A stretch of 64,000 bases of DNA from positions 7,936,001 through 8,000,000 of the forward strand of contig OZ059896.1 of the NCBI GenBank assembly GCA_964057225.1, in the 5' to 3' direction. A program made the translations under genes and the position numbers. Numbering within the stretch: the first letter of the stretch is position 1; the number at the start of each line of letters is the position of its first letter. The notes below the pieces were generated by a model. The model worked only from the letters and a program-made list of their open reading frames with translations. It made no database searches and was not told where the DNA came from. The DNA is from Auanema rhodensis. Taxonomy: Eukaryota > Animalia > Nematoda. Shown here piece after piece: positions 1 to 64,000 of this stretch.

Positions 1-1
1 T

Positions 2-1846
2 GGTTGTCGTCGGAATCCGAGTCGTATAGCTTATAGTTGTCTCCTGAACTAGTGAAGCGGGTTTGTCCGTTGTTGTCGTTAATGACAGTCTTCTAGTCAG
101 ATAAGGCGGTGTTTCAATATCCTCTAACAGTGGTAAAAATGTTTTTATAAGTAGCTGGCGTGTATCCGCGCTTGGGGTTTGAATGCGAGGGTGGGGGCCC
201 ATCGATATACCGTAGTTAGAATCTTTATCTCGATATAGTTTGTTGGTATCTGGCACATTGATTGTTAATTGTCGGAACTTTTCATCATCTACGGCTGCTG
301 CTGTTTTATTTGGCCTTATTACTCGCAATGTCATCAAGTTATGGTATAAGTAAAGTGTATTTCTAAGTACTATACGCTCATCAGCATTGTCAGTTGTTAA
401 AGTTGGTCGGATAGGCGGCATGTTCACAAAGGATTTTAAAACCTCTTGCCTTGATGGTACCGACAGATTGTTTTCAAATATTACCGGTGTATAAGCTAGC
501 TCCATCGCTATGCTTTCGGCTCTTTCGCGGTAGGATCCGTCCTTTTCTAGTAGTTTTTCGTCAAATTCGTGTGCTGTTAATCTGTCACCTATCTGTTCTA
601 ATAATTGTTTTGAGGTTAAATACCGTATAGCGCCGCGAGTGGTTGCTGCCAGTTCCTTTTGCGCAAGAAAATAAAGTATTGCTTCCTCAGGGTCGTGTAT
701 TTCGTATGTTTGAAGGAAACGTTGTATGGATTTATCAGATACGGGACTTCTTAAGAAGAAATAAAACTTCTCGGGATGTGCTGAAACCCAATCAATAATT
801 GAATATGAAGGGTTGACAGCTCGTCTGGCCTTTATAAGCGGTATTATCTGATAAATACCAGGATTACTCATCACCGGTCGTAAGAAAGGATAAGGACAAA
901 TATTTAATATTAAAGTTTCAAAATCTTCCTGTTTTTGTATCCACTCCTTGTTTAATTCAACCGTGCATTCCGCAATTGCTCTTTTATCTCTTTTCGCCGG
1001 AAGTTTCTTATATTCTCTCTCTATTAAAACATGGATATTGGTGTCATTTGGGTACTGTGGTAAGAGAATGTAATTGCCAGTTGTGGTGTGGAAGATTGGC
1101 TGTTTAAAACAAGAAGATATTTGCTTCGGTATCTCTTTTTGATCGATTACAAGGGCTGATTGAGTGGTTGGTAACAGAATAATGCCGTCTCCAATTATCA
1201 CATCATATTCACTCATGTCGATATAGTTGCATCGATATTCATAAGGCTGTTTCTCCCATATGATGATTGAGGTATCTGATGCACATTCTCCATGATGCGC
1301 TAAGCATCCTTCAGTATTTAGTATTAAATTGGAGATTATAGTTTCATCTGGCATCCGTGTCATAACCCCTTTTTCGATAACCAATCTGGCTTTCTCTTCA
1401 CATAGTTCATTATTAAAAGATCGGCCTGGCGAGAAGGAAGGCTCGTCAGTTGCATATGTTATGCTGTCGATCTTCTTTAATTCACTCCAATTCCATCTTC
1501 TATCTCTCACTGCCAGTCTGCATTCTGCAGCTGGTATCTTTTCAATTCTCGCTATCGTTGTATTGGTATCTCTAAGGAACAAAAGGTCTCTGATACACAT
1601 TTTATGAATTTCTTTGGAGCATCTCCATGCATCCCATTCATGTGCCGTTTGATTCCTTGTATAAAGATGAACTTTTGTTCGTAAGATATGCTTTATTGGT
1701 GGTAATAAGCATTTTCGGAGAGATGGGGGACGGAGAAGGGCTCCTCCAGTAGCTTTAGTACATAGCTGGTATGCTTCAGCTGTTGTAACCAGTGATAAGA
1801 TTACTGATAAAGCTACGGCTAAAGTCAAAGGAGATATCAGAGTCAA
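2..1846 (-). other. env: Envelope glycoprotein domain (class III fusogen-like) with internal signal peptide and furin site
   Basis: Signal-like LTLISPLTLAVALSVILSLVTTAEA|YQLC (1772-1846). AWRCSKEIHKMC...IPAAECRLAV and GCLAHHGECASDTSIIIW...C echo rhabdovirus G Cys/Trp spacing. R-D-K-R at 980-991, N-glycosylation sequons (NQT, NWS, NDT, NLS, NKT), Thr-rich stretch at the window edge. Confidence 0.78.
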
Positions 1847-3892
1847 ATTATTGACTCTTGAGCCTCTACCTCTGCCTCTATTGTTGTTATTTCCCCTAAA
1901 GGTACTGTTATTTCTCTGTCTATTATTGCTCATTTCTTGATTTTGTGATGCATTATGGCTTCTTTGATACCCATTTTGATTTTGATTCTGATAATTTCGA
2001 CCGCGGTCACCAAAATTGCGGTTCCTAGCAAATGGGTTTTGGAAATTCCAGCCTTTTTGATTTTTTGAAAATTTATGATAATTTTGATTGTTTTGAAAGT
2101 TTGGATGATAATTGTTACAATTATTATAATTTTGATAATTTTTATTATTAAAAGATTGATAACCTCTTGCCATACCTCTCCCACCATTGTTTCTGCGCGG
2201 GGGGAAAGTTCTTTCAATTGCGTTAACCAATAGCGCCTGAGGGTCTGCTACTTGGTTTGCAATTGATTCCTCCCAGCGAGCACTATCAACAGCCTCAGCA
2301 AAAGTTTTGGGTTTTGCTCGAATTACCCCTGGGCGTATCGTATTTTTCAAGCCTCTCAAAAATGTGGACCTCAGAATGTGATCTTTATGAGTATCACTAT
2401 TAGAGAAAGCATTTAAGCTGAGGTTTCTTAACGTTTGTGCAAAACCATCAATTGATAAATCGCCTTGAGTGCTGTTTTGAAGTGTGATAAGGGCAGGGTC
2501 TTGATTGTATTCGGGACACAGCTTGGATGTTAACTCTTCTATTAGGGTAACCCAAGGTCCAGCTGTTCTGACCTTGTCAGGTAGCTCTAAATAAGCTTCC
2601 TCTGCTCTATCATTTTTCAATAGTAATGGTAAAATAGTTAGTCTTTCGGGCATCACTAAGCCTAAGGCGTTAGAAAAGGTATTAAACTTTGCCACGAAAT
2701 CTCTAAAGTTACGACTTCCGTCGTATATGGGGCAGTAAGGTGAGCTTAATGCGTGCGCAATGGTAGATTTACCAGCTCCCGGAAGACGTGGTGTCTCCGT
2801 CATGGTTGGTATATCCTCAGGGTATGTGCGAGATGACGTAATCCCTTTACTGCCTGAGCTTCTCGCCGTTAAATTCTTACCTCCCTTTTTCGAGTTACCA
2901 GATGTTGGATAACTAATGGTAGGGGCGGCTGAGGAGAACCGCTTCCCTGGGAGTTTGATAATTCGACTCGTTGCCTGAGGCGTCGAATGTATTGATACGC
3001 TTGAGCTGGGTATAGCGCTATCTGACTTATTAAGGGTTGGGTTGGAGGATACGTGAAGAGAGTTATCAACTTGTTCTGTTGTTACCTCCCCTGGAGACAA
3101 ATTCAAAACTTTTATTAAGCGAGCTGTTAAAGATTTCTTACTTTTGAACTTATCAGTAGTTAGTGATAAGGGCAAAACTTCGGTAATTTCCTGATTTGGT
3201 TCTACGGGATTATTAGAGGTTGAGCGCCTACGCGGTGTATTAGTTTTTCTTTTATTAATCTTTTTAGAATCAAGCTTTTTCGAATCAAGCTTATCAGTGA
3301 TAACTGATAAGGGTGATTTGCGAATAGTGAGAGATGAGGTTTTATTAAGTTGTGAGTTTTCTATCGGAGTGGAAAATGCCTGCGGTGTTAGAGTTAGTTC
3401 AAAAGAAGATGCAAGATCGTTATCAGTATTAACTGATAAAGTTGATAAGTTTAGGTGGGGGGTGGCTGGTGAAGTATTAGAGGTTATTTGTTTTGGTTTT
3501 TGAATTTTTTGAATCTTCTTATTACTTTTAAAAGAGTGTACCTTTGGAGTTGAAGCTGAAGTTTGAATATTGTAGTCCTGAATATAGAAATCAGGGTCCT
3601 CCTCGGTGTTGTCCGGAGGTGAATACGTGCCTTCTCGAGGAATGAAGGTTTTCTCGACTTTGGGTTTTACCTCTTGTTCAGGCTCTTCAATCTGAACACT
3701 GAGGAGTCGAGTGCGGCTTCTGGTTCGACTGGCGACTGCGATGTCGTCACTGGACTCAGAAGGGTATAGAGCAGGGACGGCCGAAGAGTATCTTCGTGCC
3801 ACTTTGGAATCACTCTTGGTTCGGAAAAACCGCGAGTGTTTCGTTATATGGGGGATGTTGACGTTGAATGAGTGACAAGAAATTCGGGTCGG
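2..3892 (-). CDS. Gag-Env polyprotein (partial, continues beyond window start; pro-pol expected downstream)
   Basis: Translated by hand for 2-2460 and 3782-3895; 2461-3781 checked against the open copy at 45480-46840. No stop from the TAA at 3893-3895 to position 2. Order: S/T/P/K-rich N-terminus; first Met at 2803 (MTETPRLP); capsid-like PIYDGSRNFRDFVAKF...FLRGLKNTIRPGVIRAKPKTFAEAVDSARWEE; N/Q/RG-rich tract; hydrophobic signal; Cys-rich glycoprotein. True start codon uncertain. Confidence 0.85.
2260..2803 (-). other. gag: Gag capsid-like domain within the polyprotein
   Basis: Motifs P-x-YDG-x3-F-x2-F-x3-F and FLRGL...P.TFAEAV..A resemble Ty3/Gypsy capsid (Retrotrans_gag-type) motifs. Recognised by eye, no HMM run. 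Confidence 0.8.
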
Positions 3893-4217
3893 TTATAGGA
3901 AAAGTAAGAAACGTTTGAAGATTGAGACGTGGCGTCTTTCGCCGAGAATCGTTATTAGATGAGAAAGAGTTTTAAAATCTTGGCCTGAGATCTGGCTCCG
4001 CCTATCTACCGTATTCTCTTTTCTTTATTCTATTTCACAGATGTTCATCAATTATAAATTTTGTTGGTCTTCGCTCTTTCTAGCCTCAATCTTAATACTT
4101 TACTCTAATTGAATTCTTGAAAGTATGAGAGAGATTTTCAGTCGTTTTATGTCCCCTTTTTATGCATAAGAATCTTTATATTTGTAGAGCTGAAAAAAAA
4201 AAAAAATAAATCAAAGA

Positions 4218-4751
4218 ATGGCTTATGAAGGTCTATCGGGAATGACTTTTGTCTTGAGGAAGCTGTACGCTGACCTCGTCTTGTATGATCAAGACGAAGT
4301 GTTAGCTTATAGGCCGCACCCAGACATAATTAAGATGGTTGGTTAAAACAAAGAAACATGTTATCTTAATAAGAATTTTTAGTTTATTGAGGATTTAAAG
4401 ATGCATTATCTGGGAAGGGGATTAGTAAACTTCTCCCTAATGCAGGAAATAGCGGATGAGGTTGCAGCTATCCGGCGATGGTGCCTCACCGACTTGTGCG
4501 CGCATTGGTATGAAAACCCAAATCTGGTCGCATCCCCTTGGAATTGGTATGAGCATAAGTCTCATGATTTTTATGATTATATGTCTAAAATTTTGTTTAA
4601 AATTTATTTATTTTATGAACAGTCTCCTATGGGCTTATTGCTAAGGACCTCTGCGGATTCAGTGTATTCGCAGTATTTAGAGCCTAGCGATGAGCCCATC
4701 TCACAGCCTATAGAATTTGTGAGACAGTTGCATTTTAAATGGGGCTTTTAA
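4218..4751 (+). CDS. Antisense two-exon accessory gene (162 aa hypothetical protein) inside the retroelement leader; exons 4218-4337 and 4383-4751
   Basis: ATG at 4218 follows an in-frame TGA. A 45-nt AT-rich intron GTTGGT...TTTTTAG (4338-4382) joins MAYEGLSG...DIIKM in frame to FIEDLK-MHYLGRG... (track ORF 4401-4751). AATAAA at 4768-4773, followed by a pyrimidine/T tract. Confidence 0.68.
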
Positions 4752-5716
4752 CAATTGTTTTATATATAATAAATACTTAATTTCACTCATTTGTTCTCTC
4801 TCTCTTTTTTTTTTTTCATAACACAAACTTTGGTCGAGCTTATTAATAAAGAAGGAGTGCGTGCGCCTTGGGAAAATGGCTCATGTGCACGTTGATTATT
4901 AAAAGCCGTGGGCGATTCTTTTTCGGAATGATTTTGGCATGCTAATGAGATTCCGAGAATATTTAAAAAGATTGCTCATTTTACTAATGGACTGAGACCA
5001 AAGCTCGTTTATAAAACGCAATTTTTTCTTTAAACCATTCTACTAATTTATAGAATATTACAATATGAATACTACGGTAGGTGTGTGGGAATATCTTATG
5101 ATGTTAGCAACAAAAATGAGCTGAGGAAGGTGACACATTCTACGGAGAAGAAAACATCCGTAGCCCATGTGCTTTCGCCAAAATGACCTGACAGGCAATA
5201 AAATTTGTGCCAGGATTTTTCGGACTAGTGTGGTCTATTCTCACAATCAAAAAAAAATAAAAACCGAATAACGGCTCCCGCAAAAATATTTAGTTAGCAT
5301 GCTCTTTTACGCCTGAATTTAACTTTCAAATCTCTAGTCCTGACCACAATAAAATATTAAACTTTGTGCGCTTTCAAAATTTCATTCTAACTCCTCGTTG
5401 CCAAATAATAATATAATCAAAATTTCGTTTGGTGAAATTGTCCCCTATTTCGATCCAAACGTCCTCAAAAAAAATGCAAGAGAAGCGGTGCAGAATACGG
5501 TATTATAAGGGTGGACACTCAGACGGTTTTATGAGTGGGGACAGCGGGTGAAATTTCAAAATTATATAGTCCTAGCTCTCTAAAAGAGAGATCCCTTGTA
5601 CTTGCACCTTATACAAGTTGGCGCCCTCATTATGTTGCTAACCGTGGAGGAAGTTTTAATTTAGATATCAAAATATGGACTTTTTATGCGAGTTTTTGCG
5701 ACAAAAATGAGTTCGA

Positions 5717-5729
5717 GGTGGAACCTCCA
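5717..5729 (-). promoter_or_regulatory. Primer-binding site for tRNA-Gln
   Basis: Minus strand TGGAGGTTCCACC is the reverse complement of the conserved animal tRNA-Gln 3' end GGTGGAACCT+CCA and directly abuts the LTR end. Confidence 0.85.
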
Positions 5730-6095
5730 CGTTCCATTATGCTCCTACGTATATTGAACAGACCATTGTAGTCTGCTCAACTACGCGTATAGTATTCCAT
5801 AAGTGTAGCGGTATGGAAACAGAGCATAAGGATTACATAAGATAAGGAAATATATAGGTTTATTATACACAATACAATATCATTACAATACAATAACACA
5901 AGGATAAAGTAAACTACACTTACAAGACAAAGACTAATATATAAGATTAACTAAGTTAGATGCAAACCGTCCATGGGCTTGCAAAGGGGCGAACTCCCGA
6001 ATAGGGGCATGAGGGAAGGCGGTGCCATTCCTCATTCCTCTAGTCGGTCTGGCTCTAACCCTGCAGTTACATATATAGAGTCTCCGAATGGAACG
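5730..6095 (-). repeat. 5' LTR (366 bp)
   Basis: Bounded by the perfect inverted repeat CGTTCCATT (5730-5738) / AATGGAACG (6087-6095). One end abuts the PBS, the other the array spacer. Minus-strand AATAAA at 5859-5864. The second LTR is not in the window. Confidence 0.78.
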
Positions 6096-6160
6096 GTAGT
6101 TTTAGTTGTCTCTTGTATGTTAGTTTCTACTATGAAATATGCGAATACGATATATTCGTA

Positions 6161-6233
6161 GCTTCCGTAGCGCAGTAGGCAGCGCGTCAGTCTCATAATC
6201 TGAAGGTCGTGAGTTCGAGCCTCACCGGGAGCA
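6161..6233 (+). tRNA. tRNA-Met(CAT), elongator; first copy, representative of the array
   Basis: Cloverleaf: acceptor GCTTCCG/CGGGAGC+A, D-stem GCGC/GCGC, anticodon arm TCAGT-CTCATAA-TCTGA, T-arm GTGAG-TTCGAGC-CTCAC. G1:C72, TTC T-loop and T31/T39 indicate eukaryotic elongator Met. No encoded CCA. Confidence 0.96.
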
Positions 6234-6236
6234 ATC

Positions 6237-6241
6237 TTTTT
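6237..6241 (+). terminator. Pol III oligo-T terminator (present after each tRNA copy)
   Basis: A T4-T5 run begins 3 nt after the discriminator (GCA-ATC-TTTT[T]) and is followed by a second T4. Confidence 0.75.
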
Positions 6242-6927
6242 CGTTTTCCTCGATTTAATCTGATACAAAAGATATTCTTTCATTTTTATAGTTTTGGTTG
6301 TCATTGTATGTTCGTAGCTACTAAGAAATATGCGAATACGATATATTCGTAGCTTCCGTAGCGCAGTAGGCAGCGCGTCAGTCTCATAATCTGAAGGTCG
6401 TGAGTTCGAGCCTCACCGGGAGCAATCTTTTTCGTTTTCCTCGATTTAATCTGATACAAAAGATGTTATTTCATTTTTGTAGTTTTGGTTGTCTCTTGTA
6501 TGTTAGTTTCTACTAAGAAATTTGCGCACACGCTTTATTCGTAGCTTCCGTAGCGCAGTAGGCAGCGCGTCAGTCTCATAATCTGAAGGTCATGAGTTCG
6601 AGCCTCACCGGGAGCAATCTTTTCCGTTTTCCCAGATTTATTCTGATACAAAAGATGTTATTTCACTTTTGTAGTTTTGGTTGTCTCTTGTATGTTAGTT
6701 TCTACTATGAAATATGCGAATACGATATATTCGTAGCTTCCGTAGCGCAGTAGGCAGCGCGTCAGTCTCATAATCTGAAGGTCGTGAGTTCGAGCCTCAC
6801 CGGGAGCAATCTTTTCCGTTTTCCCAGATTTATTCTGATACAAAAGATGTTATTTCATTTTTGTAGTTTTGGTTGTGTCTTGTATGTTAGTTTCTACTAT
6901 GAAATATGCGAATACGATATATTCGTA

Positions 6928-7000
6928 CCTTCCGTAGCGCAGTAGGCAGCGCGTCAGTCTCATAATCTGAAGGTCGTTACTTCTAGCCTCACCGGGAGCA
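6928..7000 (+). pseudogene. tRNA-Met copy with disrupted T-arm/B-box (same allele near 7121, 9424, 10192)
   Basis: GTTACTTCTAGC replaces GTGAGTTCGAGC, breaking T-stem pairs and the GTTCRA B-box. This copy also has G1>C. Confidence 0.8.
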
Positions 7001-10000
7001 ATCTTTTCCGTTTTCCCTATATTTATTCTGATACAAAAGATGTTATTTCATTTTTGTAGTTTTGGTTGTCTCTTGTATGTTAGTTTCTACTATGAAATAT
7101 GCGAATACGATATATTCGTAGCTTCCGTAGCGCAGTAGGCAGCGCGTCAGTCTCATAATCTGAAGGTCGTTACTTCTAGCCTCACCGGGAGCAATCTTTT
7201 CCATTTTTCCTATATTTATTCTGATACAAAAGATGTTATTTCATTTTTGTAGTTTTGGTTGTCTCTTGTATGTTAGTTTCTACTAAGAAATTTGCGCACA
7301 CGCTTTATTCGTAGCTTCCGTAGCGCAGTAGGCAGCGCGTCAGTCTCATAATCTGAAGGTCGTGAGTTCGAGCCTCACCGGGAGCAATCTTTTTCGTTTT
7401 CCCAGATTTATTCTGATACAAAAGATGTTATTTCATTTTTGTAGTTTTGGTTGTCTCTTGTATGTTAGTTTCTACTATGAAATATGCGAATACGATATAT
7501 TCGTAGCTTCCGTAGCGCAGTAGGCAGCGCGTCAGTCTCATAATCTGAAGGTCGTGAGTTCGAGCCTCACCGGGAGCAATCTTTTCCGTTTTCCGAGATT
7601 TATTCTGATACAAAATATGTTATTTCATTTTTGTAATTTTGGTTGTTTCTTGTATGTTTGTAGCTACTAAGAAATTTGCGCACACTCTATATTCGTAGCT
7701 TCCATAGCGCAGTAGGCAGCGCGTCAGTCTCATAATCTGAAGGTCGTGAGTTCGAGCCTCACCGGGAGCAATCTTTTCCGTTTTCCCAGATTTTTTCTGA
7801 TACAAAAGATGTTATTTCATTTTTGTAGTTTTGGTTGTCTCTTGTATGTTAGTTTCTACTATGAAATATGCGAATACGATATATTCGTAGCTTCCGTAGC
7901 GCAGTAGGCAGCGCGTCAGTCTCATAATCTGAAGGTCGTGAGTTCGAGCCTCACCGGGAGCAATCTTTTCCGTTTTCCTCGATTTATTCTGATACAAAAG
8001 ATATTCTTTCGTTTTTGTAATTTTGGTTGTCTCTTGTATGTTCGTAGCTACTAAGAAATATGCGAATACGATTTATTCGTAGCTTCCGTAGCGCAGTAGG
8101 CAGCGCGTCAGTCTCATAATCTGAAGATCGTGAGTTCGAGCCTCACCGGGAGCAATCTTTTCCGTTTTCCTCGATTTATTCTGATACAAAATATGTTATT
8201 TCATTTTTGTAATTTTGGTTGTCTCTTGTATGTTTGTAGCTACTAAGAAATTTGCGCACACGCTATATTCGTAGCTTCCGTAGCGCAGTAGGCAGCGCGT
8301 CAGTCTCATAATCTGAAGGTCGTGAGTTCGAGCCTCACCGGGAGCAATCTTTTCCGTTTTCCCAGATTTATTCTGATACAAAAGATGTTATTTCATTTTT
8401 GTAGTTTTGGTTGTCTCTTGTATGTTAGTTTCTACTAAGAAATATGCGAATACGATATATTCGTAGCTTCCGTAGCGCAGTAGGCAGCGCGTCAGTCTCA
8501 TAATCTGAAGGTCGTGAGTTCGAGCCTCACCGGGAGCAATCGTTTTCGTTTTCCTCGATTTATTCTGATACAAAAGATATTCTTTCATTTTTATAGTTTT
8601 GGTTGTCATTGTATGTTCGTAGCTACTAAGAAATATGCGAATACGATATATTCGTAGCTTCCGTAGCGCAGTAGGCAGCGCGTCAGTCTCATAATCTGAA
8701 GGTCGTGAGTTCGAGCCTCACCGGGAGCAATCTTTTCCGTTTTCCCAGATTTATTCTGATACAAAAGATGTTATTTCATTTTTGTAGTTTTGGTTGTCTC
8801 TTGTATGTTAGTTTCTACTATGAAATATGCGAATACGATATATTCGTAGCTTCCGTAGCGCAGTAGGCAGCGCGTCAGTCTCATAATCTGAAGGTCGTGA
8901 GTTCGAGCCTCACCGGGAGCAATCTTTTTCGTTTTCCTCGATTTATTCTGATACAAAAGATATTCTTTCATTTTTATAGTTTTGGTTGTCATTGTATGTT
9001 CGTAGCTACTAAGAAATATGCGAATACGATATATTCGTAGCTTCCGTAGCGCAGTAGGCAGCGCGTCAGTCTCATAATCTGAAGGTCATGAGTTCGAGCC
9101 TCACCGGGAGCAATCTTTTCCGTTTTCCCAGATTTATTCTGATACAAAAGATGTTATATCATTTTTGTAGTTTTAGTTGTCTCTTGTATGTTAGTTTCTA
9201 CTATGAAATATGCGAATACGATATATTCGTAGCTTCCGTAGCGCAGTAGGCAGCGCGTCAGTCTCATAATCTGAAGGTCGTGAGTTCGAGCCTCACCGGG
9301 AGCAATCTTTTCCGTTTTCCGAGATTTATTCTGATACAAAATATGTTATTTCATTTTTGTAATTTTGGTTGTTTCTTGTATGTTTGTAGCTACTAAGAAA
9401 TTTGCGCACACGATATATTCGTAGCTTCCGTAGCGCAGTAGGCAGCGCGTCAGTCTCATAATCTGAAGGTCGTTACTTCTAGCCTCACCGGGAGCAATCT
9501 TTTCCGTTTTCCCTATATTTATTCTGATACAAAAGATATTCTTCCATTTTTATAGTTTTGGTTGTCATTGTATGTTCGTAGCTACTAAGAAATATGCGAA
9601 TACGATTTATTCGTAGCTTCCGTAGCGCAGTAGGCAGCGCGTCAGTCTCATAATCTGAAGGTCGTGAGTTCGAGCCTCACCGGGAGCAATCTTTTCCGTT
9701 TTCCTCGATTTATTCTGATACAAAAGATATTCTTTCATTTTTGTAATTTTGGTTGTCTCTTGTATGTTCGTAGCTACTAAGAAATATGCGAATACGATTT
9801 ATTCGCAGCTTCCGTAGCGCAGTAGGCAGCGCGTCAGTCTCATAATCTGAAGATCGTGAGTTCGAGCCTCACCGGGAGCAATCTTTTCCGTTTTCCTCGA
9901 TTTATTCTGATACAAAATATGTTATTTCATTTTTGTAATTTTGGTTGTCTCTTGTATGTTTGTAGCTACTAAGAAATTTGCGCACACGCTATATTCGTAG

Positions 10001-12198
10001 CTTCCGTAGCGCAGTAGGCAGCGCGTCAGTCTCATAATCTGAAGGTCGTGAGTTCGAGCCTCACCGGGAGCAATCTTTTCCGTTTTCCCAGATTTTTTCT
10101 GATACAAAAGATGTTATTTCATTTTTGTAGTTTTGGTTGTCTCTTGTATGTTAGTTTCTACTATGAAATATGCGAATACGATATATTCGTAGCTTCCGTA
10201 GCGCAGTAGGCAGCGCGTCAGTCTCATAATCTGAAGGTCGTTACTTCTAGCCTCACCGGGAGCAATCTTTTCCGTTTTCCCTATATTTATTCTGATACAA
10301 AAGATATTCTTCCATTTTTATAGTTTTGGTTGTCATTGTATGTTCGTAGCTACTAAGAAATATGCGAATACGATTTATTCGTAGCTTCCGTAGCGCAGTA
10401 GGCAGCGCGTCAGTCTCATAATCTGAAGGTCGTGAGTTCGAGCCTCACCGGGAGCAATCTTTTCCGTTTTCCTCGATTTATTCTGATACAAAAGATATTC
10501 TTTCATTTTTGTAATTTTGGTTGTCTCTTGTATGTTCGTAGCTACTAAGAAATATGCGAATACGATTTATTCGTAGCTTCCGTAGCGCAGTAGGCAGCGC
10601 GTCAGTCTCATAATCTGGAGATCGTGAGTTCGAGCCTCACCGGGAGCAATCTTTTCCGTTTTCCTCGATTTATTCTGATACAAAATATGTTATTTCATTT
10701 TTGTAATTTTGGTTGTCTCTTGTATGTTTGTAGCTACTAAGAAATTTGCGCACACGCTATATTCGTAGCTTCCGTAGCGCAGTAGGCAGCGCGTCAGTCT
10801 CATAATCTGAAGGTCGTGAGTTCGAGCCTCACCGGGAGCAATCTTTTCCGTTTTCCCAGATTTATTCTGATACAAAAGATGTTATTTCATTTTTGTAGTT
10901 TTGGTTGTCTCTTGTATGTTAGTTTCTACTAAGAAATATGCGAATACGATATATTCGTAGCTTCCGTAGCGCAGTAGGCAGCGCGTCAGTCTCATAATCT
11001 GAAGGTCGTGAGTTCGAGCCTCACCGGGAGCAATCGTTTTCGTTTTCCTCGATTTATTCTGATACAAAAGATATTCTTTCATTTTTATAGTTTTGGTTGT
11101 CATTGTATGTTCGTAGCTACTAAGAAATATGCGAATACGATATATTCGTAGCTTCCGTAGCGCAGTAGGCAGCGCGTCAGTCTCATAATCTGAAGGTCGT
11201 GAGTTCGAGCCTCACCGGGAGCAATCTTTTCCGTTTTCCCAGATTTATTCTGATACAAAAGATGTTATTTCATTTTTGTAGTTTTGGTTGTCTCTTGTAT
11301 GTTAGTTTCTACTATGAAATATGCGAATACGATATATTCGTAGCTTCCGTAGCGCAATAGGCAGCGCGTCAGTCTCATAATCTGAAGGTCGTGAGTTCGA
11401 GCCTCACCGGGAGCAATTTTTTTCGTTTTCCTCGATTTATTCTGATACAAAAGATATTCTTTCATTTTTATAGTTTTGGTTGTCATTGTATGTTCGTAGC
11501 TACTAAGAAATATGCGAATACGATATATTCGTAGCTTCCGTAGCGCAGTAGGCAGCGCGTCAGTCTCATAATCTGAAGGTCGTGAGTTCGAGCCTCACCG
11601 GGAGCAATCTTTTCCGTTTTCCCAGATTTATTCTGATACAAAAGATGTTATTTCATTTTTGTAGTTTTGGTTGTCTCTTGTATGTTAGTTTCTACTATGA
11701 AATATGCGAATACGATATATTCGTAGCTTCCGTAGCGCAGTAGGCAGCGCGTCAGTCTCATAATCTGAAGGTCGTGAGTTCGAGCCTCACCGGGAGCAAT
11801 CTTTTTCGTTTTCCTCGATTTATTCTGATACAAAAGATATTCTTTCATTTTTATAGTTTTGGTTGTCATTGTATGTTCGTAGCTACTAAGAAATATGCGA
11901 ATACGATATATTCGTAGCTTCCGTAGCGCAGTAGGCAGCGCGTCAGTCTCATAATCTGAAGGTCGTGAGTTCGAGCCTCACCGGGAGCAATCTTTTCCGT
12001 TTTCCCAGATTTATTCTGATACAAAAGATGTTATATCATTTTTGTAGTTTTAGTTGTCTCTTGTATGTTCGTAGCTACTAAGAAATATGCGAATACGATA
12101 TATTCGTAGCTTCCGTAGCGCAGTAGGCAGCGCGTCAGTCTCATAATCTGAAGGTCGTGAGTTCGAGCCTCACCGGGAGCAATCTTTTTCGTTTTCCT

Positions 12199-13394
12199 TG
12201 AGGAAAGTGTTGGTGTTGATTACCTAGTACATAAGCTGAACTTTTTATAACGTTATCATCTATAAATCTAATCCTATCTCGTTGTGTTAGCTCTTAGTTC
12301 ACATATTTGAGTTTCTTCCTGGGTACATTCAACAATATCAATGAAAATACATTCAAAAAGGTAGCTGTTACCATTTCATCTACTCCAAATATACTCAGAG
12401 AGGTAACCATCGAACATATTTTGCTGTACCCTGTGCATGCGCTTGCTTTTAGTTTTAGCTTAATCTCAAAGACCTTCAATTATTTTGGTATTAGCTCCGG
12501 TCTCGGGATCCGTGAAGTTATACGTATGATTAACTGTTAAATGCCTATAATTTTGTGAAAGACTATTAATACTCCCGTATGCTCTCCAACAATCACTCAG
12601 TATATTAATTTCACGCTCAATACAATTAATAACGCAGCTGTTTAAGGTTTCTGCACTTCTATCAGGAACAGCAGAAAACCCATTGCGCTGGCCTAATACT
12701 ACCCGCATTAAACTTTCTGCTAGAAACTAACGTTTCATCAAATTCAACAGTCAAACTGGGATCTCCAATCTTTGGAGAATGCTTCAAGAGTTTAAATGCA
12801 CAAACTTTTCTTATATATTTATTATAATCCACGGCTGTTTTGCAAGAGCTTATCCCTAACTCATATTGACAGAACTTTACAGTAGTGTATTCCTTGCTCC
12901 AGCCGTGTACGAAAAAAATGAACTTGGTATAACCGAATTTTGAGCCTAAAATGTTTGTGTTGATTATATTCAGATTTTAACTTCATGAATTGATGAAATG
13001 TTCCTTTTTTTGTTAAAATTTCTCTTCTACAGTCTTTTCTAATATACCTTCACTTATTTCGAGCAGCAGAAAGACTCATTTGTCGTGTTCATCGGTCACC
13101 TTCGTTAGTTTGAGAGATTATTTCCTTCTCTTGCAGGAATTGGATGGCATCAGCTTCAGTACGATGTCTCTTTTTTGGAGCGAACATTTAGACGAAGTAT
13201 GGTTGATAATGCAGAAGCAATGACTAATAATGATTCAATTTTTATATCATAATATAATCAAGTTTTATTATACTTATTACAGACATTTACAAAGTAATAT
13301 TCGCTTTCATAATTCATTGTGAATGTAATGAAATATTATTCCTTAATAGAAAGAGACCCCTCCCCCCCAAAGCCCTAGATACGGAAAAAGAACC
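12199..13394 (-). mobile_element. Defective Merlin (IS1595/ISXO2-like DDE) DNA transposon fragment, long form 1196 bp, copy 1
   Basis: Frameshifted peptides KIGDPSLTVEFDETLVSSRKFNAG...QWVF and VPDRSAETL...ILSDCWRAY...HLTVNHTYNFTDPETGANTKIIEGL match Merlin/ISXO2 transposase motifs. One GG-starting end (GGTTCTTTTTCCGTATCTAGG on minus); no matching repeat at the other end. Confidence 0.85.
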
Positions 13395-15522
13395 GCAATC
13401 GTTTTCGTTTTCCTCGATTTATTCCGATACAAAAGATGTTATTTCATTTTTGTCGTTATGGTTGTCTCTTGTATGTTCGTAGCTACTAAGAAATTTGCGC
13501 ACACGCTATATTCGTAGCTTCCGTAGCGCAGTAGGCAGCGCGTCAGTCTCATAATCTGAAGGTCGTGAGTTCGAGCCTCACGGGGAGCAATCTTTTCCGT
13601 TTTCCCAGATTTATTCTGATACAAAAGATGTTATTTCATTTTTGTAGTTTTGGTTGTCTCTTGTATGTTAGTTTCTACTATGAAATATGCGAATACGATA
13701 TATTCGTAGCTTCCGTAGCGCAGTAGGCAGCGCGTCAGTCTCATAATCTGAAGGTCGTGAGTTCGAGCCTCACCGGGAGCAATCTTTTTCGTTTTCCTCG
13801 ATTTATTCTGATACAAAAGATATTCTTTCATTTTTATAGTTTTGGTTGTCATTGTATGTTCGTAGCTACTAAGAAATATGCGAATACGATATATTCGTAG
13901 CTTCCGTAGCGCAGTAGGCAGCGCGTCAGTCTCATAATCTGAAGGTCGTGAGTTCGAGCCTCACCGGGAGCAATCTTTTCCGTTTTCCCAGATTTATTCT
14001 GATACAAAAGATGTTATATCATTTTTGTAGTTTTAGTTGTCTCTTGTATGTTAGTTTCTACTATGAAATATGCGAATACGATATATTCGTAGCTTCCGTA
14101 GCGCAGTAGGCAGCGCGTCAGTCTCATAATCTGAAGGTCGTGAGTTCGAGCCTCACCGGGAGCAATCTTTTTCGTTTTCCTCGATTTATTGTGATACAAA
14201 AGATATTCTTTCATTTTTATAGTTTTAGTTGTCTCTTGTATGTTCGTAGCTACTAAGAAATATGCGAATACGATATATTCGTAGCTTCCGTAGCGCAGTA
14301 GGCAGCGCGTCAGTCTCATAATCTGAAGGTCGTGAGTTCGAGCCTCACCGGGAGCAATCTTTTCCGTTTTCCCAGATTTATTCTGATACAAAAGATGTTA
14401 TTTCATTTTTGTAGTTTTGGTTGTCTCTTGTATGTTAGTTTCTACTATGAAATATGCGAATACGATATATTCGTAGCTTCCGTAGCGCAGTAGGCAGCGC
14501 GTCAGTCTCATAATCTGAAGGTCGTGAGTTCGAGCCTCACCGGGAGCAATTTTTTTCGTTTTCCTCGATTTATTCTGATACAAAAGATATTCTTTCATTT
14601 TTATAGTTTTGGTTGTCATTGTATGTTCGTAGCTACTAAGAAATATGCGAATACGATATATTCGTAGCTTCCGTAGCGCAGTAGGCAGCGCGTCAGTCTC
14701 ATAATCTGAAGGTCGTGAGTTCGAGCCTCACCGGGAGCAATCTTTTCCGTTTTCCCAGATTTATTCTGATACAAAAGATGTTATATCATTTTTGTAGTTT
14801 TAGTTGTCTCTTGTATGTTAGTTTCTACTATGAAATATGCGAATACGATATATTCGTAGCTTCCGTAGCGCAGTAGGCAGCGCGTCAGTCTCATAATCTG
14901 AAGGTCGTGAGTTCGAGCCTCACCGGGAGCAATCTTTTTCGTTTTCCTCGATTTAATCTGATACAAAAGATATTCTTTCATTTTTATAGTTTTGGTTATC
15001 ATTGTATGTTCGTAGCTACTAAGAAATATGCGAATACGATATATTCGTAGCTTCCGTAGCGCAGTAGGCAGCGCGTCAGTCTCATAATCTGAAGGTCGTG
15101 AGTTCGAGCCTCACCGGGAGCAATCTTTTTCGTTTTCCTCGATTTATTCTGATACAAAAGATATTCTTTCATTTTTATAGTTTTGGTTGTCATTCTATGT
15201 TCGTAGCTACTAAGAAATATGCGAATACGATATATTCGTAGCTTCCGTAGCGCAGTAGGCAGCGCGTCAGTCTCATAATCTGAAGATCGTGAGTTCGAGC
15301 CTCACCGGGAGCAATCTTTTCCGTTTTCCCAGATTTATTCTGATACAAAAGATGTTATATCATTTTTGTAGTTTTAGTTGTCTCTTGTATGTTCGTAGCT
15401 ACTAAGAAATATGCGAATACGATATATTCGTAGCTTCCGTAGCGCAGTAGGCAGCGCGTCAGTCTCATAATCTGAAGGTCGTGAGTTCGAGCCTCACCGG
15501 GAGCAATCTTTTTCGTTTTCCT

Positions 15523-16718
15523 TGAGGAAAGTGTTGGTGTTGATTACCTAGTACATAAGCTGAACTTTTTATAACGTTATCATCTATAAATCTAATCCTA
15601 TCTCGTTGTGTTAGCTCTTAGTTCACATATTTGAGTTTCTTCCTGGGTACATTCAACAATATCAATGAAAATACATTCAAAAAGGTAGCTGTTACCATTT
15701 CATCTACTCCAAATATACTCAGAGAGGTAACCATCGAACATATTTTGCTGTACCCTGTGCATGCGCTTGCTTTTAGTTTTAGCTTAATCTCAAAGACCTT
15801 CAATTATTTTGGTATTAGCTCCGGTCTCGGGATCCGTGAAGTTATACGTATGATTAACTGTTAAATGCCTATAATTTTGTGAAAGACTATTAATACTCCC
15901 GTATGCTCTCCAACAATCACTCAGTATATTAATTTCACGCTCAATACAATTAATAACGCAGCTGTTTAAGGTTTCTGCACTTCTATCAGGAACAGCAGAA
16001 AACCCATTGCGCTGGCCTAATACTACCCGCATTAAACTTTCTGCTAGAAACTAACGTTTCATCAAATTCAACAGTCAAACTGGGATCTCCAATCTTTGGA
16101 GAATGCTTCAAGAGTTTAAATGCACAAACTTTTCTTATATATTTATTATAATCCACGGCTGTTTTGCAAGAGCTTATCCCTAACTCATATTGACAGAACT
16201 TTACAGTAGTGTATTCCTTGCTCCAGCCGTGTACGAAAAAAATGAACTTGGTATAACCGAATTTTGAGCCTAAAATGTTTGTGTTGATTATATTCAGATT
16301 TTAACTTCATGAATTGATGAAATGTTCCTTTTTTTGTTAAAATTTCTCTTCTACAGTCTTTTCTAATATACCTTCACTTATTTCGAGCAGCAGAAAGACT
16401 CATTTGTCGTGTTCATCGGTCACCTTCGTTAGTTTGAGAGATTATTTCCTTCTCTTGCAGGAATTGGATGGCATCAGCTTCAGTACGAAGTCTCTTTTTT
16501 GGAGCGAAAAATTAGACGAAGTATGGTTGATAATGCAGAAGCAATGACCAATAATGATTCAATTTTTATATCATAATATAATCAAGTTTTATTATACTTA
16601 TTACAGACATTTACAAAGTAATATTCGCTTTCATAATTCATTGTGAATGTAATGAAATATTATTCCTTAATAGAAAGAGACCCCTCCCCCCCAAAGCCCT
16701 AGATACGGAAAAAGAACC
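15523..16718 (-). mobile_element. Merlin fragment, long form, copy 2
   Basis: Near-identical to 12199-13394, same junctions. Confidence 0.85.
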
Positions 16719-18271
16719 GCAATCGTTTTCGTTTTAATCGATTTATTCCGATACAAAAGATGTTATTTCATTTTTGTAGTTATGGTTGTCTCTTGTATGT
16801 TCGTAGCTACTAAGAAATTTGCGCACACGCTATATTCGTAGCTTCCGTAGCGCAGTAGGCAGCGCGTCAGTCTCATAATCTGAAGGTCGTGAGTTCGAGC
16901 CTCACCGGGAGCAATCTTTTCCGTTTTCCCAGATTTATTCTGATACAAAAGATGTTATTTCATTTTTGTAGTTTTGGTTGTCTCTTGTATGTTAGTTTCT
17001 ACTATGAAATATGCGAATACGATATATTCGTAGCTTCCGTAGCGCAGTAGGCAACGCGTCAGTCTCATAATCTGAAGGTCGTGAGTTCGAGCCTCACCGG
17101 GAGCAATCTTTTTCGTTTTCCTCGATTTATTCTGATACAAAAGATATTCTTTCATTTTTATAGTTTTGGTTGTCATTGTATGTTCGTAGCTACTAAGAAA
17201 TATGCGAATACGATATATTCGTAGCTTCCGTAGCGCAGTAGGCAACGCGTCAGTCTCATAATCTGAAGGTCGTGAGTTCGAGCCTCACCGGGAGCAATCT
17301 TTTCCGTTTTCCCAGATTTATTCTGATACAAAAGATGTTATTTCATTTTTGTAGTTTTGGTTGTCTCTTGTATGTTAGTTTCTACTATGAAATATGCGAA
17401 TACGATATATTCGTAGCTTCCGTAGCGCAGTAGGCAACGCGTCAGTCTCATAATCTGAAGGTCGTGAGTTCGAGCCTCACCGGGAGCAATCTTTTCCGTT
17501 TTCCCAGATTTATTCTGATACAAAAGATGTTATTTCATTTTTGTAGTTTTGGTTGTCTCTTGTATGTTAGTTTCTACTATGAAATATGCGAATACGATAT
17601 ATTCGTAGCTTCCGTAGCGCAGTAGGCAGCGCGTCAGTCTCATAATCTGAAGGTCGTGAGTTCGAGCCTCACCGGGAGCAATTTTTTTCGTTTTCCTCGA
17701 TTTATTCTGATACAAAAGATATTCTTTCATTTTTATAGTTTTGGTTGTCATTGTATGTTCGTAGCTACTAAGAAATATGCGAATACGATATATTCGTAGC
17801 TTCCGTAGCGCAGTAGGCAGCGCGTCAGTCTCATAATCTGAAGGTCGTGAGTTCGAGCCTCACCGGGAGCAATCTTTTCCGTTTTCCCAGATTTATTCTG
17901 ATACAAAAGATGTTATATCATTTTTGTAGTTTTAGTTGTCTCTTGTATGTTAGTTTCTACTATGAAATATGCGAATACGATATATTCGTAGCTTCCGTAG
18001 CGCAGTAGGCAGCGCGTCAGTCTCATAATCTGAAGGTCGTGAGTTCGAGCCTCACCGGGAGCAATCTTTTTCGTTTTCCTCGATTTAATCTGATACAAAA
18101 GATATTCTTTCATTTTTATAGTTTTGGTTGTCATTGTATGTTCGTAGCTACTAAGAAATTTGCGCACACGCTGTATTCGTAGTTTCCGTAGCGCAGTAGG
18201 CAGCGCCTCAGTCTCATAATCTGAAGGTCGTGAGTTCGAGCCTCACCGGGAGCAATCGTTTTCGTTTTCCT

Positions 18272-19467
18272 TGAGGAAAGTGTTGGTGTTGATTACCTAG
18301 TACATAAGCTGAACTTTTTATAACGTTATCATCTATAAATCTAATCCTATCTCGTTGTGTTAGCTCTTAGTTCACATATTTGAGTTTCTTCATGGGTACA
18401 TTCAACAATATCAATAAAAATACATTCAAAAAGGTAGCTGTTACCATTTCATCTACTCCAAATATACTCAGAGAGGTAACCATCCAACATATTTTACTAT
18501 ACCCTGTGCATGCGCTTGCTTTTAGTTTTGGCTAAATCTCAAAGACCTTCAATTATTTTGGTATTAGCTCCGGTCTCGGGATCCGTGAAGTTATACGTAT
18601 GATTAACTGTTAAATGCCTATAATTTTGTGAAAGACTTTTAATACTCCCATATGCTCTCCAACCATCGCTCAGTATATTAATTTCACGCTCAATACAATT
18701 AATAACGCAGCTGTTTAACGTTTCTGCACTTCTATCAGGAACAGCAGAAAACCCATTGCGCTGGCCTAATACTACCCGCATTAAACTTTCTGCTAGAAAC
18801 TAACGTTTCATCAAATTCAACAGTCAAACTGGGATCTCCAATCTTTGGAGAATGCTTCAAGAGGTTAAATGCACAAACTTTTCTTATATATTTATTATAA
18901 TCCACGGCTGTTTTGCAAGAGCTTATTCCTAACTCATATTGACAGAACTTTACAGTAGTGTATTCCTTGCTCCAGCCGTGTACGAAAAAAATGAACTTGG
19001 TATAACCGAATTTTGAGCCTAAAATGTTTGTGTTGATTATATTCAGATTTTAACTTTATGAGTTGATGAAATGTTCCATTTTTTGTTAAAATTTCTCTTC
19101 TACAGTCTTTTCTAATATACCTTCACTTATTTCGAGCAGCAGAAAGACTCATTTGTCGTGTTCATCGGTCACCTTCGTTAGTTTGAGAGATTATTTCCTT
19201 CTCTTGCAGGAATTGGATGGCATCAGCTTCAGTACGAAGTCTCTTTTTTGGAGCGAACATTTAGACAAAGTATGGTTGATAATGCAGAAGCAATGACCAA
19301 TAATGATTCAATTTTTATATCATAATATAATCAAGTTTTATTATACTTATTACAGACATTTACAAAGTAATATTCGCTTTCATAATTCATTGTGAATGTA
19401 ATGAAATATTATTCCTTAATAGAAAGAGACCCCTCCCCCCCAAAGCCCTAGATACGGAAAAAGAACC
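18272..19467 (-). mobile_element. Merlin fragment, long form, copy 3
   Basis: Near-identical, same junctions. Confidence 0.85.
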
Positions 19468-22400
19468 GCAATCGTTTTCGTTTTCCTCGATTTATTCCGA
19501 TACAAAAGATGTTATTTCATTTTTGTCGTTATGGTTGTCTCTTGTATGTTCGTAGCTACTAAGAAATTTGCGCACACGCTATATTCGTAGCTTCCGTAGC
19601 GCAGTAGGCAGCGCGTCAGTCTCATAATCTGAAGGTCGTGAGTTCGAGCCTCACCGGGAGCAATCTTTTCCGTTTTCCCAGATTTATTCTGATACAAAAG
19701 ATGTTATTTCATTTTTGTAGTTTTGGTTGTCTCTTGTATGTTAGTTTCTACTATGAAATATGCGAATACGATATATTCGTAGCTTCCGTAGCGCAGTAGG
19801 CAGCGCGTCAGTCTCATAATCTGAAGGTCGTGAGTTCGAGCCTCACCGGGAGCAATCTTTTTCGTTTTCCTCGATTTATTCTGATACAAAAGATATTCTT
19901 TCATTTTTATAGTTTTGGTTGTCATTGTATGTTCGTAGCTACTAAGAAATATGCGAATACGATATATTCGTAGCTTCCGTAGCGCAGTAGGCAGCGCGTC
20001 AGTCTCATAATCTGAAGGTCGTGAGTTCGAGCCTCACCGGGAGCAATCTTTTCCGTTTTCCCAGATTTATTCTGATACAAAAGATGTTATATCATTTTTG
20101 TAGTTTTAGTTGTCTCTTGTATGTTAGTTTCTACTATGAAATATGCGAATACGATATATTCGTAGCTTCCGTAGCGCAGTAGGCAGCGCGTCAGTCTCAT
20201 AATCTGAAGGTCGTGAGTTCGAGCCTCACCGGGAGCAATCTTTTTCGTTTTCCTCGATTTAATCTGATACAAAAGATATTCTTTCATTTTTATAGTTTTG
20301 GTTGTCATTGTATGTTCGTAGCTACTAAGAAATATGCGAATACGATATATTCGTAGCTTCCGTAGCGCAGTAGGCAGCGCGTCAGTCTCATAATCTGAAG
20401 GTCGTGAGTTCGAGCCTCACCGGGAGCAATCTTTTTCGTTTTCCTCGATTTATTCTGATACAAAAGATATTCTTTCATTTTTATAGTTTTGGTTGTCATT
20501 GTATGTTCGTAGCTACTAAGAAATATGCGAATACGATATATTCGTAGCTTCCGTAGCGCAGTAGGCAGCGCGTCAGTCTCATAATCTGAAGGTCGTGAGT
20601 TCGAGCCTCACCGGGAGCAATCTTTTCCGTTTTCCCAGATTTATTCTGATACAAAAGATGTTATATCATTTTTGTAGTTTTAGTTGTCTCTTGTATGTTA
20701 GTTTCTACTATGAAATATGCGAATACGATATATTCGTAGCTTCCGTAGCGCAGTAGGCAGCGCGTCAGTCTCATAATCTGAAGGTCGTGAGTTCGAGCCT
20801 CACCGGGAGCAATCTTTTTCGTTTTCCTCGATTTAATCTGATACAAAAGATATTCTTTCATTTTTATAGTTTTGGTTGTCATTGTATGTTCGTAGCTACT
20901 AAGAAATATGCGAATACGATATATTCGTAGCTTCCGTAGCGCAGTAGGCAGCGCGTCAGTCTCATAATCTGAAGGTCGTGAGTTCGAGCCTCACCGGGAG
21001 CAATCTTTTTCGTTTTCCTCGATTTATTCTGATACAAAAGATATTCTTTCATTTTTATAGTTTTGGTTGTCATTGTATGTTCGTAGCTACTAAGAAATAT
21101 GCGAATACGATATATTCGTAGCTTCCGTAGCGCAGTAGGCAGCGCGTCAGTCTCATAATCTGAAGGTCGTGAGTTCGAGCCTCACCGGGAGCAATCTTTT
21201 CCGTTTTCCCAGATTTATTCTGATACAAAAGATGTTATATCATTTTTGTAGTTTTAGTTGTCTCTTGTATGTTAGTTTCTACTATGAAATATGCGAATAC
21301 GATATATTCGTAGCTTCCGTAGCGCAGTAGGCAGCGCGTCAGTCTCATAATCTGAAGGTCGTGAGTTCGAGCCTCACCGGGAGCAATCTTTTTCGTTTTC
21401 CTCGATTTAATCTGATACAAAAGATATTCTTTCATTTTTATAGTTTTGGTTGTCATTGTATGTTCGTAGCTACTAAGAAATATGCGAATACGATATATTC
21501 GTAGCTTCCGTAGCGCAGTAGGCAGCGCGTCAGTCTCATAATCTGAAGGTCGTGAGTTCGAGCCTCACCGGGAGCAATCTTTTCCGTTTTCCCAGATTTA
21601 TTCTGATACAAAAGATGTTATATCATTTTTGTAGTTTTAGTTGTCTCTTGTATGTTAGTTTCTACTATGAAATATGCGAATACGATATATTCGTAGCTTC
21701 CGTAGCGCAGTAGGCAGCGCGTCAGTCTCATAATCTGAAGGTCGTGAGTTCGAGCCTCACCGGGAGCAATCTTTTTCGTTTTCCTCGATTTAATCTGATA
21801 CAAAAGATATTCTTTCATTTTTATAGTTTTGGTTGTCATTGTATGTTCGTAGCTACTAAGAAATATGCGAATACGATATATTCGTAGCTTCCGTAGCGCA
21901 GTAGGCAGCGCGTCAGTCTCATAATCTGAAGGTCGTGAGTTCGAGCCTCACCGGGAGCAATCTTTTTCGTTTTCCTCGATTTATTCTGATACAAAAGATA
22001 TTCTTTCATTTTTATAGTTTTGGTTGTCATTGTATGTTCGTAGCTACTAAGAAATATGCGAATACGATATATTCGTAGCTTCCGTAGCGCAGTAGGCAGC
22101 GCGTCAGTCTCATAATCTGAAGGTCGTGAGTTCGAGCCTCACCGGGAGCAATCTTTTCCGTTTTCCCAGATTTATTCTGATACAAAAGATGTTATATCAT
22201 TTTTGTAGTTTTAGTTGTCTCTTGTATGTTAGTTTCTACTATGAAATATGCGAATACGATATATTCGTAGCTTCCGTAGCGCAGTAGGCAGCGCGTCAGT
22301 CTCATAATCTGAAGGTCGTGAGTTCGAGCCTCACCGGGAGCAATCTTTTTCGTTTTCCTCGATTTAATCTGATACAAAAGATATTCTTTCATTTTTATAG

Positions 22401-24080
22401 TTTTGGTTGTCATTGTATGTTCGTAGCTACTAAGAAATATGCGAATACGATATATTCGTAGCTTCCGTAGCGCAGTAGGCAGCGCGTCAGTCTCATAATC
22501 TGAAGGTCGTGAGTTCGAGCCTCACCGGGAGCAATCTTTTTCGTTTTCCTCGATTTATTCTGATACAAAAGATATTCTTTCATTTTTATAGTTTTGGTTG
22601 TCATTCTATGTTCGTAGCTACTAAGAAATATGCGAATACGATATATTCGTAGCTTCCGTAGCGCAGTAGGCAGCGCGTCAGTCTCATAATCTGAAGGTCG
22701 TGAGTTCGAGCCTCACCGGGAGCAATCTTTTTCGTTTTCCTCGATTTAATCTGATACAAAAGATATTCTTTCATTTTTATAGTTTTGGTTGTCATTGTAT
22801 GTTCGTAGCTACTAAGAAATTTGCGCACACGCTGTATTCGTAGTTTCCGTAGCGCAGTAGGCAGCGCCTCAGTCTCATAATCTGAAGGTCGTGAGTTCGA
22901 GCCTCACCGGGAGCAATCTTTTTCGTTTTCCTCGATTTAATCTGATACAAAAGATATTCTTTCATTTTTATAGTTTTGGTTGTCATTGTATGTTCGTAGC
23001 TACTAAGAAATATGCGAATACGCTATATTCGTAGCTTCCGTAGCGCAGTAGGCAGCGCGTCAGTCTCATAATCTGAAGGTCGTGAGTTCGAGCCTCACCG
23101 GGAGCAATCTTTTCCGTTTTCCCAGATTTATTCTGATACAAAAGATGTTATATCATTTTTGTAGTTTTAGTTGTCTCTTGTATGTTAGTTTCTACTATGA
23201 AATATGCGAATACGATATATTCGTAGCTTCCGTAGCGCAGTAGGCAGCGCGTCAGTCTCATAATCTGAAGGTCGTGAGTTCGAGCCTCACCGGGAGCAAT
23301 CTTTTTCGTTTTCCTCGATTTATTCTGATACAAAAGATATTCTTTCATTTTTATAGTTTTAGTTGTCTCTTGTATGTTCGTAGCTACTAAGAAATATGCG
23401 AATACGATATATTCGTAGCTTCCGTAGCGCAGTAGGCAGCGCGTCAGTCTCATAATCTGAAGGTCGTGAGTTCGAGACTCACCGGGAGCAATCTTTTTCG
23501 TTTTCCTCGATTTAATCTGATACAAAAGATATTCTTTCATTTTTATAGTTTTGGTTGTCATTGTATGTTCGTAGCTACTAAGAAATTTGCGCACACGCTG
23601 TATTCGTAGCTTCCGTAGCGCAGTAGGCAGCGCGTCAGTCTCATAATCTGAAGGTCGTGAGTTCGAGCCTCACCGGGAGCAATCTTTTTCGTTTTCCTCG
23701 ATTTATTCTGATACAAAAGATATTCTTTCATTTTTATAGTTTTGGTTGTCATTGTATGTTAGTTTCTACTATGAAATATGCGAATACGATATATTCGTAG
23801 CTTCCGTAGCGCAGTAGGCAGCGCGTCAGTCTCATAATCTGAAGGTCGTGAGTTCGAGCCTCACCGGGAGCAATCTTTTTCGTTTTCCTCGATTTAATCT
23901 GATACAAAAGATATTCTTTCATTTTTATAGTTTTGGTTGTCATTGTATGTTCGTAGCTACTGAGAAATTTGCGCACACGCTGTATTCGTAGTTTCCGTAG
24001 CGCAGTAGGCAGCGCCTCAGTCTCATAATCTGAAGGTCGTGAGTTCGAGCTTCACCGGGAGCAATCGTTTTCGTTTTCCT

Positions 24081-25126
24081 TGAGGAAAGTGTTGGTGTTG
24101 ATTACCTAGTACATAAGCTGAACTTTTTATAACGTTATCATCTATAAATCTAATCCTATCTCGTTGTGTTAGCTCTTAGTTCACATATTTGAGTTTCTTC
24201 ATGGGTACATTCAACAATATCAATAAAAATACATTCAAAAAGGTAGCTGTTACCATTTCATCTACTCCAAATATACTCAGAGAGGTAACCATCCAACATA
24301 TTTTACTGTACCCTGTGCATGCGCTTGCTTTTAGTTTTGGCTAAATCTCAAAGACCTTCAATTATTTTGGTATTAGCTCCGGTCTCGGGATCCGTGAAGT
24401 TATACGTATGATTAACTGTTAAATGCCTATAATTTTGTGAAAGACTTTTAATACTCCCATATGCTCTCCAACCATCGCTCAGTATATTAATTTCACGCTC
24501 AATACAATTAATAACGCAGCTGTTTAACGTTTCTGCACTTCTATCAGGAACAGCAGAAAACCCATTGCGCTGGCCTAATACTACCCGCATTAAACTTTCT
24601 GCTAGAAACTAACGTTTCATCAAATTCAACAGTCAAACTGGGATCTCCAATCTTTGGAGAATGCTTCAAGAGGTTAAATGCACAAACTTTTCTTATATAT
24701 TTATTATAATCCACGACTGAGTTGATGAAATGTTCCATTTTTTATTAAAATTTCTCTTCTACAGTCTTTTCTAATATACCTTCACTTATTTCGAGCAGCA
24801 GAAAGACTCATTTGTCGTGTTCATCGGTCACCTTCGTTAGTTTGAGAGATTATTTCCTTCTCTTGCAGGAATTGGATGGCATCAGCTTCAGTACGAAGTC
24901 TCTTTTTTGGAGCGAAAAATTAGACGAAGTATGGTTGATAATGCAGAAGCAATGACCAATAATGATTCAATTTTTATATCATAATATAATCAAGTTTTAT
25001 TATACTTATTACAGACATTTACAAAGTAATATTCGCTTTCATAATTCATTGTGAATGTAATGAAATATTATTCCTTAATAGAAAGAGACCCCTCCCCCCC
25101 AAAGCCCTAGATACGGAAAAAGAACC
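24081..25126 (-). mobile_element. Merlin fragment, short form (150-bp internal deletion), copy 4
   Basis: 1046 bp; deletion junction ...ccacgactgagttgatg... Confidence 0.85.
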
Positions 25127-26104
25127 GCAATCGTTTTCGTTTTAATCGATTTATTCCGATACAAAAGATGTTATTTCATTTTTGTAGTTATGGTTGTCTC
25201 TTGTATGTTCGTAGCTACTAAGAAATTTGCGCACACGCTATATTCGTAGCTTCCGTAGCGCAGTAGGCAGCGCGTCAGTCTCATAATCTGAAGGTCGTGA
25301 GTTCGAGCCTCACCGGGAGCAATCTTTTCCGTTTTCCCAGATTTATTCTGATACAAAAGATGTTATTTCATTTTTGTAGTTTTGGTTGTCTCTTGTATGT
25401 TAGTTTCTACTATGAAATATGCGAATACGATATATTCGTAGCTTCCGTAGCGCAGTAGGCAACGCGTCAGTCTCATAATCTGAAGGTCGTGAGTTCGAGC
25501 CTCACCGGGAGCAATCTTTTTCGTTTTCCTCGATTTATTCTGATACAAAAGATATTCTTTCATTTTTATAGTTTTGGTTGTCATTGTATGTTCGTAGCTA
25601 CTAAGAAATATGCGAATACGATATATTCGTAGCTTCCGTAGCGCAGTAGGCAGCGCGTCAGTCTCATAATCTGAAGGTCGTGAGTTCGAGCCTCACCGGG
25701 AGCAATCTTTTCCGTTTTCCCAGATTTATTCTGATACAAAAGATGTTATATCATTTTTGTAGTTTTAGTTGTCTCTTGTATGTTAGTTTCTACTATGAAA
25801 TATGCGAATACGATATATTCGTAGCTTCCGTAGCGCAGTAGGCAGCGCGTCAGTCTCATAATCTGAAGGTCGTGAGTTCGAGCCTCACCGGGAGCAATCT
25901 TTTTCGTTTTCCTCGATTTAATCTGATACAAAAGATATTCTTTCATTTTTATAGTTTTGGTTGTCATTGTATGTTCGTAGCTACTAAGAAATTTGCGCAC
26001 ACGCTGTATTCGTAGTTTCCGTAGCGCAGTAGGCAGCGCCTCAGTCTCATAATCTGAAGGTCGTGAGTTCGAGCCTCACCGGGAGCAATCGTTTTCGTTT
26101 TCCT

Positions 26105-27150
26105 TGAGGAAAGTGTTGGTGTTGATTACCTAGTACATAAGCTGAACTTTTTATAACGTTATCATCTATAAATCTAATCCTATCTCGTTGTGTTAGCTCT
26201 TAGTTCACATATTTGAGTTTCTTCATGGGTACATTCAACAATATCAATAAAAATACATTCAAAAAGGTAGCTGTTACCATTTCATCTACTCCAAATATAC
26301 TCAGAGAGGTAACCATCCAACATATTTTACTGTACCCTGTGCATGCGCTTGCTTTTAGTTTTGGCTAAATCTCAAAGACCTTCAATTATTTTGGTATTAG
26401 CTCCGGTCTCGGGATCCGTGAAGTTATACGTATGATTAACTGTTAAATGCCTATAATTTTGTGAAAGACTTTTAATACTCCCATATGCTCTCCAACCATC
26501 GCTCAGTATATTAATTTCACGCTCAATACAATTAATAACGCAGCTGTTTAACGTTTCTGCACTTCTATCAGGAACAGCAGAAAACCCATTGCGCTGGCCT
26601 AATACTACCCGCATTAAACTTTCTGCTAGAAACTAACGTTTCATCAAATTCAACAGTCAAACTGGGATCTCCAATCTTTGGAGAATGCTTCAAGAGGTTA
26701 AATGCACAAACTTTTCTTATATATTTATTATAATCCACGACTGAGTTGATGAAATGTTCCATTTTTTATTAAAATTTCTCTTCTACAGTCTTTTCTAATA
26801 TACCTTCACTTATTTCGAGCAGCAGAAAGACTCATTTGTCGTGTTCATCGGTCACCTTCGTTAGTTTGAGAGATTATTTCCTTCTCTTGCAGGAATTGGA
26901 TGGCATCAGCTTCAGTACGAAGTCTCTTTTTTGGAGCGAAAAATTAGACGAAGTATGGTTGATAATGCAGAAGCAATGACCAATAATGATTCAATTTTTA
27001 TATCATAATATAATCAAGTTTTATTATACTTATTACAGACATTTACAAAGTAATATTCGCTTTCATAATTCATTGTGAATGTAATGAAATATTATTCCTT
27101 AATAGAAAGAGACCCCTCCCCCCCAAAGCCCTAGATACGGCAAAAGAACC
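26105..27150 (-). mobile_element. Merlin fragment, short form, copy 5
   Basis: 1046 bp, same deletion. Confidence 0.85.
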
Positions 27151-29084
27151 GCAATCGTTTTCGTTTTAATCGATTTATTCCGATACAAAAGATGTTATTT
27201 CATTTTTGTAGTTATGGTTGTCTCTTGTATGTTCGTAGCTACTAAGAAATTTGCGCACACGCTATATTCGTAGCTTCCGTAGCGCAGTAGGCAGCGCGTC
27301 AGTCTCATAATCTGAAGGTCGTGAGTTCGAGCCTCACCGGGAGCAATCTTTTCCGTTTTCCCAGATTTATTCTGATACAAAAGATGTTATTTCATTTTTG
27401 TAGTTTTGGTTGTCTCTTGTATGTTAGTTTCTACTATGAAATATGCGAATACGATATATTCGTAGCTTCCGTAGCGCAGTAGGCAGCGCGTCAGTCTCAT
27501 AATCTGAAGGTCGTGAGTTCGAGCCTCACCGGGAGCAATCTTTTTCGTTTTCCTCGATTTATTCTGATACAAAAGATATTCTTTCATTTTTATAGTTTTG
27601 GTTGTCATTGTATGTTCGTAGCTACTAAGAAATATGCGAATACGATATATTCGTAGCTTCCGTAGCGCAGTAGGCAGCGCGTCAGTCTCATAATCTGAAG
27701 GTCGTGAGTTCGAGCCTCACCGGGAGCAATCTTTTCCGTTTTCCCAGATTTATTCTGATACAAAAGATGTTATATCATTTTTGTAGTTTTAGTTGTCTCT
27801 TGTATGTTAGTTTCTACTATGAAATATGCGAATACGATATATTCGTAGCTTCCGTAGCGCAGTAGGCAGCGCGTCAGTCTCATAATCTGAAGGTCGTGAG
27901 TTCGAGCCTCACCGGGAGCAATCTTTTTCGTTTTCCTCGATTTAATCTGATACAAAAGATATTCTTTCATTTTTATAGTTTTGGTTGTCATTGTATGTTC
28001 GTAGCTACTAAGAAATATGCGAATACGATATATTCGTAGCTTCCGTAGCGCAGTAGGCAGCGCGTCAGTCTCATAATCTGAAGGTCGTGAGTTCGAGCCT
28101 CACCGGGAGCAATCTTTTTCGTTTTCCTCGATTTATTCTGATACAAAAGATATTCTTTCATTTTTATAGTTTTGGTTGTCATTCTATGTTCGTAGCTACT
28201 AAGAAATATGCGAATACGATATATTCGTAGCTTCCGTAGCGCAGTAGGCAGCGCGTCAGTCTCATAATCTGAAGGTCGTGAGTTCGAGCCTCACCGGGAG
28301 CAATCGTTTTCGTTTTCCCAGATTTATTCTGATACAAAAGATGTTATATCATTTTTGTAGTTTTAGTTGTCTCTTGTATGTTAGTTTCTACTATGAAATA
28401 TGCGAATACGATATATTCGTAGCTTCCGTAGCGCAGTAGGCAGCGCGTCAGTCTCATAATCTGAAGGTCGTGAGTTCGAGCCTCACCGGGAGCAATCTTT
28501 TTCGTTTTCCTCGATTTAATCTGATACAAAAGATATTCTTTCATTTTTATAGTTTTGGTTGTCATTGTATGTTCGTAGCTACTAAGAAATATGCGAATAC
28601 GATATATTCGTAGCTTCCGTAGCGCAGTAGGCAGCGCGTCAGTCTCATAATCTGAAGGTCGTGAGTTCGAGCCTCACCGGGAGCAATCTTTTTCGTTTTC
28701 CTCGATTTATTCTGATACAAAAGATATTCTTTCATTTTTATAGTTTTGGTTGTCATTCTATGTTCGTAGCTACTAAGAAATATGCGAATACGATATATTC
28801 GTAGCTTCCGTAGCGCAGTAGGCAGCGCGTCAGTCTCATAATCTGAAGGTCGTGAGTTCGAGCCTCACCGGGAGCAATCTTTTTCGTTTTCCTCGATTTA
28901 ATCTGATACAAAAGATATTCTTTCATTTTTATAGTTTTGGTTGTCATTGTATGTTCGTAGCTACTAAGAAATTTGCGCACACGCTGTATTCGTAGTTTCC
29001 GTAGCGCAGTAGGCAGCGCCTCAGTCTCATAATCTGAAGGTCGTGAGTTCGAGCCTCACCGGGAGCAATCTTTTTCGTTTTCCT

Positions 29085-30130
29085 TGAGGAAAGTGTTGGT
29101 GTTGATTACCTAGTACATAAGCTGAACTTTTTATAACGTTATCATCTATAAATCTAATCCTATCTCGTTGTGTTAGCTCTTAGTTCACATATTTGAGTTT
29201 CTTCATGGGTACATTCAACAATATCAATAAAAATACATTCAAAAAGGTAGCTGTTACCATTTCATCTACTCCAAATATACTCAGAGAGGTAACCATCCAA
29301 CATATTTTACTGTACCCTGTGCATGCGCTTGCTTTTAGTTTTGGCTAAATTTCAAAGACCTTCAATTATTTTGGTATTAGCTCCGGTCTCGGGATCCGTG
29401 AAGTTATACGTATGATTAACTGTTAAATGCCTATAATTTTGTGAAAGACTTTTAATACTCCCATATGCTCTCCAACCATCGCTCAGTATATTAATTTCAC
29501 GCTCAATACAATTAATAACGCAGCTGTTTAACGTTTCTGCACTTCTATCAGGAACAGCAGAAAACCCATTGCGCTGGCCTAATACTACCCGGATTAAACT
29601 TTCTGCTAGAAACTAACGTTTCATCAAATTCAACAGTCAAACTGGGATCTCCAATCTTTGGAGAATGCTTCAAGAGGTTAAATGCACAAACTTTTCTTAT
29701 ATATTTATTATAATCCACGACTGAGTTGATGAAATGTTCCATTTTTTATTAAAATTTCTCTTCTACAGTCTTTTCTAATATACCTTCACTTATTTCGAGC
29801 AGCAGAAAGACTCATTTGTCGTGTTCATCGGTCACCTTCGTTAGTTTGATAGATTATTTCCTTCTCTTGCAGGAATTGGATGGCATCAGCTTCAGTACGA
29901 AGTCTCTTTTTTGGAGCGAAAATTTAGACGAAGTATGGTTGATAATGCAGAAGCAATGACCAATAATGATTCAATTTTTATATCATAATATAATCAAGTT
30001 TTATTATACTTATTACAGACATTTACAAAGTAATATTCGCTTTCATAATTCATTGTGAATGTAATGAAATATTATTCCTTAATAGAAAGAGACCCCTCCC
30101 CCCCAAAGCCCTAGATACGGAAAAAGAACC
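29085..30130 (-). mobile_element. Merlin fragment, short form, copy 6
   Basis: 1046 bp, same deletion. Confidence 0.85.
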
Positions 30131-31682
30131 GCAATCGTTTTCGTTTTAATCGATTTATTCCGATACAAAAGATGTTATTTCATTTTTGTAGTTATGGTTG
30201 TCTCTTGTATGTTCGTAGCTACTAAGAAATTTGCGCACACGCTATATTCGTAGCTTCCGTAGCGCAGTAGGCAGCGCGTCAGTCTCATAATCTGAAGGTC
30301 GTGAGTTCGAGCCTCACCGGGAGCAATCTTTTCCGTTTTCCCAGATTTATTCTGATACAAAAGATGTTATTTCATTTTTGTAGTTTTGGTTGTCTCTTGT
30401 ATGTTAGTTTCTACTATGAAATATGCGAATACGATATATTCGTAGCTTCCGTAGCGCAGTAGGCAGCGCGTCAGTCTCATAATCTGAAGGTCGTGAGTTC
30501 GAGCCTCACCGGGAGCAATCTTTTTCGTTTTCCTCAATGTATTCTGATACAAAAGATATTCTTTCATTTTTATAGTTTTGGTTGTCATTGTATGTTCGTA
30601 GCTACTAAGAAATATGCGAATACGATATATTCGTAGCTTCCGTAGCGCAGTAGGCAGCGCGTCAGTCTCATAATCTGAAGGTCGTGAGTTCGAGCCTCAC
30701 CGGGAGCAATTTTTTCCGTTTTCCCAGATTTATTCTGATACAAAAGATGTTATATCATTTTTGTAGTTTTAGTTGTCTCTTGTATGTTAGTTTCTACTAT
30801 GAAATATGCGAATACGATATATTCGTAGCTTCCGTAGCGCAGTAGGCAGCGCGTCAGTCTCATAATCTGAAGGTCGTGAGTTCGAGCCTCACCGGGAGCA
30901 ATCTTTTTCGTTTTCCTCGATTTAATCTGATACAAAAGATATTCTTTCATTTTTATAGTTTTGGTTGTCATTGTATGTTCGTAGCTACTAAGAAATTTGC
31001 GCACACGCTGTATTCGTAGCTTCCGTAGCGCAGTAGGCAGCGCGTCAGTCTCATAATCTGAAGGTCGTGAGTTCGAGCCTCACCGGGAGCAATCTTTTTC
31101 GTTTTCCTCGATTTATTCTGATACAAAAGATATTCTTTCATTTTTATAGTTTTGGTTGTCATTGTATGTTCGTAGCTACTAAGAAATATGCGAATACGAT
31201 ATATTCGTAGCTTCCGTAGCGCAGTAGGCAGCGCGTCAGTCTCATAATCTGAAGGTCGTGAGTTCGAGCCTCACCGGGAGCAATTTTTTCCGTTTTCCCA
31301 GATTTATTCTGATACAAAAGATGTTATATCATTTTTGTAGTTTTAGTTGTCTCTTGTATGTTAGTTTCTACTATGAAATATGCGAATACGATATATTCGT
31401 AGCTTCCGTAGCGCAGTAGGCAGCGCGTCAGTCTCATAATCTGAAGGTCGTGAGTTCGAGCCTCACCGGGAGCAATCTTTTTCGTTTTCCTCGATTTAAT
31501 CTGATACAAAAGATATTCTTTCATTTTTATAGTTTTGGTTGTCATTGTATGTTCGTAGCTACTAAGAAATTTGCGCACACGCTGTATTCGTAGTTTCCGT
31601 AGCGCAGTAGGCAGCGCCTCAGTCTCATAATCTGAAGGTCGTGAGTTCGAGCCTCACCGGGAGCAATCGTTTTCGTTTTCCT

Positions 31683-32878
31683 TGAGGAAAGTGTTGGTGT
31701 TGATTACCTAGTACATAAGCTGAACTTTTTATAACGTTATCATCTATAAATCTAATCCTATCTCGTTGTGTTAGCTCTTAGTTCACATATTTGAGTTTCT
31801 TCATGGGTACATTCAACAATATCAATAAAAATACATTCAAAAAGGTAGCTGTTACCATTTCATCTACTCCAAATATACTCAGAGAGGTAACCATCCAACA
31901 TATTTTACTGTACCCTGTGCATGCGCTTGCTTTTAGTTTTGGCTAAATTTCAAAGACCTTCAATTATTTTGGTATTAGCTCCGGTCTCGGGATCCGTGAA
32001 GTTATACGTATGATTAACTGTTAAATGCCTATAATTTTGTGAAAGACTTTTAATACTCCCATATGCTCTCCAACCATCGCTCAGTATATTAATTTCACGC
32101 TCAATACAATTAATAACGCAGCTGTTTAACGTTTCTGCACTTCTATCAGGAACAGCAGAAAACCCATTGCGCTGGCCTAATACTACCCGGATTAAACTTT
32201 CTGCTAGAAACTAACGTTTCATCAAATTCAACAGTCAAACTGGGATCTCCAATCTTTGGAGAATGCTTCAAGAGGTTAAATGCACAAACTTTTCTTATAT
32301 ATTTATTATAATCCACGGCTGTTTTGCAAGAGCTTATTCCTAACTCATATTGACAGAACTTTACAGTAGTGTATTCCTTGCTCCAGCCGTGTACGAAAAA
32401 AATGAACTTGGTATAACCGAATTTTGAGCCTAAAATGTTTGTGTTGATTATATTCAGATTTTAACTTTATGAGTTGATGAAATGTTCCATTTTTTGTTAA
32501 AATTTCTCTTCTACAGTCTTTTCTAATATACCTTCACTTATTTCGAGCAGCAGAAAGACTCATTTGTCGTGTTCATCGGTCACCTTCGTTAGTTTGAGAG
32601 ATTATTTCCTTCTCTTGCAGGAATTGGATGGCATCAGCTTCAGTACGAAGTCTCTTTTTTGGAGCGAACATTTAGACGAAGTATGGTTGATAATGCAGAA
32701 GCAATGACCAATAATGATTCAATTTTTATATCATAATATAATCAAGTTTTATTATACTTATTACAGACATTTACAAAGTAATATTCGCTTTCATAATTCA
32801 TTGTGAATGTAATGAAATATTATTCCTTAATAGAAAGAGACCCCTCCCCCCCAAAGCCCTAGATACGGAAAAAGAACC
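31683..32878 (-). mobile_element. Merlin fragment, long form, copy 7
   Basis: 1196 bp, same junctions. Confidence 0.85.
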
Positions 32879-34430
32879 GCAATCGTTTTCGTTTTCCTCG
32901 ATTTATTCCGATACAAAAGATGTTATTTCATTTTTGTCGTTATGGTTGTCTCTTGTATGTTCGTAGCTACTAAGAAATTTGCGCACACGCTATATTCGTA
33001 GCTTCCGTAGCGCAGTAGGCAGCGCGTCAGTCTCATAATCTGAAGGTCGTGAGTTCGAGCCTCACCGGGAGCAATCTTTTCCGTTTTCCCAGATTTATTC
33101 TGATACAAAAGATGTTATTTCATTTTTGTAGTTTTGGTTGTCTCTTGTATGTTAGTTTCTACTATGAAATATGCGAATACGATATATTCGTAGCTTCCGT
33201 AGCGCAGTAGGCAGCGCGTCAGTCTCATAATCTGAAGGTCGTGAGTTCAAGCCTCACCGGGAGCAATCTTTTTCGTTTTCCTCGATTTATTCTGATACAA
33301 AAGATATTCTTTCATTTTTATAGTTTTGGTTGTCATTGTATGTTCGTAGCTACTAAGAAATATGCGAATACGATATATTCGTAGCTTCCGTAGCGCAGTA
33401 GGCAGCGCGTCAGTCTCATAATCTGAAGGTCGTGAGTTCGACCCTCACCGGGAGCAATCTTTTCCGTTTTCCCAGATTTATTCTGATACAAAAGATGTTA
33501 TATCATTTTTGTAGTTTTAGTTGTCTCTTGTATGTTAGTTTCTACTATGAAATATGCGAATACGATATATTCGTAGCTTCCGTAGCGCAGTAGGCAGCGC
33601 GTCAGTCTCATAATCTGAAGGTCGTGAGTTCGAGCCTCACCGGGAGCAATCTTTTTCGTTTTCCTCGATTTAATCTGATACAAAAGATATTCTTTCATTT
33701 TTATAGTTTTGGTTGTCATTGTATGTTCGTAGCTACTAAGAAATATGCGAATACGATATATTCGTAGCTTCCGTAGCGCAGTAGGCAGCGCGTCAGTCTC
33801 ATAATCTGAAGGTCGTGAGTTCGAGCCTCACCGGGAGCAATCTTTTTCGTTTTCCTCGATTTAATCTGATACAAAAGATATTCTTTCATTTTTATAGTTT
33901 TGGTTGTCATTGTATGTTCGTAGCTACTAAGAAATATGCGAATACGATATATTCGTAGCTTCCGTAGCGCAGTAGGCAGCGCGTCAGTCTCATAATCTGA
34001 AGGTCGTGAGTTCGAACCTCACCGGGAGCAATTTTTTCCGTTTTCCCAGATTTATTCTGATACAAAAGATGTTATTTCATTTTTGTAGTTTTGGTTGTCT
34101 CTTGTATGTTAGTTTCTACTATGAAATATGCGAATACGATATATTCGTAGCTTCCGTAGCGCAGTAGGCAGCGCGTCAGTCTCATAATCTGAAGGTCGTG
34201 AGTTCAAGCCTCACCGGGAGCAATCTTTTTCGTTTTCCTCGATTTATTCTGATACAAAAGATATTCTTTCATTTTTATAGTTTTGGTTGTCATTGTATGT
34301 TCGTAGCTACTAAGAAATTTGCGCACACGCTGTATTCGTAGTTTCCGTAGCGCAGTAGGCAGCGCCTCAGTCTCATAATCTGAAGGTCGTGAGTTCGAGC
34401 CTCACCGGGAGCAATCGTTTTCGTTTTCCT

Positions 34431-35626
34431 TGAGGAAAGTGTTGGTGTTGATTACCTAGTACATAAGCTGAACTTTTTATAACGTTATCATCTATAAATC
34501 TAATCCTATCTCGTTGTGTTAGCTCTTAGTTCACATATTTGAGTTTCTTCATGGGTACATTCAACAATATCAATAAAAATACATTCAAAAAGGTAGCTGT
34601 TACCATTTCATCTACTCCAAATATACTCAGAGAGGTAACCATCCAACATATTTTACTGTACCCTGTGCATGCGCTTGCTTTTAGTTTTGGCTAAATTTCA
34701 AAGACCTTCAATTATTTTGGTATTAGCTCCGGTCTCGGGATCCGTGAAGTTATACGTATGATTAACTGTTAAATGCCTATAATTTTGTGAAAGACTTTTA
34801 ATACTCCCATATGCTCTCCAACCATCGCTCAGTATATTAATTTCACGCTCAATACAATTAATAACGCAGCTGTTTAACGTTTCTGCACTTCTATCAGGAA
34901 CAGCAGAAAACCCATTGCGCTGGCCTAATACTACCCGGATTAAACTTTCTGCTAGAAACTAACGTTTCATCAAATTCAACAGTCAAACTGGGATCTCCAA
35001 TCTTTGGAGAATGCTTCAAGAGGTTAAATGCACAAACTTTTCTTATATATTTATTATAATCCACGGCTGTTTTGCAAGAGCTTATTCCTAACTCATATTG
35101 ACAGAACTTTACAGTAGTGTATTCCTTGCTCCAGCCGTGTACGAAAAAAATGAACTTGGTATAACCGAATTTTGAGCCTAAAATGTTTGTGTTGATTATA
35201 TTCAGATTTTAACTTTATGAGTTGATGAAATGTTCCATTTTTTGTTAAAATTTCTCTTCTACAGTCTTTTCTAATATACCTTCACTTATTTCGAGCAGCA
35301 GAAAGACTCATTTGTCGTGTTCATCGGTCACCTTCGTTAGTTTGAGAGATTATTTCCTTCTCTTGCAGGAATTGGATGGCATCAGCTTCAGTACGAAGTC
35401 TCTTTTTTGGAGCGAACATTTAGACGAAGTATGGTTGATAATGCAGAAGCAATGACTAATAATGATTCAATTTTTATATCATAATATAATCAAGTTTTAT
35501 TATACTTATTACAGACATTTACAAAGTAATATTCGCTTTCATAATTCATTGTGAATGTAATGAAATATTATTCCTTAATAGAAAGAGACCCCTCCCCCCC
35601 AAAGCCCTAGATACGGAAAAAGAACC
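34431..35626 (-). mobile_element. Merlin fragment, long form, copy 8
   Basis: 1196 bp, same junctions. Confidence 0.85.
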
Positions 35627-36604
35627 GCAATCGTTTTCGTTTTCCTCGATTTATTCCGATACAAAAGATGTTATTTCATTTTTGTCGTTATGGTTGTCTC
35701 TTGTATGTTCGTAGCTACTAAGAAATTTGCGCACACGCTATATTCGTAGCTTCCGTAGCGCAGTAGGCAGCGCGTCAGTCTCATAATCTGAAGGTCGTGA
35801 GTTCGAGCCTCACCGGGAGCAATCTTTTCCGTTTTCCGAGATATATTCTGATACAAAAGATGTTATTTCACTTTTGTAGTTTTGGTTGTCTCTTGTATGT
35901 TAGTTTCTACTATGAAATATGCGAATACGATATATTCGTAGCTTCCGTAGCGCAGTAGGCAGCGCGTCAGTCTCATAATCTGAAGGTCGTGAGTTCGAGC
36001 CTCACCGGGAGCAATCTTTTCCGTTTTCCTCGATTTAATCTGATACAAAAGATATTCTTTCATTTTTATAGTTTTGGTTGTCATTGTATGTTCGTAGCTA
36101 CTAAGAAATATGCGAATACGATATATTCGTAGCTTCCGTAGCGCAGTAGGCAGCGCGTCAGTCTCATAATCTGAAGGTCGTGAGTTCGACCCTCACCGGG
36201 AGCAATCTTTTCCGTTTTCCCAGATTTATTCTGATACAAAAGATGTTATATCATTTTTGTAGTTTTAGTTGTCTCTTGTATGTTAGTTTCTACTATGAAA
36301 TATGCGAATACGATATATTCGTAGCTTCCGTAGCGCAGTAGGCAGCGCGTCAGTCTCATAATCTGAAGGTCGTGAGTTCGAGCCTCACCGGGAGCAATCT
36401 TTTTCGTTTTCCTCGATTTAATCTGATACAAAAGATATTCTTTCATTTTTATAGTTTTGGTTGTCATTGTATGTTCGTAGCTACTAAGAAATTTGCGCAC
36501 ACGCTGTATTCGTAGTTTCCGTAGCGCAGTAGGCAGCGCCTCAGTCTCATAATCTGAAGGTCGTGAGTTCGAGCTTCACCGGGAGCAATCTTTTTCGTTT
36601 TCCT

Positions 36605-37650
36605 TGAGGAAAGTGTTGGTGTTGATTACCTAGTACATAAGCTGAACTTTTTATAACGTTATCATCTATAAATCTAATCCTATCTCGTTGTGTTAGCTCT
36701 TAGTTCACATATTTGAGTTTCTTCATGGGTACATTCAACAATATCAATAAAAATACATTCAAAAAGGTAGCTGTTACCATTTCATCTACTCCAAATATAC
36801 TCAGAGAGGTAACCATCCAACATATTTTACTGTACCCTGTGCATGCGCTTGCTTTTAGTTTTGGCTAAATTTCAAAGACCTTCAATTATTTTGGTATTAG
36901 CTCCGGTCTCGGGATCCGTGAAGTTATACGTATGATTAACTGTTAAATGCCTATAATTTTGTGAAAGACTTTTAATACTCCCATATGCTCTCCAACCATC
37001 GCTCAGTATATTAATTTCACGCTCAATACAATTAATAACGCAGCTGTTTAACGTTTCTGCACTTCTATCAGGAACAGCAGAAAACCCATTGCGCTGGCCT
37101 AATACTACCCGGATTAAACTTTCTGCTAGAAACTAACGTTTCATCAAATTCAACAGTCAAACTGGGATCTCCAATCTTTGGAGAATGCTTCAAGAGGTTA
37201 AATGCACAAACTTTTCTTATATATTTATTATAATCCACGACTGAGTTGATGAAATGTTCCATTTTTTATTAAAATTTCTCTTCTACAGTCTTTTCTAATA
37301 TACCTTCACTTATTTCGAGCAGCAGAAAGACTCATTTGTCGTGTTCATCGGTCACCTTCGTTAGTTTGAGAGATTATTTCCTTCTCTTGCAGGAATTGGA
37401 TGGCATCAGCTTCAGTACGATGTCTCTTTTTTAGAGCGAACATTTAGACGAAGTATGGTTGATAATGCAGAAGCAATGACTAATAATGATTCAATTTTTA
37501 TATCATAATATAATCAAGTTTTATTATACTTATTACAGACAATTACAAAGTAATATTCGCTTTCATAATTCATTGTGAATGTAATGAAATATTATTCCTT
37601 AATAGAAAGAGACCCCTCCCCCCCAAAGCCCTAGATACGGAAAAAGAACC
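36605..37650 (-). mobile_element. Merlin fragment, short form, copy 9
   Basis: 1046 bp, same deletion. Confidence 0.85.
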
Positions 37651-39201
37651 GCAATCGTTTTCGTTTTCCTCGATTTATTCCGATACAAAAGATGTTATTT
37701 CATTTTTGTCGTTATGGTTGTCTCTTGTATGTTCGTAGCTACTAAGAAATTTGCGCACACGCTATATTCGTAGCTTCCGTAGCGCAGTAGGCAGCGCGTC
37801 AGTCTCATAATCTGAAGGTCGTGAGTTCGAGCCTCACCGGGAGCAATCTTTTCCGTTTTCCCAGATTTATTCTGATACAAAAGATGTTATTTCATTTTTG
37901 TAGTTTTGGTTGTCTCTTGTATGTTAGTTTCTACTATGAAATATGCGAATACGATATATTCGTAGCTTCCGTAGCGCAGTAGGCAGCGCGTCAGTCTCAT
38001 AATCTGAAGGTCGTGAGTTCAAGCCTCACCGGGAGCAATCTTTTTCGTTTTCCTCGATTTATTCTGATACAAAAGATATTCTTTCATTTTTATAGTTTTG
38101 GTTGTCATTGTATGTTTGTAGCTACTAAGAAATATGCGAATACGATATATTCGTAGCTTCCGTAGCGCAGTAGGCAGCGCGTCAGTCTCATAATCTGAAG
38201 GTCGTGAGTTCGACCCTCACCGGGAGCAATCTTTTCCGTTTTCCCAGATTTATTCTGATACAAAAGATGTTATATCATTTTTGTAGTTTTAGTTGTCTCT
38301 TGTATGTTAGTTTCTACTATGAAATATGCGAATACGATATATTCGTAGCTTCCGTAGCGCAGTAGGCAGCGCGTCAGTCTCATAATCTGAAGGTCGTGAG
38401 TTCGAGCCTCACCGGGAGCAATCTTTTTCGTTTTCCTCGATTTAATCTGATACAAAAGATATTCTTTCATTTTTATAGTTTTGGTTGTCATTGTATGTTC
38501 GTAGCTACTAAGAAATATGCGAATACGATATATTCGTAGCTTCCGTAGCGCAGTAGGCAGCGCGTCAGTCTCATAATCTGAAGGTCGTGAGTTCGAGCCT
38601 CACCGGGAGCAATCTTTTTCGTTTTCCTCGATTTAATCTGATACAAAAGATATTCTTTCATTTTTATAGTTTTGGTTGTCATTGTATGTTCGTAGCTACT
38701 AAGAAATATGCGAATACGATATATTCGTAGCTTCCGTAGCGCAGTAGGCAGCGCGTCAGTCTCATAATCTGAAGGTCGTGAGTTCGAACCTCACCGGGAG
38801 CAATCTTTTTCGTTTTCCTCGATTTATTCTGATACAAAAGATATTCTTTCATTTTTATAGTTTTGGTTGTCATTCTATGTTCGTAGCTACTAAGAAATAT
38901 GCGAATACGATATATTCGTAGCTTCCGTAGCGCAGTAGGCAGCGCGTCAGTCTCATAATCTGAAGGTCGTGAGTTCGAGCCTCACCGGGAGCAATCTTTT
39001 CCGTTTTCCTCGATTTAATCTGATACAAAAGATATTCTTTCATTTTTATAGTTTTGGTTGTCATTGTATGTTCGTAGCTACTAAGAAATTTGCGCACACG
39101 CTGTATTCGTAGTTTCCGTAGCGCAGTAGGCAGCGCCTCAGTCTCATAATCTGAAGGTCGTGAGTTCGAGCTTCACCGGGAGCAATCTTTTTCGTTTTCC
39201 T

Positions 39202-40247
39202 TGAGGAAAGTGTTGGTGTTGATTACCTAGTACATAAGCTGAACTTTTTATAACGTTATCATCTATAAATCTAATCCTATCTCGTTGTGTTAGCTCTTAG
39301 TTCACATATTTGAGTTTCTTCATGGGTACATTCAACAATATCAATAAAAATACATTCAAAAAGGTAGCTGTTACCATTTCATCTACTCCAAATATACTCA
39401 GAGAGGTAACCATCCAACATATTTTACTGTACCCTGTGCATGCGCTTGCTTTTAGTTTTGGCTAAATTTCAAAGACCTTCAATTATTTTGGTATTAGCTC
39501 CGGTCTCGGGATCCGTGAAGTTATACGTATGATTAACTGTTAAATGCCTATAATTTTGTGAAAGACTTTTAATACTCCCATATGCTCTCCAACCATCGCT
39601 CAGTATATTAATTTCACGCTCAATACAATTAATAACGCAGCTGTTTAACGTTTCTGCACTTCTATCAGGAACAGCAGAAAACCCATTGCGCTGGCCTAAT
39701 ACTACCCGGATTAAACTTTCTGCTAGAAACTAACGTTTCATCAAATTCAACAGTCAAACTGGGATCTCCAATCTTTGGAGAATGCTTCAAGAGGTTAAAT
39801 GCACAAACTTTTCTTATATATTTATTATAATCCACGACTGAGTTGATGAAATGTTCCATTTTTTATTAAAATTTCTCTTCTACAGTCTTTTCTAATATAC
39901 CTTCACTTATTTCGAGCAGCAGAAAGACTCATTTGTCGTGTTCATCGGTCACCTTCGTTAGTTTGAGAGATTATTTCCTTCTCTTGCAGGAATTGGATGG
40001 CATCAGCTTCAGTACGATGTCTCTTTTTTAGAGCGAACATTTAGACGAAGTATGGTTGATAATGCAGAAGCAATGACTAATAATGATTCAATTTTTATAT
40101 CATAATATAATCAAGTTTTATTATACTTATTACAGACAATTACAAAGTAATATTCGCTTTCATAATTCATTGTGAATGTAATGAAATATTATTCCTTAAT
40201 AGAAAGAGACCCCTCCCCCCCAAAGCCCTAGATACGGAAAAAGAACC
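39202..40247 (-). mobile_element. Merlin fragment, short form, copy 10
   Basis: 1046 bp, same deletion. Confidence 0.85.
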
Positions 40248-41034
40248 GCAATCGTTTTCGTTTTCCTCGATTTATTCCGATACAAAAGATGTTATTTTAT
40301 TTTTGTAGTTATGGTTGTCTCTTGTATGTTCGTAGCTACTAAGAAATTTGCGCACACGCTATATTCGTAGCTTCCGTAGCGCAGTAGGCAGCGCGTCAGT
40401 CTCATAATCTGAAGGTCGTGAGTTCGAGCCTCACCGGGAGCAATCTTTTCCGTTTTCCCAGATTTATTCTGATACAAACGATGTTATTTCATTTTTGTAG
40501 TTTTGGTTGTCTCTTGTATGTTAGTTTCTACTATGAAATATGCGAATACGATATATTCGTAGCTTCCGTAGCGCAGTAGGCAGCGCGTCAGTCTCATAAT
40601 CTGAAGGTCGTGAGTTCGAGCCTCACCGGGAGCAATCTTTTTCGTTTTCCTCGATTTATTCTGATACAAAAGATATTCTTTCATTTTTATAGTTTTGGTT
40701 GTCATTGTATGTTCGTAGCTACTAAGAAATATGCGAATACGATATATTCGTAGCTTCCGTAGCGCAGTAGGCAGCGCGTCAGTCTCATAATCTGAAGGTC
40801 GTGAGTTCGAGCCTCACCGGGAGCAATCTTTTCCGTTTTCCCAGATTTATTCTGATACAAAAGATGTTATATCATTTTTGTAGTTTTAGTTGTCTCTTGT
40901 ATGTTAGTTTCTACTATGAAATATGCGAATACGATATATTCGTAGCTTCCGTAGCGCAGTAGGCAGCGCGTCAGTCTCATAATCTGAAGGTCGTGAGTTC
41001 GAGCCTCACCGGGAGCAATCTTTTTAGTTTTCCT

Positions 41035-42230
41035 TGAGGAAAGTGTTGGTATTGATTACCTAGTACATAAGCTGAACTTTTTATAACGTTATCATCTATA
41101 AATCTAATCCTATCTCGTTGTGTTAGCTCTTAGTTCACATATTTGAGGTTCTTCCTGGGTACATTCAACAATATCAATAAAAATACATTCAAAAAGGTAG
41201 CTGTTACCATTTCATCTACTCCAAATATACTCAGAGAGGTAACCATCCAACATATTTTGCTGTACCCTGTGCATGCGCTTGCTTTTAGTTTTAGCTAAAT
41301 CTCAAAGACCTTCAATTATTTTGGTATTAGCTCCGGTCTCGGGATCCGTGAAGTTATACGTATGATTAACTGTTAAATGCCTATAATTTTGTGAAAGACT
41401 ATTAATACTCCCATATGCTCTCCAACAATCACTCAGTATATTAATTTCACGCTCAATACAATTAATAACGCAGCTGTTTAAGGTTTCTGCACTTCTATCA
41501 GGAACAGCAGAAAACCCATTGCGCTGGCCTAATACTACCCGCATTAAACTTTCTGCTAGAAACTAACGTTTCATCAAATTCAACAGTCAAACTGGGATCT
41601 CCAATCTTTGGAGAATGCTTCAAGAGGTTAAATGCACAAACTTTTCTTATATATTTATTATAATCCACGACTGTTTTGCAAGAGCTTATTCCTAACTCAT
41701 ATTGACAGAACTTTACAGTAGTGTATTCCTTGCTACAGCCGTGTACGAAAAAAATGAACTTGGTATAACCTAATTTTGAGCCTAAAATGTTTGTGTTAAT
41801 TATATTTAGATTTTAACTTTATGAATTGAAGAAATGTTCCATTTTTTATTAAAACTTCTCTTCTACAGTCTTTTCTAATATACCTTCACTTATTTCGAGC
41901 AGCAGAAAGACTCATTTGTCGTGTTCATCGGTCAACTTCGTTAGTTTGAGAGATTATTTCCTTCTCTTGCAGGAATTGGATGGCATCAGCTTCAGTACGA
42001 AGTCTCTTTTTTGGAGCGAACATTTAGACGAAGTATGGTTGATAATGCAGAAGCAATGACTAATAATGATTCAATTTTTATATCATAATATAATCAAGTT
42101 TTATTATACTTATTACAGACATTTACAAAGTAATATTCGCTTTCATAATTCATTGTGAATGTAATGAAATATTATTCCTTAATAGAAAGAGACCCCTCCC
42201 CCCCAAAGCCCTAGATACGGAAAAAGAACC
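41035..42230 (-). mobile_element. Merlin fragment, long form, copy 11
   Basis: 1196 bp, same junctions. Confidence 0.85.
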
Positions 42231-43017
42231 GCAATCGTTTTCGTTTTCCTCGATTTATTCCGATACAAAAGATGTTATTTCATTTTTGTAGTTATGGTTG
42301 TCTCTTGTATGTTCGTAGCTACTAAGAAATTTGCGCACACGCTATATTCGTAGCTTCCGTAGCGCAGTAGGCAGCGCGTCAGTCTCATAATCTGAAGGTC
42401 GTGAGTTCGAGCCTCACCGGGAGCAATCTTTTCCGTTTTCCCAGATTTATTCTGATACAAACGATGTTATTTCATTTTTGTAGTTTTGGTTGTCTCTTGT
42501 ATGTTAGTTTCTACTATGAAATATGCGAATACGATATATTCGTAGCTTCCGTAGCGCAGTAGGCAGCGCGTCAGTCTCATAATCTGAAGGTCGTGAGTTC
42601 GAGCCTCACCGGGAGCAATCTTTTTCGTTTTCCTCGATTTATTCTGATACAAAAGATATTCTTTCATTTTTATAGTTTTGGTTGTCATTGTATGTTCGTA
42701 GCTACTAAGAAATATGCGAATACGATATATTCGTAGCTTCCGTAGCGCAGTAGGCAGCGCGTCAGTCTCATAATCTGAAGGTCGTGAGTTCGAGCCTCAC
42801 CGGGAGCAATCTTTTCCGTTTTCCCAGATTTATTCTGATACAAAAGATGTTATATCATTTTTGTAGTTTTAGTTGTCTCTTGTATGTTAGTTTCTACTAT
42901 GAAATATGCGAATACGATATATTCGTAGCTTCCGTAGCGCAGTAGGCAGCGCGTCAGTCTCATAATCTGAAGGTCGTGAGTTCGAGCCTCACCGGGAGCA
43001 ATCTTTTTCGTTTTCCT

Positions 43018-44213
43018 TGAGGAAAGTGTTGGTGTTGATTACCTAGTACATAAGCTGAACTTTTTATAACGTTATCATCTATAAATCTAATCCTATCTCG
43101 TTGTGTTAGCTCTTAGTTCACATATTTGAGGTTCTTCCTGGGTACATTCAACAATATCAATAAAAATACATTCAAAAAGGTAGCTGTTACCATTTCATCT
43201 ACTCCAAATATACTCAGAGAGGTAACCATCCAACATATTTTGCTGTACCCTGTGCATGCGCTTGCTTTTAGTTTTAGCTAAATCTCAAAGACCTTCAATT
43301 ATTTTGGTATTAGCTCCGGTCTCGGGATCCGTGAAGTTATACGTATGATTAACTGTTAAATGCCTATAATTTTGTGAAAGACTATTAATACTCCCATATG
43401 CTCTCCAACAATCACTCAGTATATTAATTTCACGCTCAATACAATTAATAACGCAGCTGTTTAAGGTTTCTGCACTTCTATCAGGAACAGCAGAAAACCC
43501 ATTGCGCTGGCCTAATACTACCCGCATTAAACTTTCTGCTAGAAACTAACGTTTCATCAAATTCAACAGTCAAACTGGGATCTCCAATCTTTGGAGAATG
43601 CTTCAAGAGGTTAAATGCACAAACTTTTCTTATATATTTATTATAATCCACGACTGTTTTGCAAGAGCTTATTCCTAACTCATATTGACAGAACTTTACA
43701 GTAGTGTATTCCTTGCTACAGCCGTGTACGAAAAAAATGAACTTGGTATAACCTAATTTTGAGCCTAAAATGTTTGTGTTAATTATATTTAGATTTTAAC
43801 TTTATGAATTGAAGAAATGTTCCATTTTTTATTAAAACTTCTCTTCTACAGTCTTTTCTAATATACCTTCACTTATTTCGAGCAGCAGAAAGACTCATTT
43901 GTCGTGTTCATCGGTCAACTTCGTTAGTTTGAGAGATTATTTCCTTCTCTTGCAGGAATTGGATGGCATCAGCTTCAGTACGAAGTCTCTTTTTTGGAGC
44001 GAACATTTAGACGAAGTATGGTTGATAATGCAGAAGCAATGACTAATAATGATTCAATTTTTATATCATAATATAATCAAGTTTTATTATACTTATTACA
44101 GACATTTACAAAGTAATATTCGCTTTCATAATTCATTGTGAATGTAATGAAATATTATTCCTTAATAGAAAGAGACCCCTCCCCCCCAAAGCCCTAGATA
44201 CGGAAAAAGAACC
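43018..44213 (-). mobile_element. Merlin fragment, long form, copy 12
   Basis: 1196 bp; nearly identical to copy 11 (1983-bp period). Confidence 0.85.
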
Positions 44214-45193
44214 GCAATCTTTTCCGTTTTCCGAGATATATTCTGATACAAAAGATGTTATTTCACTTTTGTAGTTTTGGTTGTCTCTTGTATGTTAGTT
44301 TCTAATATGAAATATGCGAATACGATATATTCGTAGCTTCCGTAGCGCAGTAGGCAGCGCGTCAGTCTCATAATCTGAAGGTCGTGAGTTTGAGCCTCAC
44401 CGGGAGCAATCTTTTCCGTTTTCCGAGATATATTCTGATACAAAAGATGTTATTTCATTTTTGTAGTTTTGTTTGTCTCTTGTATGTTAGTTTCTACTAT
44501 GAAATATGCGCACACGCTGTATTTGTAGCTTCCGTAGCGCAGTAGGCAGCGCGTCAGTCTCATAATCTGAAGGTCGTGAGTTCGAGCCTCACCGGGAGCA
44601 ATCTTTTTCGTTTTCCGAGATATATTCTGATACAAAAGATGTTATTTCATTTTTGTAGTTTTGTTTGTCTCTTGTATGTTAGTTTCTACTATGAAATATG
44701 CGCACACGCTGTATTTGTAGCTTCCGTAGCGCAGTAGGCAGCGCGTCAGTCTCATAATCTGAAGGTCGTGAGTTCGAGCCTCACCGGGAGCAATCTTTTC
44801 CGTTTTCCGAGATATATTCTGATACAAAAGATGTTATTTCACTTTTGTAGTTTTGGTTGTCTCTTGTATGTTCGTAGCTACTAAGAAATATGCGAATACG
44901 ATATATTCGTAGCTTCCGTAGCGCAGTAGGCAGCGCGTCAGTCTCATAATCTGAAGGTCGTGAGTTCGAGCCTCACCGGGAGCAATCTTTTTCGTTTTCC
45001 CAGATTTATTCTGATACAAAAGATGTTATATCATTTTTGTAGTTTTAGTTGTCTCTTGTATGTTAGTTTCTACTATGAAATATGCGAATACGATATATTC
45101 GTAGCTTCCGTAGCGCAGTAGGCAGCGCGTCAGTCTCATAATCTGAAGGTCGTGAGTTCGAGCCTCACAGGGAGCAATCTTTTTCGTTTTCCT

Positions 45194-45477
45194 TGAGGAA
45201 AGTGTTGGTGTTGATTACCTAGTACATAAGCTAAACTTTTTATAACGTTATCATCTATAAATCTAATCCTATCTCGTTGTGTTAGCTCTTAGTTCACATA
45301 TTTGAGTTTCTTCCTGGGTACATTCAACAATATCAATAAAAATACATTCAAAAAGGTAGCTGTTACCATTTCATCTACTCCAAATATACTCGAGAGGTAA
45401 CCATCCAACATATTTTGCTGTACCCTGTGCATGCGCTTGCTTTTAGTTTTAGCTAAATCGCAAAGACCTTCAATTAT
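45194..45477 (-). mobile_element. Merlin fragment, truncated copy 13, fused to retroviral gag fragment
   Basis: Same left junction (ttttcct|tgaggaaag); homology stops at ...accttcaattat. Confidence 0.85.
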
Positions 45478-45479
45478 CA

Positions 45480-46840
45480 ATCAATTGATAAATCGCCTTG
45501 AGTGCTGTTTTGAAGTGTGATAAGAGCTGGGTCTTGATTGTATTCGGGACACAGCTTGGATGTTAACTCTTCTATTAGGGTAACCCAAGGTCCAGCTGTT
45601 CTGACCTTGTCAGGTAGCTCTGAATAAGCTTCCTCTGCTCTATCATTTTTCAATAGTAATGGTAAAATAGTTAGTCTTTCGGGCATCACTAAGCCTAAGG
45701 CGTTAGAAAAGGTATTAAACTTTGCCACGAAATCTCTAAAGTTACGACTTCCGTCGTATATGGGGCAATAAGGTGAGCTTAAAGCGTGCGCAATGGTAGA
45801 TTTACCCGCTCCCGGAAGACGTGGTGTCTCCGTCATGGTTGGTATATCCTCAGGGTATGTGTGAGATGACGTAATCCCTTTACTGCCTGAGCTTCTCGCC
45901 GTTAAATTCTTACCTCCCTTTTTCAAGTTACCAGATGTTGGATAACTAATGGTAGGGGCGGCTGAGGAGAACCGCTTCCCTGGGAGTTTGATAACTCGAC
46001 TCGTTGCCTGAGGCGTCGAATGTATTGAAAGGCTTGAGCTGGGTATAGCGCTATCTGACTTATTAAGGGTTGGGTTGGAGGATACGTGAAGAGAGTTATC
46101 AACTTGTTCTGTTGTTACCTCCCCTGGAGACAAATTCAAAACTTTTATTAAGCGAGCTGTTAAAGATTTCTTACTTTTGAACTTATCAGTAGTTAGTAAT
46201 AAGGGCAAAACTTCGGTAATTTCCTGATTTGGTTCTACGGGATTATTAGAGGTTGAGCGCCTACGCGGTGTATTAGTTTTTCTTTTATTAATCTTTTTAG
46301 AATCAAGCTTTTTCGAATCAAGCTTATCAGTGATAACTGATAAGGGTGATTTGCGAATAGTGAGAGATGAGGTTTTATTAAGTTGTGAGTTTTCTATCGG
46401 AGTGGAAAATGCCTGCGGTGTTAGAGTTAGTTCAAAAGAAGATGCAAGATCGTTATCAGTATTAACTGATAAAGTTGATAAGTTTAGGTGGGGGGTGGCT
46501 GGTGAAGTATTAGAGGTTATTTGTTTTGGTTTTTGAATTTTTTGAATCTTCTTATTACTTTTAAAAGAGTGTACCTTTGGAGTTGAAGCTGAAGTTTGAA
46601 TATTGTAGTCCTGAATATAGAAATCAGGGTCCTCCTCGGTGTTGTCCGGAGGTGAATACGTGCCTTCTCGAGGAATGAAGGTTTTCTCGACTTTGGGTTT
46701 TACCTCTTGTTCAGGCTCTTCAATCTGAACACTGAGGAGTCGAGTGCGGCTTCTGGTTCGACTGGCGACTGCGATGTCGTCACTGGACTCAGAAGGGTAT
46801 AGAGCAGGGACGGCCGAAGAGTATCTTCGCGCCACTTTGG
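45480..46840 (-). pseudogene. Internal gag-region fragment of the same LTR element family (equivalent to 2447-3807)
   Basis: Colinear with 2447-3807 at a constant offset of 43033, with no indels and roughly a dozen substitutions. No LTR or PBS. Confidence 0.92.
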
Positions 46841-46852
46841 TTCGTAGTGTTC

Positions 46853-46875
46853 GAGTTCGAGCCTCACCGGGAGCA
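46853..46875 (+). pseudogene. 3' remnant of a tRNA-Met broken in the T-arm
   Basis: GAGTTCGAGCCTCACCGGGAGCA only; the 5' part is replaced by the gag fragment. Confidence 0.9.
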
Positions 46876-48338
46876 ATCTTTTCCGTTTTCCGAGATATAT
46901 TCTGATACAAAAGATGTTATTTCATTTTTGTAGTTTTGGTTGTCTCTTGTATGTTAGTTTCTACTATGAAATTTGCGCACACGCTGTATTTGTAGCTTCC
47001 GTAGCGCAGTAGGCAGCGCGTCAGTCTCATAATCTGAAGGTCGTGAGTTCGAGCCTCACCGGGAGCAATCTTTTCCGTTTTCCGAGATATATTCTGATAC
47101 AAAAGATGTTATTTCACTTTTGTAGTTTTGGTTGTCTCTTGTATGTTAGTTTCTAATATGAAATATGCGAATACGATATATTCGTAGCTTCCGTAGCGCA
47201 GTAGGCAGCGCGTCAGTCTCATAATCTGAAGGTCGTGAGTTTGAGCTTCACCGGGAGCAATCTTTTCCGTTTTCCGAGATATATTCTGATACAAAAGATG
47301 TTATTTCATTTTTGTAGTTTTGGTTGTCTCTTGTATGTTAGTTTCTACTATGAAATATGCGCACACGCTGTATTTGTAGCTTCCGTAGCGCAGTAGGCAG
47401 CGCGTCAGTCTCATAATCTGAAGGTCGTGAGTTCGAGCCTCACCGGGAGCAATCTTTTCCGTTTTCCGAGATATATTCTGATACAAAAGATGTTATTTCA
47501 CTTTTGTAGTTTTGGTTGTCTCTTGTATGTTAGTTTCTACTATGAAATATGCGAATACGATATATTCGTAGCTTCCGTAGCGCAGTAGGCAGCGCGTCAG
47601 TCTCATAATCTGAAGGTCGTGAGTTCGAGCCTCACCGGGAGCAATCTTTTCCGTTTTCCGAGATATATTCTGATACAAAAGATGTTATTTCATTTTTGTA
47701 GTTTTGGTTGTCTCTTGTATGTTAGTTTCTACTATGAAATATGCGAATACGATATATTCGTAGCTTCCGTAGCGCAGTAGGCAGCGCGTCAGTCTCATAA
47801 TCTGAAGGTCGTGAGTTCGAGCCTCACCGGGAGCAATCTTTTCCGTTTTCCGAGATATATTCTGATACAAAAGATGTTATTTCACTTTTGTAGTTTTGGT
47901 TGTCTCTTGTATGTTAGTTTCTACTATGAAATATGCGAATACGATATATTCGTAGCTTCCGTAGCGCAGTAGGCAGCGCGTCAGTCTCATAATCTGAAGG
48001 TCGTGAGTTCGAGCCTCACCGGGAGCAATCTTTTCCGTTTTCCGAGATATATTCTGATACAAAAGATGTTATTTCACTTTTGTAGTTTTGGTTGTCTCTT
48101 GTATGTTAGTTTCTACTATGAAATATGCGAATACGATATATTCGTAGCTTCCGTAGCGCAGTAGGCAGCGCGTCAGTCTCATAATCTGAAGGTCGTGAGT
48201 TCGAGCCTCACCGGGAGCAATCTTTTCCGTTTTCCGAGATATATTCTGATACAAAAGATGTTATTTCATTTTTGTAGTTTTGGTTGTCTCTTGTATGTTA
48301 GTTTCTACTATGAAATATGCGAATACGATATATTCGTA

Positions 48339-48411
48339 GCTTCCGTAGCGAGGTAGGAAGCGCGTCAGTCTCATAATCTGAAGGTCGTGAGTTCGAGCCT
48401 CACCGGGAGCA
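48339..48411 (+). tRNA. tRNA-Met D-arm variant allele (first of many in the right-hand domain); function doubtful
   Basis: GCGAGGTAGGAAGCGC replaces GCGCAGTAGGCAGCGC (C13A, A14G and a D-loop C>A). Confidence 0.6.
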
Positions 48412-51400
48412 ATCTTTTCCGTTTTCCCAGATTTATTCTGATACAAAAGATGTTATTTCATTTTTGTAGTTTTGGTTGTCTCTTGTATGTTCGTAGCTAC
48501 TAAGAAATTTGTGCACACGCTATATTCGTAGCTTCCGTAGCGCAGTAGGCAGCGCGTCAGTCTCATAATCTGAAGGTCGTGAGTTCGAGCCTCACCGGGA
48601 GCAATCTTTTCCGTTTTCCGAGATATATTCTGATACAAAAGATGTTATTTCACTTTTGTAGTTTTGGTTGTCTCTTGTATGTTAGTTTCTACTATGAAAT
48701 ATGCGAATACGATATATTCGTAGCTTCCGTAGCGCAGTAGGCAGCGCGTCAGTCTCATAATCTGAAGGTCGTGAGTTCGAGCCTCACCGGGAGCAATCTT
48801 TTCCGTTTTCCGAGATATATTCTGATACAAAAGATGTTATTTCACTTTTGTAGTTTTGGTTGTCTCTTGTATGTTAGTTTCTACTATGAAATATGCGAAT
48901 ACGATATATTCGTAGCTTCCGTAGCGCAGTAGGCAGCGCGTCAGTCTCATAATCTGAAGGTCGTGAGTTCGAGCCTCACCGGGAGCAATCTTTTCCGTTT
49001 TCCGAGATATATTCTGATACAAAAGATGTTAATTCATTTTTGTAGTTTTGGTTGTCTCTTGTATGTTAGTTTCTACTATGAAATATGCGAATACGATATA
49101 TTCGTAGCTTCCGTAGCGAGGTAGGAAGCGCGTCAGTCTCATAATCTGAAGGTCGTGAGTTCGAGCCTCACCGGGAGCAATCTTTTCCGTTTTCCCAGAT
49201 TTATTCTGATACAAAAGATGTTATTTCATTTTTGTAGTTTTGGTTGTCTCTTGTATGTTCGTAGCTACTAAGAAATTTGTGCACACGCTATATTCGTAGC
49301 TTCCGTAGCGCAGTAGGCAGCGCGTCAGTCTCATAATCTGAAGGTCGTGAGTTCGAGCCTCACCGGGAGCAATCTTTTCCGTTTTCCGAGATATATTCTG
49401 ATACAAAAGATGTTATTTCATTTTTGTAGTTTTGGTTGTCTCTTGTATGTTAGTTTCTACTATGAAATTTGCGCACACGCTGTATTTGTAGCTTCCGTAG
49501 CGCAGTAGGCAGCGCGTCAGTCTCATAATCTGAAGGTCGTGAGTTCGAGCCTCACCGGGAGCAATCTTTTCCGTTTTCCGAGATATATTCTGATACAAAA
49601 GATGTTATTTCACTTTTGTAGTTTTGGTTGTCTCTTGTATGTTAGTTTCTACTATGAAATATGCGAATACGATATATTCGTAGCTTCCGTAGCGCAGTAG
49701 GCAGCGCGTCAGTCTCATAATCTGAAGGTCGTGAGTTCGAGCCTCACCGGGAGCAATCTTTTCCGTTTTCCGAGATATATTCTGATACAAAAGATGTTAT
49801 TTCACTTTTGTAGTTTTGGTTGTCTCTTGTATGTTAGTTTCTACTATGAAATATGCGAATACGATATATTCGTAGCTTCCGTAGCGCAGTAGGCAGCGCG
49901 TCAGTCTCATAATCTGAAGGTCGTGAGTTCGAGCCTCACCGGGAGCAATCTTTTCCGTTTTCCGAGATATATTCTGATACAAAAGATGTTAATTCATTTT
50001 TGTAGTTTTGGTTGTCTCTTGTATGTTAGTTTCTACTATGAAATATGCGAATACGATATATTCGTAGCTTCCGTAGCGAGGTAGGAAGCGCGTCAGTCTC
50101 ATAATCTGAAGGTCGTGAGTTCGAGCCTCACCGGGAGCAATCTTTTCCGTTTTCCCAGATTTATTCTGATACAAAAGATGTTATTTCATTTTTGTAGTTT
50201 TGGTTGTCTCTTGTATGTTCGTAGCTACTAAGAAATTTGTGCACACGCTATATTCGTAGCTTCCGTAGCGCAGTAGGCAGCGCGTCAGTCTCATAATCTG
50301 AAGGTCGTGAGTTCGAGCCTCACCGGGAGCAATCTTTTCCGTTTTCCGAGATATATTCTGATACAAAAGATGTTATTTCATTTTTGTAGTTTTGGTTGTC
50401 TCTTGTATGTTAGTTTCTACTATGAAATTTGCGCACACGCTGTATTTGTAGCTTCCGTAGCGCAGTAGGCAGCGCGTCAGTCTCATAATCTGAAGGTCGT
50501 GAGTTCGAGCCTCACCGGGAGCAATCTTTTCCGTTTTCCGAGATATATTCTGATACAAAAGATGTTATTTCACTTTTGTAGTTTTGGTTGTCTCTTGTAT
50601 GTTAGTTTCTACTATGAAATATGCGAATACGATATATTCGTAGCTTCCGTAGCGCAGTAGGCAGCGCGTCAGTCTCATAATCTGAAGGTCGTGAGTTCGA
50701 GCCTCACCGGGAGCAATCTTTTCCGTTTTCCGAGATATATTCTGATACAAAAGATGTTATTTCATTTTTGTAGTTTTGGTTGTCTCTTGTATGTTAGTTT
50801 CTACTATGAAATTTGCGCACACGCTGTATTTGTAGCTTCCGTAGCGCAGTAGGCAGCGCGTCAGTCTCATAATCTGAAGGTCGTGAGTTCGAGCCTCACC
50901 GGGAGCAATCTTTTCCGTTTTCCGAGATATATTCTGATACAAAAGATGTTATTTCACTTTTGTAGTTTTGGTTGTCTCTTGTATGTTAGTTTCTACTATG
51001 AAATATGCGAATACGATATATTCGTAGCTTCCGTAGCGCAGTAGGCAGCGCGTCAGTCTCATAATCTGAAGGTCGTGAGTTCGAGCCTCACCGGGAGCAA
51101 TCTTTTCCGTTTTCCGAGATATATTCTGATACAAAAGATGTTATTTCACTTTTGTAGTTTTGGTTGTCTCTTGTATGTTAGTTTCTACTATGAAATATGC
51201 GAATACGATATATTCGTAGCTTCCGTAGCGCAGTAGGCAGCGCGTCAGTCTCATAATCTGAAGGTCGTGAGTTCGAGCCTGACCGGGAGCAATCTTTTCC
51301 GTTTTCCGAGATATATTCTGATACAAAAGATGTTATTTCATTTTTGTAGTTTTGGTTGTCTCTTGTATGTTAGTTTCTACTATGAAATATGCGAATACGA

Positions 51401-54400
51401 TATATTCGTAGCTTCCGTAGCGAGGTAGGAAGCGCGTCAGTCTCATAATCTGAAGGTCGTGAGTTCGAGCCTCACCGGGAGCAATCTTTTCCGTTTTCCC
51501 AGATTTATTCTGATACAAAAGATGTTATTTCACTTTTGTAGTTTTGGTTGTCTCTTGTATGTTAGTTTCTACTATGAAATATGCGAATACGATATATTCG
51601 TAGCTTCCGTAGCGCAGTAGGCAGCGCGTCAGTCTCATAATCTGAAGGTCGTGAGTTCGAGCCTCACCGGGAGCAATCTTTTCCGTTTTCAGAGATATAT
51701 TCTGATACAAAAGATGTTATTTCACTTTTGTAGTTTTGGTTGTCTCTTGTATGTTAGTTTCTACTATGAAATTTGCGCACACGCTGTATTTGTAGCTTCC
51801 GTAGCGCAGTAGGCAGCGCGTCAGTCTCATAATCTGAAGGTCGTGAGTTCGAGCCTCACCGGGAGCAATCTTTTCCGTTTTCCGAGATATATTCTGATAC
51901 AAAAGATGTTATTTCACTTTTGTAGTTTTGGTTGTCTCTTGTATGTTAGTTTCTACTATGAAATATGCGAATACGATATATTCGTAGCTTCCGTAGCGCA
52001 GTAGGCAGCGCGTCAGTCTCATAATCTGAAGGTCGTGAGTTCGAGCCTCACCGGGAGCAATCTTTTCCGTTTTCCGAGATATATTCTGATACAAAAGATG
52101 TTATTTCATTTTTGTAGTTTTGGTTGTCTCTTGTATGTTAGTTTCTACTATGAAATATGCGAATACGATATATTCGTAGCTTCCGTAGCGAGGTAGGAAG
52201 CGCGTCAGTCTCATAATCTGAAGGTCGTGAGTTCGAGCCTCACCGGGAGCAATCTTTTCCGTTTTCCGAGATATATTCTGATACAAAAGATGTTAATTCA
52301 TTTTTGTAGTTTTGGTTGTCTCTTGTATGTTAGTTTCTACTATGAAATATGCGAATACGATATATTCGTAGCTTCCGTAGCGAGGTAGGAAGCGCGTCAG
52401 TCTCATAATCTGAAGGTCGTGAGTTCGAGCCTCACCGGGAGCAATCTTTTCCGTTTTCCCAGATTTATTCTGATACAAAAGATGTTATTTCATTTTTGTA
52501 GTTTTGGTTGTCTCTTGTATGTTCGTAGCTACTAAGAAATTTGTGCACACGCTATATTCGTAGCTTCCGTAGCGCAGTAGGCAGCGCGTCAGTCTCATAA
52601 TCTGAAGGTCGTGAGTTCGAGCCTCACCGGGAGCAATCTTTTCCGTTTTCCGAGATATATTCTGATACAAAAGATGTTATTTCATTTTTGTAGTTTTGGT
52701 TGTCTCTTGTATGTTAGTTTCTACTATGAAATTTGCGCACACGCTGTATTTGTAGCTTCCGTAGCGCAGTAGGCAGCGCGTCAGTCTCATAATCTGAAGG
52801 TCGTGAGTTCGAGCCTCACCGGGAGCAATCTTTTCCGTTTTCCGAGATATATTCTGATACAAAAGATGTTATTTCACTTTTGTAGTTTTGGTTGTCTCTT
52901 GTATGTTAGTTTCTACTATGAAATATGCGAATACGATATATTCGTAGCTTCCGTAGCGCAGTAGGCAGCGCGTCAGTCTCATAATCTGAAGGTCGTGAGT
53001 TCGAGCCTCACCGGGAGCAATCTTTTCCGTTTTCCGAGATATATTCTGATACAAAAGATGTTATTTCACTTTTGTAGTTTTGGTTGTCTCTTGTATGTTA
53101 GTTTCTACTATGAAATATGCGAATACGATATATTCGTAGCTTCCGTAGCGCAGTAGGCAGCGCGTCAGTCTCATAATCTGAAGGTCGTGAGTTCGAGCCT
53201 CACCGGGAGCAATCTTTTCCGTTTTCCGAGATATATTCTGATACAAAAGATGTTAATTCATTTTTGTAGTTTTGGTTGTCTCTTGTATGTTAGTTTCTAC
53301 TATGAAATATGCGAATACGATATATTCGTAGCTTCCGTAGCGAGGTAGGAAGCGCGTCAGTCTCATAATCTGAAGGTCGTGAGTTCGAGCCTCACCGGGA
53401 GCAATCTTTTCCGTTTTCCCAGATTTATTCTGATACAAAAGATGTTATTTCATTTTTGTAGTTTTGGTTGTCTCTTGTATGTTCGTAGCTACTAAGAAAT
53501 TTGTGCACACGCTATATTCGTAGCTTCCGTAGCGCAGTAGGCAGCGCGTCAGTCTCATAATCTGAAGGTCGTGAGTTCGAGCCTCACCGGGAGCAATCTT
53601 TTCCGTTTTCCGAGATATATTCTGATACAAAAGATGTTATTTCATTTTTGTAGTTTTGGTTGTCTCTTGTATGTTAGTTTCTACTATGAAATTTGCGCAC
53701 ACGCTGTATTTGTAGCTTCCGTAGCGCAGTAGGCAGCGCGTCAGTCTCATAATCTGAAGGTCGTGAGTTCGAGCCTCACCGGGAGCAATCTTTTCCGTTT
53801 TCCGAGATATATTCTGATACAAAAGATGTTATTTCACTTTTGTAGTTTTGGTTGTCTCTTGTATGTTAGTTTCTACTATGAAATATGCGAATACGATATA
53901 TTCGTAGCTTCCGTAGCGCAGTAGGCAGCGCGTCAGTCTCATAATCTGAAGGTCGTGAGTTCGAGCCTCACCGGGAGCAATCTTTTCCGTTTTCCGAGAT
54001 ATATTCTGATACAAAAGATGTTATTTCATTTTTGTAGTTTTGGTTGTCTCTTGTATGTTAGTTTCTACTATGAAATTTGCGCACACGCTGTATTTGTAGC
54101 TTCCGTAGCGCAGTAGGCAGCGCGTCAGTCTCATAATCTGAAGGTCGTGAGTTCGAGCCTCACCGGGAGCAATCTTTTCCGTTTTCCGAGATATATTCTG
54201 ATACAAAAGATGTTATTTCACTTTTGTAGTTTTGGTTGTCTCTTGTATGTTAGTTTCTACTATGAAATATGCGAATACGATATATTCGTAGCTTCCGTAG
54301 CGCAGTAGGCAGCGCGTCAGTCTCATAATCTGAAGGTCGTGAGTTCGAGCCTCACCGGGAGCAATCTTTTCCGTTTTCCGAGATATATTCTGATACAAAA

Positions 54401-57400
54401 GATGTTATTTCACTTTTGTAGTTTTGGTTGTCTCTTGTATGTTAGTTTCTACTATGAAATATGCGAATACGATATATTCGTAGCTTCCGTAGCGCAGTAG
54501 GCAGCGCGTCAGTCTCATAATCTGAAGGTCGTGAGTTCGAGCCTGACCGGGAGCAATCTTTTCCGTTTTCCGAGATATATTCTGATACAAAAGATGTTAT
54601 TTCATTTTTGTAGTTTTGGTTGTCTCTTGTATGTTAGTTTCTACTATGAAATATGCGAATACGATATATTCGTAGCTTCCGTAGCGAGGTAGGAAGCGCG
54701 TCAGTCTCATAATCTGAAGGTCGTGAGTTCGAGCCTCACCGGGAGCAATCTTTTCCGTTTTCCCAGATTTATTCTGATACAAAAGATGTTATTTCACTTT
54801 TGTAGTTTTGGTTGTCTCTTGTATGTTAGTTTCTACTATGAAATATGCGAATACGATATATTCGTAGCTTCCGTAGCGCAGTAGGCAGCGCGTCAGTCTC
54901 ATAATCTGAAGGTCGTGAGTTCGAGCCTCACCGGGAGCAATCTTTTCCGTTTTCAGAGATATATTCTGATACAAAAGATGTTATTTCACTTTTGTAGTTT
55001 TGGTTGTCTCTTGTATGTTAGTTTCTACTATGAAATTTGCGCACACGCTGTATTTGTAGCTTCCGTAGCGCAGTAGGCAGCGCGTCAGTCTCATAATCTG
55101 AAGGTCGTGAGTTCGAGCCTCACCGGGAGCAATCTTTTCCGTTTTCCGAGATATATTCTGATACAAAAGATGTTATTTCACTTTTGTAGTTTTGGTTGTC
55201 TCTTGTATGTTAGTTTCTACTATGAAATATGCGAATACGATATATTCGTAGCTTCCGTAGCGCAGTAGGCAGCGCGTCAGTCTCATAATCTGAAGGTCGT
55301 GAGTTCGAGCCTCACCGGGAGCAATCTTTTCCGTTTTCCGAGATATATTCTGATACAAAAGATGTTATTTCATTTTTGTAGTTTTGGTTGTCTCTTGTAT
55401 GTTAGTTTCTACTATGAAATATGCGAATACGATATATTCGTAGCTTCCGTAGCGAGGTAGGAAGCGCGTCAGTCTCATAATCTGAAGGTCGTGAGTTCGA
55501 GCCTCACCGGGAGCAATCTTTTCCGTTTTCCCAGATTTATTCTGATACAAAAGATGTTATTTCATTTTTGTAGTTTTGGTTGTCTCTTGTATGTTCGTAG
55601 CTACTAAGAAATTTGTGCACACGCTATATTCGTAGCTTCCGTAGCGCAGTAGGCAGCGCGTCAGTCTCATAATCTGAAGGTCGTGAGTTCGAGCCTCACC
55701 GGGAGCAATCTTTTCCGTTTTCCGAGATATATTCTGATACAAAAGATGTTATTTCATTTTTGTAGTTTTGGTTGTCTCTTGTATGTTAGTTTCTACTATG
55801 AAATTTGCGCACACGCTGTATTTGTAGCTTCCGTAGCGCAGTAGGCAGCGCGTCAGTCTCATAATCTGAAGGTCGTGAGTTCGAGCCTCACCGGGAGCAA
55901 TCTTTTCCGTTTTCCGAGATATATTCTGATACAAAAGATGTTATTTCACTTTTGTAGTTTTGGTTGTCTCTTGTATGTTAGTTTCTACTATGAAATATGC
56001 GAATACGATATATTCGTAGCTTCCGTAGCGCAGTAGGCAGCGCGTCAGTCTCATAATCTGAAGGTCGTGAGTTCGAGCCTCACCGGGAGCAATCTTTTCC
56101 GTTTTCCGAGATATATTCTGATACAAAAGATGTTATTTCACTTTTGTAGTTTTGGTTGTCTCTTGTATGTTAGTTTCTACTATGAAATATGCGAATACGA
56201 TATATTCGTAGCTTCCGTAGCGCAGTAGGCAGCGCGTCAGTCTCATAATCTGAAGGTCGTGAGTTCGAGCCTGACCGGGAGCAATCTTTTCCGTTTTCCG
56301 AGATATATTCTGATACAAAAGATGTTATTTCATTTTTGTAGTTTTGGTTGTCTCTTGTATGTTAGTTTCTACTATGAAATATGCGAATACGATATATTCG
56401 TAGCTTCCGTAGCGAGGTAGGAAGCGCGTCAGTCTCATAATCTGAAGGTCGTGAGTTCGAGCCTCACCGGGAGCAATCTTTTCCGTTTTCCCAGATTTAT
56501 TCTGATACAAAAGATGTTATTTCACTTTTGTAGTTTTGGTTGTCTCTTGTATGTTAGTTTCTACTATGAAATATGCGAATACGATATATTCGTAGCTTCC
56601 GTAGCGCAGTAGGCAGCGCGTCAGTCTCATAATCTGAAGGTCGTGAGTTCGAGCCTCACCGGGAGCAATCTTTTCCGTTTTCCGAGATATATTCTGATAC
56701 AAAAGATGTTATTTCACTTTTGTAGTTTTGGTTGTCTCTTGTATGTTAGTTTCTACTATGAAATTTGCGCACACGCTGTATTTGTAGCTTCCGTAGCGCA
56801 GTAGGCAGCGCGTCAGTCTCATAATCTGAAGGTCGTGAGTTCGAGCCTCACCGGGAGCAATCTTTTCCGTTTTCCGAGATATATTCTGATACAAAAGATG
56901 TTATTTCACTTTTGTAGTTTTGGTTGTCTCTTGTATGTTAGTTTCTACTATGAAATATGCGAATACGATATATTCGTAGCTTCCGTAGCGCAGTAGGCAG
57001 CGCGTCAGTCTCATAATCTGAAGGTCGTGAGTTCGAGCCTCACCGGGAGCAATCTTTTCCGTTTTCCGAGATATATTCTGATACAAAAGATGTTATTTCA
57101 TTTTTGTAGTTTTGGTTGTCTCTTGTATGTTAGTTTCTACTATGAAATATGCGAATACGATATATTCGTAGCTTCCGTAGCGAGGTAGGAAGCGCGTCAG
57201 TCTCATAATCTGAAGGTCGTGAGTTCGAGCCTCACCGGGAGCAATCTTTTCCGTTTTCCCAGATTTATTCTGATACAAAAGATGTTATTTCATTTTTGTA
57301 GTTTTGGTTGTCTCTTGTATGTTCGTAGCTACTAAGAAATTTGTGCACACGCTATATTCGTAGCTTCCGTAGCGCAGTAGGCAGCGCGTCAGTCTCATAA

Positions 57401-60400
57401 TCTGAAGGTCGTGAGTTCGAGCCTCACCGGGAGCAATCTTTTCCGTTTTCCGAGATATATTCTGATACAAAAGATGTTATTTCATTTTTGTAGTTTTGGT
57501 TGTCTCTTGTATGTTAGTTTCTACTATGAAATTTGCGCACACGCTTTATTTGTAGCTTCCGTAGCGCAGTAGGCAGCGCGTCAGTCTCATAATCTGAAGG
57601 TCGTGAGTTCGAGCCTCACCGGGAGCAATCTTTTCCGTTTTCCGAGATATATTCTGATACAAAAGATGTTATTTCACTTTTGTAGTTTTGGTTGTCTCTT
57701 GTATGTTAGTTTCTACTATGAAATATGCGAATACGATATATTCGTAGCTTCCGTAGCGCAGTAGGCAGCGCGTCAGTCTCATAATCTGAAGGTCGTGAGT
57801 TCGAGCCTCACCGGGAGCAATCTTTTCCGTTTTCCGAGATATATTCTGATACAAAAGATGTTATTTCATTTTTGTAGTTTTGGTTGTCTCTTGTATGTTA
57901 GTTTCTACTATGAAATATGCGAATACGATATATTCGTAGCTTCCGTAGCGCAGTAGGCAGCGCGTCAGTCTCATAATCTGAAGGTCGTGAGTTCGAGCCT
58001 CACCGGGAGCAATCTTTTCCGTTTTCCCAGATTTATTCTGATACAAAAGATGTTATTTCATTTTTGTAGTTTTGGTTGTCTCTTGTATGTTAGTTTCTAC
58101 TATGAAATATGCGAATACGATATATTCGTAGCTTCCGTAGCGAGGTAGGAAGCGCGTCAGTCTCATAATCTGAAGGTCGTGAGTTCGAGCCTCACCGGGA
58201 GCAATCTTTTCCGTTTTCCCTATATTTATTCTGATACAAAAGATGTTATTTCATTTTTGTAGTTTTGGTTGTCTCTTGTATGTTCGTAGCTACTAAGAAA
58301 TTTGTGCACACGCTATATTCGTAGCTTCCGTAGCGCAGTAGGCAGCGCGTCAGTCTCATAATCTGAAGGTCGTGAGTTCGAGCCTCACCGGGAGCAATCT
58401 TTTCCGTTTTCCGAGATATATTCTGATACAAAAGATGTTATTTCATTTTTGTAGTTTTGGTTGTCTCTTGTATGTTCGTAGCTACTAAGAAATTTGCGCA
58501 CACGCTGTATTTGTAGCTTCCGTAGCACAGTAGGCAGCGCGTCAGTCTCATAATCTGAAGGTCGTGAGTTCGAGCCTCACCGGGAGCAATCTTTTCCGTT
58601 TTCTCAGATTTATTCTGATACAAAAGATGTTATTTCATTTTTGTAGTTTTGGTTGTCTCTTGTATGTTAGTTTCTACTATGAAATATGCGAATACGATAT
58701 ATTCGTAGCTTCCGTAGCGCAGTAGGCAGCGCGTCAGTCTCATAATCTGAAGGTCGTGAGTTCGAGCCTCACCGGGAGCAATCTTTTCCGTTTTCCGAGA
58801 TATATTCTGATACAAAAGATGTTATTTCATTTTTGTAGTTTTGGTTGTCTCTTGTATGTTAGTTTCTACTATGAAATATGCGAATACGATATATTCGTAG
58901 CTTCCGTAGCGCAGTAGGCAGCGCGTCAGTCTCATAATCTGAAGGTCGTGAGTTCGAGCCTCACCGGGAGCAATCTTTTCCGTTTTCCCAGATTTATTCT
59001 GATACAAAAGATGTTATTTCATTTTTGTAGTTTTGGTTGTCTCTTGTATGTTCGTAGCTACTAAGAAATTTGCGCACACGCTGTATTCGTAGCTTCCGTA
59101 GCGCAGTAGGCAGCGCGTCAGTCTCATAATCTGAAGGTCGTGAGTTCGAGCCTCACCGGGAGCAATCTTTTCCGTTTTCCCTATATTTATTCTGATACAA
59201 AAGATGTTATTTCACTTTTGTAGTTTTGGTTGTCTCTTGTATGTTCGTAGCTACTAAGAAATTTGTGCACACGCTATATTCGTAGCTTCCGTAGCGCAGT
59301 AGGCAGCGCGTCAGTCTCATAATCTGAAGGTCGTGAGTTCGAGCCTCACCGGGAGCAATCTTTTCCGTTTTCCCAGATTTATTCTGATACAAAAGATGTT
59401 ATTTCATTTTTGTAGTTTTGGTTGTCTCTTGTATGTTAGTTTCTACTATGAAATATGCGAATACGATATATTCGTAGCTTCCGTAGCGAGGTAGGAAGCG
59501 CGTCAGTCTCATAATCTGAAGGTCGTGAGTTCGAGCCTCACCGGGAGCAATCTTTTCCGTTTTCCCTATATTTATTCTGATACAAAAGATGTTATTTCAT
59601 TTTTGTAGTTTTGGTTGTCTCTTGTATGTTCGTAGCTACTAAGAAATTTGCGCACACGCTGTATTCGTAGCTTCCGTAGCGCAGTAGGCAGCGCGTCAGT
59701 CTCATAATCTGAAGGTCGTGAGTTCGAGCCTCACCGGGAGCAATCTTTTCCGTTTTCCCTATATTTATTCTGATACAAAAGATGTTATTTCATTTTTGTA
59801 GTTTTGGTTGTCTCTTGTATGTTAGTTTCTACTATGAAATATGCGAATACGATATATTCGTAGCTTCCGTAGCGCAGTAGGCAGCGCGTCAGTCTCATAA
59901 TCTGAAGGTCGTGAGTTCGAGCCTCACCGGGAGCAATCTTTTCCGTTTTCCGAGATATATTCTGATACAAAAGATGTTATTTCACTTTTGTAGTTTTGGT
60001 TGTCTCTTGTATGTTAGTTTCTACTATGAAATATGCGAATACGATATATTCGTAGCTTCCGTAGCGAGGTAGGAAGCGCGTCAGTCTCATAATCTGAAGG
60101 TCGTGAGTTCGAGCCTCACCGGGAGCAATCTTTTCCGTTTTCCCTATATTAATTCTGATACAAAAGATGTTATTTCATTTTTGTAGTTTTGGTTGTCTCT
60201 TGTATGTTCGTAGCTACTAAGAAATTTGCGCACACGCTGTATTCGTAGCTTCCGTAGCGCAGTAGGCAGCGCGTCAGTCTCATAATCTGAAGGTCGTGAG
60301 TTCGAGCCTCACCGGGAGCAATCTTTTCCGTTTTCCGAGATATATTCTGATACAAAAGATGTTATTTCACTTTTGTAGTTTTGGTAGTCTCTTGTATGTT

Positions 60401-63400
60401 AGTTTCTACTATGAAATATGCGAATACGATATATTCGTAGCTTCCGTAGCGAGGTAGGAAGCGCGTCAGTCTCATAATCTGAAGGTCGTGAGTTCGAGCC
60501 TCACCGGGAGCAATCTTTTCCGTTTTCCCTATATTAATTCTGATACAAAAGATGTTATTTCATTTTTGTAGTTTTGGTTGTCTCTTGTATGTTCGTAGCT
60601 ACTAAGAAATTTGCGCACACGCTGTATTCGTAGCTTCCGTAGTGCAGTAGGCAGCGCGTCAGTCTCATAATCTGAAGGTCGTGAGTTCGAGCCTCACCGG
60701 GAGCAATCTTTTCCGTTTTCTCAGATTTATTCTGATACAAAAGATGTTATTTCATTTTTGTAGTTTTGGTTGTCTCTTGTATGTTCGTAGCTACTAAGAA
60801 ATTTGTGCACACGCTATATTCGTAGCTTCCGTAGCGCAGTAGGCAGCGCGTCAGTCTCATAATCTGAAGGTCGTGAGTTCGAGCCTCACCGGGAGCAATC
60901 TTTTCCGTTTTCCGAGATATATTCTGATACAAAAGATGTTATTTCACTTTTGTAGTTTTGGTTGTCTCTTGTATGTTAGTTTCTACTATGAAATATGCGA
61001 ATACGATATATTCGTAGCTTCCGTAGCGCAGTAGGCAGCGCGTCAGTCTCATAATCTGAAGGTCGTGAGTTCGAGCCTCACCGGGAGCAATCTTTTCCGT
61101 TTTCCCAGATTTATTCTAATACAAAAGATGTTATTTCATTTTTGTAGTTTTGGTTGTCTCTTGTATGTTAGTTTCTACTATGAAATATGCGAATACGATA
61201 TATTCGTAGCTTCCGTAGCGAGGTAGGAAGCGCGTCAGTCTCATAATCTGAAGGTCGTGAGTTCGAGCCTCACCGGGAGCAATCTTTTCCGTTTTCCCTA
61301 TATTAATTCTGATACAAAAGATGTTATTTCATTTTTGTAGTTTTGGTTGTCTCTTGTATGTTCGTAGCTACTAAGAAATTTGCGCACACGCTGTATTCGT
61401 AGCTTCCGTAGCGCAGTAGGCAGCGCGTCAGTCTCATAATCTGAAGGTCGTGAGTTCGAGCCTCACCGGGAGCAATCTTTTCCGTTTTCTCAGATTTATT
61501 CTGATACAAAAGATGCTATTTCATTTTTGTAGTTTTGGTTGTCTCTTGTATGTTCGTAGCTACTAAGAAATTTGTGCACACGCTATATTCGTAGCTTCCG
61601 TAGCGCAGTAGGCAGCGCGTCAGTCTCATAATCTGAAGGTCGTGAGTTCGAGCCTCACCGGGAGCAATCTTTTCCGTTTTCCCAGATTTATTCTAATACA
61701 AAAGATGTTATTTCACTTTTGTAGTTTTGGTTGTCTCTTGTATGTTAGTTTCTACTATGAAATATGCGAATACGATATATTCGTAGCTTCCGTAGCGCAG
61801 TAGGCAGCGCGTCAGTCTCATAATCTGAAGGTCGTGAGTTCGAGCCTCACCGGGAGCAATCTTTTCCGTTTTCTCAGATTTATTCTGATACAAAAGATGT
61901 TATTTCATTTTTGTAGTTTTGGTTGTCTCTTGTATGTTCGTAGCTACTAAGAAATTTGTGCACACGCTATATTCGTAGCTTCCGTAGCGCAGTAGGCAGC
62001 GCGTCAGTCTCATAATCTGAAGGTCGTGAGTTCGAGCCTCACCGGGAGCAATCTTTTCCGTTTTCCGAGATATATTCTGATACAAAAGATGTTATTTCAC
62101 TTTTGTAGTTTTGGTTGTCTCTTGTATGTTAGTTTCTACTATGAAATATGCGAATACGATATATTCGTAGCTTCCGTAGCGCAGTAGGCAGCGCGTCAGT
62201 CTCATAATCTGAAGGTCGTGAGTTCGAGCCTCACCGGGAGCAATCTTTTCCGTTTTCCCAGATTTATTCTAATACAAAAGATGTTATTTCATTTTTGTAG
62301 TTTTGGTTGTCTCTTGTATGTTAGTTTCTACTATGAAATATGCGAATACGATATATTCGTAGCTTCCGTAGCGAGGTAGGAAGCGCGTCAGTCTCATAAT
62401 CTGAAGGTCGTGAGTTCGAGCCTCACCGGGAGCAATCTTTTCCGTTTTCCCTATATTAATTCTGATACAAAAGATGTTATTTCATTTTTGTAGTTTTGGT
62501 TGTCTCTTGTATGTTCGTAGCTACTAAGAAATTTGCGCACACGCTGTATTCGTAGCTTCCGTAGCGCAGTAGGCAGCGCGTCAGTCTCATAATCTGAAGG
62601 TCGTGAGTTCGAGCCTCACCGGGAGCAATCTTTTCCGTTTTCTCAGATTTATTCTGATACAAAAGATGTTATTTCATTTTTGTAGTTTTGGTTGTCTCTT
62701 GTATGTTCGTAGCTACTAAGAAATTTGTGCACACGCTATATTCGTAGCTTCCGTAGCGCAGTAGGCAGCGCGTCAGTCTCATAATCTGAAGGTCGTGAGT
62801 TCGAGCCTCACCGGGAGCAATCTTTTCCGTTTTCCCAGATTTATTCTAATACAAAAGATGTTATTTCACTTTTGTAGTTTTGGTTGTCTCTTGTATGTTA
62901 GTTTCTACTATGAAATATGCGAATACGATATATTCGTAGCTTCCGTAGCGAGGTAGGAAGCGCGTCAGTCTCATAATCTGAAGGTCGTGAGTTCGAGCCT
63001 CACCGGGAGCAATCTTTTCCGTTTTCCCTATATTAATTCTGATACAAAAGATGTTATTTCATTTTTGTAGTTTTGGTTGTCTCTTGTATGTTCGTAGCTA
63101 CTAAGAAATTTGTGCACACGCTATATTCGTAGCTTCCGTAGCGCAGTAGGCAGCGCGTCAGTCTCATAATCTGAAGGTCGTGAGTTCGAGCCTCACCGGG
63201 AGCAATCTTTTCCGTTTTCCGAGATATATTCTGATACAAAAGATGTTATTTCACTTTTGTAGTTTTGGTTGTCTCTTGTATGTTAGTTTCTACTATGAAA
63301 TATGCGAATACGATATATTCGTAGCTTCCGTAGCGCAGTAGGCAGCGCGTCAGTCTCATAATCTGAAGGTCGTGAGTTCGAGCCTCACCGGGAGCAATCT

Positions 63401-63900
63401 TTTCCGTTTTCCCAGATTTATTCTAATACAAAAGATGTTATTTCATTTTTGTAGTTTTGGTTGTCTCTTGTATGTTAGTTTCTACTATGAAATATGCGAA
63501 TACGATATATTCGTAGCTTCCGTAGCGAGGTAGGAAGCGCGTCAGTCTCATAATCTGAAGGTCGTGAGTTCGAGCCTCACCGGGAGCAATCTTTTCCGTT
63601 TTCCCTATATTAATTCTGATACAAAAGATGTTATTTCATTTTTGTAGTTTTGGTTGTCTCTTGTATGTTCGTAGCTACTAAGAAATTTGCGCACACGCTG
63701 TATTCGTAGCTTCCGTAGCGCAGTAGGCAGCGCGTCAGTCTCATAATCTGAAGGTCGTGAGTTCGGGCCTCACCGGGAGCAATCTTTTCCGTTTTCTCAG
63801 ATTTATTCTGATACAAAAGATGTTATTTCATTTTTGTAGTTTTGGTTGTCTCTTGTATGTTCGTAGCTACTAAGAAATTTGTGCACACGCTATATTCGTA

Positions 63901-63973
63901 GCTTCCGTAGCGCAGTAGGCAGCGCGTCAGTCTCATAATCTGAAGGTCGTGAGTTCGAGCCTCACCGGGAGCA
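63901..63973 (+). tRNA. tRNA-Met(CAT), last complete copy in the window
   Basis: Identical to the consensus at 6161-6233. Confidence 0.95.
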
Positions 63974-64000
63974 ATCTTTTCCGTTTTCCGAGATATATTC

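What the first reader, a model, noticed from the sequence alone, without database searches (positions are those of the whole stretch)
2..3892. Hidden ~1,300-codon ORF fusing Gypsy-type Gag directly to an RNA-virus-like class III envelope protein
Seen: one stop-free minus-strand frame, missed by the ORF track, reading capsid > N/Q/RG-rich tract > internal signal peptide > Cys-rich glycoprotein with an RDKR site. Established: env normally follows pol; a continuous gag-env-pro-pol ORF has been described for nematode endogenous retroviruses (NERVs) whose env resembles RNA-virus glycoproteins. Inference: this is a young, possibly infectious member of that group. Host signal peptidase would release Env from Gag, loosely as in flavivirus structural polyproteins.
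Basis: partly seen in the sequence, partly recalled or inferred. Interest (0 to 1): 0.85.

Follow-up and report, generated by a model that had tools for sequence, protein, structure and literature searches.

The report
Nematode provirus with capsid-fused envelope
This is the front half of a retrovirus-like element, likely of a roundworm, whose capsid and predicted membrane-fusion protein lie in one reading frame, a layout already published for nematodes; its long leader also holds a spliced gene on the opposite strand and a 1.2-kb stretch with no ATG that likely yields two forms of the capsid protein.

Summary
The 1,297-codon frame is real and runs off the window edge. It reads Ty3/Gypsy capsid, N/Q/RG tract, internal signal, Cys-rich domain, RDKR. 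A model of the Cys-rich domain matches class III fusogens (Z 11.6 to HSV gB; RNA-virus glycoproteins top the viral library). Of 75 relatives, all 20 with a species name among 29 looked up are nematode proteins; 38 carry capsid and env in one chain. A 366-bp LTR and a tRNA-Gln primer site lie upstream. So it is a new member of the published GAG-ENV-POL (NERV) group; the scan noted the same layout earlier in a flatworm. TM helix, pol and 3' LTR lie outside the window and were not seen; infectivity is untested. The original NERV paper could not be read, so some of these may be known.

The parts
5730..6095 (-). 5' LTR, 366 bp, 9-bp perfect terminal inverted repeat with CG..CG ends instead of TG..CA; AATAAA at 5859
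   Evidence: higher contig depth than the interior in 4 of 4 runs
5718..5729 (-). Primer-binding site, directly after the LTR; identical to the tRNA-Gln 12-mer listed for two Caenorhabditis GAG-ENV-POL elements
3893..5717 (-). Long leader between primer site and the open frame; patches shared with a more abundant sister family
   Evidence: (joints 5145-5425)
4218..4337 (+). Antisense accessory gene, exon 1 (ATG 4218, 40 codons)
4338..4382 (+). 45-nt GT..AG intron of the antisense gene, with two in-frame stops
   Evidence: skipped in one contig of run X12 (RNA by guess), in none of 3 DNA runs (table 5)
4383..4751 (+). Antisense accessory gene, exon 2 (122 codons plus stop; 162 codons in all), AATAAA 17 nt after the stop; no family hit
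2804..4047 (-). Stretch with no ATG in any frame (1,245-nt gap between ATGs; next longest 366)
2..3892 (-). Stop-free gag-env frame, 1,297 codons, open at the window edge
2804..3892 (-). In-frame Met-free extension (363 codons, S/T/K/P-rich); candidate GTG start at 3800-3802 with A at -3 and G at +4 (inferred)
2801..2803 (-). First ATG of the frame, likely start of the short Gag form
2261..2716 (-). Ty3/Gypsy-type capsid domain (aa 393-544)
1853..2200 (-). N/Q- and RG-rich tract in the nucleocapsid position, no CCHC knuckle
   Evidence: sequence
1772..1840 (-). Internal signal sequence (aa 685-707), predicted cleavage after A707
1052..1771 (-). Class III fusogen N-half (fusion domain plus PH-like domain), 10 conserved Cys; hairpin tip LLFL at aa 770-773 is the likely first fusion loop
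980..991 (-). Furin-type site RDKR (aa 968-971)
2..979 (-). Post-furin insert ending in a Thr/Pro-rich stretch; homologous to the insert of Auanema protein P0014; fold unknown
6096..64000 (+). Host flank: tandem array of tRNA-Met genes (217 called, 192-bp unit); the LTR abuts the spacer 65 bp upstream of the first gene
45480..46840 (-). Isolated 1,361-bp piece of the extension and gag, 99.0% identical, inside the tRNA array

Best explanation
This is the 5' half of an LTR retroelement (Metaviridae), likely of a nematode, in which Gag and a predicted class III envelope protein are encoded in one frame that likely continues into the membrane anchor and pol beyond the window edge, as in the published GAG-ENV-POL (NERV) elements. 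Mechanism. Shown: LTR, primer site, one frame with capsid, basic tract, hydrophobic signal, Cys-rich domain, RxKR. Predicted by model: class III fusion and PH-like domains. Inferred: Gag is made in the cytosol; the internal signal (basic residues on its N-side) threads Env into the ER and signal peptidase cuts after A707; a TM helix beyond the window returns the chain to the cytosol, where protease, RT, RNase H and integrase follow and are freed by the element's protease; a furin-type protease cuts at RDKR, leaving the insert at the start of the membrane-anchored subunit, where it would act as receptor-binding part or glycan shield. Inferred for the leader: ribosomes start at low rate at a non-AUG codon near nt 3802 to make a Gag with a ~330-residue disordered extension, and most scan on through the ATG-free stretch to ATG 2803; a separate antisense transcript makes a 162-residue accessory protein, whose intron survives reverse transcription because it is backwards on the genomic RNA.
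For: 75 relatives of the env N-half at E<=0.001, best 6e-33 (1 is an fn3 false hit). Of 29 of them scanned with Pfam, 20 carry Monjiviricetes_fusion, Glycoprotein_B or BDV_G and 15 have protease and/or RT/RNase H/integrase downstream of env in the same chain. 38 of 77 fetched relatives have capsid 34-667 aa before env in one chain; 56 of 59 chains (window included) have a hydrophobic segment before the env start. 10 of 12 env Cys are kept in 78-100% of aligned rows. Model from a 68-row alignment: pLDDT 84-98 over env residues 11-260; VIA Z 11.6, rmsd 4.8, 218 aligned to HSV gB, Z 8.7, rmsd 8.5, 194 aligned to Chandipura G, best non-fusogen 5.0; BFVD top hits Beihai rhabdo-like virus 3, Keturi virus and Midway nyavirus G, E 2-5e-13. 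LTR and primer site match PMC13524379 supplement 1: 8 of 36 nematode elements use tRNA-Gln, 2 with this very 12-mer. Contigs of 2 runs go on more than 1,060 nt past the window edge at interior depth, and the LTR has higher depth than the interior in 4 of 4 runs. 17 of 27 listed variants in the frame are synonymous against 8.0 expected, p 0.0003. ATG-free gap: 0 out-of-frame ATG against 6.1 in codon shuffles (p 0.0012) and no Met in 363 codons (p 0.006); 5 of 6 variants in codons 31-363 synonymous (p 0.014).
Against: C-half, TM, pol and 3' LTR are not in the window, and the letters of the contig parts beyond the edge were not shown. Pfam gives the window's own env no hit and capsid hits stay below cut-off. 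Whole-model TM-scores are low (0.27) because two thirds of the model is unreliable; the alignment is wrong after the furin site, so the model says nothing on the insert. Both listed variants in the env N-half are non-synonymous. For codons 1-363 as a whole the synonymous excess is not significant (5 of 8, p 0.08), the cut at codon 31 was chosen after seeing the GTG, and 14 further variants (in or outside the frame) were not shown. The ATG test was made after the gap was noticed. The intron rests on one contig of depth 3.9 from a run whose RNA nature is a guess. Some relatives are gene models that may join frames through predicted introns.
Confidence: 0.88

Rival explanations
1. Same family, but this copy is defective or differently punctuated beyond the window: env lacks its C-half or pol lies in a separate frame, so it moves, if at all, with help from the more abundant sister family.
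For: Three close relatives (P0004, P0008, P0011) have no or only a remnant C-half hit; several end before pol; PMC13524379 allowed up to 2,000 nt between ENV and POL; a sister family shares LTR ends and leader patches at higher depth.
Against: Frame intact for 1,297 codons; 10 of 14 variants in the insert synonymous, p 0.0009; collinearity with P0014 puts the C-half about 30 codons past the edge; contigs run on unbranched.
Confidence: 0.12
2. The Met-free extension is reached by splicing from an upstream ATG exon (as Cer1 makes CERV from a spliced RNA), not by non-AUG initiation; or it is untranslated and only an RNA element.
For: In-phase acceptor-like sites at about 3692 and 3578 (sequence; one search lists the first); 24 ATGs in the leader; Cer1 uses spliced mRNAs (PMC10309623 abstract and passages); region 3700-3900 folds better than shuffles (z -2.7); no relative of the extension among 85 fetched proteins.
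Against: Splicing alone gives no reason to avoid out-of-frame ATGs; X12 contigs cross both sites unspliced and show no minus-strand joint (weak: contigs drop variants); a 363-codon stop-free frame has chance about 3e-9 from composition.
Confidence: 0.25
3. A domesticated host gene derived from gag-env.
For: Purifying selection and near-identity across runs with five organism labels.
Against: Complete LTR with terminal repeats, exact primer site, junction inside a tRNA-array spacer, LTR depth above interior depth.
Confidence: 0.03
4. A BEL/Pao element carrying the same env family.
For: 4 of 29 scanned relatives are BEL/Pao polyproteins with this env.
Against: In all four env follows pol; the window's Gag hits Ty3_capsid/Retrotrans_gag; its env groups with Auanema (SH-aLRT 97) and other rhabditid gag-env proteins (92) in a quick tree.
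Confidence: 0.01

Closest known systems
Nematode GAG-ENV-POL errantiviruses with HSV/gB-type ENV (PMC13524379) = NERVs of Sacco et al. 2022 (J Gen Virol, PMID 35550022; not held, seen only as cited)
   Same: gag then env order, class III env with signal, LTR of 366 bp (173-424 in the 8 tRNA-Gln elements), tRNA-Gln primer site, long leader (1.2-1.9 kb in 6 of those 8). P0081, in the cluster of hit P0064, lies on a 12,007-nt C. brenneri contig, the length given for Cbre_errantivirus_2 (identity inferred from species and length).
   Different: About 23-38% identity to the nearest relatives. ATG-free extension, spliced antisense gene, CG..CG ends and the variable post-furin insert were not met in the passages read ('antisense' 0, 'accessory' 0 occurrences). 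From memory, Sacco et al. report extra small ORFs in NERVs, so the accessory gene may be covered there.
Auanema sp. JU1783 proteins P0003, P0014, P0020
   Same: Closest env N-half (38%, tree support 97) and the only clear relative of the insert (E 1e-16 in a 28-sequence set)
   Different: Short partial records; element structure unknown
Class III fusogens: herpesvirus gB, rhabdovirus G, nyamivirus/borna-type G
   Same: Fusion domain plus PH-like domain, Z 8.7-11.6; internal furin-type site
   Different: 8-17% identity; embedded in a Gag polyprotein; long insert after the furin site
MLV glyco-Gag and rice tungro bacilliform virus leaky scanning (PMC3542737, passages)
   Same: Non-AUG N-terminally extended Gag; about 895 nt nearly free of AUG ahead of a downstream ORF
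   Different: Works-like comparison only; the extension here has no signal or TM segment and is not shown to be translated
C. elegans Cer1 CERV (PMC10309623)
   Same: Accessory protein of a nematode Gypsy element made from a spliced RNA
   Different: CERV is sense-strand and shares peptides with Gag; no sequence comparison was made

Membership tests
Nematode GAG-ENV-POL / NERV (Metaviridae) | Ty3/Gypsy-type Gag | tested here: met
   Pfam E 0.0017-0.0035, below cut-off; 27-35% identity over about 160 aa to relatives that pass Retrotrans_gag
Nematode GAG-ENV-POL / NERV (Metaviridae) | env directly after gag in the same frame | tested here: met
Nematode GAG-ENV-POL / NERV (Metaviridae) | Env is a gB/G-type class III protein | tested here: met
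   N-half only:
Nematode GAG-ENV-POL / NERV (Metaviridae) | TM helix, then protease, RT, RNase H, integrase after env | not testable with these tools
   beyond the window edge; no genome held; present in relatives (15 of 29)
Nematode GAG-ENV-POL / NERV (Metaviridae) | 5' LTR and tRNA primer site | tested here: met
Nematode GAG-ENV-POL / NERV (Metaviridae) | 3' LTR nearly identical to the 5' LTR | tested here: inconclusive
   not in the window; LTR depth 394 against 187-236 inside in X1, higher in the other 3 runs too, which fits a second LTR or solo LTRs
Nematode GAG-ENV-POL / NERV (Metaviridae) | RT phylogeny within the nematode clades | not testable with these tools
   RT not in the window; quick env tree groups it with rhabditid elements
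Nematode GAG-ENV-POL / NERV (Metaviridae) | Nematode host | tested here: inconclusive
   20 of 20 species-named relatives are nematodes; 45-nt intron; an earlier AI note calls this genome a nematode; host not identified directly
Class III viral fusogen | Fusion domain with hydrophobic loops inserted in a PH-like domain | tested here: met
Class III viral fusogen | Central helix, crown domain, TM anchor, trimer | not testable with these tools
   C-half absent from the window; relatives' C-half matches gB at E 2e-15
Class III viral fusogen | Membrane-fusion activity | not testable with these tools
   needs an assay
BEL/Pao with gB-like env | env after pol; DUF1759-type Gag | tested here: not met
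   env follows capsid directly

The most novel reading that the evidence does not exclude
Probability: 0.45. Interest if true: 0.65.

Novelty: new member of a known kind. Interest (0 to 1): 0.4.

Why it matters
The gag-env fusion itself is published, so it adds one divergent, apparently intact member. What could matter is how such a single-frame element regulates its proteins and enters cells, which is open: this copy offers three testable handles (non-AUG extended Gag, a spliced antisense accessory gene, a variable post-furin domain under purifying selection). Insert length ranges from about 0 to 493 residues across 39 relatives with both halves, which marks one site where class III envelopes of retroelements gain and lose domains.

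Tried and rejected
No genome held, so no extension of the window. Word-index protein searches found nothing for env or insert (weak evidence). Single-sequence fold failed, pLDDT 33.6. phmmer of env against PDB sequences: nothing. Related loci: none confirmed in viral contigs or metagenome contigs; alignments A1 and A2 were too divergent to search, so no relative's DNA was read and the leader features could not be checked for conservation. Atlas gave no usable hit for P0014 insert or P0003. Pfam, PDB and PHROGs gave nothing for the antisense exons, the extension or the insert; none is excluded from a family by this. Rfam: only tRNAs in 3800-14000. No RNA holder is on record; X12-X15 are RNA by guess, so expression level is not claimed; X12 has no cover in 3 of 30 bins. 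The T-rich CAG at 4190 as a trans-splice site: possible, but it is also the A-run before the antisense ATG; not claimed. tRNA-gene targeting: one junction only, and contigs that run 1-79 nt past the LTR end could not be read; not claimed. The careful tree did not finish; only the quick tree is cited; BEL-linked envs are scattered in it and deep forks are open. No complex prediction was run. Searches for prior description of the leader features: (papers; earlier findings) found none; Sacco et al. 2022 is not held, and figures and 4 other supplementary tables of PMC13524379 were not seen, so they may bear on novelty.
Full report
Observation. The minus-strand frame 2..3892 is stop-free for 1,297 codons and open at the window edge; 300 shuffles gave at most 230 codons. 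The first ATG is at codon 364 (nt 2803). No genome is held, so nothing left of base 1 was read.

The element. A 12-mer at 5718-5729 equals the tRNA-Gln primer site listed for two Caenorhabditis GAG-ENV-POL elements in supplement 1 of PMC13524379. It abuts a 366-bp block (5730-6095) with a perfect 9-bp terminal inverted repeat, AATAAA and TATA-like motifs, ending in CG rather than TG/CA (the TG..CA norm is recalled). Beyond 6095 lies a tandem array of 217 tRNA-Met genes; the junction falls in the spacer, 65 bp upstream of the first gene. Fifteen public runs in 4 studies hold the stretch, 11 with over half its words, under five organism labels. In the 4 runs laid, the LTR has higher depth than the interior (X1 394 against 187-236; X2 80 against 30-54; X3 56 against 15-35; X12 63 against 3-7), and contigs of X1 and X3 run 1,104 and 1,063 nt past the left edge at interior depth. 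A 1,361-bp piece of the frame, 99.0% identical, sits at 45480-46840.

Env. An HMMER search of 1.84 billion representatives with env residues 1-292 gave 75 hits at E<=0.001. I scanned 29 of them with Pfam, chosen for score or length: 20 carry Monjiviricetes_fusion, Glycoprotein_B or BDV_G; 15 have protease or later pol domains downstream of env; 4 are BEL/Pao with env after pol; 1 is an fn3 false hit. Of 29 distinct hits looked up, 20 carry a species name and all 20 are nematodes. Capsid precedes env in one chain in 38 of 77 relatives, and 56 of 59 chains have a hydrophobic segment before env. With 67 of the hits aligned (8 left out: the false hit, four BEL chains and three long chains), 10 of 12 Cys are conserved and 31 of 40 rows with residues there have an R-x-K/R-R. 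The model has pLDDT 84-98 over residues 11-260 and is unreliable beyond. It matches HSV gB (Z 11.6, rmsd 4.8, 218 aligned), HCMV gB (11.3, 3.8, 210) and Chandipura G (8.7, 8.5, 194), above a background of PH domains at 5.0 or less; Foldseek ranks herpes gB first in PDB and RNA-virus glycoproteins first in BFVD. A quick tree of 69 N-halves places it beside Auanema (97) among rhabditid elements (92).

Insert. A profile of the relatives' C-half finds nothing in the window. In 39 proteins with both halves the gap between them is -1 to 493 residues; here it is at least 350, and it is homologous to the 383-residue insert of P0014, which puts the C-half about 30 codons beyond the edge. Ten of 14 listed variants in it are synonymous (p 0.0009), so it is under selection. 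Its fold is unknown.

Leader, feature 1. One search lists one joint in run X12 (RNA by guess, depth 3.9, absent from 3 DNA runs) that skips 45 nt with GT..AG ends on the plus strand, opposite to the element. Removing 4338-4382 joins an ATG-led 40-codon exon to a 122-codon exon, 162 codons in all, with AATAAA 17 nt after the stop; of 8 candidate short introns in the leader only this one gives a frame of 100 codons or more. Of the 4 listed substitutions in the gene, 3 plus a 7-nt insertion fall in the intron and the fourth is synonymous. No family was found.

Leader, feature 2. Between ATGs at 4048 and 2803 there is no ATG in any frame for 1,245 nt; the next longest gap is 366, and ATG has the most extreme gap of all 64 triplets. 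Codon shuffles give 6.1 out-of-frame ATGs (0 in 0.12%), and no Met in 363 codons has chance 0.006; the test is post hoc. One run has a stop at codon 3 of the frame, so a start would lie further in; 5 of 6 variants in codons 31-363 are synonymous (p 0.014; 5 of 8, p 0.08, for all 363). A GTG at 3802 has A at -3 and G at +4. By the precedents in PMC3542737 (MLV CUG-initiated Gag; RTBV's 895-nt scanned region; passages) the simplest reading is a long non-AUG form plus leaky scanning to ATG 2803. Splicing from an upstream exon, as for Cer1 CERV (PMC10309623), is the main rival.

Mechanism. Shown: layout and motifs. Predicted: class III fold of the N-half. Inferred from the family and from established signal-sequence rules: cytosolic Gag, signal-driven translocation, cut after A707, TM stop-transfer, cytosolic pol, furin-type cut at RDKR. 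Whether particles form or infect is untested.

Comparison with what is known. PMC13524379 (seen: passages, section 6 part 1 of 2, nematode rows of supplements 1 and 4; not figures) states that nematode, bryozoan and flatworm elements are arranged GAG-ENV-POL with gB-type ENV, lists 36 nematode elements, and credits Sacco et al. 2022 (reference entry only; not held; its content otherwise recalled). Every defining feature testable here is met; pol, TM, 3' LTR and RT placement are untested. The leader features, CG ends and insert were not found in the searches listed under Tried and rejected, but the original NERV paper, which I recall reports extra small ORFs, could cover part of them. Other papers: bioRxiv 10.64898/2026.03.22.711591 (passages; a different, class II env clade); tRNA-targeting papers (search listing only).

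Verdict. Real, correctly read in outline, a new member of a known kind; interest 0.4, carried mostly by the leader and insert rather than by the fusion.

Noticed in passing
window 6096-64000: Tandem array of 217 called tRNA-Met(CAT) genes with a 191-192-bp unit; some copies are degenerate. Very large for a single tRNA type.
   Followed up: partly
window 12182-13516 and 11 further copies up to 44335: A 1.2-1.3-kb spacer (two length classes, 97-100% identical) interrupts the tRNA array as a higher-order repeat; longest stop-free frame 104 codons, no Rfam hit; nature unknown.
   Followed up: partly
window 45480-46840: Isolated piece of the extension and gag patched between a tRNA gene and a truncated spacer, with short scrambled junctions, as after end-joining repair; shares three variants with run X1 and its own changes in the extension are mostly non-synonymous.
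   Followed up: partly
window 5114-5470, 5703-5750, 6047-6095: Contigs of a more abundant sister family share the LTR ends, primer site and three leader patches (depth up to about 1,080 in X1); the patches may be packaging or structural signals (leader fold z -1.9).
   Followed up: no
window 6095/6096: LTR junction 65 bp upstream of a tRNA gene, as for tRNA-targeting elements; single site, may be chance in an array.
   Followed up: partly
proteins P0032, P0050, P0065, P0073: BEL/Pao polyproteins carry the same env family after pol and do not group together in the quick env tree, suggesting repeated env exchange between Gypsy and BEL/Pao elements.
   Followed up: no
protein P0039 (ENA, 3,316 aa): 667 residues with extra hydrophobic segments lie between capsid and env in this relative.
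   Followed up: no
window 4377-4618: Loose contig ends within exon 2 of the antisense gene in X1 and X2 suggest paralogues elsewhere in the host or in sister elements.
   Followed up: no

Follow-up and report, generated by a model that had tools for sequence, protein, structure and literature searches.

Introduction

Tandem arrays of tRNA genes are known in a few eukaryotes, but it has seldom been settled whether the copies are in use or form mere satellite. In Xenopus laevis, a 3.18-kb tDNA repeat carries eight tRNA genes per unit, and oocyte-type 5S arrays are also present. The tRNA genes of zebrafish chromosome 4 are a vertebrate case of tandem Pol III genes in the hundreds to thousands (PMC11417395). 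The Xenopus and zebrafish arrays, with Pol III genes in numbers like those described here, are thought to meet the demand of the oocyte or embryo, and their stage-specific use is documented.

Rhabditid nematodes are generally regarded as being without cytosine methylation. The Ser-Tyr-Tyr cluster of Arabidopsis thaliana is silenced by DNA methylation and reactivated in root tips, and plant tRNA clusters of comparable kind are silenced in most tissues (PMC12308677), a point against the use of the present array. The Arabidopsis clusters resemble the present array in having dozens to hundreds of apparently intact tandem tRNA genes, in adjoining heterochromatin and in duplicating dispersed genes, but the Ser-Tyr-Tyr unit contains three genes for two amino-acid types, whereas the unit described here contains a single gene (PMC12308677). 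The arrays of Entamoeba are likewise satellite-scale, with conserved genes and fast-evolving spacers; in contrast to the present case, nearly all tRNA genes of Entamoeba are arrayed, in units of up to five genes with microsatellite-like spacers (PMC2652664), whereas here dispersed normal copies coexist with the array.

The preprint on the A. rhodense germline assembly reports 19,554 annotated tRNAs, of which only 215 are called pseudogenes, with tandem tRNA blocks. This nematode discards 61% of its germline genome, and according to the preprint arrays formed by several tRNA loci are found in the discarded part. The preprint devotes one sentence to tRNA arrays, as eliminated DNA, with no analysis of the present one. 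The cluster described here is one case of this already reported genome-wide tRNA amplification. It differs from the preprint's arrays in its location, which appears to be a gene-bearing arm, and in its local tRNA density, 73 bp in each 192 bp (38%), higher than the preprint's "<20% per 10 kb".

Results

Organization of the tRNA-Met array

Anchor matching located 221 elongator tRNA-Met(CAT) genes on the plus strand of the window (the whole 64-kb stretch of DNA that was analysed), with a unit spacing of 192 bp (142 times), 191 bp (53 times) or 193 bp (12 times). This agrees with the earlier note on this DNA, which had counted about 220 or more such genes in a unit of approximately 192 bp. ARAGORN made 217 tRNA-Met(CAT) calls on the plus strand, between window positions 6161 and 63973. 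Each of the four additional copies carried a triple substitution in the T arm, and one of them scored 40.5 bits with Rfam RF00005 (threshold 29 bits), compared to 66.2 bits for a canonical copy. The spacing check revealed no unit lacking a recognizable tRNA, and the tRNA sequence was identical in 158 of the 221 copies.

The earlier note had also proposed an array of at least 58 kb. Tandem tRNA-Met genes were indeed present throughout the 57.9-kb span inside the window, but the span was not continuous. It was interrupted 13 times, by 12 IS1595-like inserts of 1.07–1.22 kb and by one composite insert, and the tRNA units proper accounted for approximately 42 kb. The array runs past the window at both ends. 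The whole cluster covers 126 kb (contig C4:7,897,062–8,022,935), includes an inverted minus-strand arm, and contains 361 full tRNA-Met copies and one truncated copy, as found by anchor and BLAST matching.

The main features of the window are listed in Table 1. In the left sub-array, two spacer types commonly alternated, forming a 383-bp dimer, and the higher-order blocks of 4–29 units were separated by the amplified insert. The right sub-array ended at C4:8,002,903, with a total of 104 units. An assembly artefact was considered and rejected as improbable, since the assembly is built from HiFi reads and the higher-order structure of the array is rich in variants.

Table 1. Position, strand and description of the features of the 64-kb window.
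Position	Strand	Feature	Remarks
1..6095	.	Right part of a ~12.07-kb LTR retrovirus-like element	Flanking-tRNA spacing 12,258 bp; junctions read
6096..45192	+	Left sub-array, 128 tRNA-Met units of 191–192 bp	
6161..6233	+	Reference canonical elongator tRNA-Met(CAT), 73 nt	ARAGORN; Rfam RF00005 66.2 bits
12194..13390	-	First of 12 copies of a decayed IS1595/ISXO2-like DDE transposon fragment (~1.2 kb)	
45193..46852	.	Composite insert, 1.66 kb	IS1595-like part and retrovirus-like part
46853..64000	+	Right sub-array, uninterrupted 192–193 bp units, ~95% matching	89 tRNA genes in window

Identity and integrity of the tRNA gene

The integrity that the earlier note had attributed to most copies was confirmed over the whole cluster. 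The canonical tRNA sequence was present in 275 of the 361 copies, and all 361 kept the CAT anticodon and a run of 4–7 T starting 2–5 nt past the gene; a broken stem was seen in 52. The internal A box (positions 8–19) and B box (positions 52–62) were both intact in the canonical sequence, and they were intact in most copies. Six dispersed single-copy genes, on contigs C1, C3, C4 and C6, matched the majority sequence of the array at 73 positions out of 73, but their 3' trailer is not the same as that of the array copies.

The criteria that separate initiator from elongator tRNAs are well established for eukaryotes. The canonical sequence has G1:C72 and not A1:U72, T54 and not A54, and is without the three consecutive G:C pairs at 29–31:39–41. 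The end pair, position 54 and the anticodon stem are all of the elongator type, and an initiator tRNA was rejected. A SINE-like tRNA-derived repeat was also rejected, each copy being a full 73-nt gene with its terminator. Judging from these features, the array is probably a real multigene set of predicted RNA polymerase III genes, organized in self-contained units of approximately 192 bp.

One defective haplotype has become frequent. An A-box/D-arm variant (C13A, A14G, C20A), which disrupts the invariant A14 and the 13–22 pair, was found in 20 of the ~104 units of the right sub-array (~19%).

Distribution of variants in the tRNA and in the spacer

The variant spectrum was computed over 328 aligned units, for 73 tRNA sites and 120 spacer sites. 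As every unit has a tRNA, conserved copies are not over-represented in this set. Nucleotide diversity was 0.012 in the tRNA and 0.085 in the spacer, in agreement with the earlier note, which had described a variable spacer around a conserved gene. The equal per-site diversity expected of a neutral satellite, which the same note had named beforehand, in combination with absent Pol III occupancy, as the result that would refute its proposal, was not seen. Singletons were present at 23 of the 73 tRNA sites and 28 of the 120 spacer sites, a difference that was not significant. Variants reaching at least 5%, in contrast, were present at 3 of the 73 tRNA sites against 29 of the 120 spacer sites (Fisher p = 2e-4), and the combined 2x2 test gave an odds ratio of 7.9 (p = 6e-4). 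This contrast of rare and common variants between tRNA and spacer is what is new about the array.

The comparison of the six spacer subfamilies showed the same asymmetry. They differed at 23 spacer columns and at 3 tRNA columns, the latter forming one linked haplotype. Subfamilies differed from each other at up to 19 of the 120 spacer sites, and in five of the six the tRNA was identical to the six dispersed genes. In a family with a 287-bp period the spacer was strongly diverged and rearranged, yet the tRNA matched at 73 of 73 positions. Between diverged subfamilies the gene varies less than the spacer, and new mutations fall equally on both, the pattern of a multigene family that, like 5S rDNA, evolves in concert under purifying selection.

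We infer from this pattern purifying selection on the RNA rather than a neutral satellite. Common variants are missing from the tRNA and rare ones are not, which implies that units with an altered tRNA rarely spread and that the RNA product is probably in use. The selection or biased homogenization of the gene suggested in the earlier note is supported to this extent. Selection would be loose, since the variant that breaks A14 has reached 20 of ~104 units.

The base composition of the two parts of the unit was very different, 59% GC in the tRNA and ~31% in the spacer. Given this contrast, some of the depletion could instead be an effect of GC-biased gene conversion.

A different explanation of these data is a neutral or selfish satellite that has a tRNA in its monomer. 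Unequal exchange would expand it in an island of heterochromatin under little surveillance, its copies would be mostly silent, and the uniformity of the tRNA would be due to homogenization (possibly GC-biased) or to youth. The equal density of singletons in tRNA and spacer and the frequency of the defective A-box variant in the right sub-array are both compatible with it. However, the sites of a unit are all linked and amplify as one, and yet common variants were eight-fold depleted in the tRNA; moreover, subfamilies with distant spacers, including the 287-bp family, kept the same tRNA. The preservation of anticodon and terminator in all copies also argues against this explanation, which we consider somewhat unlikely.

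The spectrum also bears on a chromosome-structural role, for which the earlier note had named TFIIIC and condensin. In a wider form of this proposal, the locus would be kept as a site crowded with TFIIIC, condensin or cohesin, or as a boundary, and not for its RNA. Human tRNA repeats have a proposed boundary function (PMC4041453), and the A and B boxes are indeed intact in most copies. Yet common variants were depleted at the sites outside the boxes as well (1 of 50 sites, p = 3e-4), as strongly as in the boxes themselves. The constraint was highest in the anticodon arm, a region not known to act in the promoter, where only 3 of the 42 distinct tRNA substitutions fell, and the sole variant that has spread lies in the A box. 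Constraint beyond the boxes weakens a purely structural role, and this possibility appears extremely improbable.

Mobile elements and neighbouring repeats

The retrovirus-like element has inserted into a spacer of the array, where it duplicated a 4-bp target (GTAG), and is not part of the array proper; the next tRNA begins 65 bp further downstream. The IS1595-like fragment, which had inserted some 24 bp past the end of a tRNA, was amplified along with the array. Its other 11 copies start near positions 15509, 18259, 24068, 26092, 29071, 31670, 34418, 36591, 39188, 41021 and 43004. Five of the 12 copies have a 148-bp internal deletion. Nine further copies are inverted on the minus-strand arm, for a total of 21, and the copies are 97.7–100% identical. 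An 80-aa ORF of the fragment matched Pfam PF12762 (E = 1.4e-5) with 25.6 bits, just under the 27-bit cut-off.

The first part of the composite insert corresponds to the first ~285 bp (45193–45477) of the IS1595-like fragment. The remaining 1.36 kb is 99% identical to the retrovirus-like element (window positions 2447–3807) and terminates inside a tRNA, at tRNA position 51. No Pfam domain was found in the 477-aa ORF of this insert.

The array adjoins a 43-kb satellite made of a 200-bp repeat. The possibility that this repeat is a relative of the tRNA unit was rejected, as the two shared only 8–9-mers, at chance level. With its satellite neighbour and many mobile elements, the array resembles heterochromatin. 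The satellite border and the 21-fold amplification of a passenger transposon fragment are what a neutral satellite could show, and the preprint authors see the repeat blocks of the eliminated DNA as accumulating under weak selection.

Chromosomal position and DNA elimination

Family searches on C4 placed kinase and RRM gene matches at 6.6–10.9 Mb and 13.2–16.2 Mb. The cluster falls inside the first of these gene-bearing arms, and not in the terminal blocks or in the central gap at ~10.9–13.2 Mb. Ordinary host genes begin 1.5 kb past its right end, with exons encoding MFS, Fic and JmjN/JmjC domains at 8.024–8.037 Mb.

The break site of A. rhodense is a 29-bp palindromic motif, and in the preprint each autosome has exactly four such sites, every one of them bordering a large repeat block. 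A search of C4 between 7.86 and 8.06 Mb for a GGC-N3-GCC palindrome found none similar to the break motif except one in the retroelement LTRs; the GGC/GCC core is taken from Oscheius papers, and the A. rhodense motif may differ from it. At position 16,502,174 of C5, the coordinate quoted for "chromosome 5", no convincing palindrome was seen, and the numbers of contigs and chromosomes may not correspond.

These observations concern a further proposal of the earlier note, germline-limited DNA. The cluster might be a tRNA store for oocytes and very early embryos, later lost from the soma through programmed DNA elimination. The preprint does place arrays of tRNA loci in eliminated DNA, and the locus is approximately 170 kb of nearly pure repeat. 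However, by its position and the motif scan the cluster appears to lie neither beyond a break site nor in the central block, and the proximity of host genes and the number and location of the known break sites all speak against elimination. We regard a germline-limited store as very unlikely. Its site in the gene-bearing arm, together with the break-site count of the preprint, indicates that the cluster is probably kept in body cells.

Discussion

We propose that the locus is an array of used tRNA-Met genes, somatically kept and maintained by selection, and put the probability of this whole reading at roughly 60%. The founder was probably one ordinary dispersed tRNA-Met gene. The array would have grown by unequal crossing-over and segmental duplication, taking the transposon fragment along in the higher-order repeats and producing the inverted arm. 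Mutation would strike tRNA and spacer equally, and units with an altered tRNA would seldom spread, so that the tRNA would be held identical to the dispersed genes as the spacers diverge. The use of the RNA would most likely be a bulk supply of tRNA-Met. The 361 linked copies, the diverged spacer lineages and the six dispersed reference genes permit a test in the style of McDonald and Kreitman.

It is unlikely, although conceivable, that the cluster is in addition a soma-retained, selected, high-dosage tRNA-Met factory within a ~30-fold lineage-specific tRNA amplification of which some arrays are kept and others eliminated. If this were true, A. rhodense would have two sets of tRNA genes, one serving the germline and the early embryo, the other the soma, set by DNA elimination and not by transcriptional control, and the arrays would be favoured insertion sites of mobile elements from several families. 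Telling the kept tRNA arrays from the eliminated ones would make it directly testable whether elimination is used to shift the dosage of housekeeping RNAs between germline and soma.

Organization of the tRNA-Met Gene Cluster

In the window, ARAGORN detected 217 tRNA-Met(CAT) genes, all on the plus strand, and the matching of two short anchors gave 221 copies, in agreement with the 220 or more elongator genes announced in the earlier note. The four copies beyond the ARAGORN set each carried three linked T-arm substitutions; with the Rfam tRNA model, the canonical copy (the majority sequence of the array) scored 66.2 bits versus 40.5 bits for one of these variants. Identical copies numbered 158 out of 221. 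In 207 cases the distance from one gene to the next was 192, 191 or 193 bp, and in the other 13 it was 1258, 1408 or 1891 bp; Tandem Repeats Finder agreed with this anchor-based layout. Established criteria separate elongator from initiator tRNA-Met, and the array tRNA is of the elongator type. An initiator identity was rejected on features read from the sequence: G1:C72, T54, and an anticodon stem without three successive G:C pairs. Every unit possessed a complete Pol III gene anatomy.

The window spans C4:7,936,001-8,000,000, and the whole cluster was delimited in 200 kb of contig C4 around it (assembly total 180,911,798 bases). It contained 361 full-length tRNA copies and one truncated copy; an arm with the genes on the minus strand is followed by a long stretch on the plus strand and then by a short end on the minus strand. 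The left edge adjoined a 200-bp satellite of approximately 43 kb, for which sequence comparison found no kinship with the tRNA unit. Relatives of this satellite (about 614 motif matches overall) were located at a second C4 site and on two further contigs, so that it is not chromosome-specific. The tRNA-Met units with a 287-bp period lay at the cluster's right extremity, between two blocks of a 99%-identical 45-bp tandem repeat with 12.6 and 14 copies. In the whole genome, 368 occurrences of a 21-nt tRNA core were counted. Six dispersed single tRNA-Met genes on contigs C1, C3, C4 and C6 had unrelated flanks, and their mature sequence was that of the array majority (73/73).

Coordinates of the array, its inserts and its neighborhood (L008–L012 are pieces of the C4 sequence around the cluster)
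Feature	Window	Contig position	Remark
LTR retrovirus-like element, ~12.07 kb, right part	1-6095		junctions read from sequence
GTAG target duplication (4 bp) of this element	6092-6099	C4:7,930,030 (L008)	65 bp upstream of tRNA
29-nt palindrome in both its LTRs	6008-6036	C4:7,930,312-7,930,340	imperfect, 10/14 pairs, GGC-N3-GCC core
tRNA-Met genes (ARAGORN)	6161-63973		
Composite insert	45193-46852		~285 bp start of the 1.07-1.22 kb fragment (45193-45477) + 1.36-kb piece
C13A/A14G/C20A haplotype	48339-64000		three changes in 8 nt, recurring every 1-7 units
Second LTR element, ~9.37 kb		L009 about 2900; L010 about 2260	TG start, CA end; GTTAT target duplication; ~79 bp upstream of tRNA
tRNA-Met cluster		C4:7,897,062-8,022,935	
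45-bp tandem repeat		C4:8,020,631-8,023,606 (L011:631-1196 and L011:2978-3606)	
Fic and JmjN/JmjC exons		C4:8.031-8.037 Mb (L012:4769-7248, L012:1245-1583)	
Relatives of the 200-bp satellite		C4:7,209,563-7,216,670; C6:15.58-15.61 Mb; C7:14.67 Mb	

Inserts and Mobile Elements

The earlier note had described an array of at least 58 kb; the array was recovered but not its continuity, as the 57.9-kb span was broken 13 times by inserts. Twelve interruptions corresponded to a 1.07–1.22 kb insert starting about 24 bp downstream of the tRNA, with broken reading frames on the minus strand. One frame matched an ISXO2/IS1595-type DDE transposase domain in Pfam (E = 1.4e-5) at 25.6 bits, just under the cut-off of 27 bits. 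The copies were mutually 97.7–100% identical, five of them had a 148-bp deletion in common, and nine further copies were present, inverted, on the minus-strand arm left of the window. These observations point to a single old insertion that was carried along as a passenger while higher-order repeats multiplied, the inverted copies marking a later inverted duplication of part of the array. In the composite insert, the 1.36-kb piece was 99% identical to window 2447–3807, and the insert terminated within a tRNA, at tRNA position 51. The array has grown through duplication, both tandem and segmental, in the course of which an inverted arm arose and passenger DNA was carried along. The two LTR elements, unrelated to each other, occupied the same portion of the spacer.

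Variant Spectrum of Gene and Spacer

An alignment was made of 328 complete units, each comprising a tRNA and its downstream spacer (73 and 120 sites, respectively). Because every site is linked to, and amplified with, the rest of its unit, under neutrality tRNA mutations should spread as often as spacer mutations. Singletons, representing recent mutations, numbered 23 in the tRNA and 28 in the spacer, a non-significant difference, whereas variants in at least 5% of units numbered 3 and 29, respectively (Fisher p = 2e-4). The combined 2x2 test (rare versus common, tRNA versus spacer) gave an odds ratio of 7.9 (p = 6e-4). Nucleotide diversity per site was 0.012 in the tRNA and 0.085 in the spacer, so that the equality expected of a neutral satellite was not observed, and the spacer was the richer in segregating variants, as first noticed. 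No array unit without a recognisable tRNA was found, and the depletion therefore does not result from picking conserved copies. Spacer clustering defined six subfamilies, with consensus spacers differing at 6–19 of the 120 sites, five of which kept exactly the canonical tRNA. The six copies of the 287-bp-period family had a far more diverged, partly duplicated spacer and an intact tRNA (73/73).

Taken together, mutation reaches the tRNA gene freely and altered genes seldom gain frequency, as proposed earlier in terms of selection or biased homogenisation. Of the tRNA sites, 50 lie outside the A and B boxes, and these showed a single common variant (p = 3e-4), which, with the other variant results, indicates that the constraint acts on the RNA, beyond the promoter boxes alone. 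The anticodon arm carried 3 of 42 distinct substitutions, a post hoc comparison to be read with care. A purely structural role of the locus appears extremely improbable; a boundary function has been proposed for the human tRNA repeat at chromosome 1q23.3 (PMC4041453).

The constraint is not tight. The anticodon was intact in all 361 copies and most cloverleaves were perfect, as announced, the exceptions being 52 of the 361 copies with a broken stem pair. All three common tRNA variants formed one linked haplotype, C13A + A14G + C20A, which alters the invariant A14 and breaks the 13–22 pair. It was scattered in a higher-order pattern over 20 of the approximately 104 units of the right sub-array (from window position 46,853), and looks like a single complex mutation spread inside a higher-order repeat. 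GC-biased gene conversion could also contribute to tRNA uniformity alongside selection, given the high GC content of the tRNA and the high AT content of the spacer. A largely silent selfish satellite, with which such loose constraint and the passenger inserts might be reconciled, seems rather unlikely given the depletion of common variants in the tRNA. We infer that array copies are transcribed and that selection keeps them uniform, acting on tRNA-Met quantity or quality; a used gene array under purifying selection is our favored reading, with a probability of about 0.6.

Position Relative to Eliminated DNA

In A. rhodense, 61% of the genome is eliminated from body cells, each autosome losing a block at either end and another in the center, bounded by exactly four break sites (bioRxiv 10.64898/2026.08.27.747507). 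On C4, protein-kinase and RRM domain matches covered 6.6–10.9 Mb and 13.2–16.2 Mb with a gap between, and the cluster (about 7.85–8.02 Mb) lay well within the left gene-bearing arm. To the right of the last tRNA, an exon coding for an MFS transporter domain started after 1.5 kb; next came ordinary host-gene exons coding for Fic and JmjN/JmjC (histone-demethylase-like) domains, within 15 kb of the cluster end. The related break motif of Oscheius has a GGC-N3-GCC core; in the 200 kb around the window, palindromes built on this core were absent, save the weak one in the retroelement LTRs, whose resemblance may be due to chance. From this position, the neighboring host genes and the absence of a break-motif palindrome, the cluster is most likely retained in body cells. 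The suggestion of germline-limited DNA is disfavored by this location, and a tRNA store confined to the germline is very unlikely.

Relation to Known tRNA Arrays

Besides the cases cited below, the Xenopus tDNA repeat and the oocyte-type 5S genes offer further comparisons. In Entamoeba arrays, as here, genes are conserved and spacers evolve fast (PMC2652664). The Arabidopsis Ser-Tyr-Tyr cluster is heterochromatic and mostly silent, and is reactivated in root tips (PMC12308677), and zebrafish possesses large tRNA gene sets (PMC11417395). The nearest known case is found in the genome of A. rhodense itself: the preprint describing its 180.9-Mb germline assembly annotated 19,554 tRNA genes and devoted a single sentence to such arrays, stating that 5S rRNA, several tRNA loci and U2 make up some of the tandem repeats (bioRxiv 10.64898/2026.08.27.747507). 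The existence of such arrays is therefore already public, and the present one is absent from that discussion. Between window positions 46995 and 64000, tRNA genes represented 38% of the sequence (73 per 192 bp). As the same preprint reports non-coding RNA loci as "always <20% per 10 kb window", either its annotation undercounts the array or this value covers eliminated regions only. While the array type itself is known, the present analysis contributes evidence that selection acts on the RNA and that the tRNA-Met array is likely to be kept in the soma.
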